64,000 nucleotides of DNA from NCBI GenBank assembly GCA_963695675.1, contig CAVOGY010000002.1:159491-223490 (forward strand). The letters are read 5' to 3'. The notes under the pieces were generated by a model that was not told the origin of the DNA, ran no database searches, and worked only from the letters and a program-made list of their open reading frames with translations. The stretch comes from an uncultured Solirubrobacterales bacterium (lineage in GTDB: Bacteria; Actinomycetota; Thermoleophilia; Solirubrobacterales; 70-9). Within the stretch, counting starts at the first letter, position 1; every line of letters starts with the position of its first letter. The translations under genes were made by a program, and so were the position numbers. Of the stretch, positions 1 through 64,000 are shown piece by piece.

Positions 1-132
1 GAAGTTCACCTCCTCGCCCCGGCTCAGTGCGCCCCCGATCGCATTCAGCGTTACGTCGAGGGCCTCTCTCGTCTGCCTCTTGCTGAGCCCGGTCTTGGTG
101 CTGACGCGGTCAACTAACTCGGCCTTGGTCAT
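1..132 (-). CDS. hup: HU/IHF-family histone-like DNA-binding protein, N-terminal 44 codons (rest lies beyond window start)
   Basis: Minus-strand ATG at 130-132 preceded by AGGAGG. Translation is MTKAELVDRVSTKTGLSKRQTREALDVTLNAIGGALSRGEEVNF, a typical HU N-terminus. Absent from the ORF track because it is truncated. Confidence 0.8.
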   Translation of the reverse strand, partial: MTKAELVDRVSTKTGLSKRQTREALDVTLNAIGGALSRGEEVNF

Positions 133-150
133 TCTCCGACCTCCTGTTGA

Positions 151-375
151 TCAGTCCGACTCGTCCTCGTCATCGCCATTCAACTCAGCGACGCGCTCCT
201 CAAGGGAGGTCAGCGCGTCGTTGCGCGTGATGTAGAAGGAGATTCCGTCCCTGGTCACAGACGCGCCTGTCGGGCGGTGAGTCGCGGTCACCTGGTGCTT
301 GCGTCGGACGCGCTCCTCGGTGATGTCGATGTCCTCCATGCGGATTCTGTCGATATCAGCCACGTTCTTCTTCAC
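151..375 (-). CDS. small acidic hypothetical protein, directly upstream of hup in the same orientation
   Basis: 74-aa track ORF with AGGAGG at its 5' end. The true start may be GTG at 363 rather than 375. No family recognised. Confidence 0.45.
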   Translation of the reverse strand: MKKNVADIDRIRMEDIDITEERVRRKHQVTATHRPTGASVTRDGISFYITRNDALTSLEERVAELNGDDEDESD

Positions 376-593
376 CTCCTTTCATGGCTCCGCCTCGTTT
401 GCTCGGTGTTCGGGCCTGAAGACGCCGGGGCCATTCGTTCCCTGATGGCTTAATAACCCGTACTTCCCGAGTTCCCAATGTCTGTCCAGGGGCAAACAGG
501 GCGAAGATCCCCAAAGCTCGCTACTAGCGAGTTTTCCCTGACGTGATATGCGCTCGCCCGCTTCCCCGCCCATGCGGGCCTGCTCAGGGTTTC

Positions 594-690
594 GCTGCGA
601 CTTCGCCCACGCAGTATCTCGCGGCTACTCGCGAACCGCAGCTTTCCATCCAGACCGCCGCTTCTCGTCCAAAGCGGCTATCTGACGGCT
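594..690 (-). repeat. copy A of intergenic module: hairpin H1 (657-678) + degenerate H2 + GAGATACTGCGTGGGCG
   Basis: Minus strand reads GCCGCTTTGGACGAGAAGCGGC...GGATGGAAAGCTGC...GCGAGATACTGCGTGGGCGAAGTCGCAG. It matches the copies at 1290-1340, 3155-3230, 8415-8490 and 9141-9180. Confidence 0.7.
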
Positions 691-769
691 AAGTCTCCGA
701 GCGACTCAGTCTGCTGCATTCACGCGAAAGCGGAAGAGAGGTGGGACTGACTGACGGGACGTTGCTGAT

Positions 770-916
770 TCAGCTAGTCGTCGAGTCGCCCCGGGCGTCT
801 GCGGCCGCCTGCTTCCGCGCAGCCCTCTTGGCCTGCTTCTCAAGCCGACGCTCGCGGAGCTTGCGTTCACGGTTGAGCTTCGCCATCGTGGTCTTCCGCT
901 TGCTGCCTGAGGCCAT
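770..916 (-). CDS. 48-aa lysine/arginine-rich small protein immediately downstream of cspA
   Basis: ATG at 914-916 with AAGGAG 7 nt upstream; the RBS overlaps the cspA stop. Translation is MASGSKRKTTMAKLNRERKLRERRLEKQAKRAARKQAAADARGDSTTS. Below the track size cut-off. Confidence 0.45.
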   Translation of the reverse strand: MASGSKRKTTMAKLNRERKLRERRLEKQAKRAARKQAAADARGDSTTS

Positions 917-927
917 GCCTCTTCTCC

Positions 928-1131
928 TTAAAGCGCCTGGACGTTCGCGGCCGCCGGACCCTTGTCGCCCTGCTCGACGTCGTAGCTCACCTTGGCGCCC
1001 TCGGCCAGCGACTTGAAGCCGTCGCCCTGGATCGCGCTGTGGTGCACGAACACGTCCTTGCCGGAGTCATCCGGCGTGATGAATCCGAAGCCCTTGTCAT
1101 CGCTGAACCACTTCACTGTTCCTGTCGCCAT
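928..1131 (-). CDS. cspA: cold-shock protein (CSD, CspA family)
   Basis: [67 protein letters not shown] carries the RNP1/RNP2 motifs KGFGFI and VFVHH. The track ORF is over-extended upstream; ATG is at 1129-1131. Confidence 0.95.
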
Positions 1132-1289
1132 CTCGGTCCCTCCGTGTGGGTGCACTGCGAACGCGGAGGGTGCCCGGAGGCAACGACTGCGAAAACGCGG
1201 GGCACTACTTTGATCGAACGGATGCTCGACCCGAGGAGCCAGTCTAGCCGCTGCTTCGCGCGAGAAGCGAGCGCCAGGGTCGAAGAGCA

Positions 1290-1340
1290 GCTCCTGTCCG
1301 TGCAAAGCGGATAGCCGCTTCTCGTCCAAAGCGGCTATTC
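1290..1340 (-). repeat. copy B of intergenic module (H1 hairpin 1314-1335 + H2-like arm) between the RTX-like gene and cspA
   Basis: 25-nt identity (GCCGCTTCTCGTCCAAAGCGGCTAT on the plus strand) with 657-681. It lies about 107 nt downstream of the stop at 1442. Confidence 0.7.
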
Positions 1341-1441
1341 GGGAGTGATTCCCTCCGAGCCCGGGCGTCTGCGAGCACCGATCCCTCTCGGGGGGTGAAG
1401 GGCCCAGCGGCGCCCGGTACGCCGCTGGGCCTACGCGCGGG

Positions 1442-2242
1442 TCAGGGACCTGGGGGTGGAGACGGCTCGCAGGGGACCGGAGCGTCGACGGTCTGCGAGC
1501 CGAGGGTGACCCGCAGGAAGCCGGCGGCGGTGCAGGAATAGATGCCAACCGCGTCCCAATTCGGAGGGCTGAGCGAGCCGGCGCCGCCCACCGCGTTGGT
1601 GACGCCGCCACCAGCTTCGACGCTTCCCGGGCCCGCCGCAGCAGCCCCGTCGCCGGTGATGTGGAAGCTGCATCCCACCTCTCCGGTCAGCGGGTTGGGT
1701 GGGCCGCACATCGCATCGACGGTGAGGACCCGCAGGCCCTGGTTGGAACCACCGCCGCCGCCACCGCCGCCGCCGCCACCGCCGCCGGGCCCCTGTCCCG
1801 GAGTGGTGGTGCCCTGAACCGAGCCGCAGTTCCTGACGATCGAGATCTCCATCAGGTCGACGATGCACCTGTTGGTGCCGGAACCGCCGTCGATGACGCT
1901 GTCAGTGCGGCCGTCGGCGGCCTTCAGGACATCGTTGCCCGGACCGCCGAGGTGACGGTCGACTCCCTTGCCGCCAACTACAAGATCGTCTCCCTTGCCG
2001 CCCCTGAGTGTGTCGTTGCCGCCCTTGCCTTTGATCAGGTCGTTGCCGCCCTTGCCGTTGATCCTGTCGGACTTTTTGGTGCCGACGATCTTCTCGCTGC
2101 GCTTGCCGCCGGTGATCTTCTTCGCCACGGCGGGTCCCGCGGCCACGGCGAGGGCAAGGCAGAGAACGGCGACTGCAGAGATCAGCGGTGCCTTACCGAA
2201 ACTGCCCTTGCGCGGATGGCCTCCTCCGGGCACGCGTCCCAT
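1442..2242 (-). CDS. secreted protein with RTX-like Ca-binding GGxGxD repeats, a poly-Gly linker and a Cys-containing C-terminal domain
   Basis: AGGAGG sits 5 nt before the ATG. There is an N-terminal signal/TM segment ([23 protein letters not shown]). Repeats read [31 protein letters not shown], followed by a run of 13 Gly. Confidence 0.75.
1748..1786 (-). repeat. GGY trinucleotide tract encoding Gly13
   Basis: Plus strand is (ACC/GCC)x13, uninterrupted, inside the CDS 1442-2242. Confidence 0.9.
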
Positions 2243-2482
2243 TCGGTCCTCCTGTTCAGTCTCATTTGGAGCCCCCCCGGGCCCCCGATGGCCGTTGAAG
2301 CTAGCGAAGTACCCGCCGAGCTACAACAGGGAACCGATGCGGGAACCCTTCGCCCAGGCAAGACCGCCGCAAGCTGGCTGTTACCCGGGGTGACTCGTTT
2401 CCAGAGGCTTGCGGCGGGTTATCGCCAGCGCTGCGATGGGTAGGAAGGTGCCGACTGATTACCCGACTCTCGGAGGTACACC

Positions 2483-2638
2483 TTGATCATCCTTGGCATT
2501 GTCTGTCTCATCCTCGGGGCGATATTCAACGCCGGCATCCTTTGGGTAATCGGCGTCATCTTGGTCGTGGTGGGTGTGATCTTCTGGATACTGGGCGCGC
2601 TGGGTCGCGCAGTAGGAGGGCGACGCCACTACTACTAG
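2483..2638 (+). CDS. 51-aa two-TM small membrane protein
   Basis: TTG start with GGAGG 6 nt upstream. Translation is (M)IILGIVCLILGAIFNAGILWVIGVILVVVGVIFWILGALGRAVGGRRHYY. It resembles the small ORF at 50035-50202. The opposite-strand track ORF 2459-2719 looks spurious. Confidence 0.5.
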   Translation: MIILGIVCLILGAIFNAGILWVIGVILVVVGVIFWILGALGRAVGGRRHYY

Positions 2639-2875
2639 TTGGATCGGAAGGGAATTTCGTGTTAGGCCCGAGCGGCCAGGTCCGGATCGGGCAACGCGGT
2701 CCTGCAGGGTGCAAATCACCGCAAATGGGCCAAAGCCCGAGTCTCTGCTAGTGCTGACGTTGAATTGAGGGGGTTAGGGAGCCGTCCTCGCCTACGGTGC
2801 CGGAAGTGTCGGGTTCCCCCGGTTGGTTTGCTTCCTTCCCCAGCCCCCTCAACTGAGCCCGGACGAAAGGAGCTC

Positions 2876-3034
2876 ATGTCAACTCGACTCACTCCGACTT
2901 GCGACCGGTGCGGAGGCCCACCAGGAACCGGCTTCATCATCGACCCGGAATCCCTAGGGGTGCTTTGTCTGGCTTGCGCGATCCCAACGAATCGGAGCGC
3001 GAGCGGATCACGACCGATGCGGTTCGGGAGCTGA
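2876..3034 (+). CDS. 52-aa CxxC...CxxC zinc-ribbon-like small protein (possibly the 5' part of a frameshifted gene ending at 3120)
   Basis: AAGGAG precedes the ATG at 2876. Translation is MSTRLTPTCDRCGGPPGTGFIIDPESLGVLCLACA... From about 2975 the more protein-like frame is the one ending at 3120 (DPNESERERITTDAVRELMLRFEGEKGRRPESIAEFSAWVEEQGDA). Confidence 0.3.
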   Translation: MSTRLTPTCDRCGGPPGTGFIIDPESLGVLCLACAIPTNRSASGSRPMRFGS

Positions 3035-3154
3035 TGCTTCGGTTCGAGGGGGAGAAAGGGCGACGGCCCGAATCCATCGCTGAGTTCTCAGCGTGGGTTG
3101 AGGAGCAGGGAGACGCCTAAGCCGTAGCCCTTTCCTCGCTTATCAGTGCTTTTA

Positions 3155-3230
3155 GAAACCGCTGCTTTGCATGGAAAGCAGCACTTTTGCTCGGGAGCGA
3201 GATACTGCGTGGGCGATGTCGGAGGAGAGT
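3155..3230 (+). repeat. copy C of intergenic module: H2 hairpin 3161-3182, GATACT 3201-3206, ATGTCGGAGGAGA 3216-3228
   Basis: GCTGCTTTGCATGGAAAGCAGC (8-bp stem), then GCGAGATACTGCGTGGGCGATGTCGGAGGAG. Similarity to the NTF2 gene starts ends after MSEE. Confidence 0.75.
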
Positions 3231-3282
3231 CAATTGCCATGCCGACCGCATTCGGATGACAGCTCAACGAAGGAGGACCGAG

Positions 3283-3555
3283 TTGGTTTTGTCGACTGCG
3301 AAGATCGAGGATTTCGACCGCTGGTGGAACGCGTTCTCTACCAAGGGCGCTGAAAAGCGAAGGCAGCACGGCAGTAAGGGTTCGCAGGTTTTTCGCGATC
3401 CGGACGACGATCGCCGGGTGTTGGTGGTTTTCGACTGGGACGAGGAAGGCTTTCGGAACTTCGTGTCCGACCCCGATATGGCCGCGGTCTTTGAAGAAGG
3501 TGGGATTCAAGGGAAGCCCCAGGCGGCCGAGTTCGTCCGGGAGCACGACGCCTAG
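3283..3555 (+). CDS. small conserved hypothetical protein (possibly dimeric alpha/beta-barrel type)
   Basis: TTG at 3283 with AAGGAGG 6 nt upstream; the alternative start is ATG 3256. Translation is VLSTAKIEDFDRWWNAFSTKGAEKRRQHGSKGSQVFRDPDDDRRVLVVFDWDEEGFRNFVSDPDMAAVFEEGG. The fold assignment is only a guess. Confidence 0.55.
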   Translation: MVLSTAKIEDFDRWWNAFSTKGAEKRRQHGSKGSQVFRDPDDDRRVLVVFDWDEEGFRNFVSDPDMAAVFEEGGIQGKPQAAEFVREHDA

Positions 3556-3622
3556 TCCAAGCGGAATCGACCGAAGGAGTCCGAGGACGGCCCTCGAAGC
3601 CGCCGGGCTGCGGGAGTAGGCG

Positions 3623-4024
3623 ATGTCGCGGGAGAATGTCGAGATCGTCCGCCGCTCGTTCGACGCCTGGAACGAGTGGGACGTCGAGGCAATCCGAAGC
3701 CTCTACGCCAACGACGTCGTGGTCGAGACAGGGATCACGGAGTTCGGCAGGACCTTCGAGGGCGACGACCCAATCCGGCGCTGGGTTGTGGAGATACGGG
3801 AGACATGGGGCGAGCTGCACTGGGATTACGAACGCATTTTCGAAGGCGAAGCCGATGACGTGGTGGTGAGCTTCTACCGAGCGATCGGCATTGGTCGCGA
3901 GAGCGGCGTCGAGGTCGTGCGTGACCTGACGGGCGTCTACCGTCTTCGCGACGGCCTGATCGTGAGCGAGCACGTCTACCTCGACCGCGAGGTGGCCCTC
4001 GAAGCCGCCGGGCTGTCGGAGTAG
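3623..4024 (+). CDS. NTF2/SnoaL-like superfamily protein
   Basis: 133 aa: [33 protein letters not shown]...[13 protein letters not shown]. It shares its N- and C-terminal signatures with 8474-8878 and with the fragments at 4028 and 9160. Confidence 0.85.
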
Positions 4025-4027
4025 GCG

Positions 4028-4180
4028 ATGTCGCAGGAGAACGTGGAGCTTGTTCTTACCTTCATCGACGCGTACCACCGTGGCGACCGCGAAGCCAGCC
4101 GATATTGCAGATCCGAACAACTCCGGCCTGGCGCCTACAGCCCGCGACGCGTGGGTTCGGATGAAGAACTTCAGCCATAA
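4028..4180 (+). pseudogene. truncated NTF2/SnoaL-like gene fragment (only about 23 family-like codons)
   Basis: It starts 3 nt after the stop of the previous gene (TAG GCG ATG). [23 protein letters not shown] is followed by unrelated sequence and a TAA at 4178, overlapping the protease start. Confidence 0.5.
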
Positions 4181-5525
4181 AGCTTTGGGATGTCGAAAGT
4201 GGCGACTCCTGCTCGCGGCAGGGGCGGCGCTCGCAGCGCCACTGCTGATCCCGCCGGGCGGCTTCGCTCTCGCGGCCGGGCAATACGAGCTTGGACCCAA
4301 GCTCGCACCAGGCGTCTTCCTGGCTGAGGCGCCGGGCCGGCAGTCAGCCGACCGCCAGGCACCTCGCTCAAACGATCTACAGCAGCGGATCGTCGGCGGC
4401 AATCCGACGACGATCGCGGAATGGCCGTGGCAGGCGGCGGTCACCCTCAATCCTGCCTCCTCCTCGGGAAATGGCCTTGACCGACAATTTTGCGGCGGAA
4501 CGCTGGTGGCTCCGACAATCATCGTCACCGCGGCGCACTGCGTCTACAACAACATCTTCGGCACGTTCTATCCAGCCAGCCGTCAGGCGTCGATCACCGG
4601 GCGCACCACGCTCTCTAATTCGAGCCAAGGACAGGAAATCGCCTGGAGCCGACTCTTATTCTTCGCCGACAGCTCGGGCAAGCCGCTTTTCAACCCAAAC
4701 ACAATGGATTGGGACGTTGTCTTCGCCGAGCTCAGCTCACCGTCGCCCTCCTCGAACTCCACCCCGATCCAGATCGCCGGCGCCGACGAGGCCTCCTTCT
4801 GGGCGCCCGGCAACGAGAACGCCTGGGCCACCGGCTGGGGGGCGATCTCGTCCGGCGGCCCCAAAAGCGACAGCTTGCGCGAGGTGAACATCGACAGGAT
4901 CGCCGATTCAAGCTGCGGCGCACAGACCTCCTACGGCAGCGATTTCCATCCCGAGACGATGGTCTGCGCCGGGGAGCTAGCGGGCGGCCAGGACACCTGC
5001 CAGGGCGACAGCGGCGGTCCCCTCGTGACCCCGATCGGCGGCGGGGCGTTCCGGCTGATCGGCGATACGAGCTTTGGCGTTGACTGTGCCACGCCGAACT
5101 TCCCCGGCGTCTACGGCCGGGTGGCGGAACACCCGATGTGCACCGCCCTTCAGGAAGGCATCCAGAATGTCGCCGGCGTGAACGTGGTGGGGGCCGGGGG
5201 TTGTCTGGGCGCACCTGCGCCGCCGCCGCCAGGTGCGGCGCCGCCGACCTGCAAGGGCGTCCCGGCGACCATCGTCGGCACGTCGGGCAACGACGTGCTC
5301 AGCGGCACGCCCGGTCGGGATGTGATCGTCGGCCTGACGGGCAATGACAAGCTGAGTGGCCTCGCCGGCAACGACCTGATCTGCGGCGGCAAGGGCAACG
5401 ACACGCTCAAGGGCGGCAAGGGCAAGGACACGCTCAAGGGCGGCAAGGGCAAGGACAAGCTCGTCGGCGGCGCCGGCAAGGACAAGCTCATCGGTGGCGC
5501 CGGCAAAGACAAGCAGATCCAATAG
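4161..5525 (+). CDS. secreted trypsin-like (S1) serine protease with C-terminal RTX-like GGxGxD repeats
   Basis: Signal-like N-terminus ([19 protein letters not shown]). S1 motifs are IVGG, TAAHC and GDSGGPL. The C-terminus reads [57 protein letters not shown]. The start was chosen at ATG 4161; the track start 4050 lies inside the NTF2 fragment. Confidence 0.85.
5385..5519 (+). repeat. five tandem 27-nt repeats encoding the nonapeptide GGxGxDxLx
   Basis: Unit boundaries are 5385, 5412, 5439, 5466 and 5493. Units 1-2 are GGCGGCAAGGGCAA(C/G)GACACGCTCAAG. The repeats are coding, inside the protease gene. Confidence 0.9.
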
Positions 5526-5646
5526 GGAGGCTCACTACCCCGTCGTTCCCCCTGGGGGACATACGTAGTCCGCACTGAGGGCGGACCGTTGCAGACGGGA
5601 CCGAGCCGGAACAGAATGGGGCGTCAACCCACATGGGGAGGATTCA

Positions 5647-6084
5647 ATGAAGAAGCTAATCGTTCTCGCACTGTCAACGGGGTTGCTGGTATGGGTCCTC
5701 GGGGTTGGCGCGAATAGCGCTGACGCTGCCTGTTCGACCAAATGTCTCACCAAGAAGATCAACAAACTGCAGAGCCAGGTTGGGGCCCTCAATGCGCAGG
5801 TCCAGAGCCTCAACACGCAGGTCCAGACACTCAACACGGACAACGCCTGCATCCAAAGAGCGTCGGTGACTCAGTACTTCGGCTACAACTACACCACCCC
5901 GTCCAGCTCGTTCAATACGACTGCGCTGGACTTCACCGAGCCAGGAGACCCGATTGATGCTTGGCTGCTGGCAATACCGCCAGGAACCTGCGGGACGGCC
6001 ACGTCTAGGACCGCTGGTGCCAGCCACGCGACGGGTGCTTTCCAGCCCTGGCAGCCAGCCGGCTCACCCCAAACGAAGCACTAG
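5647..6084 (+). CDS. secreted hypothetical protein with a Q/N-rich coiled-coil-like segment
   Basis: GGGGAGG RBS and a signal peptide (MKKLIVLALSTGLLVWVLGVGANSADA). A heptad-like stretch reads KINKLQSQVGALNAQVQSLNTQVQTLNTDN. Confidence 0.6.
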   Translation: MKKLIVLALSTGLLVWVLGVGANSADAACSTKCLTKKINKLQSQVGALNAQVQSLNTQVQTLNTDNACIQRASVTQYFGYNYTTPSSSFNTTALDFTEPGDPIDAWLLAIPPGTCGTATSRTAGASHATGAFQPWQPAGSPQTKH

Positions 6085-6213
6085 GTTGAAGACACATTAG
6101 GCCCGCATGCCTCGGGAGGCCCGCTTCGGCGGGCCTCCCCGACGCCCACGGCGATGGTTCGCGGCTGTGCGAAGCTCGGTCTCGGATCGCGCAGATCGAG
6201 CCGACGCTAGCGG

Positions 6214-6253
6214 GGGATACTGCCTGGCGATGTCGGAGGAGAACCTGGAGCTC
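6214..6253 (+). repeat. copy F of the GATACT + ATGTCGGAGGAGAAC start module, grafted onto a VOC-family gene
   Basis: GGGGATACTGCCTGGCGATGTCGGAGGAGAACCTGGAGCTC aligns with GAGATACTGCGTGGGCGATGTCGGAGGAGAACGTGGAGATC at 9143-9183. Confidence 0.7.
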
Positions 6254-6874
6254 GACCACGTACTGCTCGCGGTGGCCGACCTGGATGCGGCCGCGCGCGA
6301 GATAGAAGCGCGGTACGGCCTGACTTCGGTCGAGGGTGGCCGTCACCCCGGGTGGGGCACGGCCAACCGAATCGTGCCGCTCGGCGAGACCTATCTCGAG
6401 TTGATCACCGTCATCGACGAGGCCGAGGCGGCGCAGAGCCGGTTTGGGAGCTGGGTCGCCGCTGCGCAGCCCGCCCTCGCCCGACCGCTCGGCTGGGCTG
6501 TCCGCACCAATGCGCTCGACGATGTCGCCGGCCGACTCGGCCTTGCGGTGAGCGCCAACTCGAGGGCCACCCAAAGCGGCCAACTCCTACGCTGGCGGGT
6601 TGCCGGTATCGAGCAGGCCGTCGCCGAGCCGTTGGTCCCCATCATCATCGAGTGGGGGCCGGGGACGCCCCTACCAGGCCGCTCCCCGACCGCCCACCCG
6701 GCGGGCCGCGTGAAGATCGCAAAGCTGCAGCTGACCGGAGACGAGGATCGCGTCGCGGCCTGGCTCGGCACTCACCATCTGCCGATCGAGGTGCGACCGG
6801 GTACTCCCGGCCTCGTGAGCATCACCCTCACCGGACCGGCAGACGAGATCGTGATCGACGCCCGGCATCTGTAG
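6230..6874 (+). CDS. VOC/glyoxalase-like domain protein
   Basis: MSEENLELDHVLLAVADLDAAAREIEARYGLTSVEGGRHPGWGTANRIVPLGETYLELI is a typical glyoxalase-like N-terminus. The start was set at ATG 6230, 8 nt after GATACT; the track ORF begins at 6107. Confidence 0.7.
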   Translation: MSEENLELDHVLLAVADLDAAAREIEARYGLTSVEGGRHPGWGTANRIVPLGETYLELITVIDEAEAAQSRFGSWVAAAQPALARPLGWAVRTNALDDVAGRLGLAVSANSRATQSGQLLRWRVAGIEQAVAEPLVPIIIEWGPGTPLPGRSPTAHPAGRVKIAKLQLTGDEDRVAAWLGTHHLPIEVRPGTPGLVSITLTGPADEIVIDARHL

Positions 6875-6905
6875 CCGACGCGAGGGCCGCGTTAGCATCG
6901 CCGCG

Positions 6906-7802
6906 ATGCACCACATGCGCGTGCTTCGTCCCGCCGCAGGCATTTTCGCCTTCTACGACGGGCGCGTCGATGGCTATCGCTTCGCGCAGGGCTCGAACTG
7001 GGTGGACGATGGAGCGCTCTCGCTCGGGATCGCGAACTACGCCGTGGTGGCTGATGGCGAGGCGCTCGTGTACGACACGCACGTCTCGGTCGAGCATGCG
7101 CGCTACGTCCGCGAGGTCCTCGAGGAGGAGGGCGTGAGTAAGTTCACCGTGGTTCTCAGCCACTGGCACCTCGATCACGTCGCCGGCACCGCGGCCTTCC
7201 GTGACTGCGAGGTCATCGCCTCCGAGCGCACCAACGAACTGCTGACGCGCTTTAAGCCCACGATCGAGGCGGGAGAACACGAGGGACCGCCCGGGATCGA
7301 CCCGCTGGTCTTGCCCACCCGGGTCTTCCGCGACCGGCTGCAACTCACAGTCGGGCGGACTCGGGTCGAGCTGATCCACACCGACATCCACAGTGACGAT
7401 GCGGCGGTTGCCTGGCTGCCAGAGCAGAGGCTGCTCCTCTGCGGGGACACGATGGAGGACACGATCACCTACGTGGATGAGCCGGAAAGCCTCGAGGTAC
7501 ACCTCGAGAATCTCGACCGGCTCCGGCAGCTCGGTCCGGATCGCATCCTGCCCAACCATGGTGATCCCTCGGTGATCGCGAGAGGTGGCTACTCACAGGA
7601 CCTGATTGCCGCGACAGAGCACTACATCCGTGCCCTGCGGCGTTGCCGAAGGGACCCGGATCAGAGGAACATCGGCCTCAGGGATCTGATCGCAGATTCG
7701 CTCGAGGCCGGATCCGTCCACTACTTCGCCCCCTATGAGGCTGTCCATCAGGAGAACCTCGCAACCATGCTTCGGCTGCCCGTCCGGCATTCTCCAAGGT
7801 AG
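6906..7802 (+). CDS. MBL-fold metallo-hydrolase
   Basis: HxHxDH motif (VLSHWHLDHVAG) plus downstream His/Asp ligands (HTDIHSDD, CGDT, PNHG). Confidence 0.8.
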   Translation: MHHMRVLRPAAGIFAFYDGRVDGYRFAQGSNWVDDGALSLGIANYAVVADGEALVYDTHVSVEHARYVREVLEEEGVSKFTVVLSHWHLDHVAGTAAFRDCEVIASERTNELLTRFKPTIEAGEHEGPPGIDPLVLPTRVFRDRLQLTVGRTRVELIHTDIHSDDAAVAWLPEQRLLLCGDTMEDTITYVDEPESLEVHLENLDRLRQLGPDRILPNHGDPSVIARGGYSQDLIAATEHYIRALRRCRRDPDQRNIGLRDLIADSLEAGSVHYFAPYEAVHQENLATMLRLPVRHSPR

Positions 7803-7804
7803 GA

Positions 7805-8326
7805 ATGAAACGGCTCTATCTCCTGCGCCACGCTAAGTCGAGCTGGGACGATCCGACGCTTGCCGACCACGACCGGCCACTTGCGCCTCGCGGTCGCCGC
7901 GCCGCCAATGTCATGGCGGAGCACCTACGGCGGAAGGGGATCATGCCCGAGCTGGTGCTGTGCTCGCCATCCAGGCGCACCCGCCAGACGCTGAAACGGC
8001 TCGCGCCGGGGCTGGGGAAGGACGCCGATGTGCAGATCGAGCCCGAGCTCTACGCGGCCACGGCACGCGACCTCCTCGAGGTGCTGCAGGGGGTGCCGGA
8101 CGAGGTCGAGTCCGTGATGCTGATCGGCCACAACCCCGGGATCCAGGATCTCGCCCTGAGCCTCGCCAGCGCCGGCTCTGAGATCCCGCGATTGAGGAGC
8201 AAGTTTCCGACCGCGGCGCTGGCAACGCTGGAGCTCAACGGAACCTGGCGCGAGCTGGCGCCCGGAAGCGCCGAGCTGGTGTCCTTCGTGAAGCCGAAGG
8301 AGCTCTCGCGCGGCGCGGCGGGATAG
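7805..8326 (+). CDS. histidine phosphatase superfamily protein (SixA-like)
   Basis: N-terminal RHA motif in MKRLYLLRHAKSSWDDPTLADHDRPLAPRGRR, plus LIGHNPG. It starts 2 nt after the previous stop. Confidence 0.8.
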   Translation: MKRLYLLRHAKSSWDDPTLADHDRPLAPRGRRAANVMAEHLRRKGIMPELVLCSPSRRTRQTLKRLAPGLGKDADVQIEPELYAATARDLLEVLQGVPDEVESVMLIGHNPGIQDLALSLASAGSEIPRLRSKFPTAALATLELNGTWRELAPGSAELVSFVKPKELSRGAAG

Positions 8327-8414
8327 AAGTCAGCGGGTACGTCAAGGTGACCGGAGGTGCGGGGCGCGGTGTGCTGCTTTTACGCGAACGTAGTCGCGAG
8401 GCTTCTGCGGGAGA

Positions 8415-8490
8415 AAAGCCGCTTTGCATGGAAAGCGACACTTTCGCTCTGTCGCGAGATACTGCATAGGGCGGTGTCGAAGGAGAACGT
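8415..8490 (+). repeat. copy D of intergenic module: H2 hairpin 8418-8439, GATACT 8458-8463, GTGTCGAAGGAGAAC 8474-8488
   Basis: GCCGCTTTGCATGGAAAGCGAC...GCGAGATACTGCATAGGGCGGTGTCGAAGGAGAAC. The stem carries a compensatory T:A to C:G change relative to copy C. Confidence 0.75.
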
Positions 8491-8878
8491 CGAGGCGACT
8501 AAGCGCGCTGTTGCGGCTCTCAACCGGGGAGACGTTGAGGGCGTGGGGGAGCTCTACGCGCCAGATGCCGTGCTGCAAGACCTGCAGAACGCTCCTGATC
8601 AGCCGATGACGGTTGAGGGCGTTCAGGCGATTCGACAGAACCTCAACCTGTGGGCCGCCGCCTTCGACGAGCTGCGCGTTGACATCGAGGAATACATCGA
8701 CGGCCCGAACGCCGTGATCTGCGCGGCGCATTGGCAGGGGCAAGGTAAGACGAGTGGCATCTCGATTGATGTCCACCAGTTCGACCTCTACGAGTTCCGC
8801 GAGGGAAGGGTCGTCCGAGCGGTCCTCGGCTTCAGATCCAAGAACGAGGCCCTCGAAGCCGCCGGGCTGCGGGAGTAG
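8474..8878 (+). CDS. NTF2/SnoaL-like superfamily protein
   Basis: (V)SKENVEATKRAVAALNRGDVEGVGELYAPDAVL...RSKNEALEAAGLRE. The GTG start lies 10 nt after GATACT; the track ORF start at 8357 runs through the upstream hairpin. Confidence 0.8.
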   Translation: MSKENVEATKRAVAALNRGDVEGVGELYAPDAVLQDLQNAPDQPMTVEGVQAIRQNLNLWAAAFDELRVDIEEYIDGPNAVICAAHWQGQGKTSGISIDVHQFDLYEFREGRVVRAVLGFRSKNEALEAAGLRE

Positions 8879-9140
8879 GCGGTAGAGCTACCAACTGGCC
8901 GCGAGCCATGCACCGCTCGGTGAGGCGGACTTAGCGGAGTAAGCTGCTTGTAGCTGGCCCTGCGGCCAACAGGTTCTAGCCCAAGAGCGGTACCGAGCCA
9001 ACACGCGAACAACGCGGCGAGGTAACCCCCCTCTTTGGCGACAGGACCGACTGCGGGGCCAGTCGCTTTGGGGAGCCAACCAGAGGGGCGGTCAGGGGCG
9101 GCCTCGACCGTGGGCCAGGTTTAGCCGGACGCTTCCCTCC

Positions 9141-9180
9141 GCGAGATACTGCGTGGGCGATGTCGGAGGAGAACGTGGAG
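9141..9180 (+). repeat. copy E of the GATACT + ATGTCGGAGGAGAAC start module
   Basis: GCGAGATACTGCGTGGGCGATGTCGGAGGAGAACGTGGAG, with GATACT at 9145-9150 and ATG at 9160. Confidence 0.75.
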
Positions 9181-9258
9181 ATCGTGCGGCGCGCCATCGA
9201 AGCGTGGAACCAGCGAGACCTGCCGACGATGAAGGCCTTGATTCGTTTCTCGCTATGA
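9160..9258 (+). pseudogene. truncated NTF2/SnoaL-like gene fragment (32 codons)
   Basis: [32 protein letters not shown] then stop. The first 22 or so residues match the family N-terminus; intact family members are about 130 aa. Confidence 0.55.
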
Positions 9259-9309
9259 CCCTCCCAGGATCCGCGAGATCAGTCCGGGGACCGTCGAAGG
9301 GGCGCGCCC

Positions 9310-9687
9310 TCAGCCCCCCAGCTCGAGCAGCTCGATCCTGTAGCCGTCGGGGTCCCTGACGAAGCAGAGCCGCGAGCCGCCCTCGCGGATTCGATAAGGG
9401 GGCTTCTCCGGCTCGATCCCCATCTCCTTGAGATGCTCGAGCGTTGCGTCCAGGTCGTCGACCGTGAGCGCTACGTGACCGTAGGCCGTGCCCAGCTCGT
9501 AGCCGTCGACGCCGTAGTTATGGGTCAGCTCGAGCTCGGGGAGATCCTCACCCGGCACGCCCATGAAGATGTTGGTCGCCTCGTCGCGGATCGGCACCTC
9601 GCGGCGTTTCTCGAGCCCCAGGGCCTCGTAGAAGGCGACCGAGCGCTTGGGATCGGTGATTCGGTAGCAGGTGTGGATCAGCCGCAC
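9310..9687 (-). CDS. gloA: lactoylglutathione lyase / glyoxalase I (VOC family)
   Basis: (V)RLIHTCYRITDPKRSVAFYEALGLEKRREVPIRDEATNIFMG...GYRIELLE. The start was set at GTG 9687, because the longer track ORF translates through a tRNA-like fragment. Confidence 0.75.
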   Translation of the reverse strand: MRLIHTCYRITDPKRSVAFYEALGLEKRREVPIRDEATNIFMGVPGEDLPELELTHNYGVDGYELGTAYGHVALTVDDLDATLEHLKEMGIEPEKPPYRIREGGSRLCFVRDPDGYRIELLELGG

Positions 9688-9701
9688 GGCGCGAACTCTA
9701 T

Positions 9702-9730
9702 TAGCGCGGGCGGGATTCGAACCCGCGACC
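9702..9730 (-). other. orphan tRNA 3'-end fragment (T-arm + acceptor 3' strand), not an intact tRNA
   Basis: Minus strand reads GGTCGCGGGTTCGAATCCCGCCCGCGCTA, with T-stem GCGGG/CCCGC and T-loop TTCGAAT. The 45 nt upstream show no D-arm, no pairing anticodon stem and no matching 5' acceptor strand. Confidence 0.6.
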
Positions 9731-9757
9731 TTCGGCTTATGCGGCAACTGGGGGTTT

Positions 9758-11032
9758 TTAGCGGGAGTCGCGGGCCGCGGCGGTGAAGATGGATTTCGCC
9801 ATCAACGAGGACTCAGCGGCGGAGCGCGTCTCGTTCACCTCGGCTCGCACGGCGCGCACCTCGGCGTCGCCGGGAGCGGCGGCCGCGGCGAACTCGGCGA
9901 GATGTCCGGCGAGACGAAGCTCGCCTTTCGATGCCAGCTCCCTGGCCCGGCGGGCCAATTCGGATGCACCGCCCGCGAGCGCGGCGATCTCTTGGGCCAG
10001 CTCGCTCGTGCGCGCGGGCTTCAGGTCGGCGGGGTCAAGGTCATACCAGCCGCCGTAGGCGCGCCAGACGCTGCGTACGATGAACTCCGGATCGTCGTAG
10101 ATCGGCCGCAGATAGGGCTTCTCGAGCAGTTCCGCAGGTGCCCGAACCTCATGCAGGATCTCGTTGAGAGGGGCGTCCTCGTTCATCAGCCGCACGGTCT
10201 CGTCGTGCAGATGCTCGAGCAGCGCGGCAGTGTCGTCAAGGATTGCTCGCACTCGATCGGCGCCTACCACCGGGAGGCCGTGCCCGGGCAGCAGGGCCTC
10301 GGCGCCGAGGGCGGACATCTCACGCAGCGCTGCCGCCCATTCCCGCGGATAACGTTGGACCTTCTGCGGGTTGCCCGCGTTGGGCACACACCAGATGATC
10401 AGATCGCCCGAGCAGAGTACCCGCCGGCCGGGGACCCACGTCCAGGTGTGGTCGTCCGTCTCGCCCTTCGCATGATGGAGCTCGAAGCGCTCGCCCCCCA
10501 CCTCGAGTTCGACCTGGTCGCGGTAGGTCTCGTCCGGGTACCTGTACTCGGTCGGCCAGGGAACGGGGACGCCGAACTGGCGCGAGTTGATTGCGCTGTT
10601 GTATCCCGCGGTGAGCTTGTAGCGGTCGAAGCGAGCCGGGACGTTCTCATGAGCCACCACCCTCGGCGGCGTCCAGCCTTTGTCCCTCGCGTCCTGTTCG
10701 AACGGACCTACCCCGAGGACGTGGTCGATGTGGCCGTGGGAGAAGATCGTGGTGTCGAGCCGCGCCGGTGACCATGCCCGGATCATCCGGTGGATGTCTG
10801 CTGCCGAGTAGGACGCGCCGCTGTCGACGCAGACCAGTCCTTCGGTGGTTTCGAAGGCGCTGACGTTGGCGAACGAGTTGACGAACGCGGTGCCCGAGCC
10901 GATCTCGACCAGCTCGCCACGAGGGACAAACGGATTGACGGCCTTCTCATTGCCCGGATGCTCGGACGAGGGAGGCCCGGCGACGTCGAGGTCGCCGCTC
11001 CATAGCCTGTCAGCGAGTTCCAAGAGGTCCAC
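9758..11032 (-). CDS. MBL-fold alkyl/aryl-sulfatase-like protein (no SCP2 tail)
   Basis: HxHxDH motif (IFSHGHIDHVLG). A dimerisation-domain-like motif reads RSVWRAYGGWYDLDPADLKP. Length is 424 aa. Confidence 0.7.
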   Translation of the reverse strand: MDLLELADRLWSGDLDVAGPPSSEHPGNEKAVNPFVPRGELVEIGSGTAFVNSFANVSAFETTEGLVCVDSGASYSAADIHRMIRAWSPARLDTTIFSHGHIDHVLGVGPFEQDARDKGWTPPRVVAHENVPARFDRYKLTAGYNSAINSRQFGVPVPWPTEYRYPDETYRDQVELEVGGERFELHHAKGETDDHTWTWVPGRRVLCSGDLIIWCVPNAGNPQKVQRYPREWAAALREMSALGAEALLPGHGLPVVGADRVRAILDDTAALLEHLHDETVRLMNEDAPLNEILHEVRAPAELLEKPYLRPIYDDPEFIVRSVWRAYGGWYDLDPADLKPARTSELAQEIAALAGGASELARRARELASKGELRLAGHLAEFAAAAAPGDAEVRAVRAEVNETRSAAESSLMAKSIFTAAARDSR

Positions 11033-11130
11033 GGAGGCAACCTACAGACGCTGCGTTCCCATTCCGACCGCGTCCGGGATACGGTTGCACGCAAGGGAGA
11101 TCACTTGGGAAACACACAGGAGGTACTCGC

Positions 11131-11760
11131 ATGAAATCCCAGCGCCTGGCGCCGCTCAGCGGAATCGCCTTCGTCGTACTGGTCGCCGTCGGCTTCATCG
11201 CCGTCGGCGGCAATACGCCGGACGTCAACGACACACCGACCAAGATCACCAGCTACTGGGCCGATCACCACGACAAGCAGGTCGTTGCCGCGATCCTGGT
11301 GGCCCTCGGCGCGGTCTTCCTGGCGATCTTTACCGCCTCCCTCCGCGATCGCATGCGAGGTGCCCGCGGCGAAGGAGGGCTATGGCAGAACCTCATCCTG
11401 ATTGGCGGCGGTGCCAGCGTTGCGGGATTCCTGGTCGCCGTCGGGTTTCATGTCGCTCTCGCCGACGGTGGCGACCACCACTTCAGCGCCGACGCGATGG
11501 TGGCGCTGAACGCGCTGGACAACGACAGCTTCTTCGCCTTCGCCATACCGCTCGCCATCATGCTGCTCGGCGCCGCCGGGGCGACGCTCAAAGTAGGAGT
11601 GCTGCCCAGGTGGCTCGGGTGGACGGCGCTGGTGCTCGCGATTGCCGGCTTCACCCCCCTTGGCTTCATATCCTTCGGTTTGACCGGCATCTGGATCATC
11701 ATCGCGGGGATCCTGCTCTCCCAGCGCGCCGCTCCGGCCAGCACCACAACAACCGCCTAG
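11131..11760 (+). CDS. hypothetical polytopic membrane protein
   Basis: AGGAGG RBS; 209 aa with about 6 hydrophobic segments. No family recognised. Confidence 0.6.
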   Translation: MKSQRLAPLSGIAFVVLVAVGFIAVGGNTPDVNDTPTKITSYWADHHDKQVVAAILVALGAVFLAIFTASLRDRMRGARGEGGLWQNLILIGGGASVAGFLVAVGFHVALADGGDHHFSADAMVALNALDNDSFFAFAIPLAIMLLGAAGATLKVGVLPRWLGWTALVLAIAGFTPLGFISFGLTGIWIIIAGILLSQRAAPASTTTTA

Positions 11761-11921
11761 ACGTCAACACATAGCGGCTGGAACTCCTGCGGTCGGGGGG
11801 CGGCGCGCCAAACCTGAGGAAGAATCTCAGGCTACGCGGCGGGACCCCGGCCCGTGCCCGGCGGTAAATCGCTGTAGGTCGCGGGGAAGTCCTGGTTCAA
11901 TCTACGGGGGTGCTTGGCCAC

Positions 11922-13170
11922 TTAGGGCGGGGACGGTTCAGGCTCTGGGGAAACGGGGCTCGGGCCGTCCAGCAGCCCCAGCCTCTCAGCAAGCCAACCG
12001 GCCGGGAGCGCCTGCAGGATCAGCGTCATGATGATCGCCAGCGCGACGACGCTCGCGTAGGTATCGATGTTCGGGACGCCAAGCCCCGCCAGGACTCCCA
12101 CAAGAGCCGCCGGCACGACCCCGGTCTCGCGCGTCCAGCAAAGAAACGCGATCTCGCGCGATGTCCAGGCTCCGCGCCGGTCCGGTCTGGTACAGGCGAG
12201 CACCGCCAGTGGCCGAGCGACGAGGAGTAACGCCCCGATCACAGCAAGCGCCGGGAGCAGATTGTCCCCGAGCACTACCGAAGGGGATGTTCGCACCCAA
12301 GACCAAGAAGACGAAGAACGTGACCAGGTCGGCTGAATTGGCGGCAAAACGCCGCATCTCCCGCTCGTGCTCCTGTCGCATCCCCAGTCCCAAATGCTCC
12401 ATGTTCGCCGCAATCAGCCCGGCGAGAAAGGCGCCCAGGTAACCGCTGCCTCCCGCCGAGTCGAGCGAGAAGTAGCTGATCGTGACGACCATCAGCGCCG
12501 CCGCCCCGGATGACTCGCGCCAGATCCCGGCGCGACGGCTCGAGACCGTGGCGGAGAGGAGCACACCGGCCACGACGCCGATGACGGTGCTGATCGCGAG
12601 GTTGCCCAGAAAGTCCAGGACGGGCGTCCCCACGGAGCTGTCGCCACTCAACAGAACGCCCGCGAGCGCCAGCGCGAGCACCGCCCCGGTGGGATCGTTG
12701 AAGGCGGACTCCGCCACCACCGTCTCGGCCACCTTCGGCCTGAGGCGGGAGCGGATGAACAGCGGTATCAGGATGGCGGGATCGGTGGGCGATAGCACTG
12801 CCCCCATCAGCAGCGCAGCGGTCCAGGACAGTCCGAAGGCGAGATGGGCAGCCGCGCCGGTGACGGCCGCCGTCAGGATCACTCCCGGGAGGATGAGCAG
12901 CCCGAGCCCGACCCATACCTGGCGGAGGACGCTGAACGACAGGTTGAGCCCTCCGTAGAAGAGGATCATCGAGACGCCGAGGGTGAAGATGAGCTGCGCG
13001 CCGAGCGAGTCGAGCGGCACCTCGATCACGTCGAGTATCGAGGGGCCGAGAAGGGCGCCGAAGAGGACGAGCAACAGGATCTCGGGAATCCGAGCCAGGC
13101 TGGCAAGGAAGCGCGCCGCCAGTGCCGCGCTCAGCATCAGGCTGAGCGTCAGAAGCACGTCGCGGGTCAC
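11922..13170 (-). pseudogene. Na+/H+ (CPA1/NhaP-type) antiporter interrupted by a +1 frameshift near 12275-12285
   Basis: Track ORF 11986-13170 is antiporter-like up to ...FFVFLVLGANIPF. The sequence then continues sensibly only in the frame of 11922-12413 (VVLGDNLLPALAVIGALLLVARPLAVLAC...). Total length is 1249 nt, which is 3n+1. Confidence 0.7.
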
Positions 13171-13850
13171 AACTCCTCGCCGCCCTCCGGTTCGCGAGCC
13201 GTGGTTGGGCGCGTCCGGCGCTCCTCCTCGAGCGCCATACGTGCGACATCGTTCGCCGTGAACAGCAGCAGGACGATCACCAGTGCCGCACCCAGCGCCA
13301 CCGCGATCATCCGGCGGCGGGCCGTGTCACGTGCGTCGTTGAACGCGCGGTTTGCGTCCTCAGCGAGCTGGGCCTCGTACGAGGCAAGGCGTTCGGCGGC
13401 GGCCGCCATCGCCTCGAAGCGCACCAGCTCGGGCCCGAGGAGGATTGCCTTCGTCCGCTGGACGTCGCCCGCCTGGAGAGCGCGCCAAGCCACCACATCG
13501 AGGGCCATGAAACGGTCGAACCCGGACTGAAGACTGCCGAGCAGCGAGCGTTCGCGCGGCTGCGTGAAGGTGTGTGCGGCCTGCTCGAGATTCCGCCGTA
13601 GCTCGGCCGCCGAGCGGACGAATCGCGGCCGCGAGCGCCCGTCGTCGTAACCGTAGGCCGTCTGCCAGCCGTTCATGTCGGTCACCCCGAACTTGAGCTC
13701 CCGCGCCAGCGCCTCGTCCTTGGCACGGGCATCGACGGCATCGAAGCTGTCGCCCATCTCACCCATGCCGTGAAGTGCAACCGCCGTGGTGGCGAGTGGG
13801 CCGAGGATCGTGAGCAGGATGGCCGTGTAGAGCTTTGCGCGGATCGTCAT
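13167..13850 (-). CDS. membrane protein with a periplasmic four-helix-bundle (4HB_MCP-like) sensor domain and no output domain
   Basis: Layout is TM - about 165 aa helical segment - TM - short acidic tail. It has the N-terminal architecture of methyl-accepting proteins but no HAMP or signalling domain. Its stop overlaps the antiporter start (ATGA). Confidence 0.5.
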   Translation of the reverse strand: MTIRAKLYTAILLTILGPLATTAVALHGMGEMGDSFDAVDARAKDEALARELKFGVTDMNGWQTAYGYDDGRSRPRFVRSAAELRRNLEQAAHTFTQPRERSLLGSLQSGFDRFMALDVVAWRALQAGDVQRTKAILLGPELVRFEAMAAAAERLASYEAQLAEDANRAFNDARDTARRRMIAVALGAALVIVLLLFTANDVARMALEEERRTRPTTAREPEGGEEL

Positions 13851-13917
13851 CGGGCTGGTCCGGTCATGTACGCCCCACCCGGTCTCCTAACGCGATCCAT
13901 AGAATGCGCGCGCGAAA

Positions 13918-14136
13918 GTGATCCTGTTCCTGCTCACCGGGCACGCGCCCCCATTCCTCCTAGTCTGCCTCCTGATCATGTGCTACCTGACCGGGTACGA
14001 GCTGTGGAAGGAGCGGGACCTGCAGTTCCTCTGGAAAGCGTGGTGGGTGCTGTTGGTGTTCATCCTGAACGTGCTTGGCTTTGCGCTCTTCTGGATCTGG
14101 CTGCTGATCAGGCGAACTCGCGCACGCGCCGCTTAG
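13918..14136 (+). CDS. 72-aa hypothetical small membrane protein
   Basis: GTG start, two hydrophobic segments, and G/C-rich third codon positions consistent with coding. Confidence 0.4.
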   Translation: MILFLLTGHAPPFLLVCLLIMCYLTGYELWKERDLQFLWKAWWVLLVFILNVLGFALFWIWLLIRRTRARAA

Positions 14137-14145
14137 AGCCACCGC

Positions 14146-16044
14146 CTAGTCCTGCTCCGCTCGCACCCGGTGCAATCGGACCAGCTTCAGGGCGAGCTCG
14201 AGCGACAGCAAGTCCTCACTCGATAGATCCAGATCGGCGACGCGCTCGATGCGATCGAGCCGCTGGCGCACGGTGTTTGGATGCACGAACAGGGCTCGGG
14301 CCGTGGAGGTGATTCGGCCGCGGTCGGCGAGGAACCGCTCGAGCGTGTCGACGAGACAGGCGTTGCCCCGGTGGTCGTACTCGAGCAGCTTCTCCACCGA
14401 CTGGCGGTAGCGGTCGCGCGGCGCCTCGTCGAGCTCCAGGTGCACCAGGTAGCGGTAGGCGCCAAGCTGCTCATAGGAGACGGCGCCTCCCTCGGCTACG
14501 AGCGATCTGCCGATGCGAGCGGCGTCGGCGGCCTCGCGAATTCTCCTCCGGGCGCTCGATGCGCCTTGATCGACCTCGCTCAATCCCACTACCAGCCCCG
14601 CCTCCTGCCCCAGCGGCTCGCACGCCGCCCGGAGCTTCTCCACCGAATTGCCCCTTCCCGCGGGCAGCGGAGTCAGCGCGCGCACCCGGTCGGGGCGAGA
14701 GTCGAGGAACGCCCCAGTGCCGAGCCGCCGCAGCTGCTCCTGCAACCGGCCCGCCAGTTCCGACCAGATTCGGCCGCCCGCGGGCGCCTGTGCGGCGCGC
14801 TCCACGTGCACGAAGAGGTGCGGCTGGCTCAGGTCGCAGCCCGCCTCACCCGCCTTGGCCTCGGCCGCCTCCACCGAGCCGGCAGCGAGCGCGTCGAACA
14901 TGTCCTTGACGAGATTCTCGGCCGTCAGGCGCTCGATCAGCTCGGTCTTCTTCAGGCCTACCGCAGTCTGGTTGGCGACGGCCCCGAGCAGCTCCGCGTC
15001 TTCCTCGGCGAACTGCCCGTCGTGCGCGAGGCAGCAGATGATCCCGAGCTGCTCGTCGCCCGCCACCAGGGGCGCCACCAGCAGCGCCTTATCGTCCACG
15101 TCCGGCCACAAGGTCCGAGCAGCGCGGCCACCCCCGCCACGGCCCCGGCCATTCGCCCGGCGCATCAGGTCGAGCACCAGGCTCGTCCCGCCGGGCCCTG
15201 GACTCGGCGCTGGCGCGTGCTCCGGATCGGTCCCTACGAGCACCAGCTGGTCAGCTTGCCGGTCGAGGCGGTAGATCTGGCAAGCGCCCGCGCCCAGCAG
15301 CTCCCTGGCGCCCCGCGTGACCGTCTCGACCAGGTCCTCCCTCAATGTGACCTCGGCGAGTCTCTGGCTCAGCTGATTGAGCGTGGTCAGCACCTGTACC
15401 CGCCTACGGGTCTCCTCATAGAGCTGCGCGTTCTCGATCGCGCCGGCGACCAGCGACGCCGTGTGGAGGAGGAAGTTGAGCACGTCGTCGTCGAATTCGC
15501 GAGGTGCTGCGGTGTGCAGAACGGCGACCCCGATAACGTCACCGGACTTCGCCAGGAGCGGCACTGCGACCATCGACTGGAAGCGCTCCTCCTCCAGCTC
15601 GGGCACGTACTTCATCCGGGGATCCGCCAATGCATTCTCTGGAATGAACTCGGGCGTCTTCGTGCGGGCGACCCAGCCGGCGAGGCCCTCGTTCACACCT
15701 AGGTCGAGCTTGCCGACGAACGGCGCGTAGCGCGGTGAGGCAGCCCGCAACACCAACCGCTCGCCCTCGAGAAAGTAGATGAAGCAGGCGTGGCAGCTGG
15801 TTGCGTCGGTTGCGATTTCCACGATCCCGCTCAGGACTCGGTCGAGATCGAGCGAGGACGAGACGGTCTGGATGACCGCGTAGAGCGTCTCGGTTTCGCG
15901 CTGGGCGCTCCCCAGGGAACTCTGCGGCTCAGGCCCCGGCACCGACTGCACGGTCAAGCAAGCCCTCCCTCCGTTCTCTCCTCCATCCGCGCCCATCCTA
16001 AACCCCGCGCGCATGGTCACCCTATGTGCGAACCCTACGCCCAT
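14146..16044 (-). CDS. PucR-family transcriptional regulator with N-terminal GAF domains
   Basis: C-terminal PucR HTH reads ITSTARALFVHPNTVRQRLDRIERVADLDL. The N-terminal half is GAF-like. The start is uncertain (M at 16044, 16014 or 15996). It is divergent from amt. Confidence 0.8.
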   Translation of the reverse strand: MGVGFAHRVTMRAGFRMGADGGENGGRACLTVQSVPGPEPQSSLGSAQRETETLYAVIQTVSSSLDLDRVLSGIVEIATDATSCHACFIYFLEGERLVLRAASPRYAPFVGKLDLGVNEGLAGWVARTKTPEFIPENALADPRMKYVPELEEERFQSMVAVPLLAKSGDVIGVAVLHTAAPREFDDDVLNFLLHTASLVAGAIENAQLYEETRRRVQVLTTLNQLSQRLAEVTLREDLVETVTRGARELLGAGACQIYRLDRQADQLVLVGTDPEHAPAPSPGPGGTSLVLDLMRRANGRGRGGGGRAARTLWPDVDDKALLVAPLVAGDEQLGIICCLAHDGQFAEEDAELLGAVANQTAVGLKKTELIERLTAENLVKDMFDALAAGSVEAAEAKAGEAGCDLSQPHLFVHVERAAQAPAGGRIWSELAGRLQEQLRRLGTGAFLDSRPDRVRALTPLPAGRGNSVEKLRAACEPLGQEAGLVVGLSEVDQGASSARRRIREAADAARIGRSLVAEGGAVSYEQLGAYRYLVHLELDEAPRDRYRQSVEKLLEYDHRGNACLVDTLERFLADRGRITSTARALFVHPNTVRQRLDRIERVADLDLSSEDLLSLELALKLVRLHRVRAEQD

Positions 16045-16176
16045 GGCGCAGCAAATGTGTGGGGTTTGCCTATTGTGCGACAGCGGCCGGGGAGGATAGG
16101 TTGCCGCTGCTCGAAGCTTGTGACCTCGGTGGCGTGAGAATCAGCACGTCTACGAGGAGATAGAGATAGACCGCCA

Positions 16177-17622
16177 ATGATGCACTTTCTCATCGCTCAG
16201 GCTTCACCTTTGCAAGGCCCGATAACGGACTTGCAGGACGCTCAGACGCTGGACAGCGCGATCCTGGGCGAGCAGTTCTACTTCTTCACGGTCGTGCTCA
16301 TGTGGCTCATCCACGTGGGCTTCATGACGTACGAGACGGGCGTCGCGCGCCGCAAGAACGCGCTGGCCACCGCGATGAAGAACATCCTGACGATCGCGGT
16401 GGTCACCCCGACCATGTACTACATCGGCTGGTGGATCTACAGCTGCAACCAGCCCGGGATCCCGCCGATTGGACCGAACAGCTCAGACTTCACCAGCATC
16501 ACCTGTCAGAGCGGGATCCCTTGGTCGGACACCTTCGGGCCCAACCTGACCAACAACATCAATCTGGTCTTCTTCCTGGCCTTCACCCTGTTCTCCTGGA
16601 CGACCGCCTCGATCATGTCCGGGTCGCTGCTCGAGCGGGTTCGGCTCTCGGCCTATCTGGTCCTGGCCTGCCTGCTCGGCTCGGTCGTCTGGATGCTGGA
16701 CGCCGCCTGGGGCTGGAGCGCGGGCGGCTGGATGACCCTGCGCTTCGGCTTCCACGACTCGATCGCCTCGGCCGTGGTGCACGGCGTTTCGGGAGCGTTC
16801 ACGCTCGGCGTGTTATTCAATCTCGGGCCACGAATAGGCAAGTACACGAAGGACGGGCTCGCAAGGACCTTCAGACCCCACAACATCCACATGACCTTGA
16901 TGGGGCTGATGCTGATCTTCACGGGCTTCTACGGCTTCTACGCCGCCTGCCTGGTGATCGCGTCGACCGCATTCCCAGGCTGGGCGAACATCTACCTCAG
17001 CCCGACGACGCTCGGCTCGATCGCGATGATCATCACCTTCGGCTTCGCCGGAGGCTTCACCGGCGCCTACTTCACCAGCCGCGGCGACCCGTTCTGGACC
17101 GTCTCCGGCGGGCTCGCCGGCGTGATCGGCGTCTCGGCCGGAGCCGATGTCTACGCCCCGACGCTCGGCTATCTGCTGGCGATGATCACTGGAGGCACGG
17201 TCGTCTACGTCGGAACCTGGATCGAGGAGAAGATGCGGGTCGACGACGTGGTCGGGGCGGTCGCCGTGCACGGCTACTCCGGCTTCATGGGCATCATCTG
17301 GGTCGGTGTGTTCGCCGCCGGCTATCCAACCGGGCTCAACAATGTGGACAGCTCATTCGCAGGCCAGATGCTGGGCGTGGCGACGTTCCTGCCTCTGGGC
17401 TTCCTCTCGGGCTGGGTGGCAGCCAAGATCCTGAAGATGCTCAACCTCCTGCGCGTGCCGCCCGAGGTGGAGCTCGACGGGCTCGACGCGGCCGAGTACC
17501 GCTATGACATCCACGTGCCCGAGTTCGCCATCGGCGAGGACCACATGATCGAGCCCGACGGAGTGACCCGAACCCCAGCCGAAGACGTCCAACGCGAGGC
17601 TGCCAAGGAGCTGGTGAGATGA
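16177..17622 (+). CDS. amt: ammonium (possibly methylammonium) transporter, Amt family
   Basis: 481 aa, about 11 TM segments, with Amt signatures AVVHGVSGAFTLGVLF and DDVVGAVAVHGYSGFMGIIWVGVFA. Confidence 0.9.
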   Translation: MMHFLIAQASPLQGPITDLQDAQTLDSAILGEQFYFFTVVLMWLIHVGFMTYETGVARRKNALATAMKNILTIAVVTPTMYYIGWWIYSCNQPGIPPIGPNSSDFTSITCQSGIPWSDTFGPNLTNNINLVFFLAFTLFSWTTASIMSGSLLERVRLSAYLVLACLLGSVVWMLDAAWGWSAGGWMTLRFGFHDSIASAVVHGVSGAFTLGVLFNLGPRIGKYTKDGLARTFRPHNIHMTLMGLMLIFTGFYGFYAACLVIASTAFPGWANIYLSPTTLGSIAMIITFGFAGGFTGAYFTSRGDPFWTVSGGLAGVIGVSAGADVYAPTLGYLLAMITGGTVVYVGTWIEEKMRVDDVVGAVAVHGYSGFMGIIWVGVFAAGYPTGLNNVDSSFAGQMLGVATFLPLGFLSGWVAAKILKMLNLLRVPPEVELDGLDAAEYRYDIHVPEFAIGEDHMIEPDGVTRTPAEDVQREAAKELVR

Positions 17623-17674
17623 CTACGCGCGAAGCCGGAGGGAGTAGAGTCGATCCGTTTGGCGAGGAGGTTGC

Positions 17675-18025
17675 ATGCCGGCGATAATCGACAGCTCACC
17701 TTCGTGCATCACGCACAACTCAGGCGCAATACCGGCCGATGACTCCGCGGACTTCATCCTTCAGGCGAATTACCAGAATTGCGCGGGGATCATGACCTTC
17801 GGTCCCGGCACGGTCTACGGGCCCGACGGCAGCTCGGCGGCCGGCGCGTACTACGCACTGACCTGGATCGGAATATTCGTCACGATCGCCGTGCTGGTCG
17901 GGTGGGTCGTCTACGAGAACAGGCGCCTGCTCAGATACGCCGCCGAGAGGGCCCGGGGTGAGATCCCCGGTCCGCCTCGCGAAAAAGCTGTAGTTGAGAG
18001 CTTCATACGGGGGAGGGAGCGCTGA
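17675..18025 (+). CDS. hypothetical single-TM protein downstream of amt
   Basis: GAGGAGG RBS; one TM segment (LTWIGIFVTIAVLVGWVVY). No family recognised. Confidence 0.5.
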   Translation: MPAIIDSSPSCITHNSGAIPADDSADFILQANYQNCAGIMTFGPGTVYGPDGSSAAGAYYALTWIGIFVTIAVLVGWVVYENRRLLRYAAERARGEIPGPPREKAVVESFIRGRER

Positions 18026-18026
18026 G

Positions 18027-18179
18027 ATGGCCGGAAAGCAAATCGAGTTCCCACCCAAGCAGACTCACGTCAAAGGGTTCGAGTACGGGATGCTGGCGCT
18101 CTGCATCCTCTGCGTGATCATCGTGCTGATCATCGTGCTCGCAACCAGCATCGGGATCGAAACTCGCCCGACCGTCTGA
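18027..18179 (+). CDS. 50-aa small membrane protein
   Basis: ATG lies 1 nt after the previous stop, with GGGAGGGAG upstream. Translation is MAGKQIEFPPKQTHVKGFEYGMLALCILCVIIVLIIVLATSIGIETRPTV. Confidence 0.45.
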   Translation: MAGKQIEFPPKQTHVKGFEYGMLALCILCVIIVLIIVLATSIGIETRPTV

Positions 18180-18182
18180 CGA

Positions 18183-18683
18183 GTGGGCGAAAGCGGGGTC
18201 CGTCCCGGTGGGGGTAGTCTCGGCCGGGTGGCGGATCCCCCGAACGGAGCGAGCTGGTCGGACCCGAGCACATGGGTGCAGGGACGCCGCGCGCGGGTTC
18301 GCCCGACCCGGGGGCGCATCCTCGTCCTGATCGCCCTGGTCGCGCTGGCGGCAATCGTCGCCAGAAGCTGCCAGCAGGCCCAGATCCGTGTGAGCCAGGC
18401 AGAGGCGATCGCCATCGCCAAGCGACAGATCAACTTCGAGCCGAAGTCGACGCAGATTCGACTGCTCCGTCAGGGCCTCAATCGAAAGCCCTTCTGGTTC
18501 GTCTCCATGTCCGATCCAGTCGGGAGCGTCATACACCCCCAGGGCTACACGCGGATCGTCGTGGTCGAGGTAGACGCGAACACCGGCAAGGTCGAGGACG
18601 TGAACAACGAGAGCGTGGGCCCGCCAAGCGCGCCGAAGGGGAAGAAGAGCCGGGAGTCGGCCGCCGCCCGAAACGGCGGATAG
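18183..18683 (+). CDS. membrane-anchored hypothetical protein (PepSY-like C-terminal region suspected)
   Basis: Basic N-terminus plus a TM segment (ILVLIALVALAAIVA), then a soluble domain. The start is uncertain, with in-frame GTGs downstream of 18183. Confidence 0.45.
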   Translation: MGESGVRPGGGSLGRVADPPNGASWSDPSTWVQGRRARVRPTRGRILVLIALVALAAIVARSCQQAQIRVSQAEAIAIAKRQINFEPKSTQIRLLRQGLNRKPFWFVSMSDPVGSVIHPQGYTRIVVVEVDANTGKVEDVNNESVGPPSAPKGKKSRESAAARNGG

Positions 18684-18692
18684 GCTGAGCTC

Positions 18693-19406
18693 GTGCGGCT
18701 ACTCGTCCTCCAGCACATCTCCTGCGAGCCTCCGGGCGTCTTCTCCGAGGTGATGCGCGAGCAGGGGGTGGAGCCGGTCGCGGTCGAGCTCGACGAGAAC
18801 GAGCGGCTTCCCGATTGGCGCGAGTTCGACGGCGTGCTGGCGATGGGGGGGCCGATGGGCGCCGACGACGACGCCCAGCACCCCTGGTTGAGCGCCGAGA
18901 AGCAGCTCGTCCGCGAGGCCGTCGAAGCGGGCCGCCCGTTCCTCGGCGTCTGCCTCGGCGTGCAGCTGCTGGCCTCGGCGCTGGGCGCACCGGTCCGCAG
19001 CATGGACAGCCCGGAGCTCGGCCTGCTCCCCGTGGAGCTGACCGCGGAGGGGCGCGAGCATCCACTGTTCGAGGGTGTGGACGACCCCTTCCCCTCGCTG
19101 CAGTGGCACGGGGACACCTTCGACCTGCCGGCCGGCGCCGTCGCGCTGGCGAGCTCCCCCGTCGCCACGCAGGCCTTCCAGGCGGGCGAGCGCGCCTTCG
19201 GGATCCAGTTCCACCTCGAGGTGACGCCCGAGATGGCCCGCGAGTGGGCCGACGTTCCCGAATACCGGGCCTACCTCGCCGAGGCGCTCGACCCCGAGCG
19301 GGCCGACGCCTTCCTCGCCGAGCTCGAGCAACGCGCGGAGGAGCTTCACCCCACAGGGCGCCGGCTGTTCGGCAACTGGCTGAAGCTCGCCGGCGACGCG
19401 GCCTGA
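18693..19406 (+). CDS. class I glutamine amidotransferase-like protein
   Basis: GATase1 nucleophile elbow (FLGVCLGVQLLA) and the HxE region (GIQFHLE). Confidence 0.8.
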   Translation: MRLLVLQHISCEPPGVFSEVMREQGVEPVAVELDENERLPDWREFDGVLAMGGPMGADDDAQHPWLSAEKQLVREAVEAGRPFLGVCLGVQLLASALGAPVRSMDSPELGLLPVELTAEGREHPLFEGVDDPFPSLQWHGDTFDLPAGAVALASSPVATQAFQAGERAFGIQFHLEVTPEMAREWADVPEYRAYLAEALDPERADAFLAELEQRAEELHPTGRRLFGNWLKLAGDAA

Positions 19407-19441
19407 GCGTGGTGGCACCACCTGTGAAGGAGGTCTCCCGG

Positions 19442-19624
19442 ATGCCCCGTCAATACAAGTGCCTGGACGCCGGCTGCGGGGCGACCATCGTCGCCCCCGA
19501 CGAGCAGGCGCTGGTGGAGGCGGTGCAGCGGCACATGGCGGAGGAGCACGACAGCTTCGAGCTCGAGGACGTGATCATCGACATGTCCACCGAGCTCGAG
19601 GGGGACGGCGAGGAGGAGGGGTGA
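19442..19624 (+). CDS. 60-aa small protein (DUF1059-like)
   Basis: GAAGGAGG RBS. Translation is MPRQYKCLDAGCGATIVAPDEQALVEAVQRHMAEEHDSFELEDVIIDMS... Its stop overlaps the next start (GTGATGG). Confidence 0.6.
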   Translation: MPRQYKCLDAGCGATIVAPDEQALVEAVQRHMAEEHDSFELEDVIIDMSTELEGDGEEEG

Positions 19625-20598
19625 TGGGCGAGGCGACCCGCGGCGAGCTCGACCCCGACGTCGTCCGGCGCTTCCACTTCACCCGGGCGATGGTCAAGGG
19701 GCCCGTGTACCGAAAGTACAAGTTCGCGATCCAGAGGATCTGGGAAGTCGACGACCTCGACTTCTCCCGGGATGGCGCCGACTGGGAGCGAATCTCAGAG
19801 GATCAGCGCGAGGGCCTTCTCGGTGTGACGATTCGCTTCCTCGCCGGCGAGCAGGCGGTCACTGACCAGTTGGTGCCGATGATCGCGGCGTCCCAGGCGC
19901 TGGGGCGCTTCGACTGGGTCACCTACCTCTCCACCTTCCTGATGGAGGAGGCCAAGCACGCGGAGTTCTTCATGCGCTGGCACGACGAGGTCGCCGGCAT
20001 CCTCGAGCCCGAGGAGGTCGCCCGCCATTTCCTGGTCCGCGGCGTCACGGTGGATCCGAGCGGGCGCTTCGAGGTTCGCGACGTGCTTCATGAGGCGCTG
20101 CCCAGCTACGGCGGGGAGCTCCTACGAGCCTCCATGGAGGGTGACGAGGCGGAGATCGAGCGTGCCTTCGTGCGCTTCTCGGCCGCCTACAACGGCTTCG
20201 TCGAAGGCGTGCTGACGATGCCCTCGTACGAGATCGTCATCGACACAACCGATCTCTGGGCCGCCTTTCCCGGGCTCAAGCAGGGCTTCAGGCTGATCCT
20301 CCGGGACGAGGGCCGGCACATCACCTTCGGCACGCAGGCCTGCCGGACGCTGATCGAGAAGAACCCCGAATACGAGGCGCTGGTGCACGAGGTCTTCGAC
20401 GCCTACCGGGGCAACCTGGTCGGCCTGGTCGAGTACCAGAAAGCCGTGCCCGGCCTCGATCTCGACAAGTACCAGCGCCAGAAGGTGAGGCACTACCGCA
20501 ACCGCTGCCGGGAGATGGGAATCACGCCCGATGACGAGCTGATCGAGCAGATCCTCGATCCGGAGATCGACTTCGTGGTCGGCGTGCAGGCGGGATAG
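19624..20598 (+). CDS. ferritin-like di-metal protein of the RNR-R2 / R2-like ligand-binding oxidase type
   Basis: Two ExxH metal motifs (LMEEAKHAEFF and LRDEGRHITFG). Length of 324 aa is typical of R2lox/R2. Confidence 0.75.
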   Translation: MGEATRGELDPDVVRRFHFTRAMVKGPVYRKYKFAIQRIWEVDDLDFSRDGADWERISEDQREGLLGVTIRFLAGEQAVTDQLVPMIAASQALGRFDWVTYLSTFLMEEAKHAEFFMRWHDEVAGILEPEEVARHFLVRGVTVDPSGRFEVRDVLHEALPSYGGELLRASMEGDEAEIERAFVRFSAAYNGFVEGVLTMPSYEIVIDTTDLWAAFPGLKQGFRLILRDEGRHITFGTQACRTLIEKNPEYEALVHEVFDAYRGNLVGLVEYQKAVPGLDLDKYQRQKVRHYRNRCREMGITPDDELIEQILDPEIDFVVGVQAG

Positions 20599-20634
20599 GC
20601 CGCCCGGGGCGACCGCGGCGAACGGCGACGCCTA

Positions 20635-20898
20635 CTACTTCTGCGCGAAGTGCTGGGCGTTGATCTCGGTGAACTTCTCTTGCCCGTCCGGGACCTGGTC
20701 CTCCGGGAAGATTGCGTCCACGGGACAAACCTCGACGCAGGCGTCGCAGTCGATGCACTCGGCCGGGTCGATGTACAGCTGCCGGTGATCCTCGAAGTCC
20801 GGCTCCTCCTCAGTCGGGTGGATGCAATCCACCGGACAGACCTCGACGCAGGTGAGGTCCTTCAGGTCGATACAGGGCTCGGTGATGACGTATGTCAC
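20635..20898 (-). CDS. fdxA: ferredoxin with two Cys-cluster motifs (7Fe FdxA-like)
   Basis: (V)[27 protein letters not shown]...[19 protein letters not shown] start with GAGGAG 8 nt upstream. Confidence 0.9.
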
Positions 20899-20996
20899 CT
20901 CGGCTACTCCTCTTCGCGAACTGAGCGCGCCAATCGGCGCGGGGGACTTGCGGGTGCCGCACGAATGATAGGTGCGGCGGGGGTTCGAGCGGGTCG

Positions 20997-22136
20997 CTAT
21001 CCGGCGACTGCCACGGCCTGGCTCTCGACCGCGGCCGCGAGGGCGTCGAAGACCAGATCGGCGGTCTGGGTGCTGGCATTGGGCCCCATCAGGCCGACCC
21101 GCCAGATCGCCGGCGCGTCCGGGCCGAGGCCGCCGCCGACCTCGATGCCATTGGCGAGGAGCTGGCGTTGCACGGCCTTGCCGTCGATTCCGTCGGGGAC
21201 GCGGACCGCCGTCAAGGGAGCGAGCTGGTGTGCGGGCTCCGCCAGGAGCTCGAACCCCGCGTGGCACGCCAGCTGCTGGAAGTAGGTTCCCGCCTCGGTG
21301 TGCCTGGCCCAGCGGCGCTCGAGACCCTCGTCGAGGGTCTGCCGGAGGACTTCGTGGAGCGCGTAGATGTGGAGGATCGGTGCGGTGTGATGGTAGGTCG
21401 CCGGGCGTTCCACCCAATAGGCATGCAGGAGCAGCAGGTCCATCGAGAACGGAACCGGCAGCCGCCTGGCGCGGATCCGCTCCAGCGCTCGATCCGAGAC
21501 TGCTATCGGGGACATGCCGGGCGGAGCGGCCAGGCACTTCTGGGTGCACGAGTAGGCGTAGTCGAGCCCCCAGCCGTCGAAGTCCAGCTCGACCCCGCCC
21601 AGGGTGGTGACGCAGTCCGCCATCAGCAGAGTGTCGCGTCCGCGCATCGCGGCGCCGAGCCCCTCAAGCGGATGCTCGCAGCCGGTCGAGGTTTCCCCAT
21701 GGATGACGGCGAGCAGGCGCGCCTCGGGGTGATCGTCCAGGGCGGCGAGCAGCCGCTCGTTGGGGACGTGCTCACCCCAGTCCGCAGTGACCTCGATCAC
21801 CTCGGCGCCGGAGCGCCGGGCTATCTCCGCCATCCGCGCACCGAAGTAGCCGCTGGCGCCGACGATCACCGTCTCGCCCGGCTCGACCAGGTTGGCCAGG
21901 CCGGCCTCCATCCCCGACGTCCCGGTCGCCTGCAGGGGCAGGACCAACCCGCCCTCGGCGCGGAAGACCCTGCGAAGCCCCTCGACCACGTCGAGCAGGA
22001 TCTCGTGCATCTCCGGATCGAGGTGCCCGAGCATCGGCTTGCCCATCGCTTCGAGCGCGGCGGGATCGACGTTGGTCGGCCCGGGACCGCACAACAGCCT
22101 CTCTGATGGGGAGATCGGGGGCAGCTCGTAGCTCAC
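20997..22136 (-). CDS. class-V aminotransferase (alanine/serine--glyoxylate aminotransferase type)
   Basis: The AGXT-family layout includes the PLP-lysine context YSCTQKCL. The start was taken at GTG 22136 (VSYELPP...); the track start is TTG 22172. Confidence 0.8.
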
Positions 22137-22193
22137 CCCGGCAACCTTCTCATGAGGCGTACACCAGTTCAAACTAAGAAAAAACTGGAATAG

Positions 22194-22209
22194 ATAGGTA
22201 AATGCCTAT
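22194..22209. promoter_or_regulatory. ATAGG-N6-CCTAT palindrome in the aminotransferase/LysR divergent intergenic region (candidate LysR box)
   Basis: ATAGGTAAATGCCTAT is a perfect 5-bp inverted repeat in an AT-rich 85-nt gap. A second inverted repeat, CCAGTT-N13-AACTGG, lies at 22164-22188. Confidence 0.4.
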
Positions 22210-22221
22210 AGGTTTCCGGAC

Positions 22222-23175
22222 GTGGCCGTCACGGTGACCCAGCTCTCGGCCTTTCTCGCGGTCGTTCGCCACGGCTCGGTGACGGGGGCGGCGGAGGAGC
22301 TCGTGGTGACCCAGCCGTCGGTCTCGGCCGCCGTCGCGGCGCTCGAGCGCGAGCTGGGGGTGGATCTGACAGAGCGGGCCGGCCGCAGCATCAGGCCGAC
22401 TCCCGCGGGCGAGGCTTACGCGCGGTACGCCGCCGACGTCCTCGCCCTGCTCAAGGAGGGCTCTGAGGTGGTGGGCGAGGTCGCCAAGGGCACTGGTGCC
22501 CCGCTGCGAGTCACCGCGGTGACCACCGCGGGCGAATACCTGCTACCGCCGCTCCTGCATGCATTCCGGGAGCGCGAGCCAGAGCTCGAGGTGAGCGTCC
22601 ACGTCGGCAACCGCGAGGAGGTCTTCCGGCGTCTCGAGGCCCATGAAGCCGACGTGGCAATCTCCGGGCAGGCTCCCGGCGAGCGTGGCTTCGACGGGGC
22701 GGCTTTCCTCGACAACGAGTTCGTTCTGATCACCTCCCCCGACGACCCGCTGGCGAAGCGAGCCTGGGTCGCTGTGGACGAGCTGGCGGGCACTCCGTGG
22801 CTGATGCGCGAGCAGGGCTCAGGGACGCGCCGGTTGTGCGAGACCTACCTCAACTCCCACCAGCTCCAGCCGTCGATGCTGACGCTGGGGTCGAACGGCG
22901 CCATCAAGAACGCCGCCCGCATGGGGCTCGGCGTCGCCCTGCAGTCCCGCGAGGCCGTCGCGCTGGAGCTGGAGCTCGGCTTGCTGAAGACCATCCGCCC
23001 ACGCGGTGGGCTGCCGAAGCGCTCCTGGTACGTGGTCCGCTCAACCATCGGCCCCGGCTCGGAGCTCGCCGCGGCCTTCATGGAGTTCGTTCGGTCACCC
23101 GCCGCCGGCCAGGCGCTCGCGCGCTCACACGGCGATGAGGTCAAGCGAACGCGCGGTCGCCTGGCGGGCAGGTGA
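22222..23175 (+). CDS. LysR-family transcriptional regulator
   Basis: N-terminal wHTH reads LSAFLAVVRHGSVTGAAEELVVTQPSVSAAVAALERELG. Length of 317 aa. Confidence 0.85.
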   Translation: MAVTVTQLSAFLAVVRHGSVTGAAEELVVTQPSVSAAVAALERELGVDLTERAGRSIRPTPAGEAYARYAADVLALLKEGSEVVGEVAKGTGAPLRVTAVTTAGEYLLPPLLHAFREREPELEVSVHVGNREEVFRRLEAHEADVAISGQAPGERGFDGAAFLDNEFVLITSPDDPLAKRAWVAVDELAGTPWLMREQGSGTRRLCETYLNSHQLQPSMLTLGSNGAIKNAARMGLGVALQSREAVALELELGLLKTIRPRGGLPKRSWYVVRSTIGPGSELAAAFMEFVRSPAAGQALARSHGDEVKRTRGRLAGR

Positions 23176-23177
23176 GA

Positions 23178-24137
23178 TCAGGCGTGGAGCGCGGAATCCG
23201 CGCCGGTCACGTTCGGCGGATGCCGGTCGTGCGGATCGATGCCGGCACCGATCTCGGCTCGAGTCGCGACCATGTGGTAGAGCAGCAGGGTCTGGGCGAG
23301 GGCGAGCGACTCCGAGCGGTGCAGGTCGGTCCCGATCGTGAACTCCCCGAGCCGGTGGGCGCGGAGGTGGCTCGCGTGCTGCATCCGCGTCCAGACGGCG
23401 TCCTCGAGCTCGGCGGCGAGCTTGGGGTCCGTGTCGCCCGGGATCCTGAGGAGCGACTCGTGTTCGCGGCGGACCAGGGTCGGGCCGTCCCCGTCGGGTA
23501 GGAGAAAGGGGGAGAGGTCGGGATGCCTGAGCGTGTCCCGCAGGATCAGGTCCGCATCGAGCTGCTCCGGGTCGCTGCTCCTGGTCGGGGCGAACGAGAC
23601 GATGATGTCGGCGAGTCGCCGCTGGGGGCGGATGTACTGCTCGACATCCCCCTCCCGGCGATCGAGCTCGGCGATCACCTCGTGGGTGGTGTAGCCCCGA
23701 CGCGTGCAGTCGCGGGTCAGCTTCCAGGTCCGGCGCAGCTCCTCGGGCGGGGCCAGGAAGACCCTGATGTCATGGTCGGCGCAGAGCTCCTCCGAGTGGA
23801 AGTTGAGCAGTCCCTCGACCACGACGAAGGGGTTGGGGCGGACGTACTCCGGTGGGCCGAGGGTCCCGCTGCGATGGTCGTAGGTGGGCTTCAGCACCGG
23901 CTCTCGGTTGCGGAGGTGCGCGAGGTGCTGACCGAGGATCTCGAGATGGTTTGCGGCCGGATTCAGAGGGGTGATGCCGAGCTCGGCTCGCTGCTGGCGC
24001 CCGTACCGGTGATAGTCGTCGCCGCTGATGTACGAAACGCGCTCACGCCCGCCGAGGACGCGGACCACGCCTCGGGTAAACGTCGTCTTCCCGGCGGCGG
24101 AATCTCCGACGACTCCGAGGACGACCGGACGAGTCAT
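23178..24137 (-). CDS. prk: phosphoribulokinase (PRK/uridine-kinase family)
   Basis: P-loop GDSAAGKTT. PRK-like blocks are ISGDDYHRY, LKPTYDHRSGTLGPPEYV, VVVEGLL and YIRPQRRLADII. The start was set at MTRPVVLG to avoid overlapping the next gene. Confidence 0.8.
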   Translation of the reverse strand: MTRPVVLGVVGDSAAGKTTFTRGVVRVLGGRERVSYISGDDYHRYGRQQRAELGITPLNPAANHLEILGQHLAHLRNREPVLKPTYDHRSGTLGPPEYVRPNPFVVVEGLLNFHSEELCADHDIRVFLAPPEELRRTWKLTRDCTRRGYTTHEVIAELDRREGDVEQYIRPQRRLADIIVSFAPTRSSDPEQLDADLILRDTLRHPDLSPFLLPDGDGPTLVRREHESLLRIPGDTDPKLAAELEDAVWTRMQHASHLRAHRLGEFTIGTDLHRSESLALAQTLLLYHMVATRAEIGAGIDPHDRHPPNVTGADSALHA

Positions 24138-24183
24138 CCGGGGAAGGATGCCAGACCGGCGGCCACCCGCCGCCGGCGGGCTC

Positions 24184-25203
24184 TCAGGCGCTGGTTGCGC
24201 TCCGTGGCTCGACGACGGGCGCTCGTGAGCCGTTCTCACGCTCCTCGATCAGGTCGATCTTGGCCAACAGGTGCTCGGCCATTCGCAGCGACGCCTGGTC
24301 GATCAGGCGGCCATCGAGCGAGACTGCGCCACTACCCGCCCTGCCCGCCTCCTCCATCGCGGCCATGATCCGGCGGGTCCGCGAGACCAGGCGGTCTGAC
24401 GGGGAGAAGACCTGGTTGGCGAGCTCAACCTGGCTTGGATGGATGCACCACTTGCCCTCGAAGCCGAGGATGGATGCTCGGCGCGCGGCGACCAGATAGC
24501 CCTCGGCATCCCCGAAGTCCCCGAACGGGCCGTCGATCGGCCTCAGTCCGTGTGCGCGGCAGGTGACCGCGATTCGAGCCAGCGGGTAATGCCATTGATC
24601 GCCCCAATGGAGCTCTCTGCTCACCTCCCCATCCTCGTTCGGATCGGTGAGCACGGCGTAGCCGGCGTCCGAGCCACCGATCGAGGCCGTGTGGCTCTCG
24701 ATCGAGGCCGCGTAGTCCGCGACGCCGAAGATCAGCGCCTCTAGCCGCTCCGGGGAGCTGGCGGCGATCTCGTCGAGGTTGACCATTCCGGACGCGGTCT
24801 CGATCAGCGCCGAGATCCCGATTGGCTTCTCGATCCCGACGGCTTCCTCGATCTGGGTCAGGAGGGTCGCCACCAGATGGATGTCGCCCGCCGATCCGGC
24901 CTTCGGGATCAGGACCGTGTCGAGCCATTCTCCGCTCTGCTCGACGACGTCGACGATGTCGCGGTAGCAATAGTGGGTGTCGAGCCCGTTGATTCTCACC
25001 GTCACCGCGCAGCCGGTCCAGTCGAGTTCGTTGAGGGCCGCGATCACATTCCGCCTCGCCTCGGGCTTGTCGTCGGGGGCCACCGCGTCCTCGAGATCGA
25101 GCATGACCACGTCGGCGCCTAGTCCAGGCGCCTTCTCGAGCATTCGCATGTTGGTGCCGGGGACGCAGAGCTCGCTGCGATGCAACCGCACTGGAATCGT
25201 CAT
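24184..25203 (-). CDS. mcl: HpcH/HpaI-CitE family lyase, malyl-CoA lyase-like
   Basis: 339 aa. CitE/Mcl-type N-terminus (RSELCVPGTNMRMLEKAPGLGADVVMLDLEDAV) and the block GFEGKWCIHPSQV. Substrate specificity is inferred from family and context only. Confidence 0.7.
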   Translation of the reverse strand: MTIPVRLHRSELCVPGTNMRMLEKAPGLGADVVMLDLEDAVAPDDKPEARRNVIAALNELDWTGCAVTVRINGLDTHYCYRDIVDVVEQSGEWLDTVLIPKAGSAGDIHLVATLLTQIEEAVGIEKPIGISALIETASGMVNLDEIAASSPERLEALIFGVADYAASIESHTASIGGSDAGYAVLTDPNEDGEVSRELHWGDQWHYPLARIAVTCRAHGLRPIDGPFGDFGDAEGYLVAARRASILGFEGKWCIHPSQVELANQVFSPSDRLVSRTRRIMAAMEEAGRAGSGAVSLDGRLIDQASLRMAEHLLAKIDLIEERENGSRAPVVEPRSATSA

Positions 25204-25437
25204 CTCTCCCTCACTCGGCCGACGGTGGTCACCGCAGTGAAGCGGCTCGGCGCTCGCCGATCAAGCAAAGTGACCAGGGGATATATAGAGAAAACCTTTT
25301 GAATGGTCCAAAGTCATTAGCCAAAGGGCTTCACTCCCTTGGCCTACCCAGCCGAATGTACCCTTTTGTTCAGTGGGGCGTTTATAGTAGGCGCGACAGA
25401 CGTCCTCGCGCCCGCTGAGCGCTATCCGGAAGGAGCC

Positions 25438-26892
25438 ATGATGGCCGCCAAGAACGAGCCCGAGGTGCCCAGCGAGGTCGAGGCCGCACTCTCCTCGCCG
25501 AAGATCGAGCCCGCTCCGCAGACCCTCGAGGAGGCGCGCGCGGCTCCTGGACGCGCGGAGAAGATCGCCGAGATCGAGAAGCGGATCGAAAGCGAGGGGA
25601 TCGAGTACGTCTTCTTCCAGCAGATCTCGATCAGTGGCCACATCAACGGCAAGGGGGTGGTGGCGAGCTGGTTCCCGAAAGTGGCCGCGCGCGGCTACCA
25701 GCTTGTCTACGGGGCGACCGCCGACCTGTTCACTGACCGTGAGGGCAACTACATCGGCTTCGGGCCACAGGAGTCGGAACTCGCTGCGATGGCCGACCTC
25801 GACACCTTCGAGCGGCTGCCGTGGGACCCGCGTGTGGCGCGGGTCTACTGCGACTGCTACGACACCGAGACGGGCGAGTTGCTCGACGCGGACCCGCGCC
25901 AGAACCTGAAGCGGGTTGCCCACGACATCGAGGAGGAGCTCGGCTACGCCTTCCTCTGCGGGATCGAGCCGGAGATGATGTGGATGAAGATCCCGGAGCC
26001 GGGCGAAGAGCCCGAGGGCGTCACCAAGCCCTGGTGCTACCACATCAACCAGTTCGAGCAGCTGCAGCCCGTGATCCTCGACGTGATCGCCTACGGCAAG
26101 GCGATGGGCCTCGACATGAGCTACGGCGACCATGAGGACGCCCCCGGGCAGCTGGAGCTCAACTTCCGCTTCGACCGCGCCGTGCGGACCGCGGACAACA
26201 TCAGCACCTACCGCCAGATCTGCAGCGCGGTGGGGCGCAAGCACGGCCTCCACGCTTCATTCATGCCGAAGCCGTTCACGGGTGTGTCCGCGAACGGACA
26301 CCACCATCACTTCACGCTGCTCGATGAGAGTGGCAACAACGTCTTCCACGACCCGGACGGACCGGCGCAGCTGTCCGAGATCGGCCGGCGGTTCATGGGT
26401 GGGATCCTCGACCACTTCCGGGCCCTGGTCTGCATCGGCTCGCCTACCGTGAACTCCTACAAGCGGATGTGGGACTTCGGCTTCTGGGCGCCGGTCTACA
26501 AGAACTACGGCTGGCAGAACCGCACCTGCACGGTTCGTGTCGCCAGCGGAGGCCGCTTCGAATTCCGTGGGGTGGACTCCTCCTGCAACCCGTACCTGAC
26601 CCAGGCCGCGCTGTTGAGCGCAGGACTGGACGGGGTGCGCCGCGAGCTCGACCCAGGTCCGCCCCAGCAGCGGAACACCTACGACCTGCTTGCCGAGGGC
26701 GCCGAGTTCGAGCGCGTGCCCGATCATCTCGGCGAGGCGCTGGGTGCCCTCGAGGCCGACGAGGTCGTGCGCGGGGCGATGCCGGGCCGACTCTACGATG
26801 TGTTCATGCACTACAAGCGCGACGAGTGGGAGCGCTACATGGCTGCGGTGACCGACTGGGAGCGCCAGCAGTACCTGGACGTCATGCCATGA
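25438..26892 (+). CDS. divergent glutamine-synthetase-family protein (module 1)
   Basis: GS catalytic-domain blocks are HEDAPGQLELNF, FMPKPF, NSYKR and NRTCTVRV. The ATP/metal loop reads ANGHHHHFTLLD rather than GNGCHMHMSLWD as in the paralog at 41674. GGAAGGAG RBS; ATG at 25438 or 25441. Confidence 0.85.
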   Translation: MMAAKNEPEVPSEVEAALSSPKIEPAPQTLEEARAAPGRAEKIAEIEKRIESEGIEYVFFQQISISGHINGKGVVASWFPKVAARGYQLVYGATADLFTDREGNYIGFGPQESELAAMADLDTFERLPWDPRVARVYCDCYDTETGELLDADPRQNLKRVAHDIEEELGYAFLCGIEPEMMWMKIPEPGEEPEGVTKPWCYHINQFEQLQPVILDVIAYGKAMGLDMSYGDHEDAPGQLELNFRFDRAVRTADNISTYRQICSAVGRKHGLHASFMPKPFTGVSANGHHHHFTLLDESGNNVFHDPDGPAQLSEIGRRFMGGILDHFRALVCIGSPTVNSYKRMWDFGFWAPVYKNYGWQNRTCTVRVASGGRFEFRGVDSSCNPYLTQAALLSAGLDGVRRELDPGPPQQRNTYDLLAEGAEFERVPDHLGEALGALEADEVVRGAMPGRLYDVFMHYKRDEWERYMAAVTDWERQQYLDVMP

Positions 26893-26911
26893 CCTCGGTG
26901 GGTGGTCGACC

Positions 26912-27841
26912 GTGTGCGGCATAGCGGGGATCATTTACCGGAACGGCAACGGGCAGGAGAAGGTGGGGCGCGACATGACCCGGATGCTCCAGGCGATGAA
27001 GCACCGGGGCCCCGACTCCACCGGCTTTGCGCTGTACCGCGGGGGCGGCGACACCTACGTGATGCACGTGAAGCTGAGCGAGCCGACCGAGCACGACCCC
27101 GAGCTCGAGCGGCGCATGCAGCGGCAGCGGGGCGAGGTCGAGACGCGCATGCGCGCGGCGGGCGCCCGGATCGAGGAGATCAAGGAGGCGCCTCGCACGA
27201 TGACGATCATCTTCGGCTTCGAGGGCGATCTCAAGCTGATCGCCGACGCCACCGAGCGTGTCCGCCACACCGAGGTGCTGTCGCTGGGGCGCTCGCTGGA
27301 GATCGTCAAGGACCTCGGCGACGCCGAGACCGTATCCGGCGGATACCACCTCGGTGAGTACACGGGCACCCACGCGATCGGCCACGCGCGCATGGCGACC
27401 GAATCGGACGTCGACATCGCCAACGCACACCCGTACTGGGCCTACCCGTTCCCCGATGTCGCCGTGGTCCACAATGGCCAGCTGACCAACTTCCACGACT
27501 GGCGCCGGCGGTTGACGCGGGCCGGCCACCGCTTCCAGTCCGAGTGTGACTCGGAGATCATCGCCGTCTACCTCGCCGCGCAGATGAGCCAGGGCCGGAC
27601 GCTCGAGGAGGCGATGCACCAGAGTCTCGAGGACCTCGACGGGGTCTTCACCTACATCTGCGTCACCGAGGACTCGCTCGGGGTGGCCAAGGACGAGCTC
27701 GGCGCCAAGCCGCTGGTGCTCTACGAGGACGACGACCTGGTGGCCCTCGCTTCCGAGGAGATCGCGATCCGCCAGGTGCTCGACCGCGAGATCGAGACCC
27801 ACGACCCCTATGAGGGCGAGGTGCGCGTATGGACCAGGTGA
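26912..27841 (+). CDS. class-II (Ntn) glutamine amidotransferase, GlxB/MgsA-like (module 1)
   Basis: The mature N-terminus would be Cys (MCGIAGII). It has the HARMATES block and is a paralog of 43060-43968. Confidence 0.85.
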   Translation: MCGIAGIIYRNGNGQEKVGRDMTRMLQAMKHRGPDSTGFALYRGGGDTYVMHVKLSEPTEHDPELERRMQRQRGEVETRMRAAGARIEEIKEAPRTMTIIFGFEGDLKLIADATERVRHTEVLSLGRSLEIVKDLGDAETVSGGYHLGEYTGTHAIGHARMATESDVDIANAHPYWAYPFPDVAVVHNGQLTNFHDWRRRLTRAGHRFQSECDSEIIAVYLAAQMSQGRTLEEAMHQSLEDLDGVFTYICVTEDSLGVAKDELGAKPLVLYEDDDLVALASEEIAIRQVLDREIETHDPYEGEVRVWTR

Positions 27842-28614
27842 GCGAGCAGCCTCGCATGGATGAACGCGGCCTCGTCGAGCTCGACGACTCGATTCCGAAG
27901 GCGGCGAAGATCGATGGACAAAGCGCGGTGATCGAGGCACGCGAGATGACCACGCGCAAGATCAACGCGGAGCTGCGCTGGCTGATCTATGAGCAGGGCG
28001 TCGCCGAGGTGACCGTGCGCGATCCGAGCGCAAGGCACTCGCTCGGCGTCGCGATACTGGCCCGCTGCAGGATCCGGTTCGAGGGCAGCCTCGGCTACTT
28101 CGGCTGCGGGCTGATCGACGGTCCGGAAGTCGAGATCACCGGGCGGGTGGGCTGGTCGGTCGCCGAGAACATGATGTCCGGCGTGGTGGTGGTCGAGGAG
28201 AACGCCGGATCTCTGGCAGGCGCCGCGATTCGGGGGGGCGACCTCGTCATCAAGGGCGACGTCGGAGCCCGCACGGGAATCGACCAGAAGGGCGGCACGA
28301 TCATCGTGCTCGGAAACGCGGCCTCGATGACCGGCTTCATGATGCAGCGCGGACGCCAGATCATCCTCGGCGACGTCGGGCCCGGGCTCGGGGACTCCAT
28401 GTACGACGGCACGATCTACGTCGGGGGCAAGATCGCCTCGCTCGGAATCGACTGCGTCGAGGGAGAGTGGACCGATGCCGACACCGAGCTGGTCGAGCGC
28501 AAGTTCTCGATCTACGGGCTCGGAGCCCCGCCGAAGCTGCGCAAGCTCGTCTCCGGAAAGAAGCTCTACAACTATGACAACCTCGAACCCAGCGAGCGAA
28601 AGCTCGTTCTCTAG
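27829..28614 (+). CDS. GXGXG-motif (glutamate synthase alpha C-terminal domain-like) protein, MgsB-like (module 1)
   Basis: Beta-helix repeats read GYFGCG, NMMSGVVVVEENAG, GGDLVIKGDVGARTG and GGTIIVLGNA. It overlaps the previous gene by 13 nt. Confidence 0.85.
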   Translation: MDQVSEQPRMDERGLVELDDSIPKAAKIDGQSAVIEAREMTTRKINAELRWLIYEQGVAEVTVRDPSARHSLGVAILARCRIRFEGSLGYFGCGLIDGPEVEITGRVGWSVAENMMSGVVVVEENAGSLAGAAIRGGDLVIKGDVGARTGIDQKGGTIIVLGNAASMTGFMMQRGRQIILGDVGPGLGDSMYDGTIYVGGKIASLGIDCVEGEWTDADTELVERKFSIYGLGAPPKLRKLVSGKKLYNYDNLEPSERKLVL

Positions 28615-28624
28615 GAGGACCGCG

Positions 28625-30085
28625 ATGGCGGATCAGAAACAGCAGGCATCCGGGGAGGCTCCTGCCAGGCGCGAGGTGCTCGGCCGAAGTCAGATCTTCA
28701 CGCCGGAGGTGATCAACGACATCCACATGAAGGCGGAGCTCGGGCGCTACCGGATGCGCGGCTTCTCGATGTTCAAGAAGCTTCCCAGCTGGGACGAGCT
28801 GATCTTTCTTCCCGGGACGCTGACGCGCTTCGTGATCGAGGGCTACCGCGAGAAGTGCGACACCAGGACGGTGCTGGGCAGCCGCTTCGCCAAGAATCCC
28901 CTCGAGCTCGACATCCCGGTCTACATCACCGGAATGAGCTTCGGCGCGCTGTCCATCGAGGCGAAGATGGCGCTCGCCAAGGGGGCCTCGATGGCCGGGT
29001 CGGCGACCTGCTCGGGAGAGGGGGGAATGATCCCTCCGGAGCGCGACCTCTCGACCAAGTGGTACTACCAGGTGATCCAGAGCCGCTACGGCTTCAATCC
29101 CCACCACCTGATGCTGGCCGACGGCGTCGAGTTCTTCATCGGGCAGGGCTGCAAGGTCGGCGTGGGCGGCCACCTGATGGGTCAGAAGGTGACGGAGCAG
29201 GTCGCCGAGATGCGCAGCCTGCCCGCCGGGATCGACCAGCGGTCGCCGGCGCGTCACCCGGACTGGCTCGGGCCCGATGACCTCTCGCTGAAGGTGCAGG
29301 AGACCCGGGAGGCGACCAACTACGAGGTCCCCATCCAGCTCAAGCTCGGCGCGGCACGCGTCTACGACGACGTTCGAATGGCCGCCAAGTGCGGCCCGGA
29401 CATCATCTATCTGGACGGAGCCGAGGGCGGCACCGGCGCCGGTCCCCACATCGCGGCTGAGGAGACCGGAATCCCGTTGCTCGCCGCCATTCCCGAGGCG
29501 CGTCGGGCGCTCGAGGACGTCGGCCTCCCCGACGAGGTCGACCTCGTGGTCGCGGGCGGGATCCGCAACGGCGGCGATATCGCCAAGTGCCTTGCGCTCG
29601 GCGCGGACGCGGTCGCGATCGGCCACTCCGCCCTGATGGCGCTCAACTGCAACAAGGAGATCCCGGGCGTGACCGACTATGAGGGCACGGTCGGCGTGCC
29701 GGCGGGGCAGTGCTACCACTGCCACACGGGCCGGTGCCCGGTTGGGATCACTACCCAGGACCCCGAGCTCCGGAAGCGGCTCGACGTCGACGCGGCGGCC
29801 CAGCGGGTGTTCAACTTCCTGCACACCCTGACGCTCGAGGTGCAGATGCTCGCCCGGGCCTGTGGCAAGACCAACGTCCACAGCCTCGAGCCCGAGGACC
29901 TTGCGGCGCTCACGGTCGAGGCCTCGGCCATGGCGCGGGTGCCGCTGGCGGGCACGGACTACGTCCCCGGCGTCAGCGAGGAGCGCGCGCTGGACGAGAT
30001 CCGCACCCTGCTCGACCAGTATCTGGAGAACCCGGTGGACTACATCCCGGATTCGGCCCCAACCGCTGCGGAGCGAGGCGAGTGA
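28625..30085 (+). CDS. FMN-dependent glutamate-synthase-domain protein, GlxD/MgsC-like, retaining a Cys-rich Fe-S-type motif (module 1)
   Basis: GltS FMN-domain blocks are [23 protein letters not shown] and DGAEGGTGA. The motif CYHCHTGRCPVGITTQDPELR is present. TAGGAGG RBS before ATG 28625. Confidence 0.9.
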   Translation: MADQKQQASGEAPARREVLGRSQIFTPEVINDIHMKAELGRYRMRGFSMFKKLPSWDELIFLPGTLTRFVIEGYREKCDTRTVLGSRFAKNPLELDIPVYITGMSFGALSIEAKMALAKGASMAGSATCSGEGGMIPPERDLSTKWYYQVIQSRYGFNPHHLMLADGVEFFIGQGCKVGVGGHLMGQKVTEQVAEMRSLPAGIDQRSPARHPDWLGPDDLSLKVQETREATNYEVPIQLKLGAARVYDDVRMAAKCGPDIIYLDGAEGGTGAGPHIAAEETGIPLLAAIPEARRALEDVGLPDEVDLVVAGGIRNGGDIAKCLALGADAVAIGHSALMALNCNKEIPGVTDYEGTVGVPAGQCYHCHTGRCPVGITTQDPELRKRLDVDAAAQRVFNFLHTLTLEVQMLARACGKTNVHSLEPEDLAALTVEASAMARVPLAGTDYVPGVSEERALDEIRTLLDQYLENPVDYIPDSAPTAAERGE

Positions 30086-30525
30086 CCCGCGGCGACCACG
30101 TGCGTGAGCCCGAGAAGGTCGTCTCGATCGACGCCGAGTACCTCTCGGGCAAGCGCTTCCCGTATCAGGAGGACATCTCGCTGGTCGAGGACATCGACCT
30201 CCAGGCGGCGACCCCCGGCAATGATCTGAACTGGCTCGAGGACGTCGAGCTGCTCGAGGAGGAGGGCACGCCGGCCGTCTTCGACCGCTACTCGAACTCG
30301 TTCCTGAGGATCTACTTCCCGATCCCGGAAGGTCGCGAGGACGAGATCGCCCGCAAGGTGCTGATCGCCCACCTGACCTCCGGCAACTCCTATGGCATCC
30401 GGCTCAAGCGACCGCACGCCAAGTTCCCCCAGCCCGAGCTGGGTCCCTGGGTCGACGGGTCCCAGACCGTCGGCGAGGACTGGAGGCCCCAGGTGCTCGA
30501 GGGCTGGGAGCCCCCGGAGCACTGA
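30082..30525 (+). CDS. orphan acidic 147-aa protein, no family recognised (module 1)
   Basis: The GTG start overlaps the previous stop (GTGA). Third codon positions are G/C-rich. Translation is VTRGDHVREPEKVVSIDAEYLSGKRFPYQEDISLVEDIDLQ...VLEGWEPPEH. The next gene starts 5 nt downstream. Confidence 0.55.
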   Translation: MTRGDHVREPEKVVSIDAEYLSGKRFPYQEDISLVEDIDLQAATPGNDLNWLEDVELLEEEGTPAVFDRYSNSFLRIYFPIPEGREDEIARKVLIAHLTSGNSYGIRLKRPHAKFPQPELGPWVDGSQTVGEDWRPQVLEGWEPPEH

Positions 30526-30530
30526 CGCCG

Positions 30531-31820
30531 ATGCCGGCCGTGCCCGAGTCGGCGCGCCACCTGGTGATTGGCGCGGGCGTTCACGGGCTGTCCACCGCCT
30601 GGCACCTTGCCGCGGCGGGGGAGGAGGCTCTGGTCGTCGACAAATCGATGGTCGCGGCCGGGGCGTCGGGAATCGCCTGCGGGGTGATCCGGAACAACTA
30701 CTTCCAGCCCGCGATGTCGGATCTGATCGCCGCCTGCGTCGAGATCTGGGAATCCGACCCCGACGCGTTCCACTATCACGGGTCCGGCTACGTCGCCCTG
30801 GGCCCGCCGGCCCAGGAGGAGGAGCTGGCCCAGGTCGCCGATCGTCACCGTGGGATCGGCTATCCGTCGGAGCTCTACACCGGCGAGGACGAGGTCGCCG
30901 CCCACATGCGCGGCATGTTCGGCGACTGGCGTGCGGAGGGCCTGACGGTATGCCTCCATGAGCACGCCGGCGGTTTCGCCTTCAACCGCGAGTCCATGCT
31001 CGGGCTCGCCGACAAGGCCCGCGGCGCCGGCGCGACGATCCTGGAAGGAATCGAGGTCACCGGGTTCTCCTTCGACGGCTCTGGCGCCGTCAGCGGCGTG
31101 CAGACGGCCGCCGGGGAGGTGCAGGTCGATCAGGTCGTGGTCGCCGTCGGCCCGTGGATCGCGTCGCTCTGGGAGATGCTGGGTCAGCCCGGCCGCATCG
31201 ACGTTCGCAGTCCGGACGGCTCGCTGGAGCGCGATCTACCGATGTGGACCTACTGGTACTTGCAGGAGGGAGAGGTGGCGCTGCCGCCCTCGACGCTGAC
31301 GACGGACGACGGCCTCGAGTCGCCGGTGCTGCACGTCGACTCCCACCGTCCGCTGCTCGATGACGACGGCGGGCTGATCACCGATCAGCCCTGGGGCATC
31401 TACGTGAAGCCGGACCGCCGGACGATCCAGGGCGGCGCCCAGCCCCTGACCGTCGGCCAGAGCTTCGAAGTGGACCCCTATCCGACCGGCAGCGTGGAGC
31501 CGGGTTTCCCGGACCTCTGGTGCGCGGCGCTCTCTCACTGCCTGGAGCGCTTCCGAGGCTGCCGCGGCAGCTACGTGCAGGCGCGGTCCGGGGGAGTCGG
31601 GGCCTTCAGCCCCGACAATTTCCCGATCTTCGATCGGATGCTCCCCAACGTGTACGTCGCGGCCGACTCGAACCACGGCTACAAGATGATCGCGGTCGGG
31701 CGTGAGATCGCCCGGGAGCTTCGGGGCGAGCACTCCTCGCTCCTCCATCCGTTCCGCTTCGAGCGCTTCGAGACCGGCGAGCTGCACCCGGTTTCGAGCA
31801 GCCCCTACCCGTGGAGCTAG
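30531..31820 (+). CDS. FAD-dependent oxidoreductase, DAO family (sarcosine-oxidase-beta-like), copy 1 (module 1)
   Basis: Dinucleotide fold (LVIGAGVHGLSTAWHLA). 429 aa, ending SSPYPWS. Clear paralog of 31915-33186. Confidence 0.85.
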   Translation: MPAVPESARHLVIGAGVHGLSTAWHLAAAGEEALVVDKSMVAAGASGIACGVIRNNYFQPAMSDLIAACVEIWESDPDAFHYHGSGYVALGPPAQEEELAQVADRHRGIGYPSELYTGEDEVAAHMRGMFGDWRAEGLTVCLHEHAGGFAFNRESMLGLADKARGAGATILEGIEVTGFSFDGSGAVSGVQTAAGEVQVDQVVVAVGPWIASLWEMLGQPGRIDVRSPDGSLERDLPMWTYWYLQEGEVALPPSTLTTDDGLESPVLHVDSHRPLLDDDGGLITDQPWGIYVKPDRRTIQGGAQPLTVGQSFEVDPYPTGSVEPGFPDLWCAALSHCLERFRGCRGSYVQARSGGVGAFSPDNFPIFDRMLPNVYVAADSNHGYKMIAVGREIARELRGEHSSLLHPFRFERFETGELHPVSSSPYPWS

Positions 31821-31914
31821 CCGTGAGCTCCGACCGGCTTCGCCATCAGACCGCGCCCGTAGCGGCCGCCATCATCAGTCGCGACCGCTTCGCGGTCGCT
31901 CGAAGGAGAGCGGC

Positions 31915-33186
31915 CTGACGGGCGCTAGCCATGTCGTCATCGGCGGCGGCGTCCACGGCCTCTCCGCCGCCTGGCGCCTGGCAGAGCGCGGCGCCGACGT
32001 GCTGGTGCTGGAGAAGGACCGGATCGGCGCCGGAGCCTCCGGCATCGCTGGAGGGATCGTGCGCAACTACTACCGCTCCCCCGCGGTCACCGACCTGATC
32101 CGGCAATCGGTTGAGATGTTCGAGGCGGACACGAGCGGATACGGCTTCCGGCAGGTCGGCTACCTCGCTGCCGTGCCCGAGGCACAGGTCGAGGACCTGG
32201 TCGCGATCCGCAAGCAACACGAGGACGCGGGGTATGAGTCTGAGCTGGTCGTCGGGGCGCAGGCCTGTCGCGAGTACCTGACCTGGACCTGGCCGGACTG
32301 GGAGGCACCCGTGGAGGCTGTGCTCTACGAGAGCAGGGGAGGCTGGGCGGACGCGATGCAGACGGTGCGCTACCTGGCCGAGCGGGCTCGAGCCTGCGGT
32401 GCGCGAATCGTGGAGGGCATCGAGGTGACGGGGTTCGAGCTTGGCCCCGGTGGCGTTGAGGCCGTGGTCACCTCCGGCGGAGGAATCGTCTGCGAAGCCG
32501 TGGTCGCGGCGCCCGGTCCATGGGCGGCCCGCGTCTGGGAGATGCTCGGCCAGCCCCCGGAGGTCGAGATCGGCGGAGGGAATGCGCGAGACCTGATCTC
32601 CTACTGGAAGGCGCAGGAGGGCCAGTTCGCGCTTCCGGGCACCGGGCTCGGGGGCCGCGCCGGCCGGGAGGCTCCCGTCGTTCACCTCGACCAGACGGGC
32701 GGGCTGCGCTCCGATCGCGACGGGCGAGATTTGCTGCCGGGCGCCTGGGGCATCTACTTCCACATGGGCCGGACCGGGACCGGTGTGACCGGCGGCGGGC
32801 TCCCCGTCCTGATCTCCGAGCCGGAGCTCGATCCGTACGGCCCCGCGAATCCGGCGCACGCGGCCGAGCCGGCGTTCGCCGAGTTCTTCGAGTCCGGGCT
32901 GGCGGTCGCCTTCGGGCGCTTCCGCGGACGCAGCGGCGAGTGGCAGGTCACGCCGGCGGGCGGGATCGTGGCCCACACCCCGGACAACTATCCGGTGTGC
33001 GACTGGGTGCTGCCGAACGCCTACGCGATCGTGGACTCGGGCCACGGCTTCAAGATGCTCGCGCTGGGGCGCCTGGCCGCGGACGACGTCCTCGACGGCG
33101 CACCGGCCCTCGACGCCTACAGGCTGTCCCGCTTCGCCCGGGGCGAGACCCACCTCGCCTCCTCGGGCCCATACCCATGGACCTGA
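31915..33186 (+). CDS. FAD-dependent oxidoreductase, DAO family, copy 2 (module 1); apparent CTG start
   Basis: VVIGGGVHGLSAAWRLA, ending SSGPYPWT. The only in-frame ATG/GTG/TTG is at 31702, 119 nt inside the previous gene. CTG 31915 sits 6 nt after GAAGGAGAG and gives an N-terminus collinear with the paralog. Confidence 0.7.
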   Translation: MTGASHVVIGGGVHGLSAAWRLAERGADVLVLEKDRIGAGASGIAGGIVRNYYRSPAVTDLIRQSVEMFEADTSGYGFRQVGYLAAVPEAQVEDLVAIRKQHEDAGYESELVVGAQACREYLTWTWPDWEAPVEAVLYESRGGWADAMQTVRYLAERARACGARIVEGIEVTGFELGPGGVEAVVTSGGGIVCEAVVAAPGPWAARVWEMLGQPPEVEIGGGNARDLISYWKAQEGQFALPGTGLGGRAGREAPVVHLDQTGGLRSDRDGRDLLPGAWGIYFHMGRTGTGVTGGGLPVLISEPELDPYGPANPAHAAEPAFAEFFESGLAVAFGRFRGRSGEWQVTPAGGIVAHTPDNYPVCDWVLPNAYAIVDSGHGFKMLALGRLAADDVLDGAPALDAYRLSRFARGETHLASSGPYPWT

Positions 33187-33199
33187 GTTCCCGTCCGAT

Positions 33200-33213
33200 C
33201 CCGGGCAACCGGG
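33200..33213. terminator. short GC hairpin between the convergent module-1 operon and the GntR gene
   Basis: CCCGG-GCAA-CCGGG within the 27-nt convergent gap. There is no U tract, so it is weak. Confidence 0.3.
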
Positions 33214-34008
33214 TCAGCCGCCGGCCCTGTCGTCCTCGTCCGGTGAGACCTGGAGGCTCCGCATCACGTGCAGATCGATGGAACCGGGCGCGAATACCTC
33301 GGTGGAGTACTGCACCGCCTGACCCTCGGCCAGGTGCATGACCTCGATCAGCTCCAGCGTGGCGGTGACCCGCGTCGCATCCAACGCCAGCCCCAGTCGG
33401 CTGTCGGGCTCCACCAGCCGCGGACGCACATGCGTTCTCGCGAACGCGATCGGGACCTCGTGGTCGACCAGGACGTCGAGCACCATCTTGCCCGACTCGA
33501 GCGCCGAGCGGAGCTCGTCGGGCGGAGGCAGGGCGATGTCTGGATGGACGGTGTCGCGCATGTGGGCGGCCACCGTGCCGTCGGCGACCAGGGCCCGCTG
33601 GATCAGCGGCGCCCGGACCCCCCTGCCGATTCCCAGCGCCTCGGCCACGTAGCCCGGTGTTCGCACCTGCTCGACGGACACGTTGCACGCGGTCAGCCGC
33701 TTGCCCTGGCGGCGTGCCAGCGAGGTGTACGACTCGAGTACCTCGAGGCCCTCGCTGAAGGCTGCGGGAAGCGCCACCCTGCCCACGAAGGTGCCGCTGC
33801 CCTGTCTGCGGTTCACCTCGCCATTGCTCTCCAGCCGCTCCAGGGCCAGGCGCAGGGTTCCCCTTGAGACGCCGAGAGCGTAGGCCAGCTCCTTCTCGGG
33901 TGGCAGACGATCCCCGGGGCGAGCGCGGCCAGGCGCCAGCCGCTGGCGCAGCGCGGTCTCGGTCACATCCACCATCGAGGGTCGAGACACAGGCGCGAGC
34001 GTAGCCAT
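33214..34008 (-). CDS. GntR-family transcriptional regulator (HutC-like, UTRA-type effector domain suspected)
   Basis: wHTH reads LPPEKELAYALGVSRGTLRLALERLESNGEVNRRQGSGTFV. It is the last gene of the minus-strand sox-fhs-fch operon, 12 nt after fch. Confidence 0.85.
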   Translation of the reverse strand: MATLAPVSRPSMVDVTETALRQRLAPGRARPGDRLPPEKELAYALGVSRGTLRLALERLESNGEVNRRQGSGTFVGRVALPAAFSEGLEVLESYTSLARRQGKRLTACNVSVEQVRTPGYVAEALGIGRGVRAPLIQRALVADGTVAAHMRDTVHPDIALPPPDELRSALESGKMVLDVLVDHEVPIAFARTHVRPRLVEPDSRLGLALDATRVTATLELIEVMHLAEGQAVQYSTEVFAPGSIDLHVMRSLQVSPDEDDRAGG

Positions 34009-34020
34009 GTCCGCGGGCGC

Positions 34021-34647
34021 TCAGTCTTCCCTGGAATCCGCCGCGGTGTGGCTCGCGGGCGGGGTGCGATCAGCCGCCGTGCGGCTGGCCCGCGCTGCGA
34101 GATCCGCCGCCGCGCGCGCGCGTGCCGGGCGGGGATCCTCAGGGTCCCCGGCGAGGTTCGCCTCGACCAGCTGCGCGCAACCCAGTGCCGCCGCCGCGGC
34201 CAGCTCTCCGGCCACGACCGCGTCCGCCGTGAACGCCCAGTCTCCGGCGCCGGCGACCTCAGCGGCTCGCTCGGCGACCGCAGCGGCACCCTCGGCGATC
34301 GCCAGTGGCGGGTCGCTGGCTCGATCCAACGCCCTGGCATGTTCTCGCCCCTCGCTGGCCGTGGCCACCCGCGCATACGCCCGGGCATCCTCGTTGCCGG
34401 CCGCGAGCAGGCGCCCTCGCAGCTTGCCGGCTTGCTGGGCCAGCACGCGCATGCGGTCCGCGGCCTCGGCTCCGGTGCCACGGTTCTGCGCAGCAATCCG
34501 CTTTGCGGCCAGCGCGGCCGCGAGCTCGACGACGCCGGCGGCGGCCGCGGCGGTCAGCGCCGAGGCGACACCTGCAGCGGGGGGTTCCCCGGGCGAGGCC
34601 AGGTCTGCCAGGGCCTCCCCAACGCGTTGGCTGCCGAACTCGGCCAT
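34021..34647 (-). CDS. fch: cyclodeaminase/cyclohydrolase family protein (FTCD C-terminal type; methenyl-THF cyclohydrolase-like)
   Basis: 208-aa Ala-rich helical protein with PAAGVASALTAAAAAGVVELAA, characteristic of the family. It lies 9 nt downstream of fhs. Confidence 0.7.
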   Translation of the reverse strand: MAEFGSQRVGEALADLASPGEPPAAGVASALTAAAAAGVVELAAALAAKRIAAQNRGTGAEAADRMRVLAQQAGKLRGRLLAAGNEDARAYARVATASEGREHARALDRASDPPLAIAEGAAAVAERAAEVAGAGDWAFTADAVVAGELAAAAALGCAQLVEANLAGDPEDPRPARARAAADLAARASRTAADRTPPASHTAADSRED

Positions 34648-34656
34648 CGCTCAGGG

Positions 34657-36333
34657 CTAGAACAGCCCGACCGTCCGGCCCTCGGCGTCGACGTCCACGT
34701 TGTGGGCGGCGGGTGTCTTGCCCAAGCCCGGCATCTGCTGGATGGCGCCGCACAGGGGCACGAGCCAGCCGGCGCCGGTATAGGCGCGAACGTCCCGGAC
34801 CGGGAGCTGGAAACCGGTGGGGGCACCGAGCAGCTCGGGGTCTGCCGAGAGGGAGAGCGGGGTCTTGGCCATGCAGATCGGCAGATGGGCAAGGCCCTGG
34901 TCCGTGAACTGCCGGATCTTGCGCTCTGCCTCGAGGTAGTAGACGATTTCCGCGGCGCCGTAGATGCGCTCGCCGATCGCCTCGATCTTCGACTTGACGT
35001 CGTCGTCATCGTCGTAGAGAAGGCGGAGATCGTTTGGCCCGTCGCAAGCGTCGGCGACGGCCTCGGCCAGCTCGGCGGTTCCCTTGCCGCCCTCAGCGAA
35101 GCCGGTGCTGATCGCGGCCCCCGCCGCGCCCCCCTCTTCGGCGAGATGCCTGACCAGCTCAACCTCCTCGTCCGTGTCCTCCGGCCTGCGGTTGACGGCC
35201 ACTACGGCGGGCAATCCGAATTCCTCCACGATGCCCAGATGGCGATAGAGGTTGGCGATCCCGGCCTCGATCGCCTTCCGAGCCCGCGTCTTGCTCGCCC
35301 CTTCGGCCTCGTCGAGACCCCCATGGTGCTTCAGCGCCCGCACCGTCGCGACCAGGACCACTGCGCTGGGGCGGATCCCGCCCGCCCGGCAGACGATGTC
35401 GATGAACTTCTCCATCCCCATGTCCGAACCGAACCCGGATTCGGTGACGACGTAATCCCCGAGCTTCAGCCCAAGCAGGTCGGCGATCAGGGATGAGTTG
35501 CCGTGGGCGATGTTCGCGAACGGCCCGGCGTGCATCAGGCAGGGCTGCCCCTCGAGAGTCTGGATCAGGTTCGGCTTGATCGCATCCTTCAACAGGACGG
35601 TCATCGCTCCGGCTGCCCCCAGGTCGTCGGCGGTCACCGGCTCGCCCTCGTGGGAGTAGGCGGCGGTGACCTTTCCAAGCCGCTCGCGCAGGTCCTGGAC
35701 GTCGCGGGCGACGGCGAGGATCGCCATCACCTCGGAGGCGGCCGTGATATCGAACCCGCTCTCGCGGGGGTAGCCGTTGGCGGGGCCGCCGAGGCCGAGT
35801 GCCACCGCGCGCAGGGCCCGGTCGTTCATGTCGACTGCTCGCTTCCAGGTCACCCGGAGAGCGTCGATCTTGTGAGGGTTGCCGTGAAGGATCGACGCGT
35901 CGAGCAGGGCCGCGAGCAGATTGTTGGCTGCGCCGATCGCGTGAATGTCGCCGGTGAAGTGGAGGTTGAGGTCCTCCATGGGCACCACCTGGGCGAGCCC
36001 GCCGCCGGCGGCGCCGCCCTTGATTCCGAACACGGGACCGAGGGAGGGCTCCCTCAGGCAGAGGACCGGACTCTTGCCTATGTGGCCCAAGCCCTCCGTC
36101 AGCGCCACCGAGGTGGTGGTCTTTCCCTCGCCGGCCCTCGTCGGCGTCATACCGGCGACGCAGACGAGCTTGGCGTCCGGCCTGCCGGCGAGCCGGTCGA
36201 TCGCAGCGAGCGAGATCTTCGCCTTGTTTCGTCCGTAGGGCTCGATCTCGTCGGGCTCGAGTCCGACTCGCTCGCCGATCACGTCAATCGGTTCGAGCTG
36301 CGCTTCCTGGGCGATCTCGAGGCTGGTCTTCAT
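34657..36333 (-). CDS. fhs: formate--tetrahydrofolate ligase
   Basis: 558 aa. MKTSLEIAQEAQLEPI..., with the block PTRAGEGKTTTSVAL and collinearity over the full length. Confidence 0.95.
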   Translation of the reverse strand: MKTSLEIAQEAQLEPIDVIGERVGLEPDEIEPYGRNKAKISLAAIDRLAGRPDAKLVCVAGMTPTRAGEGKTTTSVALTEGLGHIGKSPVLCLREPSLGPVFGIKGGAAGGGLAQVVPMEDLNLHFTGDIHAIGAANNLLAALLDASILHGNPHKIDALRVTWKRAVDMNDRALRAVALGLGGPANGYPRESGFDITAASEVMAILAVARDVQDLRERLGKVTAAYSHEGEPVTADDLGAAGAMTVLLKDAIKPNLIQTLEGQPCLMHAGPFANIAHGNSSLIADLLGLKLGDYVVTESGFGSDMGMEKFIDIVCRAGGIRPSAVVLVATVRALKHHGGLDEAEGASKTRARKAIEAGIANLYRHLGIVEEFGLPAVVAVNRRPEDTDEEVELVRHLAEEGGAAGAAISTGFAEGGKGTAELAEAVADACDGPNDLRLLYDDDDDVKSKIEAIGERIYGAAEIVYYLEAERKIRQFTDQGLAHLPICMAKTPLSLSADPELLGAPTGFQLPVRDVRAYTGAGWLVPLCGAIQQMPGLGKTPAAHNVDVDAEGRTVGLF

Positions 36334-36355
36334 CTCTTCCTTCTCTCCTTATCGA

Positions 36356-37573
36356 TCAATGCGAGACTGCCGCCGCGCCCACCTCGGAGACCAGCCGGTC
36401 TTCATAGAAGCGCTCGAGCGCGAACGACTCGATCAGCTCGGGGACCTCGTCAGTGGCGATCAGCTCGGCCATCGTCTTGCCGACGATCGGCGCGGCCTTG
36501 AAGCCGTAGGTGCCCCAGCCGGCGCTGAGCAGGAAGCCGTCGACCTCCGTCCGGCCGAGGATCGGGCTGTAGTCGGGGGTGATGTCGCAGAGTCCCGCCC
36601 AGCTGCGGAGCATGCGGGCGCGCTCCAGTTGGGGGAAGAGCTCGAGGGTGTGGCGGGAGCACTCCTGCAGGAAGGTGAGTGTCCCCTGCTGGCGGTAGGT
36701 GGTCCAGGGCTCGATCTCGGCACCGATCAGGAACTCCCCGCGGTCGGTCTGAGAGATGTAGACGTGCATCTGCGAGGAGACGACGACGATGTCGAGCAGG
36801 GGCTTCAGCGCCTCGGTTACGAAGGCCTGCAGGATGTGAGTGGTGATCGGAAGCTGGATACCGGCCAGCGCGGCGACGGTCGAGCTCCAGCCGGCGGTGG
36901 CGCTGACGACCGTCCCGGCGTCGATCCTTCTGCCATCGGCGAGGGCGACTCCGGTGGCACGACCGTTGGAGCGCTCGATCCCGGTGACCTGCCGGTACGG
37001 GTGGACCTCAGCGCCCGCCGCGTCGGCGGCGCTCGCCAGTCCCCACACGACCGCGTCGTGACGGATGATGCCGCCGGGCGGGTGGTAGAGCGCGCCCATC
37101 ACCGGATAGACGGCGTCTGGACTCAGCGCCATCGCCGGCGCCAGGCGTGCGATCTCCTTCGGGCCTATCACCCGGGAGTCGATCCCGGCCAGCCGGTTGA
37201 CCTCGGCTCGCTCGTTCATCACGAACATCGCCCGATCGGTGTGCGCCAGGGTCAGATGGCCCTGCTGCGAGAAGAGAAGGTTGAAGTGCAGCTCTGACGA
37301 GAGCCCCTCGTAGAGCCGTACCGAGGCGTCGTAGAACCGCGCCCCCTCCGGCGTCTTGTAGTTGGCACGCAGGATGGTCGTGTTGCGCCCGGCGGCGCCG
37401 GAGCCGATGTAGCCCTGCTCGAGCACGCAGACGTCCGTGATCCCGTGGTCGCGGGCCAGGTAGTAGGCGATCGCCAGCCCGTGCGAGCCGCCGCCGACGA
37501 TGACGACGTCGTAGCGGTCCTTGAGGTCCGGCGTCCGGCGCCACATGCGGCGCTTGCGGAAGAGGTCACGCAT
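36356..37573 (-). CDS. soxB: heterotetrameric sarcosine oxidase beta-subunit family (N-methylglutamate dehydrogenase subunit by context)
   Basis: YDVVIVGGGSHGLAIAYYLARDHG. 405 aa from MRDLFRKRRMW. The start overlaps the soxG stop. Confidence 0.9.
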   Translation of the reverse strand: MRDLFRKRRMWRRTPDLKDRYDVVIVGGGSHGLAIAYYLARDHGITDVCVLEQGYIGSGAAGRNTTILRANYKTPEGARFYDASVRLYEGLSSELHFNLLFSQQGHLTLAHTDRAMFVMNERAEVNRLAGIDSRVIGPKEIARLAPAMALSPDAVYPVMGALYHPPGGIIRHDAVVWGLASAADAAGAEVHPYRQVTGIERSNGRATGVALADGRRIDAGTVVSATAGWSSTVAALAGIQLPITTHILQAFVTEALKPLLDIVVVSSQMHVYISQTDRGEFLIGAEIEPWTTYRQQGTLTFLQECSRHTLELFPQLERARMLRSWAGLCDITPDYSPILGRTEVDGFLLSAGWGTYGFKAAPIVGKTMAELIATDEVPELIESFALERFYEDRLVSEVGAAAVSH

Positions 37574-38312
37574 GAACGCCCTCCGCGGTCCGTGCCTGGG
37601 CCTCCAGGGCCTTGACCCCGATTGCCCTGCCGCCCAGATGTCGCGCCGCGTCGACGAAGACAGTCCAGACGTAGTGCGCAAACCCGGATCCGAAGAGATG
37701 CAGGTACAGGTCGGCTCCCTGTCGCAGCATCATCCCGGGCGTCCGGGCTACCGAGACGGGGGCGAACTCTCCCTCGCCGAACCGATCCGGCCTGAGGTCG
37801 AGCGCCATCGTCCTGGCGAAGGTCTCACGGGCGAGGGGCCCGGTCACCGCGTTGGACCCGTAGGCCGCCGTCAGCTCGACCACCGAGGCGAACGGGGCGT
37901 CAGCGGCGGCTGCCTCGAGCCGGTCGCGCATCTGCCCCGTTCTCTCCGGCGGGGTCAGGGCCAGCACGCGCCCCATCGTGATCGGGCACCACCAAACCCC
38001 TTCGTGCAGCGTCGCCCGCCCCGGCGCCAGTGCGCCCCCGCCGGTGAGCTCCGCCACGATCGACGAGGCGATCCCGGGCTCCGCCTGGAGCTCCAACTTG
38101 CCTAGGAATGAGAGATCGGCGACCCCGACCGAGTCCCGGCGGGCGACCAGCTCGGCGCCCGGGTTCCCATAGTCGGTCACCACCCGCCAGCCGGCGCGCT
38201 CGGTGAAGTTCGCCCCCTGACTGCGATGGGTCCACTCGATCGGGCTGCGAAGCTCGGGCCGGGTCCCGTCCAGGGACTGGGCGGCGTCGGGGGCGAGGAA
38301 CTCGAAGCTCAT
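37566..38312 (-). CDS. soxG: sarcosine oxidase gamma-subunit family protein
   Basis: 248 aa; position and size fit SoxG. It is translationally coupled on both sides. The family call rests mainly on synteny. Confidence 0.7.
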   Translation of the reverse strand: MSFEFLAPDAAQSLDGTRPELRSPIEWTHRSQGANFTERAGWRVVTDYGNPGAELVARRDSVGVADLSFLGKLELQAEPGIASSIVAELTGGGALAPGRATLHEGVWWCPITMGRVLALTPPERTGQMRDRLEAAAADAPFASVVELTAAYGSNAVTGPLARETFARTMALDLRPDRFGEGEFAPVSVARTPGMMLRQGADLYLHLFGSGFAHYVWTVFVDAARHLGGRAIGVKALEAQARTAEGVHA

Positions 38313-41197
38313 CCCCGGAGCCGTTCCTGGTCGGGGTCATAGAAGGGCGCTGTCTGCACCTGTGCCCGCAGGCGCCGACCGTTGTCGGCCAGCGTGATCT
38401 CGGTGCCGTCCTCGGCCAGCGAGGCCGGGACCCAGGCCATTCCGATGGTCTTCTCGAGCTTGGGGGAGAAGCGGGAGGAGGTGACCCGGCCCACCGGCTG
38501 CTCACCATTGCCGACCACAGCTGCGCCCTCGGTGGGCACTGCCCCGTTGCTCATCGTGAAGCCGACCAGCTTGTTCTCGTCACCCCGCTCCTGAACGGAC
38601 TCCAGCGCCCAGCGGCCGATGAAGTCCTCCTCCTTGTCGAGCTTGACGATCCACGGCATCGCCGCCTCCAGCGGGTTGGACTCCGCGTCGGTGTCCTGGC
38701 CGACGAGGATGTGCATCTTCTGCAGGCGCAGCACCCGCTGAGGCTCGAGGCCGAACGGCCTGATGCCGAATGGCTCGCCGGCCTCGATCAGGGCGTCCCA
38801 GAGATGCTCGGCCAGCGAGCCGGGACAGTGAAGCTCGTATCCGAGCTCGCCGACGAACCCGATCCGCAGCAGCAGGCAGGGGACTCCGGCCACGTGGGCA
38901 CGCTTGCCGTCGAGGTAGCTGAACGAGTCGTTGGAGCAGTCGAGATCGGTGAGCCCGGAGAGGATCTCCCGCGAGTCTGGCCCGGCGAGGTTGAACGCCG
39001 CGAGGCCCTGGCTGACGTCCGTGAGGTGGACGTTCAGCTTCCACTCTGCGAGCCACCAGGCGAACCAGCCCTCGACCGCGTCGGCCCCGCTGGAGGTGGT
39101 GGTGACGTAGTAGGAAAGGTCATCCAGCCGGCAGATCGTGCCGTCGTCGGTGATCCGGCCCGCGTCGTCGCCGAGCACGCCGTAGCGGATCCGGCCCGGC
39201 TTCAGATTGTCGAACCGGTTGGGGTAGAGGAGGTTGAGGAACAGCGGCGCCTCCGGCCCACGCACCACGAGCTTTCCCAGGGTGGAGACGTCGATCAGAC
39301 CGGCCCCGTCGTGCACGGCCATCGTCTCTTCCCTTGGATCGCCGTAGTCGTAAGGACGGCGCCAGTCACCCGCCCAGAGCACGTCGCCACCGAGCTCGCG
39401 ATGGCGCCCGTGGACCGCGGAGCGCTTCGCCGGCTCGAAGGGCCGGCCCGCCAGCACTCCCATCGGCACGCTCGACCAGGGTGGCCTGGCGGTGGTCAGC
39501 CCAACCTCTTCGACGGGGACGCCGGTGTGCTCCGACATCTTGCGGATCGAGGCGAGCTGGCACATCCGCCCCTGGCAAGGGCCCATGGTCACCGTCGTGT
39601 AGCGCTTCAAGAGCTCCAGCGAGTCGAATCCCTCGTCGATCGAAAAGTCGATGTCATCCGTGGTGACGTCCTCACAGAGGCAGGCGAAGCACTTCCCGTG
39701 ACCGCGGCTGGCGCCGGCGGCGGCCGGCGGCTCGGCCCGAATCCCGGCGTCGGCCTCGCCCTCCAGGGCCTCGCGGGCGGCGGCGAGCCCGTCGCGGTCG
39801 CGCTCGTTCCCGTAGCCAAGTGAGAGCGCCGCCTCGGTGCCGGCGATCGCGCCCGACGCCTCGGCTCGTGCTGCTGACTCGTGACCGGCGACCGCCCCCG
39901 CCGCGTAGATGCCCGGCGGGGTCTCCCCCGGGATGTACGCACCGCTCTCCTGATCCCACTTCGCCTTGGCGCCGGCCTGGAGGAGCAAGGAGCCCGATGG
40001 GACGCTGCCGCCGGAGACTGCGACGAGGTCGCAGTCGAGTCCGCGCTCAGTCTCGGGATCGGGGCGCCCATCATCGCCGAGCTGGGCGACCACCACGCCC
40101 TTGACCCGCTTGCGGCCGAAGGCCCTGACCAGGACGGTGCCTCGCAACAGCGGGATCCCCTCCCTTTCGATCTGCGCTGACAGCCCGTCAGCGGCCCCGC
40201 TGGGACGCGCGTCGGCGACCCCGGCAAGGGCCACGCCCGCCGCAGCCAGGGCGACGGCGGATTCGAGACCGCGATCGGTCGTGGTCGCGACCACCCCCCT
40301 CTTCCCGGGCCGCACCCCGTAGAGGGCGGCGAGGCGCTCCGCGCCGGAGCACAGCATCACCCCGGGCAGGTCGTTGCCCTCGAACATCAGCGGCTGCTCG
40401 ATCGAGCCGGTGGCTGTGATGTGGGCCGCGGCCCGAACCTGATGCAGCGTGCTCCCACACCAGACCGGCACGAGCCCGTCGAAGTAGCCGATCGCCGCCG
40501 CCGGCGCCAGCACCTCGATTCCTGCGTCGCGCACCCTCCCGGCCAACTCGCTCGCCGCGCCGGCCGAATCGCCGGCGAGCAGCGACCCGCCGAGCTCCGG
40601 GCCATCGTCCACCAGCACGACGTCCGCACCGAGCTCTGCGGCCCGGAGCGCGGCCGACATGCCGGCGACGCCGCCGCCGATCACCAGGACGTCCGCATGG
40701 CGCCGTCGGTACTCGGTGCGCCACTCACGCTCGGCCTGCCGCCGTGGCAGCCGGCCGAGGCCGGCGGCATGGCGCAAGAGCTTCTCGTAGAGCGGCCACA
40801 GACGGCGGGGCCGGATGAATGTCTTGTAGTAGAAGCCGGGCGGTGTCAGCCGGCTGCCGACGAGATCGGTCCCCCTCATCAGGTCGAAGCGCAGCGAGGG
40901 CGTCGCGTTCATGTGCCTCACGTCCATGCCCTCGCGAACGGGCTCGGTGCAGGCGCGGACGCCCGGCCAGCCGTCGACCTCGACCAGGCAGTTCGGGCAG
41001 TGGCCCGCGCAGCAGAGCAGCCCCCGGGGCCGGTGGTACTTGAAGCTGCGGGAGATCACCCGTCGGCCGGACGCATGAAGCGCGGAGCCGATCGTGTCTC
41101 CCTCGTATGCGTCCACGCGCTTGCCGTCGAACTTGAAGCCGACCGGACGGCGGCGGTCGATTCGCTGGCTGGTTCCGGGCGGCAGGCGGTCGCTCAT
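38309..41197 (-). CDS. soxA: sarcosine oxidase alpha-subunit family protein (2Fe-2S-like N-terminus, FAD/NAD fold, GcvT-like folate-binding C-terminus)
   Basis: Blocks are CCAGHCPNCLVEVDG, DVLVIGGGVAGMSAA and a C-terminal aminomethyltransferase-type RIGFVGELGYELH. 962 aa from MSDRLPPG. Confidence 0.9.
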   Translation of the reverse strand: MSDRLPPGTSQRIDRRRPVGFKFDGKRVDAYEGDTIGSALHASGRRVISRSFKYHRPRGLLCCAGHCPNCLVEVDGWPGVRACTEPVREGMDVRHMNATPSLRFDLMRGTDLVGSRLTPPGFYYKTFIRPRRLWPLYEKLLRHAAGLGRLPRRQAEREWRTEYRRRHADVLVIGGGVAGMSAALRAAELGADVVLVDDGPELGGSLLAGDSAGAASELAGRVRDAGIEVLAPAAAIGYFDGLVPVWCGSTLHQVRAAAHITATGSIEQPLMFEGNDLPGVMLCSGAERLAALYGVRPGKRGVVATTTDRGLESAVALAAAGVALAGVADARPSGAADGLSAQIEREGIPLLRGTVLVRAFGRKRVKGVVVAQLGDDGRPDPETERGLDCDLVAVSGGSVPSGSLLLQAGAKAKWDQESGAYIPGETPPGIYAAGAVAGHESAARAEASGAIAGTEAALSLGYGNERDRDGLAAAREALEGEADAGIRAEPPAAAGASRGHGKCFACLCEDVTTDDIDFSIDEGFDSLELLKRYTTVTMGPCQGRMCQLASIRKMSEHTGVPVEEVGLTTARPPWSSVPMGVLAGRPFEPAKRSAVHGRHRELGGDVLWAGDWRRPYDYGDPREETMAVHDGAGLIDVSTLGKLVVRGPEAPLFLNLLYPNRFDNLKPGRIRYGVLGDDAGRITDDGTICRLDDLSYYVTTTSSGADAVEGWFAWWLAEWKLNVHLTDVSQGLAAFNLAGPDSREILSGLTDLDCSNDSFSYLDGKRAHVAGVPCLLLRIGFVGELGYELHCPGSLAEHLWDALIEAGEPFGIRPFGLEPQRVLRLQKMHILVGQDTDAESNPLEAAMPWIVKLDKEEDFIGRWALESVQERGDENKLVGFTMSNGAVPTEGAAVVGNGEQPVGRVTSSRFSPKLEKTIGMAWVPASLAEDGTEITLADNGRRLRAQVQTAPFYDPDQERLRG

Positions 41198-41445
41198 TCG
41201 GGCAACCCGACCCAGCTCACCTGGTTGGTGATGGTGTCCCGATCCGCCACGAACCAGGCACGGCAGCCCGACCGGTGGTACCACCACTCGCGCTGGACCC
41301 CTGCCAGGTTGCGGCGGAAATAGTTGTAGGCGTTGAGCTCCCGCTGGGAGGGCTTGCTGGACGGCCGCGGAACCACCTCGCCGCCGAAGACGAAGTCGGT
41401 GACCTCCCGCGGGCCACAGTTGGGACAGGTGAGTAGGAAAGACAT
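41194..41445 (-). CDS. soxD: sarcosine oxidase delta-subunit family protein
   Basis: 83 aa: MSFLLTCPNCGPREVTDFVFGGEVV...EWWYHRSGCRAWF. The stop overlaps the soxA start (ATGA). Confidence 0.85.
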   Translation of the reverse strand: MSFLLTCPNCGPREVTDFVFGGEVVPRPSSKPSQRELNAYNYFRRNLAGVQREWWYHRSGCRAWFVADRDTITNQVSWVGLPE

Positions 41446-41489
41446 GGCGCTACCGCTTGTTGGCCTGTCAACGGACCTCTCTTTGCGCC

Positions 41490-41518
41490 ATACTAGACAA
41501 ATTGGTCCAAACGTGCAA
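41490..41518 (-). promoter_or_regulatory. sigma-70-like promoter for soxD operon (-35 TTGCAC, 17-nt spacer, -10 TAGTAT) with the palindrome TTTGGACCAA inside the spacer
   Basis: Minus strand reads TTGCACgtttggaccaatttgtcTAGTAT, about 45 nt upstream of the soxD ATG. The core TGGTCCAAA recurs at 25304-25312. Confidence 0.5.
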
Positions 41519-41673
41519 AAGCAATCGGAGCTTGGGTTGACTGGCCCCCAGGCCGCTGGCCCGTGGGCAGAGCGGATCAACCGAGACTATGTTGTCGGTC
41601 CACATAGGGTGGCGGGCAATCCTGGCGGGGGCGACCATTGCCGGGACGCCTCCTATGTGAGATACATCCAGCT

Positions 41674-43044
41674 ATGAGTAAGAATGCTCGCCCGACAGCT
41701 GACGATGTCCGCAAGGCCGTCAAGGACGACGGCATCGAGTTCCTGTTCGCGAACTTCGTGGACATGCACGCGAGACCGAGCGCCAAGCTGGTCCCGGCCG
41801 AGGAGCTCGAGGCGCTGTTCACCGACGGCGCCGGCTTCGCGGGGTTCGCCGCCGGCGACATCGGCCAGGCGCCGAGCGACCCCGACATGATCGCGATGCC
41901 CGACGTCGGCTCCTTCACGAAGCTGCCCTGGAAGCCCAACGTCGGCTGGTTCGCCTCCGACGTGACCGTCGAGGGAGAGGAGTGGCCGTACGACCCGCGC
42001 ACGATCCTGCGTCACCAGATGAAGCGCTGCGAGGACGCCGGCTACCAGTTCTTGATCGGCTACGAGCACGAGTACTTCCTGCTGCGCAGGACCGAGGACG
42101 GCGGCATCGAGATCGCGGACGACCTCGACACCCTCGAGCTCCCCTGCTACGACATTCGTGCCCTGACCCGGAGCTTCGACTTCGTCTCAGACGTGATCAA
42201 GAACGTCAACTCGCTGGGGTGGGAGCTGTACGCGACCGACCATGAGGACGCCAACGGGCAGTTCGAGCAGAACTTCGGCCCCGCCGACCCATTGACGAGC
42301 GGCGATCGCGCGATCTTCTACCGATACATGGTGGAGGCGATGGCACAGGAGCGCGGGCTGATCGCCACCTTCATGCCGAAGCCCTTCGGCAACCTGACCG
42401 GCAACGGCTGCCACATGCACATGAGCCTCTGGGACGGGGATACCAACGTGTTCCTAGAGGACCGCGAGAAAGACGAGCGGGGGATGGGTTTGAGCGAGAC
42501 GGGCTACCAGTTCCTCGCCGGGCTCAAGAAGCACGCCAAGGCCTACATCGCGTTGACCGCACCAATCGTCAGCTCGTACAAGCGGCTTGTGATCGGAGCA
42601 CCCACCAGCGGCGCCACCTGGGCTCCCGCCTATGTCACCTATGGGTGGAACAACCGGACGATGATGCTTCGCATCCCCGCGGAGGGGCGGATCGAGGACA
42701 GGACGGTCGACGGCGCCTGCAACCCCTACCTGGCGGCCACCGCCGTGCTCGCCGCCGGCCTCGACGGGATCGAGAACGGCCTCGACCCGGGAGAGCCGAC
42801 CAACATCAACATGTATGAGACCAGCGAGGAGGACCGCAAGAAGCTGGGCATCGAGACGCTCCCGGCCAATCTGCTCGACGCCACGCGCGAGCTGGAGGGC
42901 GACGAGGTGCTTCGCAAGGCCTTCGGCTCGGTCGGAGACGAGGACTACATCGACTACTTCATCCGCTGCAAGCGTCGCGAGTGGCAGCAGGCTCACGAGC
43001 AGATCACCAAATGGGAGATCGACCGTTACCTGCAGCTCGCCTGA
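41674..43044 (+). CDS. gmaS: glutamine-synthetase-family protein, gamma-glutamylmethylamide-synthetase-like by context (module 2)
   Basis: 456 aa with GS blocks HEDANGQFEQNF, FMPKPF, GNGCHMHMSLWD, SSYKR and NRTMMLRIP. It lies beside the mgs-like and sox-like genes. The symbol is assigned from synteny, not proven. Confidence 0.75.
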   Translation: MSKNARPTADDVRKAVKDDGIEFLFANFVDMHARPSAKLVPAEELEALFTDGAGFAGFAAGDIGQAPSDPDMIAMPDVGSFTKLPWKPNVGWFASDVTVEGEEWPYDPRTILRHQMKRCEDAGYQFLIGYEHEYFLLRRTEDGGIEIADDLDTLELPCYDIRALTRSFDFVSDVIKNVNSLGWELYATDHEDANGQFEQNFGPADPLTSGDRAIFYRYMVEAMAQERGLIATFMPKPFGNLTGNGCHMHMSLWDGDTNVFLEDREKDERGMGLSETGYQFLAGLKKHAKAYIALTAPIVSSYKRLVIGAPTSGATWAPAYVTYGWNNRTMMLRIPAEGRIEDRTVDGACNPYLAATAVLAAGLDGIENGLDPGEPTNINMYETSEEDRKKLGIETLPANLLDATRELEGDEVLRKAFGSVGDEDYIDYFIRCKRREWQQAHEQITKWEIDRYLQLA

Positions 43045-43059
43045 GAACGAGGTTCACAG

Positions 43060-43968
43060 ATGTGCGGCATCGCTGGGCTGTTCAGCAAGTCAAGCACCGT
43101 TGAGGAGACCCTCGGCACGCATTTGAGCGCGATGCTGGGCCAGCTCGCAGAGCGCGGGCCCGACAGCGCCGGGGTGGCGCTCTACCGTGATCCCGCCCCG
43201 GCCGGGTCGTGCAAGGTGTCGCTCTTCTCGCCCGAGGAGGACTATCCCTGGCATGAGCTCGGCAGGGAGCTGTCCGAGAGCTTCGGCGAAGTCGGCGACC
43301 CCGAGGTCCGCGCCACCCACGCACTGTTCGTGGTCGATGACGACGGCGAGCAGCTGCAGCGCTGGCTCGGCGCGCGCCACCCCGAGCTGCGGGTGATGAG
43401 CGTGGGCGAGCGCATCGAGATCTACAAGGAGGCCGGGGACCCGCGCGACTTCATCAAGCGCTTCGGTCTGGAGCAGGTCTCGGCCACCCACGCGCTCGGC
43501 CACACCCGGATGGCGACCGAGAGCCGCGTCACCACCGAGCACTCCCACCCGTTCTCGACGGGACTCGATCTCTGCCTGGTCCACAACGGCTCGCTCTCCA
43601 ACCACAACCGGCTGCGCGTCTTCCTGCGCGGCCAGGGAATCGAATTCCAGACCGACAATGACTCCGAGGTCGCGGCCGGCTTCCTCACCTGGCGGCTCTC
43701 GGAGGGCGACGATCTGGAGACCGCGCTGGAGCGGTGCCTGACCGATCTCGACGGCTTCTACACCTTCGCGGTCGGCACCGCTGACGGCTTCGCGGTGCTC
43801 CGCGACCCGATTGCATGCAAGCCGGCGGTGATGGCCGAGACCGACGACTGGGTGGCGATGGCCTCGGAGTACCGGGCGATCGCCACGCTGCCCGGCGCCG
43901 AGGACGCGCGCCAGTGGGAGCCCGAGCCCGCGCGTGTCTATTCCTGGCAGCGGGCGAAGGTGGCGTGA
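43060..43968 (+). CDS. mgsA: class-II (Ntn) glutamine amidotransferase, MgsA/GlxB-like (module 2)
   Basis: MCGIAGLF N-terminus and the HTRMATES block. 302 aa. Confidence 0.8.
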   Translation: MCGIAGLFSKSSTVEETLGTHLSAMLGQLAERGPDSAGVALYRDPAPAGSCKVSLFSPEEDYPWHELGRELSESFGEVGDPEVRATHALFVVDDDGEQLQRWLGARHPELRVMSVGERIEIYKEAGDPRDFIKRFGLEQVSATHALGHTRMATESRVTTEHSHPFSTGLDLCLVHNGSLSNHNRLRVFLRGQGIEFQTDNDSEVAAGFLTWRLSEGDDLETALERCLTDLDGFYTFAVGTADGFAVLRDPIACKPAVMAETDDWVAMASEYRAIATLPGAEDARQWEPEPARVYSWQRAKVA

Positions 43969-44666
43969 GCACCGCACCCGCCGCACTCGAGTCCGTCGAC
44001 CTCGCAAGCACCACGGTGAGGGAGCTGAACCAGCGGCTCCACGATGCGGGCGCCGCAGGCCGCAGCCACTGGCGGATCGAGAATCCCGAGGGCGCCCATG
44101 CGCTCGCCGCGGGGCTGGATGGCGAGCTCGAGGTCGAGATCGACGGGCACGTCGGCTACTACTGCGCCGGGATGAACAAGCTCGCGACGGTCAGGGTGGC
44201 GGGCAATTGCGGTGTTGGCGTGGCCGAGAACATGATGTCGGGACTGGTCGTCGTGGATGGCGACGCCAGTCAGTCCGCGGGGGCGACCGGGCGCGGCGGC
44301 TTGCTCGTGATCAAGGGGAGCGCCTCCGCCCGCTGCGGGATCTCGATGAAGGGGATCCAAATCGTCGTCCACGGCTCGATCGGGCACGTCGGCGCCTTCA
44401 TGGCGCAGAAGGGCGCGCTCGTCGTCTGCGGTGACGCGGGCGAGGGCCTCGGCGACTCGATCTATGAGGCCCACCTCTACGTGCGCGGCGAGGTTGGAGC
44501 ACTCGGCGCCGACTGCGTGGAGAAGGAGATGCGCGGCGAGCACCTCGCGGAGCTGACCCGCCTGCTCGAGCTGGGGGAGGCGGACGCGAAGCCCGCAGAG
44601 TTCCGGCGCTACGGCTCGGCGCGCCAGCTCTACAACTTTCAGGTCGACAGCGCGGGCGATTACTGA
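43965..44666 (+). CDS. mgsB: GXGXG-motif protein, MgsB/GlxC-like (module 2)
   Basis: The GTG overlaps the previous stop (GTGA). Repeats read GYYCAG, NMMSGLVVVDGDAS, GGLLVIKGSASARCG and GALVVCGDAG. Confidence 0.8.
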   Translation: MSTAPAALESVDLASTTVRELNQRLHDAGAAGRSHWRIENPEGAHALAAGLDGELEVEIDGHVGYYCAGMNKLATVRVAGNCGVGVAENMMSGLVVVDGDASQSAGATGRGGLLVIKGSASARCGISMKGIQIVVHGSIGHVGAFMAQKGALVVCGDAGEGLGDSIYEAHLYVRGEVGALGADCVEKEMRGEHLAELTRLLELGEADAKPAEFRRYGSARQLYNFQVDSAGDY

Positions 44667-46048
44667 TGGCCGAGTTCGATGCCCTGCGCAAGGAGGAGGA
44701 GTACGACCCGGAGCTGGTCGATCGCTGGCAGCCGGGCCTGCGCGAGTCGGCCCTGTTCGACCGCAACGCGATCCACGAGATCCACAGGATGGCGCGGGAG
44801 GGGATCTACGACATCCGCGGCTTCGGCGCCAAGCGCCGCGTGCCGCACTTCGACGACCTGCTCTTCCTCGGGGCCAGCGTCTCGCGCTACCCGCTGGAGG
44901 GCTACCGGGAGCGCTGCGCCACCGACGTCACGCTCGGGACCCGGTTCGCGAAGGAGCCCATTCACCTCGAGATCCCGATCACGATCGCAGGCATGAGCTT
45001 CGGCGCCCTCTCAGCGCCAGCCAAGGAGGCGCTCGGCCGCGGTGCCAGCGCGATGGGGACGAGCACGACCACCGGCGACGGCGGCATGCTCCCGGAGGAG
45101 CGCGAGCACTCGAGCCAGCTCGTCTACCAGATCCTCCCCTCGCGCTACGGGGTGAACCCGGACGACCTGCGCCGAGCCGACGCGGTCGAGGTCGTTGTCG
45201 GCCAGGGGGCGAAGCCGGGCGGCGGCGGCATCCTGATGGGTCAGAAGATCTCGGACCGGGTTGCCGAGATGCGCGACCTGCCGAAGGGGGTCGACCAGCG
45301 CAGCGCCTGCCGCCACCCGGATTGGACCGGTCCAGACGACCTCGAGATCAAGATCGGTGAGCTCCGTGAGATCACCGATTGGCGTAAGCCGATCTACGTC
45401 AAGATCGGCGCCACCCGCACCTACTTCGACGTCGCCCTCGCGGTCAAGGCCGGGGCCGACGTCATCGTGCTCGATGGCATGGAGGGCGGCACCGCTGCCA
45501 GCCAGGAGGTCTTCATCGAGCACGTCGGCATCCCGATCCTGGCAGCGATCCCGGAGGCGGTCCGCTCGCTGCAGGACCTCGGCATGCACCGGGAGGTGCA
45601 GCTGATCGTCTCGGGAGGAATTCGCTCGGGCGCGGACGTCGCCAAGGCATTGGCGCTGGGCGCGGACGCGGCCTCGATCGGGGTGGCGGCCGTGGTCGCG
45701 CTCGGCGACAACTCCCACCGCTTCGAGCGGGAGTACGAGAAGATCGGCACCGCGGCCGGCTTCTATGACGACTGGCACGAGGGCCGCGACCCCGTCGGGA
45801 TCTCGACCCAGGACGACGAGCTCGCCAGCCGCTTCGACCCCGAGCTCGGCGGCCGCCGGATAGCGAACTATCTGCGCGCGATGGTGCTCGAAGCGCAGAC
45901 GATCGCCCGCGCCTGCGGCAAGACCCACGTCCACAACCTCGAGCCCGAGGACATGGTCGCCCTGACCGTCGAGGCGGCGGCGATGGCCAAGATTCCCGTT
46001 GCCGGCACCGACTGGGTGCCCGGACAGTCAACTCAGGATGGAGGCTGA
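44666..46048 (+). CDS. mgsC: FMN-dependent glutamate-synthase-domain protein, MgsC/GlxD-like, lacking the Cys motif (module 2)
   Basis: Blocks are [23 protein letters not shown] and DGMEGGTAA. The position equivalent to the Cys motif reads [19 protein letters not shown]. Confidence 0.85.
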
Positions 46049-46053
46049 TCAAG

Positions 46054-47254
46054 ATGGCGAAGATCGTTTGTGTTCTCTACGACGACCCGGTGGACGGCTA
46101 TCCGCCCGCCTATCCGCGCGACGACATCCCCAAGATCGAGCGCTACCCCGACGGGCAGACGACCCCCACCCCGAGCGCGATCGACTTCTCGCCCGGCGAG
46201 CTGCTCGGCTGCGTCTCGGGCGAGCTTGGCCTGCGCAAGTTCCTCGAGGACGCCGGCCATGAGCTGGTGGTCACCGCCCACAAGGACGGCGAGGACTCCG
46301 AGTTCGACCAGAATCTCCCCGACGCCGAGGTGGTGATCTCACAGCCCTTCTGGCCGGCCTATCTGACCGCGGAGCGGATCGCAGAAGGCGCCGAACCTGA
46401 AGATGTCGATCACCGCGGGGATCGGCTCGGACCACGTCGACCTGCAGGCGGCGATCGACCACGGGATCACGGTTGCCGAGGTCACGTATTGCAACTCGAT
46501 CAGCGTCTCCGAGCACGTGGTGATGATGATCCTGGGGTTGGTCCGCAACTACATCCCCTCCTACAAGACGGTGGTGGACGGCGGCTGGAACATCGCGGAC
46601 TGCGTCTCACGTGAGTACGACGTCGAGGGGATGCAGGTCGGCACCGTCGGGGCCGGCCGCATCGGTTCGGCGGTGCTCCGCCGGATGAAGCCGTTCGAGG
46701 TCGGGCTTCACTACACCGACCGCCACCGGCTGCCGGACGAGGTCGAGGAGGAGCTCGGCGTCACCTACCACGAGACCCCCGAGGAGATGGTGGGGGAGTG
46801 CGACGTGGTCACGATCAACGCCCCGCTCCACCCCGAGACCGAGAATCTCTTCGACGACCGGATGCTCGCCCGGATGAAGCGGGGCGCCTATATCGTCAAT
46901 ACCGCGCGCGGCAAGATCTGCGACCGCGACGCGATCGCCCGAGCGCTCGAGTCGGGACAGCTCGCCGGGTATGCGGGCGACGTCTGGTTCCCTCAGCCGG
47001 CGCCCAAGGACCACCCCTGGCGGACGATGCCCTGGCACGGCATGACCCCGCACACGTCGGGCTCCAGCCTCTCGGCCCAGGCTCGCTACGCCGCCGGCAC
47101 GAGGGAGATCCTCGAGTGCCACTTCGAGGGCAAGCCGATTCGCGAGGAGTACCTGATCGTCGAGGGCGGCAAGCTCGCCGGAGCCGGCGCCCATGCCTAC
47201 AGCGAGGGCTCCGCCACGGCCGGCCACGAGGAGGCGGCGCGGTTCAAGCGTTGA
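46054..47254 (+). pseudogene. fdh: NAD-dependent formate dehydrogenase interrupted by a +1 frameshift near 46390-46396
   Basis: [45 protein letters not shown]...[21 protein letters not shown] is in frame 1. It continues as [47 protein letters not shown]...GDVWFPQPAPKDHPWRTMP in frame +1 (track ORF 46403-47254). Confidence 0.85.
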
Positions 47255-47327
47255 GTGGGTTCCATACGGCCCGGAGGCAGCATGAGTCAGGTCCCTGACG
47301 CCGGATTTCGGTAGTTGAATAGGCGAC

Positions 47328-47705
47328 ATGGATGCGGCGACGGTCAGGGCGATGCTCCAGCAGCAGTTCGAGCACGCCGGCAGCGATCCCGAGCTCTCCC
47401 ACGCGATGTACCGCGAGGACGCGGTGCTCGAGTTCCCGCAGTCGGGAGAGCGCTTCGAGGGAGTGGAGAACTTCCGCGAGTGGAGGAGCAACTATCCCGC
47501 CGAGACGGCCTTCGAATTGCGGGAGGTCAGGGGGCGGGACGATTTTTGGGTGGCTGAGCTCCTGGTGAGCTACGACGGGGGTGACCCGCACTTCGGGGTC
47601 AGCATCCTCGAGCTACGCGACGACAAGATCGCCCGCGAGTCGATCTACGTCGCCGAGGGCTGGGAGCCGCCGGAGTGGAGGGCTAGGTGGAGGGCGGCGC
47701 CCTGA
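47328..47705 (+). CDS. SnoaL/NTF2-like superfamily protein (different subfamily from the MSEEN genes)
   Basis: 125 aa: ...YREDAVLEFPQSGERFEGVENFREWRSNYP...IARESIYVAEGWEPPEWRARW. Confidence 0.65.
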   Translation: MDAATVRAMLQQQFEHAGSDPELSHAMYREDAVLEFPQSGERFEGVENFREWRSNYPAETAFELREVRGRDDFWVAELLVSYDGGDPHFGVSILELRDDKIARESIYVAEGWEPPEWRARWRAAP

Positions 47706-47725
47706 GCGCTGGCGGTTAGGCGCCG

Positions 47726-49108
47726 ATGCCGCCGGCGACTGAAAGCCCGCTCGACCGCGACCGGCTCGCCGTCCTCCTCGAGGAGGAGAAGCGGCGCTTC
47801 GTCGAGGGGCACCCCGGCTCGCGAGAGCTCTTCGAGCGCGGCCGGAGAGCGCTGCTCGCGGGCGTGCCGATGCCGTGGATGACGGAGTGGGCGAGTCCCT
47901 TTCCCGTGTTCGCCGCAAGCGCTGCGGGGGCCCGCTTCACCGACGTGGACGGCAACGACTACGTCGACCTCTGCCTCGGCGACACCGGGGCGATGACGGG
48001 CCACTCACCGCCGGCCACCGCAGCCGTGGTGGCGGAACGGGCGGCTCGCGGGATCACGCTGATGCTTCCGACCGAGGACGCAAGCTGGGTGGGGGAGGAA
48101 CTTGGGCGGCGCTTCGGCCTGCCGCGCTGGCAATTCGCCCTGACGGCGACCGACGCCAATCGCTTCGCTCTGCGCCTCGCGAGGGCAATCACCGACCGGC
48201 CGAGGGTCCTGGTCTATGCCCGGTGCTACCACGGCACCGTCGACGAGAGCTTCGCGATCGAGGTCGAGGGCGAGACTCGCTCACGGCCCGACAACATCGG
48301 TCCGCCCGTTGACCTGGCGTTGACGACGCGGGCAATCGAGTGGAACGACATTGCCGCCCTCGAGCGCGCCCTCGAGCCCGGCGACGTTGCCTGCGTGTTG
48401 GCGGAGCCCGCGATGACCAACGCCGGCATCGTGCTTCCCGATCCCGGTTACCACGAGGCGCTTCGCCAGCTCACGAGGGAGTACGGAACCCTGCTGGTGA
48501 TCGACGAGACGCACACCTTCTGCGCCGGGCCTGGTGGCTACACGGCGGCCGCGGGGCTGGAACCCGACCTGCTCACGATCGGCAAGGCGATCGCCGCCGG
48601 CATTCCCGCCGCCGCCTATGGGATGACCGAGGAGGTGGCCGAGCGGGTCAGCGCCCACCACAGGATGCTGGAGACGTCCGATGTCGGCGGCATCGGCGGC
48701 ACGCTGGCGGGTAACGCGCTGTCGCTGGCTGCAACGCGTGCGACCCTCCAGGAGGTGCTCACCGACGCGGCGTTCAGCCACATGATCGAGATGGCGAAGC
48801 GCTTCGAAGCCGGCGTGAACGACGTGATCGCCGCGCACGGCATGCCCTGGAATTCCGTCCGGCTTGGCTGCCGAGTCGAGTACCACTTCCAGCCGACGCC
48901 GCCGCGCAACGGATCCGAGGCGGTGGCGGCCGACGACGCGATGCTGGGGCGCTACATGCATCTGCATGCGCTCAACCGCGGCATCCTGCTGACTCCGTTC
49001 CACAACATGGCTCTGATGTGCCCGGCGACGAGCAGCGACGACGTCGACCGGCACACGGCGGCGTTCCACGAGGCGGTGGAAGCGCTGGCCGACTCGCGAT
49101 CTAGCTGA
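47726..49108 (+). CDS. class-III (GSA-aminomutase-like) PLP-dependent aminotransferase
   Basis: LVIDETHTF and the PLP-lysine context LLTIGKAIAAGIP. 460 aa. Confidence 0.8.
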   Translation: MPPATESPLDRDRLAVLLEEEKRRFVEGHPGSRELFERGRRALLAGVPMPWMTEWASPFPVFAASAAGARFTDVDGNDYVDLCLGDTGAMTGHSPPATAAVVAERAARGITLMLPTEDASWVGEELGRRFGLPRWQFALTATDANRFALRLARAITDRPRVLVYARCYHGTVDESFAIEVEGETRSRPDNIGPPVDLALTTRAIEWNDIAALERALEPGDVACVLAEPAMTNAGIVLPDPGYHEALRQLTREYGTLLVIDETHTFCAGPGGYTAAAGLEPDLLTIGKAIAAGIPAAAYGMTEEVAERVSAHHRMLETSDVGGIGGTLAGNALSLAATRATLQEVLTDAAFSHMIEMAKRFEAGVNDVIAAHGMPWNSVRLGCRVEYHFQPTPPRNGSEAVAADDAMLGRYMHLHALNRGILLTPFHNMALMCPATSSDDVDRHTAAFHEAVEALADSRSS

Positions 49109-49133
49109 ACATCCTCCGCCGGGTGAAGGACAA

Positions 49134-49919
49134 TTGGAGTTCGATATGGCACCGCAGGTGGGCCAGATACTGCGCGAGGCCCGCACCGAACGCGGGATCG
49201 AGCTGAGCGAGGTTGAGCGGGTCACCAAGATCCGCGTCAAGTTCCTCCAGGCAATGGAGGAGGATCGGTGGGAGGCGCTGCCGGCGCCTGCCTATGCCCG
49301 GGGTTTCCTCTCGATCTATGCCCGGTTCCTCGGTCTCGATGAGAAGGCCCTGCTGGATCAGTACGGGAAGACCGTCGAGGGGGCGGACCGCCACGAGCCG
49401 ATCCCGCAAACCGTCATCCACCCAGGTGTCCTCCGGCAGAGTCGCCCGAGCAGGCCCTCGATCAACCTCAGGCACGCCGCGACGGTGCTGGCCGGAGTCG
49501 TCGTGGTGGGGGTCCTGGCGCTGGTGATCGTCGGATCCATTGGCGGATCGAGCAACGGCGGTGGCGGTGGCCACAAGGACCGTGGAGGAAAGTCGACCGG
49601 CGCCACGGCAGCGACCACCACGACTCAGCCGACGTCAGGCGAGGTCTCTCTCGAGCTTCGCTCGACCGCGGACGTCTGGGTCTGCCTCGTCGACGACAGG
49701 GGCCGGGCCTTGGTGAACGGCGAGACCCTGACCGCCGACCAGGGGCGCGGGCCTTTCAGTGGCTCAGCGTTCGAGGTGACGTTCGGAAACGGCTCCGTCG
49801 AGATGACAGTCGATGGCCAGCCGGCGCAGATCCCGCCAGTCGCACAGCCGCTTGGCTATCGGATCACCGCGGAGGGCGTGAGCAAGCTCAGCCCCTCCTC
49901 TCAGCCGACCTGCCTGTGA
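49134..49919 (+). CDS. RodZ-like protein (N-terminal HTH, TM segment, low-complexity linker, DUF4115-like C-terminus)
   Basis: VGQILREARTERGIELSEVERVTKIRVKFLQAMEEDRWEALPAPAYARGFL, then a TM segment (AATVLAGVVVVGVLALVIV). The start is TTG 49134 or ATG 49146. Confidence 0.65.
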   Translation: MEFDMAPQVGQILREARTERGIELSEVERVTKIRVKFLQAMEEDRWEALPAPAYARGFLSIYARFLGLDEKALLDQYGKTVEGADRHEPIPQTVIHPGVLRQSRPSRPSINLRHAATVLAGVVVVGVLALVIVGSIGGSSNGGGGGHKDRGGKSTGATAATTTTQPTSGEVSLELRSTADVWVCLVDDRGRALVNGETLTADQGRGPFSGSAFEVTFGNGSVEMTVDGQPAQIPPVAQPLGYRITAEGVSKLSPSSQPTCL

Positions 49920-50034
49920 GCGAAGGGCGGCCTTTCCCATTCGGGCTGGTGGGGCTGAACACGGTGCGGCCGATAGCCCACAGAGGTAAGGGCGGAGGCG
50001 CGTCCTCGTGCCCCCTCCCCGAGTACCACTTGCC

Positions 50035-50202
50035 TCAGTACCACCTGCCGCGGGCGAATCCGCCGAACGCTATGAGCCCGATCAGCAGCACGATCAGACC
50101 GACCCAGAAGCTCCAGACGATCATCAGGACGATCCCGAGGATGACGAGGATCCCACCAAGGGAGATCCCGCCGAATCCACCGCGACGCTCTCGAGTGGCC
50201 AT
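50035..50202 (-). CDS. 55-aa two-TM small membrane protein
   Basis: AAGGAGGAG lies 3 nt before the ATG at 50200-50202. Translation is MATRERRGGFGGISLGGILVILGIVLMIVWSFWVGLIVLLIGLIAFGGFARGRWY. Not in the track. It resembles 2483-2638. Confidence 0.5.
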   Translation of the reverse strand: MATRERRGGFGGISLGGILVILGIVLMIVWSFWVGLIVLLIGLIAFGGFARGRWY

Positions 50203-50275
50203 CACTCCTCCTTGCAGGTGGTACGAGACGACAGATGGCTACCCGGCGCCGGCCTCTTCCTAACGACTCGGGCCC

Positions 50276-51250
50276 TTGACGACGATACGCCACGATTATG
50301 GTGTGGCAACCGAGCGTGTAGGTCAGCCGAAACAGGCCAAACGAACGATTCGCGGTCCCGAGATCGCCGAACTGCGAGCCTTCTGCGCCGCGGTCGATCT
50401 GGGGACCCTGGGCCGCGCCGCGGTCTCCCTGAGGATCAGCCAGCCGGCGCTCTCGAAGCGATTGCGGTCGCTCGAGGCCGCGGCTGGCACGAAGCTGCTC
50501 GAGCGCTCGCGGCGGGGCGTGGTGCCGACGGCCGCGGGCCGCCGCCTCTACCCGGAGGCCCGCCGCCTGCTTCAGCAGGCGGACGTCGTGGAATCGCTGC
50601 TCGAATCGGCCCCGAGTGAGAAGGCGCCGATCGAGCTCGCCGTGAGCCACACAATCGCTGAGTTCTTCCTCCCGCCCGAGCTCGTCGCCTACCAGGCCGA
50701 CGGCCGGCGCCCATCGGTCCAGCTCACGATCGCCAACTCCAATGCGGTGCGCCGGATGGTGGCGGAAGGCCGGGCATCGATCGGCATCGCCGCGGCCGGG
50801 CCGCACGGTCGACAGGACGGAGTCGATGAGTTGGAGGAGCTCGAGTTGCTCGAGGACGAGGTGGTGCTGGCGGTCCCGCAGGATCACGACTGGTACCGGC
50901 GTAGGCAGGTGCCCCAGGAGCGCTTTCTCGCCACCCCGATGGTCATGCGGGACCGCGATGCCCACGTCCGCCTCTGCGTCGAGGCTGAGCTGGCTGAGCG
51001 TGGCCTCTCACTCGCCGAGCCGCTGATCGAGGCCGCGAGCACGGCGGTGGCGAAGCGCGAGGCGCTCCAGCGCTCGGCCCCGGTCCTGCTCTCGGCGCTC
51101 TCACTGGACGAGGCTCGGGATCGCCTCTACCGCCGGCCCATTACGGGGTTGAGTTTTCCGCGGGGGTTCGTCGTCATCTGCCGCTCGCTCGCTTCGCTCG
51201 CACGCCAGGATCGCGACTTCGTGGACTTCATCCGGCGCCGCAGGTCCTGA
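50276..51250 (+). CDS. LysR-family transcriptional regulator
   Basis: wHTH reads LRAFCAAVDLGTLGRAAVSLRISQPALSKRLRSLEAAAG. The start is uncertain; the track uses TTG 50276. Confidence 0.8.
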   Translation: MTTIRHDYGVATERVGQPKQAKRTIRGPEIAELRAFCAAVDLGTLGRAAVSLRISQPALSKRLRSLEAAAGTKLLERSRRGVVPTAAGRRLYPEARRLLQQADVVESLLESAPSEKAPIELAVSHTIAEFFLPPELVAYQADGRRPSVQLTIANSNAVRRMVAEGRASIGIAAAGPHGRQDGVDELEELELLEDEVVLAVPQDHDWYRRRQVPQERFLATPMVMRDRDAHVRLCVEAELAERGLSLAEPLIEAASTAVAKREALQRSAPVLLSALSLDEARDRLYRRPITGLSFPRGFVVICRSLASLARQDRDFVDFIRRRRS

Positions 51251-51252
51251 GT

Positions 51253-51277
51253 CACTCATAACCAGCGGTTATGAGTG
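51253..51277. other. perfect 11-bp stem / 3-nt loop hairpin immediately after the LysR stop
   Basis: CACTCATAACC-AGC-GGTTATGAGTG. A third CATAACC half-site follows at 51279-51285. There is no U tract on either strand. Confidence 0.6.
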
Positions 51278-51444
51278 CCATAACCGAGTGCTGCCCACAA
51301 ATCCCGGCGATTCCCTTGCCGTTTGCGGGCCGCGACCTACTCTCGAATCAGGTCGGCGCAGTATCGGCCGCGTTCTAGGTGATACCCAGCGGCCCCTCAG
51401 TCCGACCCAAACATATAAGTACCTCTCCTCCCTGCAGCACCTGT

Positions 51445-51468
51445 AGCGCCCCGCTCCGGCGGGGCGCT
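51445..51468 (-). terminator. GC-rich hairpin directly downstream of the 5'-3' exonuclease gene
   Basis: AGCGCCCCG-CTCCGG-CGGGGCGCT (9-bp stem) sits 9 nt beyond the stop at 51477. On the plus strand it is followed by TCTCGT, so it could act in either direction. Confidence 0.55.
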
Positions 51469-51476
51469 TCTCGTAT

Positions 51477-52343
51477 CTAGGACCGCGCCTTATCCAGCAG
51501 CCGCTCGGCGAGCCGGTTCATGCCGCGCTCGCGAGCCGCTTTGGCAGCGCCTCGGTAATCGGTGCGCTTGTCCCGGGGGCGGCTGACCTTCGCGGTTCGC
51601 AGTGTGGCGACGTCCTTGAAGGCGCGCAGCTGGTCCCGGTCGCCGACAAGCGCCATGCGGAGCGCCGGCCGTGTCTCCCTGATGGCGGTGTCGAGAACCT
51701 TCTCGAGGGATCCGTGCTTGCGGAGCAGCTCCACGGCCGTCTTCTCGCCGACGCCCTTGGCTCCGGGAATGCCGTCCGAAGGATCGCCGCGGAGCGCGAT
51801 CAGGTCGGGGACGAGCTTGGGTGGGATCCCGTAGCGCTCCTTCACCTCCGCCGGGCCCATCGGCTGCCCGCCCTGCGTGCCGGTGCTGACGTAGAGGACC
51901 TTGGTGGAGCCGCTCGCGCACTGGAACATGTCGCGATCGCCGGTCATCAGCAGGCTCCGGCCGCCTGCCTTCCGCTCCTTCTCGGCCAGGGAACCGAGCA
52001 GGTCGTCTGCCTCGAGGGTCTCGCTCGTCGCGATCTTCCAGCCGAAGGCCCCGAAGAAGTCGGCGGAGTCCTCCCACTGCGGGCGCAGCTCGTCCGGGAA
52101 GGCCGCCTCACGGTCGGCGTGGTAGGCCGGGAAGAGCTCCAGTCGGTACGCGGCGGCATCGGGGCCGAAGCAGAGCACCACGGCCCGCGGGTCGTGTGTC
52201 TCGACCTCGCGGAGGATCAGGTTGGCGGTGCCGAGCAGCGCGTTGACCGGATTGCCGGCCGGTCCCTTGATCGACTTTGGCAGGGCGTAGAACGCCCGAA
52301 AGAGCATCGAGGGGGCATCGACCGCGAGCAGGGGGCGTGGCAC
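51477..52343 (-). CDS. 5'-3' exonuclease (FEN / Pol I N-terminal domain-like)
   Basis: LLAVDAPSMLFRAFYALP, LEADDLLGSLA, GDRDMFQ and the H3TH block DGIPGAKGVGEKTA. Confidence 0.85.
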   Translation of the reverse strand: MPRPLLAVDAPSMLFRAFYALPKSIKGPAGNPVNALLGTANLILREVETHDPRAVVLCFGPDAAAYRLELFPAYHADREAAFPDELRPQWEDSADFFGAFGWKIATSETLEADDLLGSLAEKERKAGGRSLLMTGDRDMFQCASGSTKVLYVSTGTQGGQPMGPAEVKERYGIPPKLVPDLIALRGDPSDGIPGAKGVGEKTAVELLRKHGSLEKVLDTAIRETRPALRMALVGDRDQLRAFKDVATLRTAKVSRPRDKRTDYRGAAKAARERGMNRLAERLLDKARS

Positions 52344-52440
52344 GCCGCGGACGCTAACGCGAGACGCGCATCGGAGGATGTCGGGCAGCGCGACCGCGCC
52401 GAGTCGTCCCTTGTCGCCGAGTCGTTAAGGTCGCCCGGCG

Positions 52441-53001
52441 ATGAGCCCGGACCCGCGGATTCCGCCGCTACCTCCCTCGGAGTGGAAGGGCGACCTCGAG
52501 CGGATCCTGGAGGCGACCCCGCCAGGAACCGACCAGCGGCTGGGCGAGAACAACATCTTCCCGACCTTCGCGAAGCATCCCGACCTCTTCCGCGCCTGGC
52601 TGCCGTTCGGCGGCTTTCTGCTGACGGCGGGTAGGCTCCCCGGCCGCGACCGCGAGCTGCTCATCCTGCGCACGGCCGTCCTCTGCGACTCCTCGTACGA
52701 ATGGGGCCAGCACGTGCGGATCTCGCTCGACGGCGGCATCGACCGCCAGACGATCGGTCGCGTCCTCGAGGGGCCGGACGCCGACGGCTGGAGCACGCAC
52801 GACGCGGCTCTGGTGCGCGCCGCCGACGAGCTTCATCAGGATTCGCGAATCTCCGACCCCACATGGGGGGCGCTCGCCGAGGCCTATGACGCCGAGCAAC
52901 TGATCGAGGCGACCATGGTCGTGGGCCATTACCACATGCTCGCGTTCGCGCTGAACAGCTTCGGGGTCGAGCTCGACGAGGGCCTCGAGCCGCTGCCCTA
53001 G
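52441..53001 (+). CDS. carboxymuconolactone decarboxylase (AhpD-like) family protein
   Basis: LPGRDRELLILRTAVLCDSSYEWGQHV is typical of the CMD domain. 186 aa. Confidence 0.75.
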   Translation: MSPDPRIPPLPPSEWKGDLERILEATPPGTDQRLGENNIFPTFAKHPDLFRAWLPFGGFLLTAGRLPGRDRELLILRTAVLCDSSYEWGQHVRISLDGGIDRQTIGRVLEGPDADGWSTHDAALVRAADELHQDSRISDPTWGALAEAYDAEQLIEATMVVGHYHMLAFALNSFGVELDEGLEPLP

Positions 53002-53003
53002 CC

Positions 53004-53453
53004 GTGAAGCCGGTCACCGTTTCGGTCGAGGTGCCCAATCCGCCCCAGCATGTCTACGACTTCCTCGAGGTGCTCGGCAACCACGAGCGCTTCATGGACC
53101 ATTTCATGGTCGACTGGGAACTCTCGGGGCCGAGACGGGGCGTGGGAGCGAAGGCCAACGTCCGGGTGAAGGCCACGGCTGAGAAGGACTGGACCGACGT
53201 CGAGATCGTCGAGGCCGACGCCGGCCGCAGGCTGGTTGAGGAGACCGTCGGCGGTCCGAGCGCCAAGCGCCGCACACGGGGGACCTACCACCTGGAGGGC
53301 CTGCAAGGCGGCGGAACCCGGATAACCTTCGAGCTCGAGTTCGTCGAGCTTCCGACCGGCGAGCGGCTGATGGGGCCCGTGCAGCGCGCCTATGTGCGCC
53401 GCGTGAATGGCAAGGGCATGAAGCGCCTTTCTGAGCAGCTGTCGGCGATCTAG
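53004..53453 (+). CDS. SRPBCC (polyketide cyclase/dehydrase-like) family protein
   Basis: 149 aa starting at a GTG 2 nt after the previous stop. The V.V.A....V..F pattern and length fit SRPBCC. Confidence 0.65.
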   Translation: MKPVTVSVEVPNPPQHVYDFLEVLGNHERFMDHFMVDWELSGPRRGVGAKANVRVKATAEKDWTDVEIVEADAGRRLVEETVGGPSAKRRTRGTYHLEGLQGGGTRITFELEFVELPTGERLMGPVQRAYVRRVNGKGMKRLSEQLSAI

Positions 53454-53469
53454 CTACATTCCCGGGCCG

Positions 53470-53976
53470 ATGGGGGTAGGGCGATCCCTTCTCTTGATGC
53501 TGGGCGCGGCGGCGCTGCTCGCCGTTCTCGGCGGTTGCGGTTCGGACTCGAGCGGGGAGAGCAGCGGCACTGCCGTCCAGAGCAGCACTGCCGCCCAGGC
53601 GTCGATCCCGCCGATCACCTCGCCGATCGCGACAACCACGACGAAGGCCACCACGACGACCAGCGGCAAGAAGAAAGCACCGCCGACGACGACCAGCACC
53701 GGCGGCTCGGCCCCGTGCACGATCCCGGACGCCTACCAGGACTTCAAGTTCACGGGGCTCGACTGTTCGGCGGCGGTCGCAGTGGCGACGGCCTGGGATC
53801 AGAACGGCAAGGACTGCAACACCGTCGACAACCCGAACGTCGACGCGGGGTACCACCGCACCTGCTCGGTCGAGGGCTTCAGCTGCACGGCGAAGCGCGA
53901 CGTCCACTCCGACGCGCGCTTCGTCAGCTGCACCCAGGGCGGCCAGAGCATCCGCTTCACCTGGCTTCCTGCCTAG
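53470..53976 (+). CDS. lipoprotein (Thr/Ser-rich linker, Cys-containing C-terminal domain)
   Basis: Lipobox LLAVLGGCGS follows a hydrophobic signal. The linker is a TTTTKATTTTSGKK type. Confidence 0.65.
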   Translation: MGVGRSLLLMLGAAALLAVLGGCGSDSSGESSGTAVQSSTAAQASIPPITSPIATTTTKATTTTSGKKKAPPTTTSTGGSAPCTIPDAYQDFKFTGLDCSAAVAVATAWDQNGKDCNTVDNPNVDAGYHRTCSVEGFSCTAKRDVHSDARFVSCTQGGQSIRFTWLPA

Positions 53977-54057
53977 GTGTAGGTCCTCGGCCGACTCGAC
54001 TGGGTGCGCCTTCCCTCCGCATCAGCGCGCCCCGGCTAGGCTCTTCCAGGAGGACGA

Positions 54058-54996
54058 GTGGACGAGGAACCCTCTCCGATAAGTAGCTCCGAGCCGGAGC
54101 GAGCGCAGCCAGAAGCCTCAGCCCGATCCAGCCGCAACGGCACCCTCGGCTCCCTGTTGGAATCGACCGGGCGCGCCTTCGCGCCGGTGGCGCGCGCCGG
54201 ATGGCACGGCGCCCGAGGGGTCGCGAGGCGGCTTGGTTTCGATCGGGCGATCGAGCGGGGTGTCGACAGCGCCCTGGACAGCGAGACGGCCGCCCGGGCG
54301 ACCGAGAGGCTGCTTGACAACGAGACCAGCAAGCGCGTCTGGGACACGGTTCTGGAGAGCGACGAGGCGCAGAAGCTCGTCGAGCGCGTCGCCGATGCGC
54401 CCGAGATCCGTGAGGCGATCGCCAAACAGGGGATTGGCGTGGTCGAAGATCTCCGGCGAGGGGTGAGGAGCGCGGCCAGACGAATCGACACCGTCCTCGA
54501 GCGGGTGGCCCGACGCGTGCTCCGCCGGCCGGTGCGGGAGCGCCGCCCGATCTACGCCGGCGCCTTCAGCAGGCTGCTCGCGCTCGGCATCGATGCCGGC
54601 GTCGTCTATGGCTCCCTCCTAGTGATCACGGCGGCGATCGCGTTCCTGATCTCGATCTTCCGGTCGGGGGATCAGCACGCCGGGACCTTCGTGCTCGCGC
54701 TCGGCTTCGTCGCCTGGTCGCTGATCGCCGTCACCTATCTCGTGATCTTCTGGTCCGGCGCCGGGCGGACGCCCGGGATGTCATTCGTCGCCATCCGGAT
54801 GCTCTCCGAGGACGGGCAGCCCGTCAGGCCGGGCCAGGCATTGCGGCGCGTGATCTGGCTGCCGATCTCGGCTCTCCCCGTGCTGCTCGGCTTCTGGGGC
54901 ATCCTCTTCGACCGCGAGCGCCGCGGCTGGCCCGACCGCCGGGCACACACGGTCGTCTGCTACGCCGACCCGGAGCTCGACAAGGACCTCGTTTAG
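54058..54996 (+). CDS. RDD-family membrane protein with a long helical N-terminal extension
   Basis: The C-terminal half reads YAGAFSRLLALGIDAGVVY...RTPGMSFVAIRM...RRGWPDRRAHTVV, an RDD-type pattern. Confidence 0.65.
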   Translation: MDEEPSPISSSEPERAQPEASARSSRNGTLGSLLESTGRAFAPVARAGWHGARGVARRLGFDRAIERGVDSALDSETAARATERLLDNETSKRVWDTVLESDEAQKLVERVADAPEIREAIAKQGIGVVEDLRRGVRSAARRIDTVLERVARRVLRRPVRERRPIYAGAFSRLLALGIDAGVVYGSLLVITAAIAFLISIFRSGDQHAGTFVLALGFVAWSLIAVTYLVIFWSGAGRTPGMSFVAIRMLSEDGQPVRPGQALRRVIWLPISALPVLLGFWGILFDRERRGWPDRRAHTVVCYADPELDKDLV

Positions 54997-55023
54997 CGGG
55001 CGAGCGCTACTTCCGGCGTTCCC

Positions 55024-55320
55024 CTAGACCGGCTCGTCGAGCAGCTCGTTCGCTTCGCTCCAGCGGCCCGGCGGTACGCGAAGGGCGATGTCGCCGCGGC
55101 CGAATTCGTCGACCGGATGATCCGAGGTGATCACCGCATCGAGGCCCGCGTCGGTGAGCTGCTGGCGCCAGGCGCGGGCCGTCTCCAGGTCCTCGAAATC
55201 TCGCACGACGTCCCAGTCGTCGTAGCTCGTGTCGCCGACGTGGAGCTCCGCCAGGCCGTCGGGATGGAGTGGGCCCGTGCCCATGCCGATCAGCCCGCGC
55301 AGCTTGTCGCCCAGACCCAT
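55024..55320 (-). CDS. 98-aa acidic hypothetical protein
   Basis: Track ORF with G/C-rich third positions, ending 9 nt before the SDR gene. No family recognised. Confidence 0.45.
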   Translation of the reverse strand: MGLGDKLRGLIGMGTGPLHPDGLAELHVGDTSYDDWDVVRDFEDLETARAWRQQLTDAGLDAVITSDHPVDEFGRGDIALRVPPGRWSEANELLDEPV

Positions 55321-55329
55321 GTAGCCCCT

Positions 55330-56175
55330 CTAGGCCGCGGCCTGGATCCCGGTGAGCTCGGCGGAGAGCTCGCGCAGCTGCCGCCTGGCGTCCGGGTCCT
55401 CGGCCTGGGGAAGCGGCGCCGACTCGCTCGTCCCGTCGAAGTAGTGACCGTTGACCCCCTCCACCTCGGGGGAGGAGATCAGCCGCATGGTCGCTGCAAT
55501 GCCGTCCTCCAACGGGGTCACCGGCTCGATCCCGGCCCTTTGGACCATGTTGGTCGGCATGTACGTCCCAGGGTGCAGGCAGTTGGCCGTGACGCCGCTG
55601 CCCTCGAGCTCCTCGGCCAGGTCGAAGGTGAGCATCACCAGGGCGAGCTTGCTCTGGCCGTATGCCTGGACGCCGCTGTAGGTCTGCTCGAGCATCACGT
55701 CGTCGAAGTCGATCGGAGCCTGGCCGGCCGAGGTCACGTTGACGATCCGCGATGGGGCCGAGCGCTCGATCAACGGCAGCAGACGGCGGGCGAGCAGGAA
55801 GGGTGCGAGGTAGTTGACCGCGAAGGTCAGCTCGTAGCCGTCGGCGCTCTCCTCACGCCCGCCCGCGGTGCCGATCCCGGCATTGTTGACGAGCACGTCG
55901 ATGCCGTCCTCCTCGAGCAGGGAGTCAGCGAGCTGTCGGACCTCGTCCAGCGAGGAGAGATCTGCCCCCCGCCACTCCAGCTCGCCGTTGATGCGAGGGC
56001 GCGCGCCAGCGCGACCCGTTTTATGCTGGCGCAGCTCCTCTATCAGCTCCCCTCCCTTCTCCTCATTTCGTCCGTGGAGGATCAGGCGCGCGCCGCTCGG
56101 TGCCAGCTCGCTTGCGAGTCCCTTGCCGAGACCGTCAGTCGCCCCGGTGATCACGATCGTCCGCTGGTCGCCCAC
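55330..56175 (-). CDS. short-chain dehydrogenase/reductase (SDR)
   Basis: TGATDGLGKGLA cofactor motif, NNAG, and the catalytic YGQSK. Confidence 0.85.
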   Translation of the reverse strand: MGDQRTIVITGATDGLGKGLASELAPSGARLILHGRNEEKGGELIEELRQHKTGRAGARPRINGELEWRGADLSSLDEVRQLADSLLEEDGIDVLVNNAGIGTAGGREESADGYELTFAVNYLAPFLLARRLLPLIERSAPSRIVNVTSAGQAPIDFDDVMLEQTYSGVQAYGQSKLALVMLTFDLAEELEGSGVTANCLHPGTYMPTNMVQRAGIEPVTPLEDGIAATMRLISSPEVEGVNGHYFDGTSESAPLPQAEDPDARRQLRELSAELTGIQAAA

Positions 56176-56204
56176 TGTCAGCTGGCTCCCCCGGGTGCCC
56201 TCGC

Positions 56205-56663
56205 CTAATCGCCCAGCTCGACGCGCTCGATCACCTGTGGCTCGGTGGGGCGGTCGCCGGGACCGGTCTCGGTTCCCTCGATCGCGTCGACCAAATCCAT
56301 TCCGTCCGTGACCTCACCGAAGACGGTGTGCTTGCCATCGAGCCAGGGCGCGGCGTCGGTGGTGACGATGAAGAACTGTGAGCCGTTTGTGTTGGGCCCG
56401 GCGTTCGCCATCGCGAGCGCGCCGCGGACGACCTTGTGGTCGTTGATCTCGTCGTCGAACGTGTAGCCAGGGCCGCCCGTTCCGGTCCCCTCGGGATCGC
56501 CGCCCTGGATCATGAAGTCCTTGATCACGCGGTGGAAGATCAGGCCGTCGTAGAAGCCGTCGCCCGCCAGCTTGCGGAAGTTCTCGACGGTCTTCGGTGC
56601 GTCCTCGTCGAAGAAGCTGACGGTGATTGGGCCGGCGCTGGTGTGGAGGGTGGCCTCTGACAT
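56205..56663 (-). CDS. cyclophilin-type peptidyl-prolyl cis-trans isomerase
   Basis: [42 protein letters not shown] and HTVFGEV. The start may instead be upstream at 56714. Confidence 0.9.
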
Positions 56664-56757
56664 GAACGGAATGGGTCGCTCCTCGGCTCCGCCGGCGGAG
56701 CGCCCTCGCATCACCCTAGCCGACGACCGCCGTCAACCCGCGCCGACCGCCCGACTA

Positions 56758-58230
56758 TCAAGCGGGTTTCGCCTCGGCCTTGCCTCCTCGGCGCACCCTC
56801 GCATCATCCGGCAGCCAGGGCCTGCGCCAGCCCCCGTACCCATGCAGCAGGTTCGAGGCTCCCTCCGGGCCCCAGGTCCCTCGCCGGTAAAACTCGAGCT
56901 GGCAGGGGTTGTCGAGCAGTGGCTGCACAATCCTCCACGTCTGCAGCACCATGTCCTCGCGGGCGAAGCGCTGCTGGTTGCCGGCGAGCGCGTCGGCGAG
57001 AAGCCGCTCATAGGGCCCGGGCTGGTCGCCGAACTGCTCCTTGAAGAGCAGGTCGAGGTGCACCCTCCGCAGCGCGTCCTGCCCCGGCTGTTTGGCCTCG
57101 AGCAGAAAGAAGGCCCCGGGGTCGGGATCGATGCGGAGGACGATCTCGTCGGTCTTTGGGATCGGGCCCCCGCCGATCCCGATTTGCGGAGGGCTCTGGA
57201 GGACCACGCGCACCTCGGTGACCTTCTCCGCCAGCTGCTTGCCGGCGCGGATGAAGAATGGGACCCCGAACCAGCGCCAGTTCTGAATGTCCAGCCGGAG
57301 GGCCGCGAACGTCTCCGTGGTGGAGTTTGGATCCACCCCCTCGATCTCGCGGTAGCCCTCGTACTGGCCGCGCACGTAGCGACTCGGGTTCGCGTCGAGG
57401 ATCGCCCTGAACAGGTCGAGCTTCGCGTCGCGGATCGCATCGGTGTTGGCGCCCCCCGAGGGAGGCTCCATGGCGACCAGCGCGAGCGTCTGCAGGATGT
57501 GGTTTTGGACGACGTCGCGCAGGGCGCCGACGGAGTCGTAGAAGCTGCCGCGGTCGTCGACTCCGAAGTCCTCCGCCATCGTGATCTGGACCGACTCGAC
57601 GTAGCGGCGGTTCCAGATCGGCTCGAATACGGAGTTGGCGAAGCGCAGGTAGGTGATGTCCTGCACCGGCTCTTTGCCGAGGAAGTGGTCGATTCGGTAG
57701 ATCTGATCCTCGTCAAGGACCTGGTGGATCTGGTCGTTGAGTTCGATCGCAGACTGGAGGTCGTGTCCGAACGGTTTCTCGATCACCACCCGGGCGCCCT
57801 TCGTCAGACCTGCGCTGCCGAGGCCCTGGATCACTCCGGCGAAGAGCGAGGGCGGGATCTCAAGGTAAAAGACCGGGTGCTTCGCCGGGGAGAGCGCCTT
57901 CTTCAGCCGCTCGTAGGTGGCCTTGTCCATGTAGTCCCCCTGCACGTAACTCAGACAGTCGGCGAACTTCTTGAATGCGTCCTCGTCGATCCCGCCCTGC
58001 TGTCTCGCCTCGATCCGCGCCTCGATGACCTCGCGCGCGTGCTGCCGCAGGTCGTCGTCGCTCCAATCGGTGCGCCCGACGCCGATCACGGGCACCTTGA
58101 GCGTGCCGTTCTCGCACAGGTCGTACAGGGCCTTCAACGTCATCTTCTTCGCCAGGTCGCCGGTGATCCCGAAAATCACCAGGGCATCGCCGTGTGTGCC
58201 GGCCGGCGGGCCTGAATTCGTCTGGGCCAC
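56758..58230 (-). CDS. zwf: glucose-6-phosphate 1-dehydrogenase
   Basis: VIFGITGDLAKKMT, the active-site block RIDHFLGKE and EPIWNRRYV. 490 aa. Confidence 0.95.
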   Translation of the reverse strand: MAQTNSGPPAGTHGDALVIFGITGDLAKKMTLKALYDLCENGTLKVPVIGVGRTDWSDDDLRQHAREVIEARIEARQQGGIDEDAFKKFADCLSYVQGDYMDKATYERLKKALSPAKHPVFYLEIPPSLFAGVIQGLGSAGLTKGARVVIEKPFGHDLQSAIELNDQIHQVLDEDQIYRIDHFLGKEPVQDITYLRFANSVFEPIWNRRYVESVQITMAEDFGVDDRGSFYDSVGALRDVVQNHILQTLALVAMEPPSGGANTDAIRDAKLDLFRAILDANPSRYVRGQYEGYREIEGVDPNSTTETFAALRLDIQNWRWFGVPFFIRAGKQLAEKVTEVRVVLQSPPQIGIGGGPIPKTDEIVLRIDPDPGAFFLLEAKQPGQDALRRVHLDLLFKEQFGDQPGPYERLLADALAGNQQRFAREDMVLQTWRIVQPLLDNPCQLEFYRRGTWGPEGASNLLHGYGGWRRPWLPDDARVRRGGKAEAKPA

Positions 58231-58257
58231 GACCGCAACCTAGCGGACCGGCATAGG

Positions 58258-59286
58258 ATGGCCACCATGGCGCAGCTGGGAATGGTCGGCCTCGGCAGGA
58301 TGGGAGCGAACATCGTCCGGCGGCTGATGCGGGACGGCCACGACTGTGTCGTCTATAACCGCACCCCGGAGCCGACCAACCAGCTGGCCGGCGAGGGTGC
58401 GGTCCCGACCTTCTCGCTGCAGGAGCTGACGGAGAAGCTTGATGCTCCGCGGGCGGTTTGGGTGATGGTGCCGGCCGGCCAGGTCACCGAGCAGGTGGTC
58501 CACGACGTCGCCGACGTGCTCGAGTCGGGCGACGCGATCATCGACGGCGGCAACTCCTACTACCGCGACGACATCCGCCGCGCGGCCGAGCTTGCCGAGC
58601 GCGGCATCGACTACATCGACTGCGGCACCAGCGGCGGCGTCTTCGGGCTCAGGCGCGGCTACTGCCTGATGATCGGCGGGCCGGATGCCGCGGTCGAGCG
58701 CCTCGACCCGATCTTCGCCTCGGCCGCCCCGGGAGTCGACGCCGCGCAACGGACCCCGGGTCGCAGCGGCGAACTTAGCACCGCCGAGAACGGCTATTTG
58801 CACTGCGGCCCGAGCGGAGCGGGCCACTTCGTGAAGATGGTCCATAACGGGATCGAGTACGGCGTCATGGCCGCCTACGCCGAGGGGCTCAACATCCTCA
58901 AGAACGCCAACGCCGGCAAGGTGGACCGGGAAGCCGATGCGGAGACCGCCCCACTCGAGCATCCCGAGTACTACCAGTACGACCTCGACATCCCGGAGAT
59001 CGCCGAGGTCTGGCGGCGCGGCAGCGTGATCGGCTCATGGCTACTCGACCTGACCGCCGCGTCGCTACAGAAGTCCGGCGACCTCTCCGATTTCGAGGGC
59101 CGGGTCTCCGACTCCGGCGAGGGACGCTGGACCTCGATCGCGGCGATCGAGGAGGGCGTACCGGCCGGAGTGCTCACCACCGCCCTTTACGAGCGCTTCG
59201 CCTCCCGCGACCTCGACGACTTCGCAAACCGCGTGCTCTCTGCGCTGCGTTTCCAGTTCGGCGGCCACGCGGAGAAAAAGGAGTGA
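58258..59286 (+). CDS. gnd: 6-phosphogluconate dehydrogenase (decarboxylating), short Gnd/YqeC-like form
   Basis: MVGLGRMGANIVRRL, DGGNSYY, GTSGGV and HFVKMVHNGIEYG. 342 aa. Confidence 0.9.
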   Translation: MATMAQLGMVGLGRMGANIVRRLMRDGHDCVVYNRTPEPTNQLAGEGAVPTFSLQELTEKLDAPRAVWVMVPAGQVTEQVVHDVADVLESGDAIIDGGNSYYRDDIRRAAELAERGIDYIDCGTSGGVFGLRRGYCLMIGGPDAAVERLDPIFASAAPGVDAAQRTPGRSGELSTAENGYLHCGPSGAGHFVKMVHNGIEYGVMAAYAEGLNILKNANAGKVDREADAETAPLEHPEYYQYDLDIPEIAEVWRRGSVIGSWLLDLTAASLQKSGDLSDFEGRVSDSGEGRWTSIAAIEEGVPAGVLTTALYERFASRDLDDFANRVLSALRFQFGGHAEKKE

Positions 59287-59960
59287 CCGAGCACAGGCTC
59301 GAGGTCCTCGACGATCCCGAGGCCGTCCACAAGCGCGGCGCCGAGGTGATCGTCGAGGGCGCCAGGGCGGCCGTCTCCGAGCGCGGCCGCTGCGCGCTCG
59401 GGGTGAGCGGTGGCCGCGATCCGTGGCCGATGTTCTCCCAGATCGAGGACCACCAGCTCGACTGGACCAAGACCGAGATTTTCCAGGTGGACGAGCGCGT
59501 GGCGCCGGCGGGCTCCGCCGAGCGCAACCTCACGCACCTGGTGCAGAGCCTCTCGATCGGCACCCAGGGAAGCATTCGCCCGATGCCGGTCACCGACGAT
59601 GACCTTGACGCGGCCGCCGACCGCTATGCGGACTTGCTTCCCGACGCCCTCGACCTGGCGCACCTGGGGCTCGGCCCCGATGGCCACACGGCCTCCCTCG
59701 TCCCGGGGGATCCGGTGCTCGAGGTGACCGACCGGCGGGTCGCGGTGACCGCCGGGGAGTACGAGGGGTCGCGCCGGATGACGCTGACCTACCCGGAGCT
59801 GAACCGGGTCCGCCGGCTGCTCTGGGTGGTCACCGGCGAGGAGAAGCGGGACGCGCTCAGCAAGCTGCTGGCACGTGATCCCTCGATTCCGGCGGGCCGA
59901 GTGGAGCCCGGCGGGGACTCGCTGATCCTCGCCGACCGAGCCGCCGCGCCGGAGGCCTAG
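59283..59960 (+). CDS. pgl: 6-phosphogluconolactonase
   Basis: The GTG overlaps the gnd stop (GTGA). Blocks are LGVSGGRDP, FQVDERV and LGLGPDGHTASLVPGDP. Confidence 0.85.
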   Translation: MTEHRLEVLDDPEAVHKRGAEVIVEGARAAVSERGRCALGVSGGRDPWPMFSQIEDHQLDWTKTEIFQVDERVAPAGSAERNLTHLVQSLSIGTQGSIRPMPVTDDDLDAAADRYADLLPDALDLAHLGLGPDGHTASLVPGDPVLEVTDRRVAVTAGEYEGSRRMTLTYPELNRVRRLLWVVTGEEKRDALSKLLARDPSIPAGRVEPGGDSLILADRAAAPEA

Positions 59961-60697
59961 GCAGCCTCGTACTCGTCGTGCCGGCGAATCCAGATGGGCT
60001 CGTCGGCGCCCTCGTGGCGGCCTCTCGGGGTCCGGTCGAGAAGGGTGTAGTACGCCATCGCGGGCCCCTCGAGACCGCGCGCGGTCGTCACGTAGGTCCG
60101 GTAGACGGTCCCGTCGTCGAGCGCATACACGCTCATGCCGGGGCCCTCGGTGACGTATCCCTTCACATCGGTGCCGGAACGCTCTGCCATTGTCTCGACG
60201 GTCACTGGGATCTCGCCGCTTTCCAGGAACGGCTTCAGCTCCTCCTCCGTGTGAAGAAAGCCGAGCTCGCGGTTGAACTCATCACCGGTTGAGACCCAGT
60301 CCAGGTTGTCCCAGCCCATCCGCTCCTTGTAGGCCTGGAGCCGGTCGACCGGCGCGCGCGAGACGAGCAGCACGTTCACGTCGCCGGCCTTCAGGTGCGG
60401 GGCGTTTGCGTTGAAGTTGTCCGCGATCGACGAGCAGACGGTGCAGCCCGCCTCGTAGGGCGGGCCGAACATGAAGTGGTAGATCATCAGCTGCGAGCGC
60501 CCATCGAACAGCTCCGACAGTGACTTCGTTCCCTCGGTGGTCTCGAAGCTGTAGTCCTTCTCGACGGGCACCCAGGGGAGCTCCTGGCGCTTCTTGGTGA
60601 GCTCGTCGCCCTTGTGGGTGAGATCCTTCTCCTCCGCCAGCAGCTTCTCACGCTGCGCTTGCCATTCCTCCTGGGTTCCGACTGTGTGCTCGGGCAT
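59957..60697 (-). CDS. DUF899 thioredoxin-like family protein
   Basis: EWQAQREKLLAEEKDLTHKGDELTKKRQELPWV...LMIYHFMFGP...CTVCS matches the family pattern. Paralog of 61526-62254. Confidence 0.75.
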   Translation of the reverse strand: MPEHTVGTQEEWQAQREKLLAEEKDLTHKGDELTKKRQELPWVPVEKDYSFETTEGTKSLSELFDGRSQLMIYHFMFGPPYEAGCTVCSSIADNFNANAPHLKAGDVNVLLVSRAPVDRLQAYKERMGWDNLDWVSTGDEFNRELGFLHTEEELKPFLESGEIPVTVETMAERSGTDVKGYVTEGPGMSVYALDDGTVYRTYVTTARGLEGPAMAYYTLLDRTPRGRHEGADEPIWIRRHDEYEAA

Positions 60698-60751
60698 TGC
60701 GTCCCTCCTCTAGTTCAGGTCGACGTCATTGCAGAATATATAGTTAGCACA

Positions 60752-61069
60752 ATGGCTAACGATGCTTTCAAGGCACTGGCGCATCCGCTCCGGCGGGAGA
60801 TCGTCGAACGGCTCACGGGCGGGGCAACGACGGTCGGGGAGGCCGGGCGCGACCTGGGCGTCTCGAAGCCGACAATCTCACGGCACCTGAAGATGCTCGA
60901 GGAAGCCGGCGTGGTGACGCGGGTGATCGACGGGCGGACGCACCGGCTCGCCCTGCGACCCGAGACGCTTGCCGAGACCTCGGATTGGATAGAAAGTCAG
61001 CGCGAGCGCTGGGAGCGGCTCTTCGACGTCGTCGGCGAGTACCTCGATGAGCGAAAGGAGCGAGGGTGA
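60752..61069 (+). CDS. ArsR/SmtB-family transcriptional regulator
   Basis: FKALAHPLRREIVERLTGGATTVGEAGRDLGVSKPTISRHLKMLEEAGVV. TATAGT lies 7 nt before the ATG, so the transcript may be leaderless. Confidence 0.85.
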   Translation: MANDAFKALAHPLRREIVERLTGGATTVGEAGRDLGVSKPTISRHLKMLEEAGVVTRVIDGRTHRLALRPETLAETSDWIESQRERWERLFDVVGEYLDERKERG

Positions 61070-61506
61070 CGGAGGACTCGGCACAGGTGGTGCGGATCGA
61101 GAGGACCTTCGACGCTCCGGCCGATGACGTGTTCGACGCCTGGACGAGCGCAGAGGTCATCCGGCGCTGGTTCAAACCGGGCCGGGACTGGGGGGCGCCG
61201 AGCGCCGAGGTGGACCTCCGCGTTGGAGGGACGGTGAGCGTCGTGATGCGCGCTCCCGACGGCACCGAGGTCGGCGCGAGCGGCGAGTACACCTTGATCG
61301 AGCGGCCTCATCGCCTCGCCTTCACCTGGACCTTCGACGACGATCCTTCGAACCAGCAGATGATCGAGCTGGAGTTCACCGAGGAAGGCGGCGCCACCAC
61401 CGTGCGGTTCGTGAACAGCAACATCTCCCACGAGGAGCGGCGCGACCAGCAGTACAGCGGCTGGCAAGCCTGTCTCGACAACATGGAGCGCGCACTGGCG
61501 GCATGA
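61066..61506 (+). CDS. SRPBCC / AHSA1 (Aha1-like) family protein
   Basis: IERTFDAPADDVFDAWTSAEVIRRWF...GWQACLDNMERAL. It overlaps the arsR stop, which is the classic ArsR-AHSA1 pairing. Confidence 0.8.
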   Translation: MTEDSAQVVRIERTFDAPADDVFDAWTSAEVIRRWFKPGRDWGAPSAEVDLRVGGTVSVVMRAPDGTEVGASGEYTLIERPHRLAFTWTFDDDPSNQQMIELEFTEEGGATTVRFVNSNISHEERRDQQYSGWQACLDNMERALAA

Positions 61507-61525
61507 GGGCGCGTGGGCCGAGTCG

Positions 61526-62254
61526 ATGAGCGCCAAGTTCCCGGGGGAGTCGGAGGAGTACCGGACTGCTCGCGACCGGCTGCTCGCCAGCGAGATCGAG
61601 CTCCGTCGCCAGATGGAGGCGGTCGCGGCGGAGCGGCGCGAGTTGCCGCCGGGCGGTGACGTCCCCGAGGACTACATCTTCCAGGGCGAGGGACCCGATG
61701 ACGACCCGGTCGACGTCCGCCTCTCCGAGCTCTTCGCCCCGGGCAAGGACTCCCTCGCGATCTACAGCTTCATGTTTCCGCGAGACCCGGAGGACGACCG
61801 GCCCGGGCCCGTCAGGGAGACGGAGACCGCCAAGCTGCCTCTCGCCGAGGGGCCCTGCCCGTCCTGCGTCGGCCTCCTTGACCAGCTCGATGGGATGGTC
61901 GAGCACGCCAGCCAGCAGGTGAACTTCGCCGTCGTCGCCAAGGCCCCGCTGGACCGGATCCTCACCTGGGCGAGGGAGCGGGGCTGGCGACGGCTCCGGT
62001 TGCTCTCCTCGGCGGGCAATTCGTACAACCCGGACTACCGGGCCGAGACCCCCGAGGGCGCGCAGCGCCCGATGCTGAACGTCTTCCACCGCGACGGTGG
62101 GACCATCCGCCACTTCTGGGGCTCGGAGCTCTTCTACGCGCAGTGGGACCCGGGCCAGGATCCCCGCCACGTGGGGACCCTGGAGCCCCTCTGGAACCTG
62201 TTCGACCTCATACCGGAAGGACGCCCCGACTGGGACGAGCAGCTGAACTACTAG
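61526..62254 (+). CDS. DUF899 thioredoxin-like family protein
   Basis: EEYRTARDRLLASEIELRRQMEAVAAERRELPPG...LAIYSFMF...CPSCV. Confidence 0.75.
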   Translation: MSAKFPGESEEYRTARDRLLASEIELRRQMEAVAAERRELPPGGDVPEDYIFQGEGPDDDPVDVRLSELFAPGKDSLAIYSFMFPRDPEDDRPGPVRETETAKLPLAEGPCPSCVGLLDQLDGMVEHASQQVNFAVVAKAPLDRILTWARERGWRRLRLLSSAGNSYNPDYRAETPEGAQRPMLNVFHRDGGTIRHFWGSELFYAQWDPGQDPRHVGTLEPLWNLFDLIPEGRPDWDEQLNY

Positions 62255-62370
62255 CTCGGCCCTTGACTTGGAGCGCGCTCTAAGTCGTACTCTGAGTTCG
62301 TGGGGATGGCACTAGCGGTCATCGAGGCGGTGGAGTCCTCTCGCCTCTACCGCGAACGGATCGGCAAGAA

Positions 62371-63360
62371 ATGAAGCATCGAAACCTTGGATCTCTCGAC
62401 GTCTCCGCGATCGGCCTCGGCTGCATGGGTATGTCCGCGTTCTACGGCACGACCGACGAACAGGAGTCGACCGCGACGATCCAGCGCGCCCTCGAGCTCG
62501 GTATCGACTTCATCGACACCGCGCAGCTCTACGGACCGCTGACCAACGAGGAGCTGGTAGGGCGTGCCATCAAGGGCAAGCGCGCCCAATACGTGATCGC
62601 GACGAAGTTCGCTCGCCGCATGGATGACGCCAAACCCGGCGACATGACCACCGTCGGCCCCCTCGATGGCTCGGCTGAGCATGTGAAGAGCTCGATCGAT
62701 GGGTCACTCCAGCGGCTCGGCACCGACTACATCGACCTCTACTACCAGCATCGGGTCGATCCGAACGTGGAGATCGAGGAGACGGTCGGCGCGATGGCTG
62801 AGCTGGTCGAAGAGGGGAAGATCCTTCACCTCGGCCTCAGCGAGGCGGCCCCGGAGACCATCCGGCGCGCCCACGCCGTCCACCCGATCACGGCGGTGCA
62901 GACCGAGTATTCGGTGTTCGCGCGTCAGCCGGAGGCGGAGGTCATTCCCACCTGTCGGGAGCTCGGAATCGGCTTCGTCGCGTACTCGCCCCTCGGGCGT
63001 GGATTCCTCTCCGGCCGCTTCAGGTCCCCCGAGGAGCTCGCCGAGGACGACTTCCGTCGGAGGCAGCCCCGCTTCCAGGGCGACAACTTGGAGGCAAACA
63101 TGCGGATCGTCGCCAAGGTCGAGGAGATCGCCAAGGAGAAGGAGATCACCCTCGCCCAGCTGGCGCTGGCCTGGGTGCTGGCTCAGGGTGAGGACATCGT
63201 CCCGATCCCGGGCACCAAGCGGCGCAAGTACCTGGAGGAGAACGCCAAGGCCGCCGAGGTTGAGCTCACCGAAGAGGACCTGGCCCGGATAGAGGCGGAG
63301 CTGCCCGAGGTCTCGGGTGACCGCTACGACGAGGCCGGGATGGCCTCGATCAACCTCTAG
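62371..63360 (+). CDS. aldo/keto reductase
   Basis: [19 protein letters not shown] and [10 protein letters not shown]. 329 aa. Confidence 0.9.
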
Positions 63361-63366
63361 GCCGCC

Positions 63367-64000
63367 TCAAGAGTCGAGGAATTCAAGAACCGCGCGGCAC
63401 CAGGCCGCGCGGTTTTCCTGCTCCAGAAAGGTGAAGTGGTCGGCTCCCGAGAGGACCACGAGCGTCGGTCTGGGTAGGCGATCCACCGTCTCGGGAGCCG
63501 CGGCGGCGAACGGGTCGAGCTCGGCCGCGAGCACGAGTGTCGGGGCGTCGATCCTCTCGAGCAGTGCCCGCTGGTCCATCGACCCAGCGACCCGCTCGTT
63601 GAAGTGGCGGAGGGCGTCGGCGTTGTTGCCGGCCCGCCGCAGCCCTTCGCCGATCGGCGTGTAGTCCACCTCCGGGGCGACCTGCAGCCGCCAGTCTCGG
63701 ACGAACAGATCCGCCAGCTCTTCGTCGCTCGCGTAGTACCCCTGCTGATGAGCCTCCAGGGCCTCGAGGGCGTCCTCGAAATACGGCTTGCCGCGATGCG
63801 ACTCGATGCGCAGGGCCCTCGCTTGCCGGATCTCATCGGTGAAGCGCGGCGTCGTGTTTGCGAGCACCAGGCGCCTCACACGGTCGGGGTTGTTGCCGGC
63901 CCAGGCGATCGCCACGAATCCGCCGTGCGAATGGCCGACGAGGTCGAGGCGATCGATGCCGAGGTGCGACCGGATGGCATCGATGTCGGCCGCGTAGTCC
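63367..64000 (-). CDS. alpha/beta-fold hydrolase, 5' end beyond the window
   Basis: The reading frame is open to the window edge. The nucleophile elbow GHSHGG is encoded at about 63925-63945, and the C-terminal part matches the track ORF 63367-63915. Confidence 0.75.
   Translation of the reverse strand, partial: DYAADIDAIRSHLGIDRLDLVGHSHGGFVAIAWAGNNPDRVRRLVLANTTPRFTDEIRQARALRIESHRGKPYFEDALEALEAHQQGYYASDEELADLFVRDWRLQVAPEVDYTPIGEGLRRAGNNADALRHFNERVAGSMDQRALLERIDAPTLVLAAELDPFAAAAPETVDRLPRPTLVVLSGADHFTFLEQENRAAWCRAVLEFLDS

Follow-up and report, generated by a model that had tools for sequence, protein, structure and literature searches.

The stretch of DNA that was analysed, referred to here as the window, comprises 64 kb of a metagenome contig from an uncultured soil actinobacterium of the order Solirubrobacterales (Thermoleophilia), in keeping with the Actinomycetota affiliation proposed by an earlier, sequence-only reading. 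By GC3-based gene calling together with NCBIfam and Pfam profile scans, all genes which that reading had named between 20635 and 49108 were recovered in the order and on the strands it gave. The probable catabolic supercluster (~14.1-49.1 kb), of which that region is the core, extends upstream of 20635 to 14146, taking in a PucR/GAF regulator, an Amt transporter, a PepSY-like protein, a class-I glutamine amidotransferase (GATase) and an R2lox-like protein (Table 1). Neighbourhood counts were taken over 57 related loci (labelled L005, L058 etc.).

Table 1. Genes and other features of the supercluster, in window coordinates.
Feature	Position	Strand	Basis or remark
PucR-family regulator with GAF domains	14146..16044	-	Pfam GAF_2, HTH_30, GGDEF_2; divergent from Amt
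Amt-family (methyl)ammonium transporter	16177..17622	+	PF00909 192 bits; TIGR00836 204 bits, below cutoff 343
Conserved 166-aa protein, weak PepSY match	18183..18683	+	PF03413 22.6 bits, below cutoff
Class-I GATase-like protein	18693..19406	+	PF00117 73 bits; NF005458 181 bits, below cutoff 250
R2-like ligand-binding oxidase-like (R2lox) di-iron protein	19624..20598	+	NF006200 155 bits, below cutoff 194; start uncertain
FdxA-type ferredoxin	20635..20898	-	NF045480 FdxA_Actino 92 bits; GTG start before TYVITEPC
Class-V aminotransferase, alanine/serine-glyoxylate type (AGT/Sga-like)	20997..22172	-	PF00266
LysR regulator, best match CbbR	22222..23175	+	NF045990 190 bits, below cutoff
Phosphoribulokinase (PRK)	23178..24137	-	NF005655 300 bits, above cutoff 236; ATG at 24137
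L-malyl-CoA/beta-methylmalyl-CoA lyase (Mcl), HpcH/CitE family	24184..25203	-	PDB comparisons
Module 1, whole	25438-33186	+	GS1 to DAO2
GS1, divergent GmaS-like gamma-glutamyl-amine ligase	25438..26892	+	TIGR03105 346 bits, below cutoff 470
Class-II (Ntn) amidotransferase subunit, MgsA-like	26912..27841	+	N-terminal (M)CGIAG; GATase class II matches
GXGXG subunit, MgsB-like	27829..28614	+	PF01493 51 bits
FMN subunit (FMN1), MgsC/GltB-like	28625..30085	+	keeps glutamate-synthase [3Fe-4S] cysteine ligands
unk147, 147-aa acidic protein, no cysteines	30082..30525	+	3' end of module 1 operon; lineage-specific
DAO1, DAO-family FAD oxidoreductase	30531..31820	+	PF01266 130 bits; highly conserved
DAO2, DAO1 paralog (41% identical)	31915..33186	+	start uncertain: CTG after SD GAAGGAG
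Sox operon soxD-soxA-soxG-soxB-fhs-FTCD_C-gntR	41445 down to 33214	-	gene calling and domain scans
GntR/UTRA (HutC-type) regulator	33214..34008	-	PF00392, PF07702; NCBIfam matches; last gene of sox operon
FTCD_C-family cyclodeaminase/cyclohydrolase, Fch-like	34021..34647	-	PF04961 51 bits, above cutoff 24.5
Formate-tetrahydrofolate ligase (Fhs/FtfL)	34657..36333	-	NF010030 771 bits, above cutoff 652
SoxB/MgdA-type beta subunit	36356..37573	-	TIGR01373 454 bits, below cutoff 529; conserved His at the place of the 'KHD' His in Corynebacterium SoxB (1VRQ)
SoxG/MgdD-type gamma subunit	37566..38312	-	PF01571 49 bits; weak similarity to Acinetobacter MgdD
SoxA/MgdC-type alpha subunit with GCV_T (THF-binding) domain	38309..41197	-	TIGR01372 737 bits, below cutoff 1164
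SoxD/MgdB-type delta subunit	41194..41445	-	TIGR01374 78.5 bits, below cutoff 116.5
Divergent soxD/gmaS2 promoter region	41446..41673		two conserved non-coding blocks
GmaS (GS2), gamma-glutamylmethylamide synthetase	41674..43044	+	TIGR03105 579 bits, above cutoff 470
MgsA, class-II amidotransferase subunit	43060..43968	+	54-55% identity with MgsA of Methylobacterium and Acinetobacter
MgsB, GXGXG subunit	43965..44666	+	61-64% identical to reference MgsB
MgsC, FMN subunit without Fe-S ligands	44666..46048	+	75-77% identical to reference MgsC
NAD-dependent formate dehydrogenase (FDH)	46054..47254	+	1-base insertion near 46383
SnoaL_2 protein	47328..47705	+	PF12680 32 bits, above cutoff 27
Class-III (GSA-aminomutase-like) transaminase	47726..49108	+	NF005453 661 bits, above cutoff 425; last gene of module 2 operon

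By its similarities, module 2 (41674-46048) is recognizable as a canonical N-methylglutamate (NMG) front end of GmaS and MgsABC, as had been proposed. GS2 matches solved GmaS structures (9qur, 402 bits; 7cql, 399 bits) and aligns with the GmaS-diagnostic residues Ala48', Trp300, Asp177, Glu186 and Arg312 (flap and methylamine-pocket residues as given in PMC7948447), while the module's proteins are 44-77% identical to gmaS-mgsABC of Methylobacterium, Ca. Mycobacterium methanotrophicum, Streptomyces and Acinetobacter. The promoter region that it shares with soxD contains the blocks CATACTAGACAAATTGGTCCAA and CTATGT-N9-ACATAG, both kept in four related loci (L005, L007, L008, L014) in which the surrounding sequence diverges.

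The sequence-only reading described this front end as duplicated, and left three genes of module 1 unnamed, those for unk147 and the two DAO flavoproteins. Duplication is not the description that fits: module 1 and module 2 are not products of a recent duplication because their proteins are only 33-53% identical (35% for the MgsA and 36% for the MgsB pair), and module 1, with Fe-S ligands in its FMN subunit, extra subunits and a GS1 below the GmaS cutoff, has the features of an ancient, structurally distinct paralog, an uncharacterised sister of module 2. The alignment indicates that GS1 carries the acidic amine pocket of GmaS, with equivalents of Asp177, Glu179, Glu186, Asn188, Tyr147, Lys30' and Arg312, six of the seven methylamine-pocket residues kept, an insertion in the Asp50' loop, and Trp replacing the Glu of the Glu-flap. 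Cys342, Cys366 and Cys371 of FMN1 align with the three [3Fe-4S] cluster cysteines of true glutamate synthase GltB (7mfm, 1ea0, 2vdc) and are conserved, together with Cys363, in 62-63 orthologs, whereas in canonical MgsC, that of module 2 included, the corresponding residues are Asp, Trp and Asp.

Of the additional proteins, unk147 has no match in Pfam or NCBIfam; its 7838 close homologs are all named 'hypothetical', it has only 227 representatives among 1.84 billion, and it stays with GS1 to FMN1 in related loci where DAO1 is divergent. DAO1 is remote from SoxB and MgdA (22-27% identical), at least 71% identical in the best 80 of 257 matching genomes, and takes the slot before soxD in L028, L034 and L058, while DAO2 was found in 23/57 loci. 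Module 1 may represent a redox-coupled, GOGAT-like variant synthase, which would convert a gamma-glutamyl-(methyl)amide, 2-oxoglutarate and two electrons to an N-alkylglutamate and glutamate; a DAO flavoprotein and/or the ferredoxin could conceivably be its electron partner, or an N-alkylglutamate oxidase.

The identity of the soxDAGB product is less straightforward, as the encoded enzyme could be a true sarcosine oxidase. Pairwise identity fails to separate Mgd from Sox (46% versus 47% for SoxB), SoxD is closer to true SoxD in such comparisons, and the gene order D-A-G-B differs from the canonical mgd order A-B-C-D (equivalent to B-D-A-G). Moreover, two related loci (L058 and L034) have genes for EtfAB, for a DgcB-like Fe-S protein and for a TMADH/DgcA-like fragment beside the sox operon, with no GmaS within 10 kb, a layout typical of dimethylglycine/sarcosine catabolism, and linkage to AGT and Mcl suits a glycine-producing pathway better than a glutamate-producing one. 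On the other hand, subunits D, A and B all fail to reach the curated cutoffs set for the sarcosine-oxidase models, SoxA reaches 592 bits against Acinetobacter MgdC and 494 bits against Azospirillum SoxA, and each of the four top-scoring PLSDB hits for SoxB is linked to gmaS (three from Paraburkholderia by coordinates, that of A. caldus by annotation). Neighbour-joining (NJ) trees of the beta (bootstrap 100/100) and alpha (60/60) subunits place the window's proteins with gmaS-linked Mgd, apart from true SoxB and SoxA clades that include crystallised sarcosine oxidases. The sarcosine-oxidase explanation is thereby weakened, and the trees favour the earlier assignment of soxDAGB as a heterotetrameric Mgd-type enzyme.

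The C1 and glyoxylate functions that had been proposed are also recognizable. Profile matches indicate that Fhs, the Fch-type FTCD_C protein and NAD-FDH are real; FDH is split over two frames (NF005750 positions 1-111, 180 bits, and 117-384, 493 bits), probably through an assembly error, and intact products of 399-410 aa were called on sibling contigs. The 'CitE' gene product proves to be a genuine malyl-CoA lyase, matching Mcl of M. extorquens over its full length (5UGR, 398 bits) and that of R. sphaeroides (4L9Y, 318 bits), versus only ~65-69 bits for M. tuberculosis CitE. For the class-V aminotransferase the best PDB matches are alanine-glyoxylate aminotransferases (1vjo, 327 bits; human AGT, 256-265 bits), and starting PRK at its ATG removes an overlap with Mcl. 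The genes for Mcl, PRK and the glyoxylate aminotransferase are conserved next to the methylamine genes in related loci, and the CbbR-like LysR gene always travels with this block.

Domain scans of the called genes in the 64-kb window found no methylene-THF dehydrogenase (mtdA/folD), SHMT, hydroxypyruvate reductase (hpr), glycerate kinase (gck), malate thiokinase (mtkAB), PEP carboxylase (ppc) or RuBisCO, and because no called gene carries those domains the absences given in the earlier reading are valid for the window, not necessarily for the genome. The lack of a methylene-THF dehydrogenase and of RuBisCO in the window counts against the methylamine-use reading set out below. The genome is expected to carry a housekeeping folD outside the window, and purU and folD lie directly 3' of soxB in a related Thermoleophilaceae locus (and inside the cluster in L058), which takes away the significance that had been attached to its absence here.

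Horizontal acquisition of the island, which the sequence-only reading had raised, is rejected because codon usage matches that of the flanks (RSCU r=0.993; control 0.989) and dozens of Solirubrobacterales genomes share the cluster in synteny; GC is 0.66-0.71 versus 0.62-0.70 in the flanks, and neither a tRNA gene nor, among the scanned genes, an integrase was found. These comparisons point to vertical inheritance and conservation across the order. GS1, the amidotransferase, GXGXG and FMN subunits and unk147 adjoin DAO1 in 49-50/57 loci, fhs and soxB lie near module 1 in 32/57, a partial GS2 is found beyond soxD in 11, and in L035 and L036 the sox genes are divergent from GS1 itself.

Taken together, the gene content suggests, with a probability of roughly 0.6, that the supercluster serves methylamine use via the NMG route and that module 1 is a GOGAT-like variant; related small N-methyl or alkyl amines are perhaps substrates as well. 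GmaS would ligate methylamine and glutamate, MgsABC would then make N-methylglutamate, and the Sox/Mgd-type enzyme would oxidise it to glutamate and methylene-THF, whose C1 unit could be oxidised to formate and then CO2 via Fhs, the Fch-type protein and NAD-FDH, with the methylene-THF dehydrogenase step supplied from elsewhere in the genome. AGT, Mcl, PRK and the CbbR-like LysR may link central metabolism with carbon from C1 units and from glycine/glyoxylate. The earlier interpretation is therefore partly supported: the pathway identity stands, and the horizontal island, the duplicated front end and the emphasis on folD do not. The outcome is a known pathway, accompanied by a new module variant, in a soil lineage that is abundant and unstudied.

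Among the upstream genes, Amt, which would feed module 1, is a conserved neighbour of that module in related loci, and an Amt gene also lies inside a canonical Acinetobacter NMG cluster. The PucR regulator is found immediately 5' of the Amt-to-GS1 stretch in 13/57 loci, and orthologs of the PepSY-like protein (41-51% identical) lie between Amt and the class-I GATase in 16/57. The latter, a possible gamma-glutamyl-amide hydrolase, directly precedes GS1 in many relatives and accompanies a third paralogous module in L021 and L027, as does a SnoaL homolog in L021. L012, L022 and L033 have copies of the R2lox-like protein (82-88% identical) at other places in the supercluster, and in L068 a ferredoxin lies directly 5' of GS1.

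Since raw ORF lists are useless at the GC content of about 68% found in the window, genes were called on the basis of GC3, which yielded one clean gene set, and family scans with NCBIfam and Pfam covered 58 of the 61 called genes. Every gene named by the sequence-only reading was recovered in the order that it had proposed, including an FdxA-type ferredoxin, a class-V aminotransferase (AGT), a LysR regulator with CbbR as its best match, phosphoribulokinase (PRK; 300 bits against a cutoff of 236), an HpcH/CitE-family lyase and, at the tail of the module 2 operon, an NAD-formate dehydrogenase (FDH), a SnoaL_2 protein and a class-III transaminase. Module 1 indeed contains the glutamine synthetase-like (GS1), amidotransferase (GAT1), GXGXG (GXG1) and FMN-binding (FMN1) genes described earlier, but these are followed by a 147-aa orphan (unk147) and two DAO-family flavoproteins (DAO1 and DAO2) which that description had left unnamed. 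What the region contains is a genuine methylamine/C1 supercluster, well conserved in a soil order that is abundant but unstudied; its features are collected in the table.

Positions of the features discussed in the text, in the window and in related loci around DAO1
Feature	Sequence	Positions	Strand	Remark
RTX-type calcium-binding-repeat proteins (two)	window	1442-5525		left end; one with trypsin-like protease domain
Two small ORFs	window	17675-18180		about 116 aa and about 50 aa
R2-like ligand-binding-oxidase-like gene	window	19624-20598
R2-like ligand-binding-oxidase-like gene	L012	11526-12497
R2-like ligand-binding-oxidase-like gene	L022	19754-20716
R2-like ligand-binding-oxidase-like gene	L033	6349-7302
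Module 1	window	25438-33186	+	GS1, GAT1, GXG1, FMN1, unk147, DAO1, DAO2
DAO2 start region	window	31821-31917		CTG at 31915
sox operon	window	41445-33214	-	soxD-soxA-soxG-soxB-fhs-FTCD_C-gntR
Conserved non-coding blocks (two)	window	41489-41511; 41588-41608		between soxD and gmaS2
Module 2	window	41674-46048	+	GS2 (gmaS2), MgsA, MgsB, MgsC
Extra base in FDH gene	window	near 46383 (46375-46390)
Glucose-6-phosphate dehydrogenase and 6-phosphogluconate-dehydrogenase-like gene	window	56758-59286 and 59957-62254		divergent
DAO1 ortholog	L014	10001-11284
TMADH/DgcA-like fragment, EtfB, EtfA, 706-aa membrane Fe-S oxidoreductase	L058	1-4147
purU and folD	L058	16269-17985		both above curated cutoffs
Third Mgs-like module	L021; L027	about 18798-20075; about 19447-20724 (minus strand)

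The N-methylglutamate (NMG) pathway is encoded by gmaS-mgsABC-mgdABCD in Proteobacteria such as Methyloversatilis universalis FAM5, Methylocella silvestris and Methylobacterium extorquens PA1, and the canonical module 2 is a further case of its known front end. The ligase of this module, GS2, scores 578.8 bits against TIGR03105, above the curated cutoff of 469.6, and matches two solved structures of gamma-glutamylmethylamide synthetase (GmaS) at about 400 bits. It has been demonstrated that true glutamine synthetases (GS) carry an Asp in the Asp50' loop and a Glu in the flap where the GmaS enzyme RhGmaS has Ala48' and Trp300 instead, while GmaS uses Asp177, Glu186 and Arg312 in catalysis and Tyr147, Gln175, Glu179, Asn188 and Lys30' in its methylamine pocket (PMC7948447). 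GS2 places an Ala (in GAGFAGFAAG) and a Trp (in GATWAPAY) at the Ala48' and Trp300 positions, and both GS1 and GS2 keep the equivalents of Asp177, Glu179, Glu186, Asn188, Tyr147, Lys30' and Arg312, the position of Gln175 being occupied by Ala in GS2 and by Tyr in GS1. Score and diagnostic residues bear out the GmaS assignment made earlier for module 2, and GS2 is a predicted gamma-glutamylmethylamide synthetase.

In both modules the gmaS-type gene is accompanied by separate genes for an Ntn (Cys1) amidotransferase with a (M)CGIAG N-terminus, a GXGXG protein and an FMN-binding GltB-like subunit. MgsABC of module 2 share 54-77% identity with their Methylobacterium counterparts and 44-77% with the proteins from two Actinomycetota plasmids, the synthase subunits of module 1 are 35-54% identical to Methylobacterium MgsABC, and the two modules are only 33-53% identical to each other, a distance at which the former description of a duplicated front end does not hold. 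Compared with the proteobacterial NMG clusters (A. caldus, Acinetobacter, Methylobacterium plasmids), the window has the same four front-end genes at 43-77% identity with the GmaS diagnostic residues, an adjacent four-subunit Sox-like dehydrogenase with a THF-binding alpha subunit, clustered genes for THF-linked C1 oxidation and, as in Acinetobacter, an Amt transporter nearby. It differs in the order of the dehydrogenase genes (delta-alpha-gamma-beta instead of the canonical mgdA-B-C-D order, beta-delta-alpha-gamma), in having fhs and an Fch-like gene in place of purU/folD, in a gmaS operon that also holds the NAD-FDH, SnoaL and class-III transaminase genes, in the addition of a second, divergent module, and in its host, a member of Thermoleophilia. 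Literature searches brought up nothing specific to Thermoleophilia or Solirubrobacterales on either gmaS or the NMG pathway, and NMG genes in Mycobacterium had already been recorded from genomes in 2015 (PMC5023230).

The NAD-FDH gene reported earlier is present, but its reading frame is broken, as one extra base (sequence context ATCGCAGAAGGCG) splits it into two frames. An identical Fhs protein is found on four ENA metagenome contigs, whose gene calls are visibly fragmented and whose alignments to the window contain from 8 to 210 gap openings each, indicating that these assemblies are indel-prone. Because sibling contigs encode intact FDH products of 399-410 aa, the frameshift is probably an assembly error rather than the mark of a pseudogene; the sibling contig that is 99.7% identical stops just short of the site.

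The sox operon diverges from gmaS2 across 228 bp, in which two non-coding blocks, namely CATACTAGACAAATTGGTCCAA and the inverted repeat CTATGT-N9-ACATAG, are conserved in four related loci (L005, L007, L008 and L014) while their surroundings diverge. These blocks are candidate operators at which the GntR/UTRA regulator, the product of the last gene of the sox operon, may act. The 9-mer TGGTCCAAA, which occurs in both divergent promoters, was considered as a common operator and rejected, because its copy upstream of GS1 is conserved in 0 of 53 relatives and only the copy between soxD and gmaS2 is conserved.

The dehydrogenase of this operon has four Sox-like subunits (beta, delta, alpha and gamma) encoded beside gmaS/mgsABC, and automated annotation labels such genes as sarcosine oxidase or FAD-dependent oxidoreductase. 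Three subunits fall short of the curated Sox cutoffs (SoxB, TIGR01373, 454 against 529; SoxA, TIGR01372, 737 against 1164; SoxD, TIGR01374, 78.5 against 116.5), SoxG has no match to TIGR01375 at E<=1e-5, and the four best matches of SoxB in PLSDB are all gmaS-linked. Pairwise identity does not distinguish N-methylglutamate dehydrogenase (Mgd) from sarcosine oxidase, and trees were used instead. Neighbor-joining trees of the beta and alpha subunits were built on a small reference set of three gmaS-linked Mgd, five true Sox and two orphans, the true Sox including glyA-linked operons as well as the crystallised enzymes of Corynebacterium and Stenotrophomonas. Both window subunits fell outside the clade of true Sox (bootstraps 100/100 and 60/60), and the rooted group of window and Mgd sequences received 97/100. 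From this placement, together with the gmaS-linked best matches and the divergent region common to gmaS2, we infer that soxDAGB encodes an Mgd-type N-methylglutamate dehydrogenase; dual specificity, for N-methylglutamate and sarcosine, is possible.

The best surviving alternative, although an unlikely one, is that the enzyme is a true heterotetrameric sarcosine oxidase and that the main role of the cluster is to break down sarcosine, dimethylglycine or betaine-type osmolytes, with glycine being converted to glyoxylate by AGT and then joined to acetyl-CoA by malyl-CoA lyase (Mcl), and with the GmaS/Mgs modules as merely co-located amine scavengers. It draws on two relatives in particular, L058 (Thermoleophilaceae) and L034, which carry, in this order, a TMADH/DgcA-like fragment, EtfB and EtfA, a membrane Fe-S oxidoreductase of 706 aa, then LysR, AGT and Mcl-fhs-IclR-DAO1-soxDAGB-purU-folD, and in which GmaS is absent within 10 kb. 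This layout resembles dimethylglycine/sarcosine clusters and would explain the persistent linkage of AGT and Mcl to sox and fhs, seen in several different arrangements, through a route from glycine via glyoxylate to malyl-CoA. Neighbors of the betaine/dimethylglycine type are absent from the window and partly present in L058 (Etf, DgcB-like, purU and folD), where purU and folD lie directly downstream of soxB. SoxD is moreover 45% identical to the Azospirillum SoxD against 36% to Acinetobacter MgdB. In comparison with SoxBDAG (Corynebacterium sp. U-96, 1VRQ/3AD7; Stenotrophomonas, 2GAG), the window has the same four subunits, a beta subunit that is 44% identical and keeps the His aligned with the 'KHD' His of 1VRQ beta, which we take to be the site of covalent FMN attachment, and an alpha subunit with a GCV_T domain. 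On the other hand, the sub-cutoff scores, the grouping with gmaS-linked Mgd apart from the crystallised and glyA-linked enzymes and the permuted gene order set the window genes apart from SoxBDAG, and the adjacent glyA or sdaA of the reference Sox operons is missing. The window operon is, in addition, flanked by two GmaS/Mgs modules and shares its promoter region with gmaS2, while in L035 and L036 sox is divergent from GS1 itself. DAO1 fills the slot before the delta gene (soxD) in L028, L034 and L058.

Module 1 departs from this canonical scheme. Its ligase GS1 scores 346.2 bits against TIGR03105, below the cutoff of 469.6, and is about equally distant from GS and GmaS structures, the best PDB match being an archaeal glutamine synthetase at 259.6 bits against 254 for GmaS. 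It nevertheless carries a Trp at the flap position (in FGFWAPVY), has the Asp177 equivalent where true GS has His, and keeps 6 of 7 methylamine-pocket residues together with Arg312, the exception being the Gln175 position; the Asp50' loop has an insertion of about 9 aa, across which the alignment is ambiguous (Tyr or Asp). Judged by these residues, GS1 is a predicted GmaS-like amine ligase and not a glutamine synthetase.

The FMN subunit of module 1 departs from all reference MgsC proteins examined. In alignments with solved GltB structures, Cys342, Cys366 and Cys371 of FMN1 coincide exactly with the three [3Fe-4S] ligands, and an 18-residue insertion between these ligands carries a fourth, Cys363, all four cysteines being kept in 62-63 orthologs. 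The canonical MgsC examined (module 2, Methylobacterium and Mycobacterium) have Asp, Trp and Asp at the three positions, and module 1 is therefore not classed as canonical MgsABC. Neither the Cys variant nor a close module 1 homolog occurs among 72,556 plasmids, where all matches are of the canonical type and below 60% identity. A third, paralogous Mgs-like module lies beside DAO2 in two MAGs (loci L021 and L027); its FMN subunit is 56% identical to FMN1, is accompanied by GXGXG, GATase, class-I GATase and SnoaL genes and also carries the four conserved cysteines, so that the Fe-S-bearing family has several lineages. Similar to GltB (1EA0, 2VDC, 7MFM, 1LLW) and the split archaeal-type GOGAT, module 1 possesses the three GltB domains (Ntn-amidotransferase, FMN/synthase and GXGXG), here as separate genes, with all three [3Fe-4S] ligands. 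It differs from them in the FMN1 insertion with its fourth Cys, in a partner ligase that is GmaS-like rather than a true GS, in the attached DAO flavoproteins and orphan protein, and in lacking a GltD-type reductase subunit, no GltD-like (Fer4_20/Pyr_redox_2) gene being found in the family scans of 58 of the 61 called window genes.

These features have a bearing on whether module 1 could be an alternative route of ammonium assimilation, in which ammonium imported by Amt is taken up by a GS-like ligase and a split Fe-S glutamate synthase (archaeal-type or ferredoxin-dependent) and methylated amines are not involved. The archaeal best match of GS1 and the three GltB cysteines retained by FMN1 are in keeping with such a function, as are an Amt and a PucR/GAF regulator directly upstream in many genomes and a ferredoxin gene nearby, which in L068 stands directly upstream of GS1. 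However, the catalytic flap Glu common to all true GS is replaced by Trp in GS1, which also has the GmaS-specific Asp177 equivalent, a GltD-type partner is absent, and in most genomes module 1 is linked with DAO-type amine oxidoreductases and with the sox/fhs C1 genes; these features make this explanation decidedly improbable, more so than the sarcosine oxidase alternative.

Canonical N-methylglutamate synthase is redox-neutral. Unlike that enzyme, FMN1 retains Fe-S ligands, which would imply an exchange of electrons with a partner, for which DAO1, DAO2, the FdxA-type ferredoxin and unk147 are candidates. DAO1 shows an identity of 71% or more throughout the best 80 of 257 matching genomes, is remote from both SoxB and MgdA, and has a best PDB match that spans only the FAD domain, to which the confident part of its AlphaFold2 model (pLDDT 51) is also restricted. 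The orphan unk147 stays at the 3' end of the GS1 to FMN1 operon; an exhaustive profile search yielded only 227 representatives, and an AlphaFold2 model from a 23-sequence alignment reached a pLDDT of 35. Apparent unk147-FMN1 fusions (e.g. P0242, 617 aa), considered as Rosetta-stone cases, were rejected as frameshift artefacts with out-of-frame filler between both parts. In the window, none of the start codons ATG, GTG and TTG precedes the Rossmann motif of DAO2, and a CTG follows a GAAGGAG Shine-Dalgarno sequence; in relatives the gene starts with a GTG overlapping the DAO1 stop codon or with an ATG.

A precedent for a DAO-type third step is provided by Actinomycetota plasmids of Ca. Mycobacterium methanotrophicum and Streptomyces sp. 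NBC_01320, in which gmaS-mgsABC is followed by a single FAD oxidoreductase and, in the latter, next by S-(hydroxymethyl)mycothiol dehydrogenase (mycothiol-dependent formaldehyde dehydrogenase). As in module 1, a DAO-family flavoprotein rather than mgdABCD follows the front end, but the plasmid front ends are canonical and close to module 2, without unk147 and without the Fe-S ligands, and their flavoprotein is only 25-30% identical to DAO1 and DAO2. In gamma-glutamylation of the Puu type, a PuuA ligase acts with the DAO-family oxidase PuuB and the amidotransferase-like hydrolase PuuD, and the upstream part of the cluster together with module 1 likewise pairs a GS-like ligase, DAO-family oxidoreductases and a class-I amidotransferase-like protein. 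The differences are that the window GATase is assigned to PF00117, not to Peptidase_C26, that an aldehyde dehydrogenase is absent, and that in module 1 a GOGAT-like synthase sits between ligase and oxidase.

What is new is a sister-module variant defined by an Fe-S-retaining synthase, an orphan subunit and dedicated DAO flavoproteins. In the mechanism proposed, GS1 would make a gamma-glutamyl-(methyl)amide, the amine of which would be passed to 2-oxoglutarate in a GOGAT-like reductive transfer with electrons supplied via the retained Fe-S cluster, and a dedicated DAO flavoprotein would re-oxidise the resulting N-alkylglutamate, so that methylamine nitrogen would be assimilated directly into glutamate. 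Tentatively, with a probability of roughly 0.3, module 1 may thus represent an undescribed system between glutamate synthase and N-methylglutamate synthase, a redox-coupled 'alkylamine-GOGAT' that would be a core trait of Solirubrobacterales with at least two paralogous lineages (the second in L021 and L027).

As regards the serine-cycle and Calvin-Benson-Bassham (CBB) genes, the CitE protein, previously called malyl-CoA-lyase-like, matches Mcl of M. extorquens (5UGR) over its full length at 398 bits, as opposed to about 65-69 bits for CitE of M. tuberculosis, and by this comparison is a genuine malyl-CoA/beta-methylmalyl-CoA lyase. The best matches of the class-V aminotransferase are alanine/serine-glyoxylate aminotransferases, in agreement with the type first assigned. 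AGT, LysR, PRK and Mcl stay together as a separate block, in several arrangements, beside sox, fhs and DAO1, which argues for a functional link and distinguishes the window from both the serine and the CBB cycles. The serine-cycle set is incomplete in the window, where the family scans (58 of the 61 called genes) revealed no methylene-THF dehydrogenase, SHMT (glyA), RuBisCO, hprA, gck, mtkAB or ppc. The gaps pointed out by the sequence-only reading are thus real within the window, but that of folD is not remarkable, since L058 has purU and folD inside the cluster. The window shares with the CBB cycle a CbbR-like LysR and a PRK that exceeds its curated cutoff, but a scan for large-subunit motifs of RuBisCO was negative for the window and for 95 other loci, among them 80 Solirubrobacterales loci in which RuBisCO does not occur within 10 kb of DAO1.

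The distribution of the cluster was assessed by scanning one genome per GTDB species, which returned 257 matching genomes, and by tblastn of all window proteins against 80 loci, with counts taken from the 57 in which DAO1 has 8 kb or more of sequence on either side. Solirubrobacterales or Thermoleophilia MAGs account for all of the best 80 of the 257 and contain syntenic orthologous clusters with protein identities of 70-98%, and the DAO1 homologs named by NCBI are Solirubrobacterales. DAO1 has GS1-GAT-GXG-FMN-unk147 as neighbors in 49-50 of the 57 loci, fhs and soxB in 32, DAO2 in 23 and the Mcl/AGT/PRK/LysR block in 10-11. In many relatives PucR (minus strand), Amt, a 166-aa protein and a class-I GATase lie directly upstream of GS1, and in the window a block of R2lox-like, ferredoxin, AGT, LysR, PRK and Mcl genes is inserted between this GATase and GS1, so that the functional unit is taken to start at 14146. 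The position of the R2lox-like gene, which encodes an R2-like ligand-binding-oxidase-like di-iron protein, varies inside the supercluster (between DAO1 and DAO2, after soxD, or between module 1 genes). The Amt transporter gene is separated from that of the 166-aa, PepSY-like protein by two small ORFs with hydrophobic stretches, possibly membrane proteins.

The dense grouping of C1 genes and the NMG genes carried by plasmids of Mycobacterium, Streptomyces, Methylobacterium and Acinetobacter are what would speak for the notion of a 28-kb island that brought methylotrophy genes horizontally into an unrelated actinobacterial genome, which is nonetheless very improbable given a codon usage that matches the flanks (RSCU correlation r=0.993, left versus right flank 0.989), a GC content of 0.687 against 0.675, negative outcomes of the GC, GC3, RSCU and tRNA tests for transfer, the lack of any tRNA gene in the window and of integrases or transposases among the 58 of 61 genes scanned, the order-wide synteny and the absence of a close module 1 homolog from plasmids. 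Rfam at gathering thresholds likewise gave no match in the window. The region is, from composition and synteny, a vertically inherited supercluster rather than an island.

Solirubrobacterales are abundant and active in soils and have barely been cultured. In one study, 3-9% of the gene expression of a community came from a single Solirubrobacterales MAG (PMC12872456). With a methylamine cluster conserved throughout the order, these bacteria would be candidate sinks of methylated amines in soil nitrogen and C1 cycling. The sarcosine oxidase and oxidoreductase labels given to the sox genes, and inconsistent JGI labels for DAO1 (sometimes 'methylglutamate dehydrogenase subunit A'), suggest that readings of betaine/sarcosine turnover from soil metatranscriptomes may be confounded. 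The Fe-S-retaining MgsC-like subunit would furthermore offer a testable evolutionary intermediate between glutamate synthase and N-methylglutamate synthase; the importance is moderate for the pathway itself and would be greater if the redox-coupled variant is true.

In the closest genome (L014), DAO1 is only 77% identical to that of the window, with DAO2 at 90% and the other cluster proteins at about 85-98%, and the low value could reflect allele replacement or sequence errors. Outside the cluster, two DUF899 paralogs lie near the divergent glucose-6-phosphate dehydrogenase and 6-phosphogluconate-dehydrogenase-like genes, and the RTX-type proteins, which occupy the left end of the window, have no relation to the cluster.

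Follow-up and report, generated by a model that had tools for sequence, protein, structure and literature searches.

A possible Thermoleophilia-specific variant of the glutamate-mediated amine pathway with a conserved five-gene core

The N-methylglutamate pathway, which comprises GmaS, MgsABC (N-methylglutamate synthase) and MgdABCD (N-methylglutamate dehydrogenase), has been defined genetically in Methyloversatilis, Methylobacterium and Methylocella (PMC5023235, PMC7948447). The same four-gene architecture of a ligase followed by a synthase-like trio is found in the GlnT-GlxBCD clusters of Rhizobium, Burkholderia and Acidithiobacillus, the ligases of which are annotated in the records as type III glutamate–ammonia ligase (glnT); in Burkholderia the cluster is adjoined by an Amt gene. 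Glutamate synthase (GltB/GltD, Fd-GOGAT) contains homologous amidotransferase, FMN and GXGXG domains. Two further points of comparison are the sarcosine oxidases (heterotetrameric beta subunit, MSOX) with their kin, dimethylglycine oxidase/dehydrogenase and N-methyltryptophan oxidase, and the Puu pathway (PuuA gamma-glutamylputrescine synthetase, PuuB oxidase and PuuD hydrolase), in which PuuB oxidises gamma-glutamylputrescine.

Here we analysed a 64,000-nucleotide stretch of DNA from an uncultured Solirubrobacterales bacterium (the window), in which seven ORFs lie close-packed on the plus strand at 25438–33186 (module 1), with gaps or overlaps of 19, −13, 10, −4, 5 and 94 nt. This layout, including the strand, domains and motifs, agrees with a preliminary description of the locus, and no promoter or terminator signal above chance was found between the module 1 genes, a result compatible with a single operon but no proof of one. 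The module and its flanks contain the following features.

14146–20598: PucR/GAF regulator (minus), Amt transporter (plus), small ORF, class-I GATase/peptidase C26-like protein (plus) and R2lox-like di-metal protein (plus), by Pfam and NCBIfam
25438–26892, plus: GS1, GmaS-like gamma-glutamyl-amine ligase, 484 aa (Gln-synt_C, 316 bits)
26912–27841, plus: GAT1, class-II (Ntn) amidotransferase subunit, MgsA/GlxB-like, 309 aa (GATase_6, GATase_7)
27829–28614, plus: GXG1, GXGXG beta-helix subunit, MgsB/GlxC-like, 261 aa (PF01493, 51 bits)
28625–30085, plus: FMN1, FMN-binding glutamate-synthase-domain subunit, MgsC/GlxD-like, 486 aa (Glu_synthase, 311 bits)
30082–30525, plus: ORPH, acidic 147-aa protein, probably an extra synthase-complex subunit (no family match)
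30531–31820, plus: DAO1, FAD-dependent oxidoreductase with a sarcosine-oxidase-like fold, 429 aa (DAO, 130 bits)
31821–31914, no strand: small, palindromic 94-nt intergenic insert (hairpin GTCGCGACCGCTTCGCGGTCGC at 31878–31899)
31915–33186, plus: DAO2, DAO1 paralog, 423 aa if the start is CTG (DAO, 128 bits)
33214–34008, minus: GntR/UTRA-family regulator, candidate local regulator (GntR and UTRA domains; convergent with module 1)

Module 1 shares with the N-methylglutamate pathway the order and domain set of ligase, amidotransferase, GXGXG and FMN proteins (GAT1-GXG1-FMN1 has the MgsABC/GlxBCD domain set), GmaS-type residues, and nearby sox/mgd, FTHFS and formate dehydrogenase genes. Unlike that pathway, its proteins are 33–55% identical to the canonical ones, its ligase does not reach the TIGR03105 cut-off and is altered in pocket, flap and loop, an obligate 147-aa gene is added, and in place of a four-subunit oxidising enzyme there is a single PYPW-tailed DAO protein or a pair of such paralogs. 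Approximately 3–13 kb downstream of module 1, the window contains a complete canonical module 2 (41674–46048) with mgdABCD; as described previously, module 2 adjoins soxD-soxA-soxG-mgdA. The accompanying statement that module 1 has no sox subunits is correct for the module itself, although sox/mgd genes begin approximately 3 kb downstream. Identity between the two modules is 33% for the GS proteins, 35% for the amidotransferases (GAT1 and GAT2), 36% for the GXGXG subunits (GXG1 and GXG2) and 53% for the FMN subunits. These values agree with the earlier view that GS1 to FMN1 are paralogous to a gmaS-mgsABC-type module, and they mark an old divergence and not a recent duplication.

The order GS-like ligase, class-II amidotransferase, GXGXG protein, FMN protein and 147-aa orphan holds in each of the 67 Thermoleophilia loci whose upstream sequence is long enough to show it. 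Hundreds of genomes of soil Thermoleophilia carry this five-gene set, which is usually accompanied by one or two sarcosine-oxidase-like flavoproteins. The conserved unit is therefore not the seven genes first proposed but five: among 52 full loci, in which DAO1/DAO2, regulator and C1 genes were counted within 10 kb of the core, DAO1 is present in 37, DAO2 in 12 and a GntR/UTRA regulator homolog in 21.

The GS1 ligase is extended by ~36 aa at its N terminus, has ~10 aa inserted in a loop and lacks 5 aa of the flap. The motifs ANGHHHHFTLLD and GNGCHMHMSLWD, contrasted in the preliminary description of the two GS-like proteins, are present as described there. The TIGR03105 (GmaS/GlnT) score of GS1, 346.6, is below the cut-off of 469.6, and its match to GSI-alpha structures scores about the same as that to GmaS. 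In glutamine synthetase, Asp50′ and the flap Glu are needed for ammonium binding and deprotonation; GS1 lacks both, with Tyr in place of Asp50′ and Trp in place of the flap Glu. The DHEDAPGQLELN motif provides the equivalents of GmaS Asp177, Glu186 and Asn188, the equivalents of GmaS Arg312 and Arg317 are also kept, and in the amine pocket GmaS Tyr174-Gln175-Ile176 is changed to Ser-Tyr-Gly. Since the catalytic residues are GmaS-type and not GS-type, synthesis of a gamma-glutamyl-amide and then of an N-alkylglutamate, as suggested in the preliminary description, is reasonable chemistry for the module.

GAT1 starts with MCGI, retaining Cys1, and is found upstream of the orphan in 67/67 loci; the GXG1 gene overlaps it by 13 nt. 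FMN1, with a median identity of 87% to its relatives, contains four invariant cysteines at positions 342, 363, 366 and 371, of which C342, C366 and C371 align with what we take to be the 3Fe-4S ligand positions of GltB. The fourth is carried by an 18-residue loop insertion relative to GltB that is common to FMN1 and MgsC proteins. The LNC..CYHCHTGRCP motif does not vary among 57 Thermoleophilia sequences and is lacking in both FMN2 and Aminobacter MgsC. Thus the Cys motif reported earlier does set FMN1 apart from FMN2, but it is not special to module 1: the same Cys4 motif is found in Acidithiobacillus caldus and Burkholderia FXe9, in the FMN subunits of ordinary glnT-glxBCD clusters that, unlike module 1, have no orphan or DAO1-type gene. 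The A. caldus subunit is nearer to FMN2 (65%) than to FMN1 (55%). Module 1 also differs from glutamate synthase in that the domains are split into three proteins with no central domain, there is no GltD or ferredoxin partner, and the ligase alongside is not a glutamine synthetase.

The fifth core protein, ORPH, contains 29 D+E versus 15 K+R (GC3 0.93) and begins at a GTG that overlaps the FMN1 stop (GTGA); across loci the two genes are separated by a median of −1 nt, and in 55 of 61 they lie within 30 nt of each other. It had been called unplaceable and remains so: there is no match in Pfam, NCBIfam, PHROG or PDB, and a search of 1.84 billion representatives returned one tight family only, with nothing detectable beyond it. 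A separate comparison gave 7838 close homologs, all of ~147 aa. The species-representative genome set holds at least 593 matching stretches, and all 80 loci that were kept belong to Thermoleophilia or to less finely classified Actinomycetota MAGs. The AF2 model of ORPH alone is only partly confident, with low-confidence termini, and gave no Foldseek match; no Cys or cofactor motif was found in the sequence. ORPH is probably a lineage-restricted extra subunit of the synthase complex.

The DAO1 protein, whose N-terminal half is FAD-binding, passes no NCBIfam cut-off (soxB, 70 versus 529) and is ~16–21% identical to sarcosine oxidases and their kin. Its predicted fold (AF2, mean pLDDT 85) nevertheless superposes on these enzymes with TM scores of 0.65–0.82, the top Foldseek matches being the heterotetrameric sarcosine oxidase beta subunit (0.74–0.82), MSOX, glycine oxidase, DMGDH and MTOX. 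All the nearest structures are oxidases of N-methyl or secondary amino acids, which supports the oxidase assignment made previously. 'Methylglutamate dehydrogenase subunit A', given to many DAO1 homologs by the JGI pipeline, is an automatic label and not a test. Unlike the sarcosine oxidase group, DAO1 has no alpha, gamma or delta subunits or fused folate domain, and it carries the S-x-[SG]-PYPW[ST] C-terminal tail already noticed in the preliminary description, which is present in 52 of 54 DAO1/DAO2 relatives (SSPYPWS in DAO1, SSGPYPWT in DAO2) and is predicted to be disordered.

DAO2 and DAO1 are paralogs of long standing (41% identity), and DAO2 orthologs of 48–87% identity extend to Thermoleophilaceae and Gaiellaceae. 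DAO1 is often placed divergently to the core. Of the 52 loci, 15 have no DAO1 and 40 no DAO2 within 10 kb; therefore the suggested heteromeric DAO pair is not the general design, and the oxidase step is not fixed to these genes. After the DAO1 stop there is no ATG, GTG or TTG start for DAO2, the sole candidate being CTG at 31915 behind GGAG, so that the start codon is uncertain. In most relatives the 94-nt insert is absent and a DAO2 GTG start lies inside the last codons of DAO1; one locus (L046) carries the insert in the opposite orientation.

Upstream, the gene types found at 14146–20598 directly precede GS1 in the close relatives L001, L003, L004, L006, L009, L020 and L031. In L003 and L004, an R2lox-like gene is located between GAT1 and GXG1. 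The module-1-type core adjoins sox/mgd in Gaiellales-type loci and TMAO demethylase in many loci, with soxD-A-G-mgdA divergently adjoining the ligase in L038, L045, L069, L077 and L079. A sox/mgd, FTHFS, Tdm or TMADH-like gene lies within 10 kb in 40 of 52 loci, and one Tdm representative passes the equivalog cut-off (1156 versus 1100). These TMAO demethylase, sox/mgd, formate-THF ligase and Amt neighbours point to methylated amines, which weakens the initial proposal of a different amine.

Our preferred reading, held with roughly even confidence, is that module 1 encodes a version of the glutamate-mediated (N-methylglutamate-type) amine pathway that is specific to Thermoleophilia. GS1 would use ATP to ligate a small amine, most likely a methylated one such as methylamine or possibly dimethylamine, to the gamma-carboxyl of glutamate. 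GAT1-GXG1-FMN1, with ORPH as a putative fourth subunit, would free the amine from the amide and move it onto a 2-oxoglutarate/glutamate skeleton at the FMN site, giving N-alkylglutamate. DAO1, and DAO2 where present, would then oxidise the N-alkyl C–N bond as a sarcosine-oxidase-like flavoprotein, yielding glutamate and an aldehyde that would feed the neighbouring folate and formate genes. Several observations count against this reading: the sub-threshold GmaS/GlnT score and changed amine pocket of GS1, the variable presence of the DAO genes, and a window with no tdm, tmm or dmm-type gene. Furthermore, the textbook N-methylglutamate synthase reaction is redox-neutral and leaves the Cys ligands and the orphan without a role, and module 1 could simply feed the downstream MgdABCD dehydrogenase.

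The last point leads to an alternative that we consider rather unlikely, namely that the core is an isofunctional second methylamine module, making gamma-glutamylmethylamide and N-methylglutamate like module 2 and handing the product to MgdABCD, for example for nitrogen scavenging under PucR/Amt control, with DAO1 and DAO2 merely neighbours that act on another substrate. The retained GmaS catalytic residues, the varying presence and position of the DAO genes, and the location of both module types beside Amt/PucR or sox/mgd in different genomes are consistent with such a role; the differing amine pocket and flap are not, and neither is the linkage of DAO1 to the core in 37 of 52 loci, where it often shares the core's promoter region or sits a few nt after the orphan. 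In addition, both side-by-side modules are kept across Solirubrobacterales, with orthologs 72–94% identical, yet are far more divergent from each other.

It is improbable that the DAO flavoproteins oxidise the gamma-glutamyl-amine directly, as in the Puu pathway, with a class-I amidotransferase/C26 hydrolase releasing glutamate and the trio in a side role. A gene for a class-I amidotransferase-like hydrolase does occur in the same neighbourhood as the GS-like ligase and the DAO-family oxidase, lying immediately 5′ of GS1 in close relatives and at 18693–19406 in the window, and in some loci the orphan is followed by other flavin amine oxidases (Amino_oxidase, a second DAO type). However, GS1 scores 273 bits against the gamma-glutamylputrescine synthetase model (cut-off 650), the trio, which has no counterpart in the Puu pathway, is together with the orphan the invariant part while the oxidases vary, and the folds nearest to DAO1 act on N-substituted amino acids.

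We give similarly little credence to redox-coupled, GOGAT-like assimilation, in which the Fe-S centre of FMN1 would accept electrons, perhaps from DAO1/DAO2 via the orphan or the PYPW tail, and the trio would use the released amine or ammonia for reductive amination of 2-oxoglutarate rather than carry out a redox-neutral exchange. The four invariant cysteines fit such a scheme, as do the low-confidence termini of the isolated orphan and the DAO1/DAO2 tail, which is invariant yet predicted to be disordered and thus suits a docking peptide. Against it, the Cys motif also occurs in clusters with neither orphan nor DAO1, the orphan has no Cys or cofactor motif, the module has no GltD-like or ferredoxin gene, and 15 of 52 loci have no DAO1 near the core. 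Ordinary ammonium assimilation, with GS1 as a genuine glutamine synthetase and the trio as a glutamate synthase of the split, archaeal type, while compatible with the Amt and PucR-type genes upstream in relatives, the near-equal GSI-alpha and GmaS scores and the kept Fe-S ligands, is highly improbable given that GS1 lacks Asp50′ and the flap Glu but has the equivalent of GmaS Asp177, that there is no electron-donor subunit, and that the context is one of C1 and methylated-amine genes.

We found no paper describing the module 1 cluster. Collectively, module 1 looks like an undescribed variant of a known pathway type, and its coexistence with module 2 within the same genomes across Solirubrobacterales argues for non-identical roles of the two modules.

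The preliminary description had set out a run of seven closely packed genes, and both this arrangement and the gaps and overlaps it quoted were reproduced from the ORF coordinates: module 1 consists of seven plus-strand ORFs spaced by 19, -13, 10, -4, 5 and 94 nt, in a window with a G+C content of ~68%. All the motifs quoted there were also found in the sequence. The Pfam order is Gln-synt_C (the ligase GS1), class-II GATase with an MCGI start (GAT1), GXGXG (GXG1), Glu_synthase FMN (FMN1), no domain (the 147-aa orphan), DAO (DAO1) and DAO (DAO2), and none of the seven proteins passes an NCBIfam cut-off. By profile search, the gmaS-mgsABC-like module 2 (GS2, GAT2, GXG2, FMN2) has the same four domains as the first four genes of module 1; it adjoins soxD-soxA-soxG-mgdA, then FTCD_C and formate-THF ligase. 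The features in and around the two modules are as follows.

14146-17622, PucR-type regulator with GAF domains, divergent from an Amt transporter
19459-20598, R2-like ligand-binding-oxidase-like (R2lox-like) di-metal protein (155 bits, under the cut-off of 194)
23178-24239 (-), phosphoribulokinase, passing the NCBIfam cut-off (300 versus 236)
25438-33186 (+), module 1
31821-31914, palindromic insert of ~90-94 nt at the DAO1/DAO2 junction, with terminal inverted repeats and the hairpin GTCGCGACCGCTTCGCGGTCGC
41674-46048, module 2
46054-47254, NAD-dependent formate dehydrogenase, after module 2 (NF005750, 493 bits versus 329, profile positions 117-384)

A scan of one genome per species located the orphan at no fewer than 593 places, from which 80 loci were kept and compared with the window proteins by tblastn. 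All 80 belong to Thermoleophilia (Solirubrobacterales, Gaiellales, Thermoleophilaceae) or to MAGs classified just to Actinomycetota/Actinomycetes; the closest, L005, comes from a Solirubrobacterales MAG and shares the flanking genes of the window. Wherever the upstream sequence reaches 4.8 kb or more (67 loci), the ligase, GATase, GXGXG and FMN genes lie directly before the orphan on the same strand (67/67), with median identities to the window of 75% for the ligase, 67% for the GATase, 75% for GXGXG, 87% for the FMN subunit and 79% for the orphan. The distance from the FMN-subunit stop to the orphan start has a median of -1 nt and is 30 nt or less in 55/61 loci. The neighbourhood comparison thus bore out the proposed seven-gene unit for its five-gene core but not for the DAO genes, which are variable: among 52 loci with 10 kb on either side, DAO1 lies within 10 kb of the core in 37 and DAO2 is present in 12. 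DAO1 is directly downstream in 18/71 loci, and divergent and upstream of the ligase in 14/52. We conclude that five genes make up the unit, a synthase set that includes a putative new subunit, and that the oxidase step is modular. Our literature search found no description of the module 1 cluster or of methylamine genes in Thermoleophilia.

We next consider the ligase. The best NCBIfam model for GS1 is TIGR03105 (type III GS / GlnT-GmaS), and with the curated equivalog cut-off of 469.6 bits (whole-protein score) as the threshold for GmaS/GlnT membership, GS1 (346.6 bits) and a Gaiella GS1-type ligase (332.3 bits) fall below it, whereas GS2 passes at 578.9 bits. GS1 scores much the same against structures of GSI-alpha and of GmaS, and reaches 273 bits against the PuuA-type model NF045547 (cut-off 650). 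Residues of GS1 were mapped by HMMER alignments to B. subtilis GS and a GmaS structure and compared with those of RhGmaS, for which catalytic residues Asp177, Glu186 and Arg312 and a methylamine pocket of Tyr147, Gln175, Glu179, Asn188 and Lys30' have been described (PMC7948447); the RhGmaS numbering was carried onto GS1 through the motif rather than by direct alignment to 7CQL. GS1 has Tyr at the position of Asp50' (aligned with Asp53' of B. subtilis GS) and Trp350 at the flap Glu position, as in the GmaS structure 9qur (PMC7948447), so that both ammonium residues of GS are gone. The GS1 motif DHEDAPGQLELN supplies the equivalents of GmaS Asp177, Glu186 and Asn188 and is kept in all GS1-type sequences, as is W-x11-R-x4-R. 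Taken together, the Tyr, the Trp and these two motifs mark GS1 as a predicted gamma-glutamyl-amine ligase and not a glutamine synthetase. In the aligned pocket the equivalents of Tyr147, Glu179 and Asn188 are retained, while GmaS Tyr174-Gln175-Ile176 is replaced by Ser-Tyr-Gly in GS1, Ile-Gln-Gly in Gaiellales and Tyr-Ala-Thr in GS2. Compared with canonical GmaS, GS1 also has a 5-residue deletion in the flap and an insertion of ~10 residues in the Asp50' loop; these two changes and the Ser-Tyr-Gly are constant family-wide. Separately, the Gaiellales GS1-type ligases (~53% identical; e.g. L017, L041, L045) carry SANGCHHNISLW in place of the window's SANGHHHHFTLL, and their NGxHxH motif has its second conserved His displaced or replaced by Asn.

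The three proteins encoded after the ligase have the MgsABC/GlxBCD architecture, that is, a class-II amidotransferase with Cys1, a GXGXG protein and an FMN Glu_synthase protein as three separate subunits beside a ligase; there is no curated NCBIfam model for MgsABC/GlxBCD subunits. Identity to the Aminobacter and A. caldus homologs is 52-55% for FMN1, 30-37% for GAT1 and GXG1, and 65-77% for FMN2; proteobacterial and Streptomyces homologs reach 75-77% identity to FMN2, and none of them exceeds 55% to FMN1. Cysteines C342, C366 and C371 of FMN1 align with three Cys of A. brasilense GltB that we take to be the 3Fe-4S ligands C1102, C1108 and C1113, while the fourth, C363, falls within an 18-residue loop common to MgsC proteins. 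A PDB search with FMN1 returned no structure nearer than GltB. The stretch LNC..CYHCHTGRCP is constant across 57 sequences, and at the FMN1 Cys positions FMN2 and the MgsC proteins of Aminobacter pMET1 and Paracoccus aminophilus pAMI6 have Asp/Glu, Tyr, Trp and Asp. The Cys4 motif is nevertheless shared by glnT-glxBCD clusters of other bacteria, namely those in Acidithiobacillus caldus, accompanied by sox genes and folD, and in Burkholderia FXe9, accompanied by amt. It therefore sets FMN1 apart from FMN2, as the preliminary description had it, but is not exclusive to module 1 and was ruled out as its signature. FMN1 shares the putative 3Fe-4S ligand cysteines with glutamate synthase (GOGAT), but module 1 differs from that system in having neither an electron-donor partner nor a true glutamine synthetase partner: gene and domain calls revealed no GltD-type subunit or ferredoxin gene in or beside it, and a true GS-GOGAT pair was rejected on the active-site residues of GS1.

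The orphan, which the first reading of the sequence could not place, indeed has no match in Pfam, NCBIfam or PHROGs, and its profile retrieved nothing under E = 0.1 from the PDB sequences. Its AF2 model has a pLDDT of 61, is confident for residues ~20-100 alone and drops under 50 for residues 1-16 and 104-147; a Foldseek search with this model against the PDB gave no match at E < 0.3. A phmmer search of 1.84 billion representatives showed a single tight family, whose seemingly divergent members are frameshifted fragments. The orphan has 7838 close homologs, nearly all of 147 aa, and occurs in ~7,800 protein clusters at 90% identity; where a source is named, it is Solirubrobacterales or another Actinomycetota MAG. 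Representative proteins that look like fusions of the orphan to FMN1 or to an oxidase are out-of-frame read-throughs and were therefore rejected as evidence of physical association.

DAO1 and DAO2 are 41% identical in the window and represent two separate ortholog groups (~40% identical); given its presence in 12/52 loci, DAO2 is thus an old paralog that has been patchily kept. Both groups end in S-x-[SG]-PYPW[ST] (52/54 sequences). Against the SoxB model TIGR01373 (cut-off 529), DAO1 and DAO2 scored 70 and 52 bits; mgdA of the window itself (36356-37681), which is grouped with soxG, soxA and soxD, is likewise under this cut-off at 454 bits. Unlike heterotetrameric sarcosine oxidase/MgdABCD, module 1 encodes no alpha, gamma or delta subunits alongside its sub-threshold DAO proteins. 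The AF2 model of DAO1 has a pLDDT of 85, with the invariant C-terminal tail below 50. By Foldseek its nearest structure is the beta subunit of heterotetrameric sarcosine oxidase (TM 0.74-0.82), followed by P. horikoshii proline dehydrogenase beta, MSOX, glycine oxidase, DMGDH and MTOX; sequence identity is ~20% throughout.

In relatives DAO2 starts at a GTG within the Pro-Trp codons of DAO1, and the palindromic insert of the window removes this overlapping start, leaving a CTG start alone. The insert is present as a single copy in the window. The same element occupies the same junction in opposite orientation in L046 (11748-11825), and of the other loci searched for it, only L087 (ENA contig_15734) has it, a near-copy 99.5% identical to window 27531-34820. 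In L087 one base is inserted in DAO2 (window 32732) and one in the GntR gene (33532), and 14 of the 33 mismatches fall within DAO2; these differences reflect either errors in the assembly of long reads or a DAO2 that is decaying in a sister strain.

The genes around the core point to methylated amines. At least one of a sox/mgd, FTHFS, Tdm or TMADH-like gene was found in 40/52 full loci. A recurrent neighbour of the core elsewhere is TMAO demethylase (1156 bits versus a cut-off of 1100), accompanied by a flavin reductase, an acyl-CoA-dehydrogenase-fold oxygenase and an amino-acid permease; others are a TMADH/DMADH-like flavoprotein with ETF, FTHFS, sox/mgd, Amt and other amine oxidases. In L038, L045, L069, L077 and L079, sox/mgd genes are divergent beside a module-1-type ligase, which there has the position that module 2 has in the window. 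TMAO demethylase occurs with the flavin reductase and acyl-CoA-dehydrogenase-fold protein, and without an FMO-type Tmm, in L062 (14140-17829) and ~12-16 other loci (e.g. L013, L014, L023, L052, L053); this pair may be a two-component amine monooxygenase replacing Tmm or Dmm in Thermoleophilia.

Several further genes were seen around the modules. The PucR/Amt pair borders genes of module-1 type in some genomes and, in L085, genes of module-2 type. The R2lox-like gene, which in the window precedes module 1 by ~5 kb (relatives: L003 6529-7746, L004 6574-7704, L086 8867-9853), accompanies modules of either type: two relatives have it between GAT1 and GXG1, and in another MAG it immediately precedes the module-2 ligase. 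The phosphoribulokinase stands amid C1 and amine genes, next to a class-V aminotransferase, a LysR regulator and a CitE/malyl-CoA-lyase-like protein; close relatives lack this block at the same position and have Amt/GATase genes directly 5' of GS1. A serine-cycle island was not established, as the aminotransferase and the CitE/malyl-CoA-lyase-like protein are under all specific cut-offs and its putative 2-hydroxyacid dehydrogenase is an NAD-formate dehydrogenase. The N-terminal part of the formate dehydrogenase after module 2 is apparently in another frame (ORF 46054-46614), which suggests a frameshift through assembly error or a pseudogene. Rfam searches detected no riboswitch or other RNA, and a promoter/terminator scan gave nothing above chance.

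Recent duplication of module 2, an origin that would have spoken against the preliminary reading, was rejected for module 1: the two are 33% (ligase), 35% (GATase), 36% (GXGXG) and 53% (FMN) identical, and both types are separately and widely spread. Module-2-type ligases are also widespread in Solirubrobacterales, on contigs that carry the orphan, and in one MAG module 2 lies beside mgd and FTHFS with module 1 470 kb off. This long coexistence argues that module 1 and the canonical module 2 are not redundant; candidate differences are substrate (e.g. dimethylamine), affinity or regulation, and redox coupling through the Fe-S cluster.

The best-supported model is the chemistry originally proposed, in which a gamma-glutamyl amide is converted to an N-alkylglutamate and then oxidatively dealkylated. 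We regard it as improbable that the core goes beyond a plain NMG synthase to form an amine-assimilating complex of a new kind, by a closed redox loop or a dimethylamine route. In the former, electrons taken by DAO1/DAO2 from N-alkylglutamate would return through the putative FMN1 Fe-S cluster to drive reductive amination of 2-oxoglutarate, with the orphan and the PYPW tails as docking elements. In the latter, gamma-glutamyl-dimethylamide would be converted to N,N-dimethylglutamate, from which the two DAO paralogs would take off the methyls in turn, by analogy with dimethylglycine and sarcosine dehydrogenases. No gene for the dimethylamine step stood out beside tdm among the Thermoleophilia loci examined, and this route, if true, would supply it.

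Few soil bacteria are as abundant, or as rarely cultured, as Thermoleophilia (Solirubrobacterales, Gaiellales). If module 1 handles methylated amines, annotation that relies on canonical gmaS models would overlook or misname much of the soil sink of these volatile nitrogen compounds, since GS1 is under the family cut-off. We know of no role for an orphan-type subunit or for Fe-S ligands in the textbook redox-neutral NMG synthase reaction; a putative obligate extra subunit without a recognisable fold and conserved putative Fe-S ligands lie outside it. Module 1 matters, then, both for its abundance in soil bacteria and for its unplaceable, obligate putative subunit.
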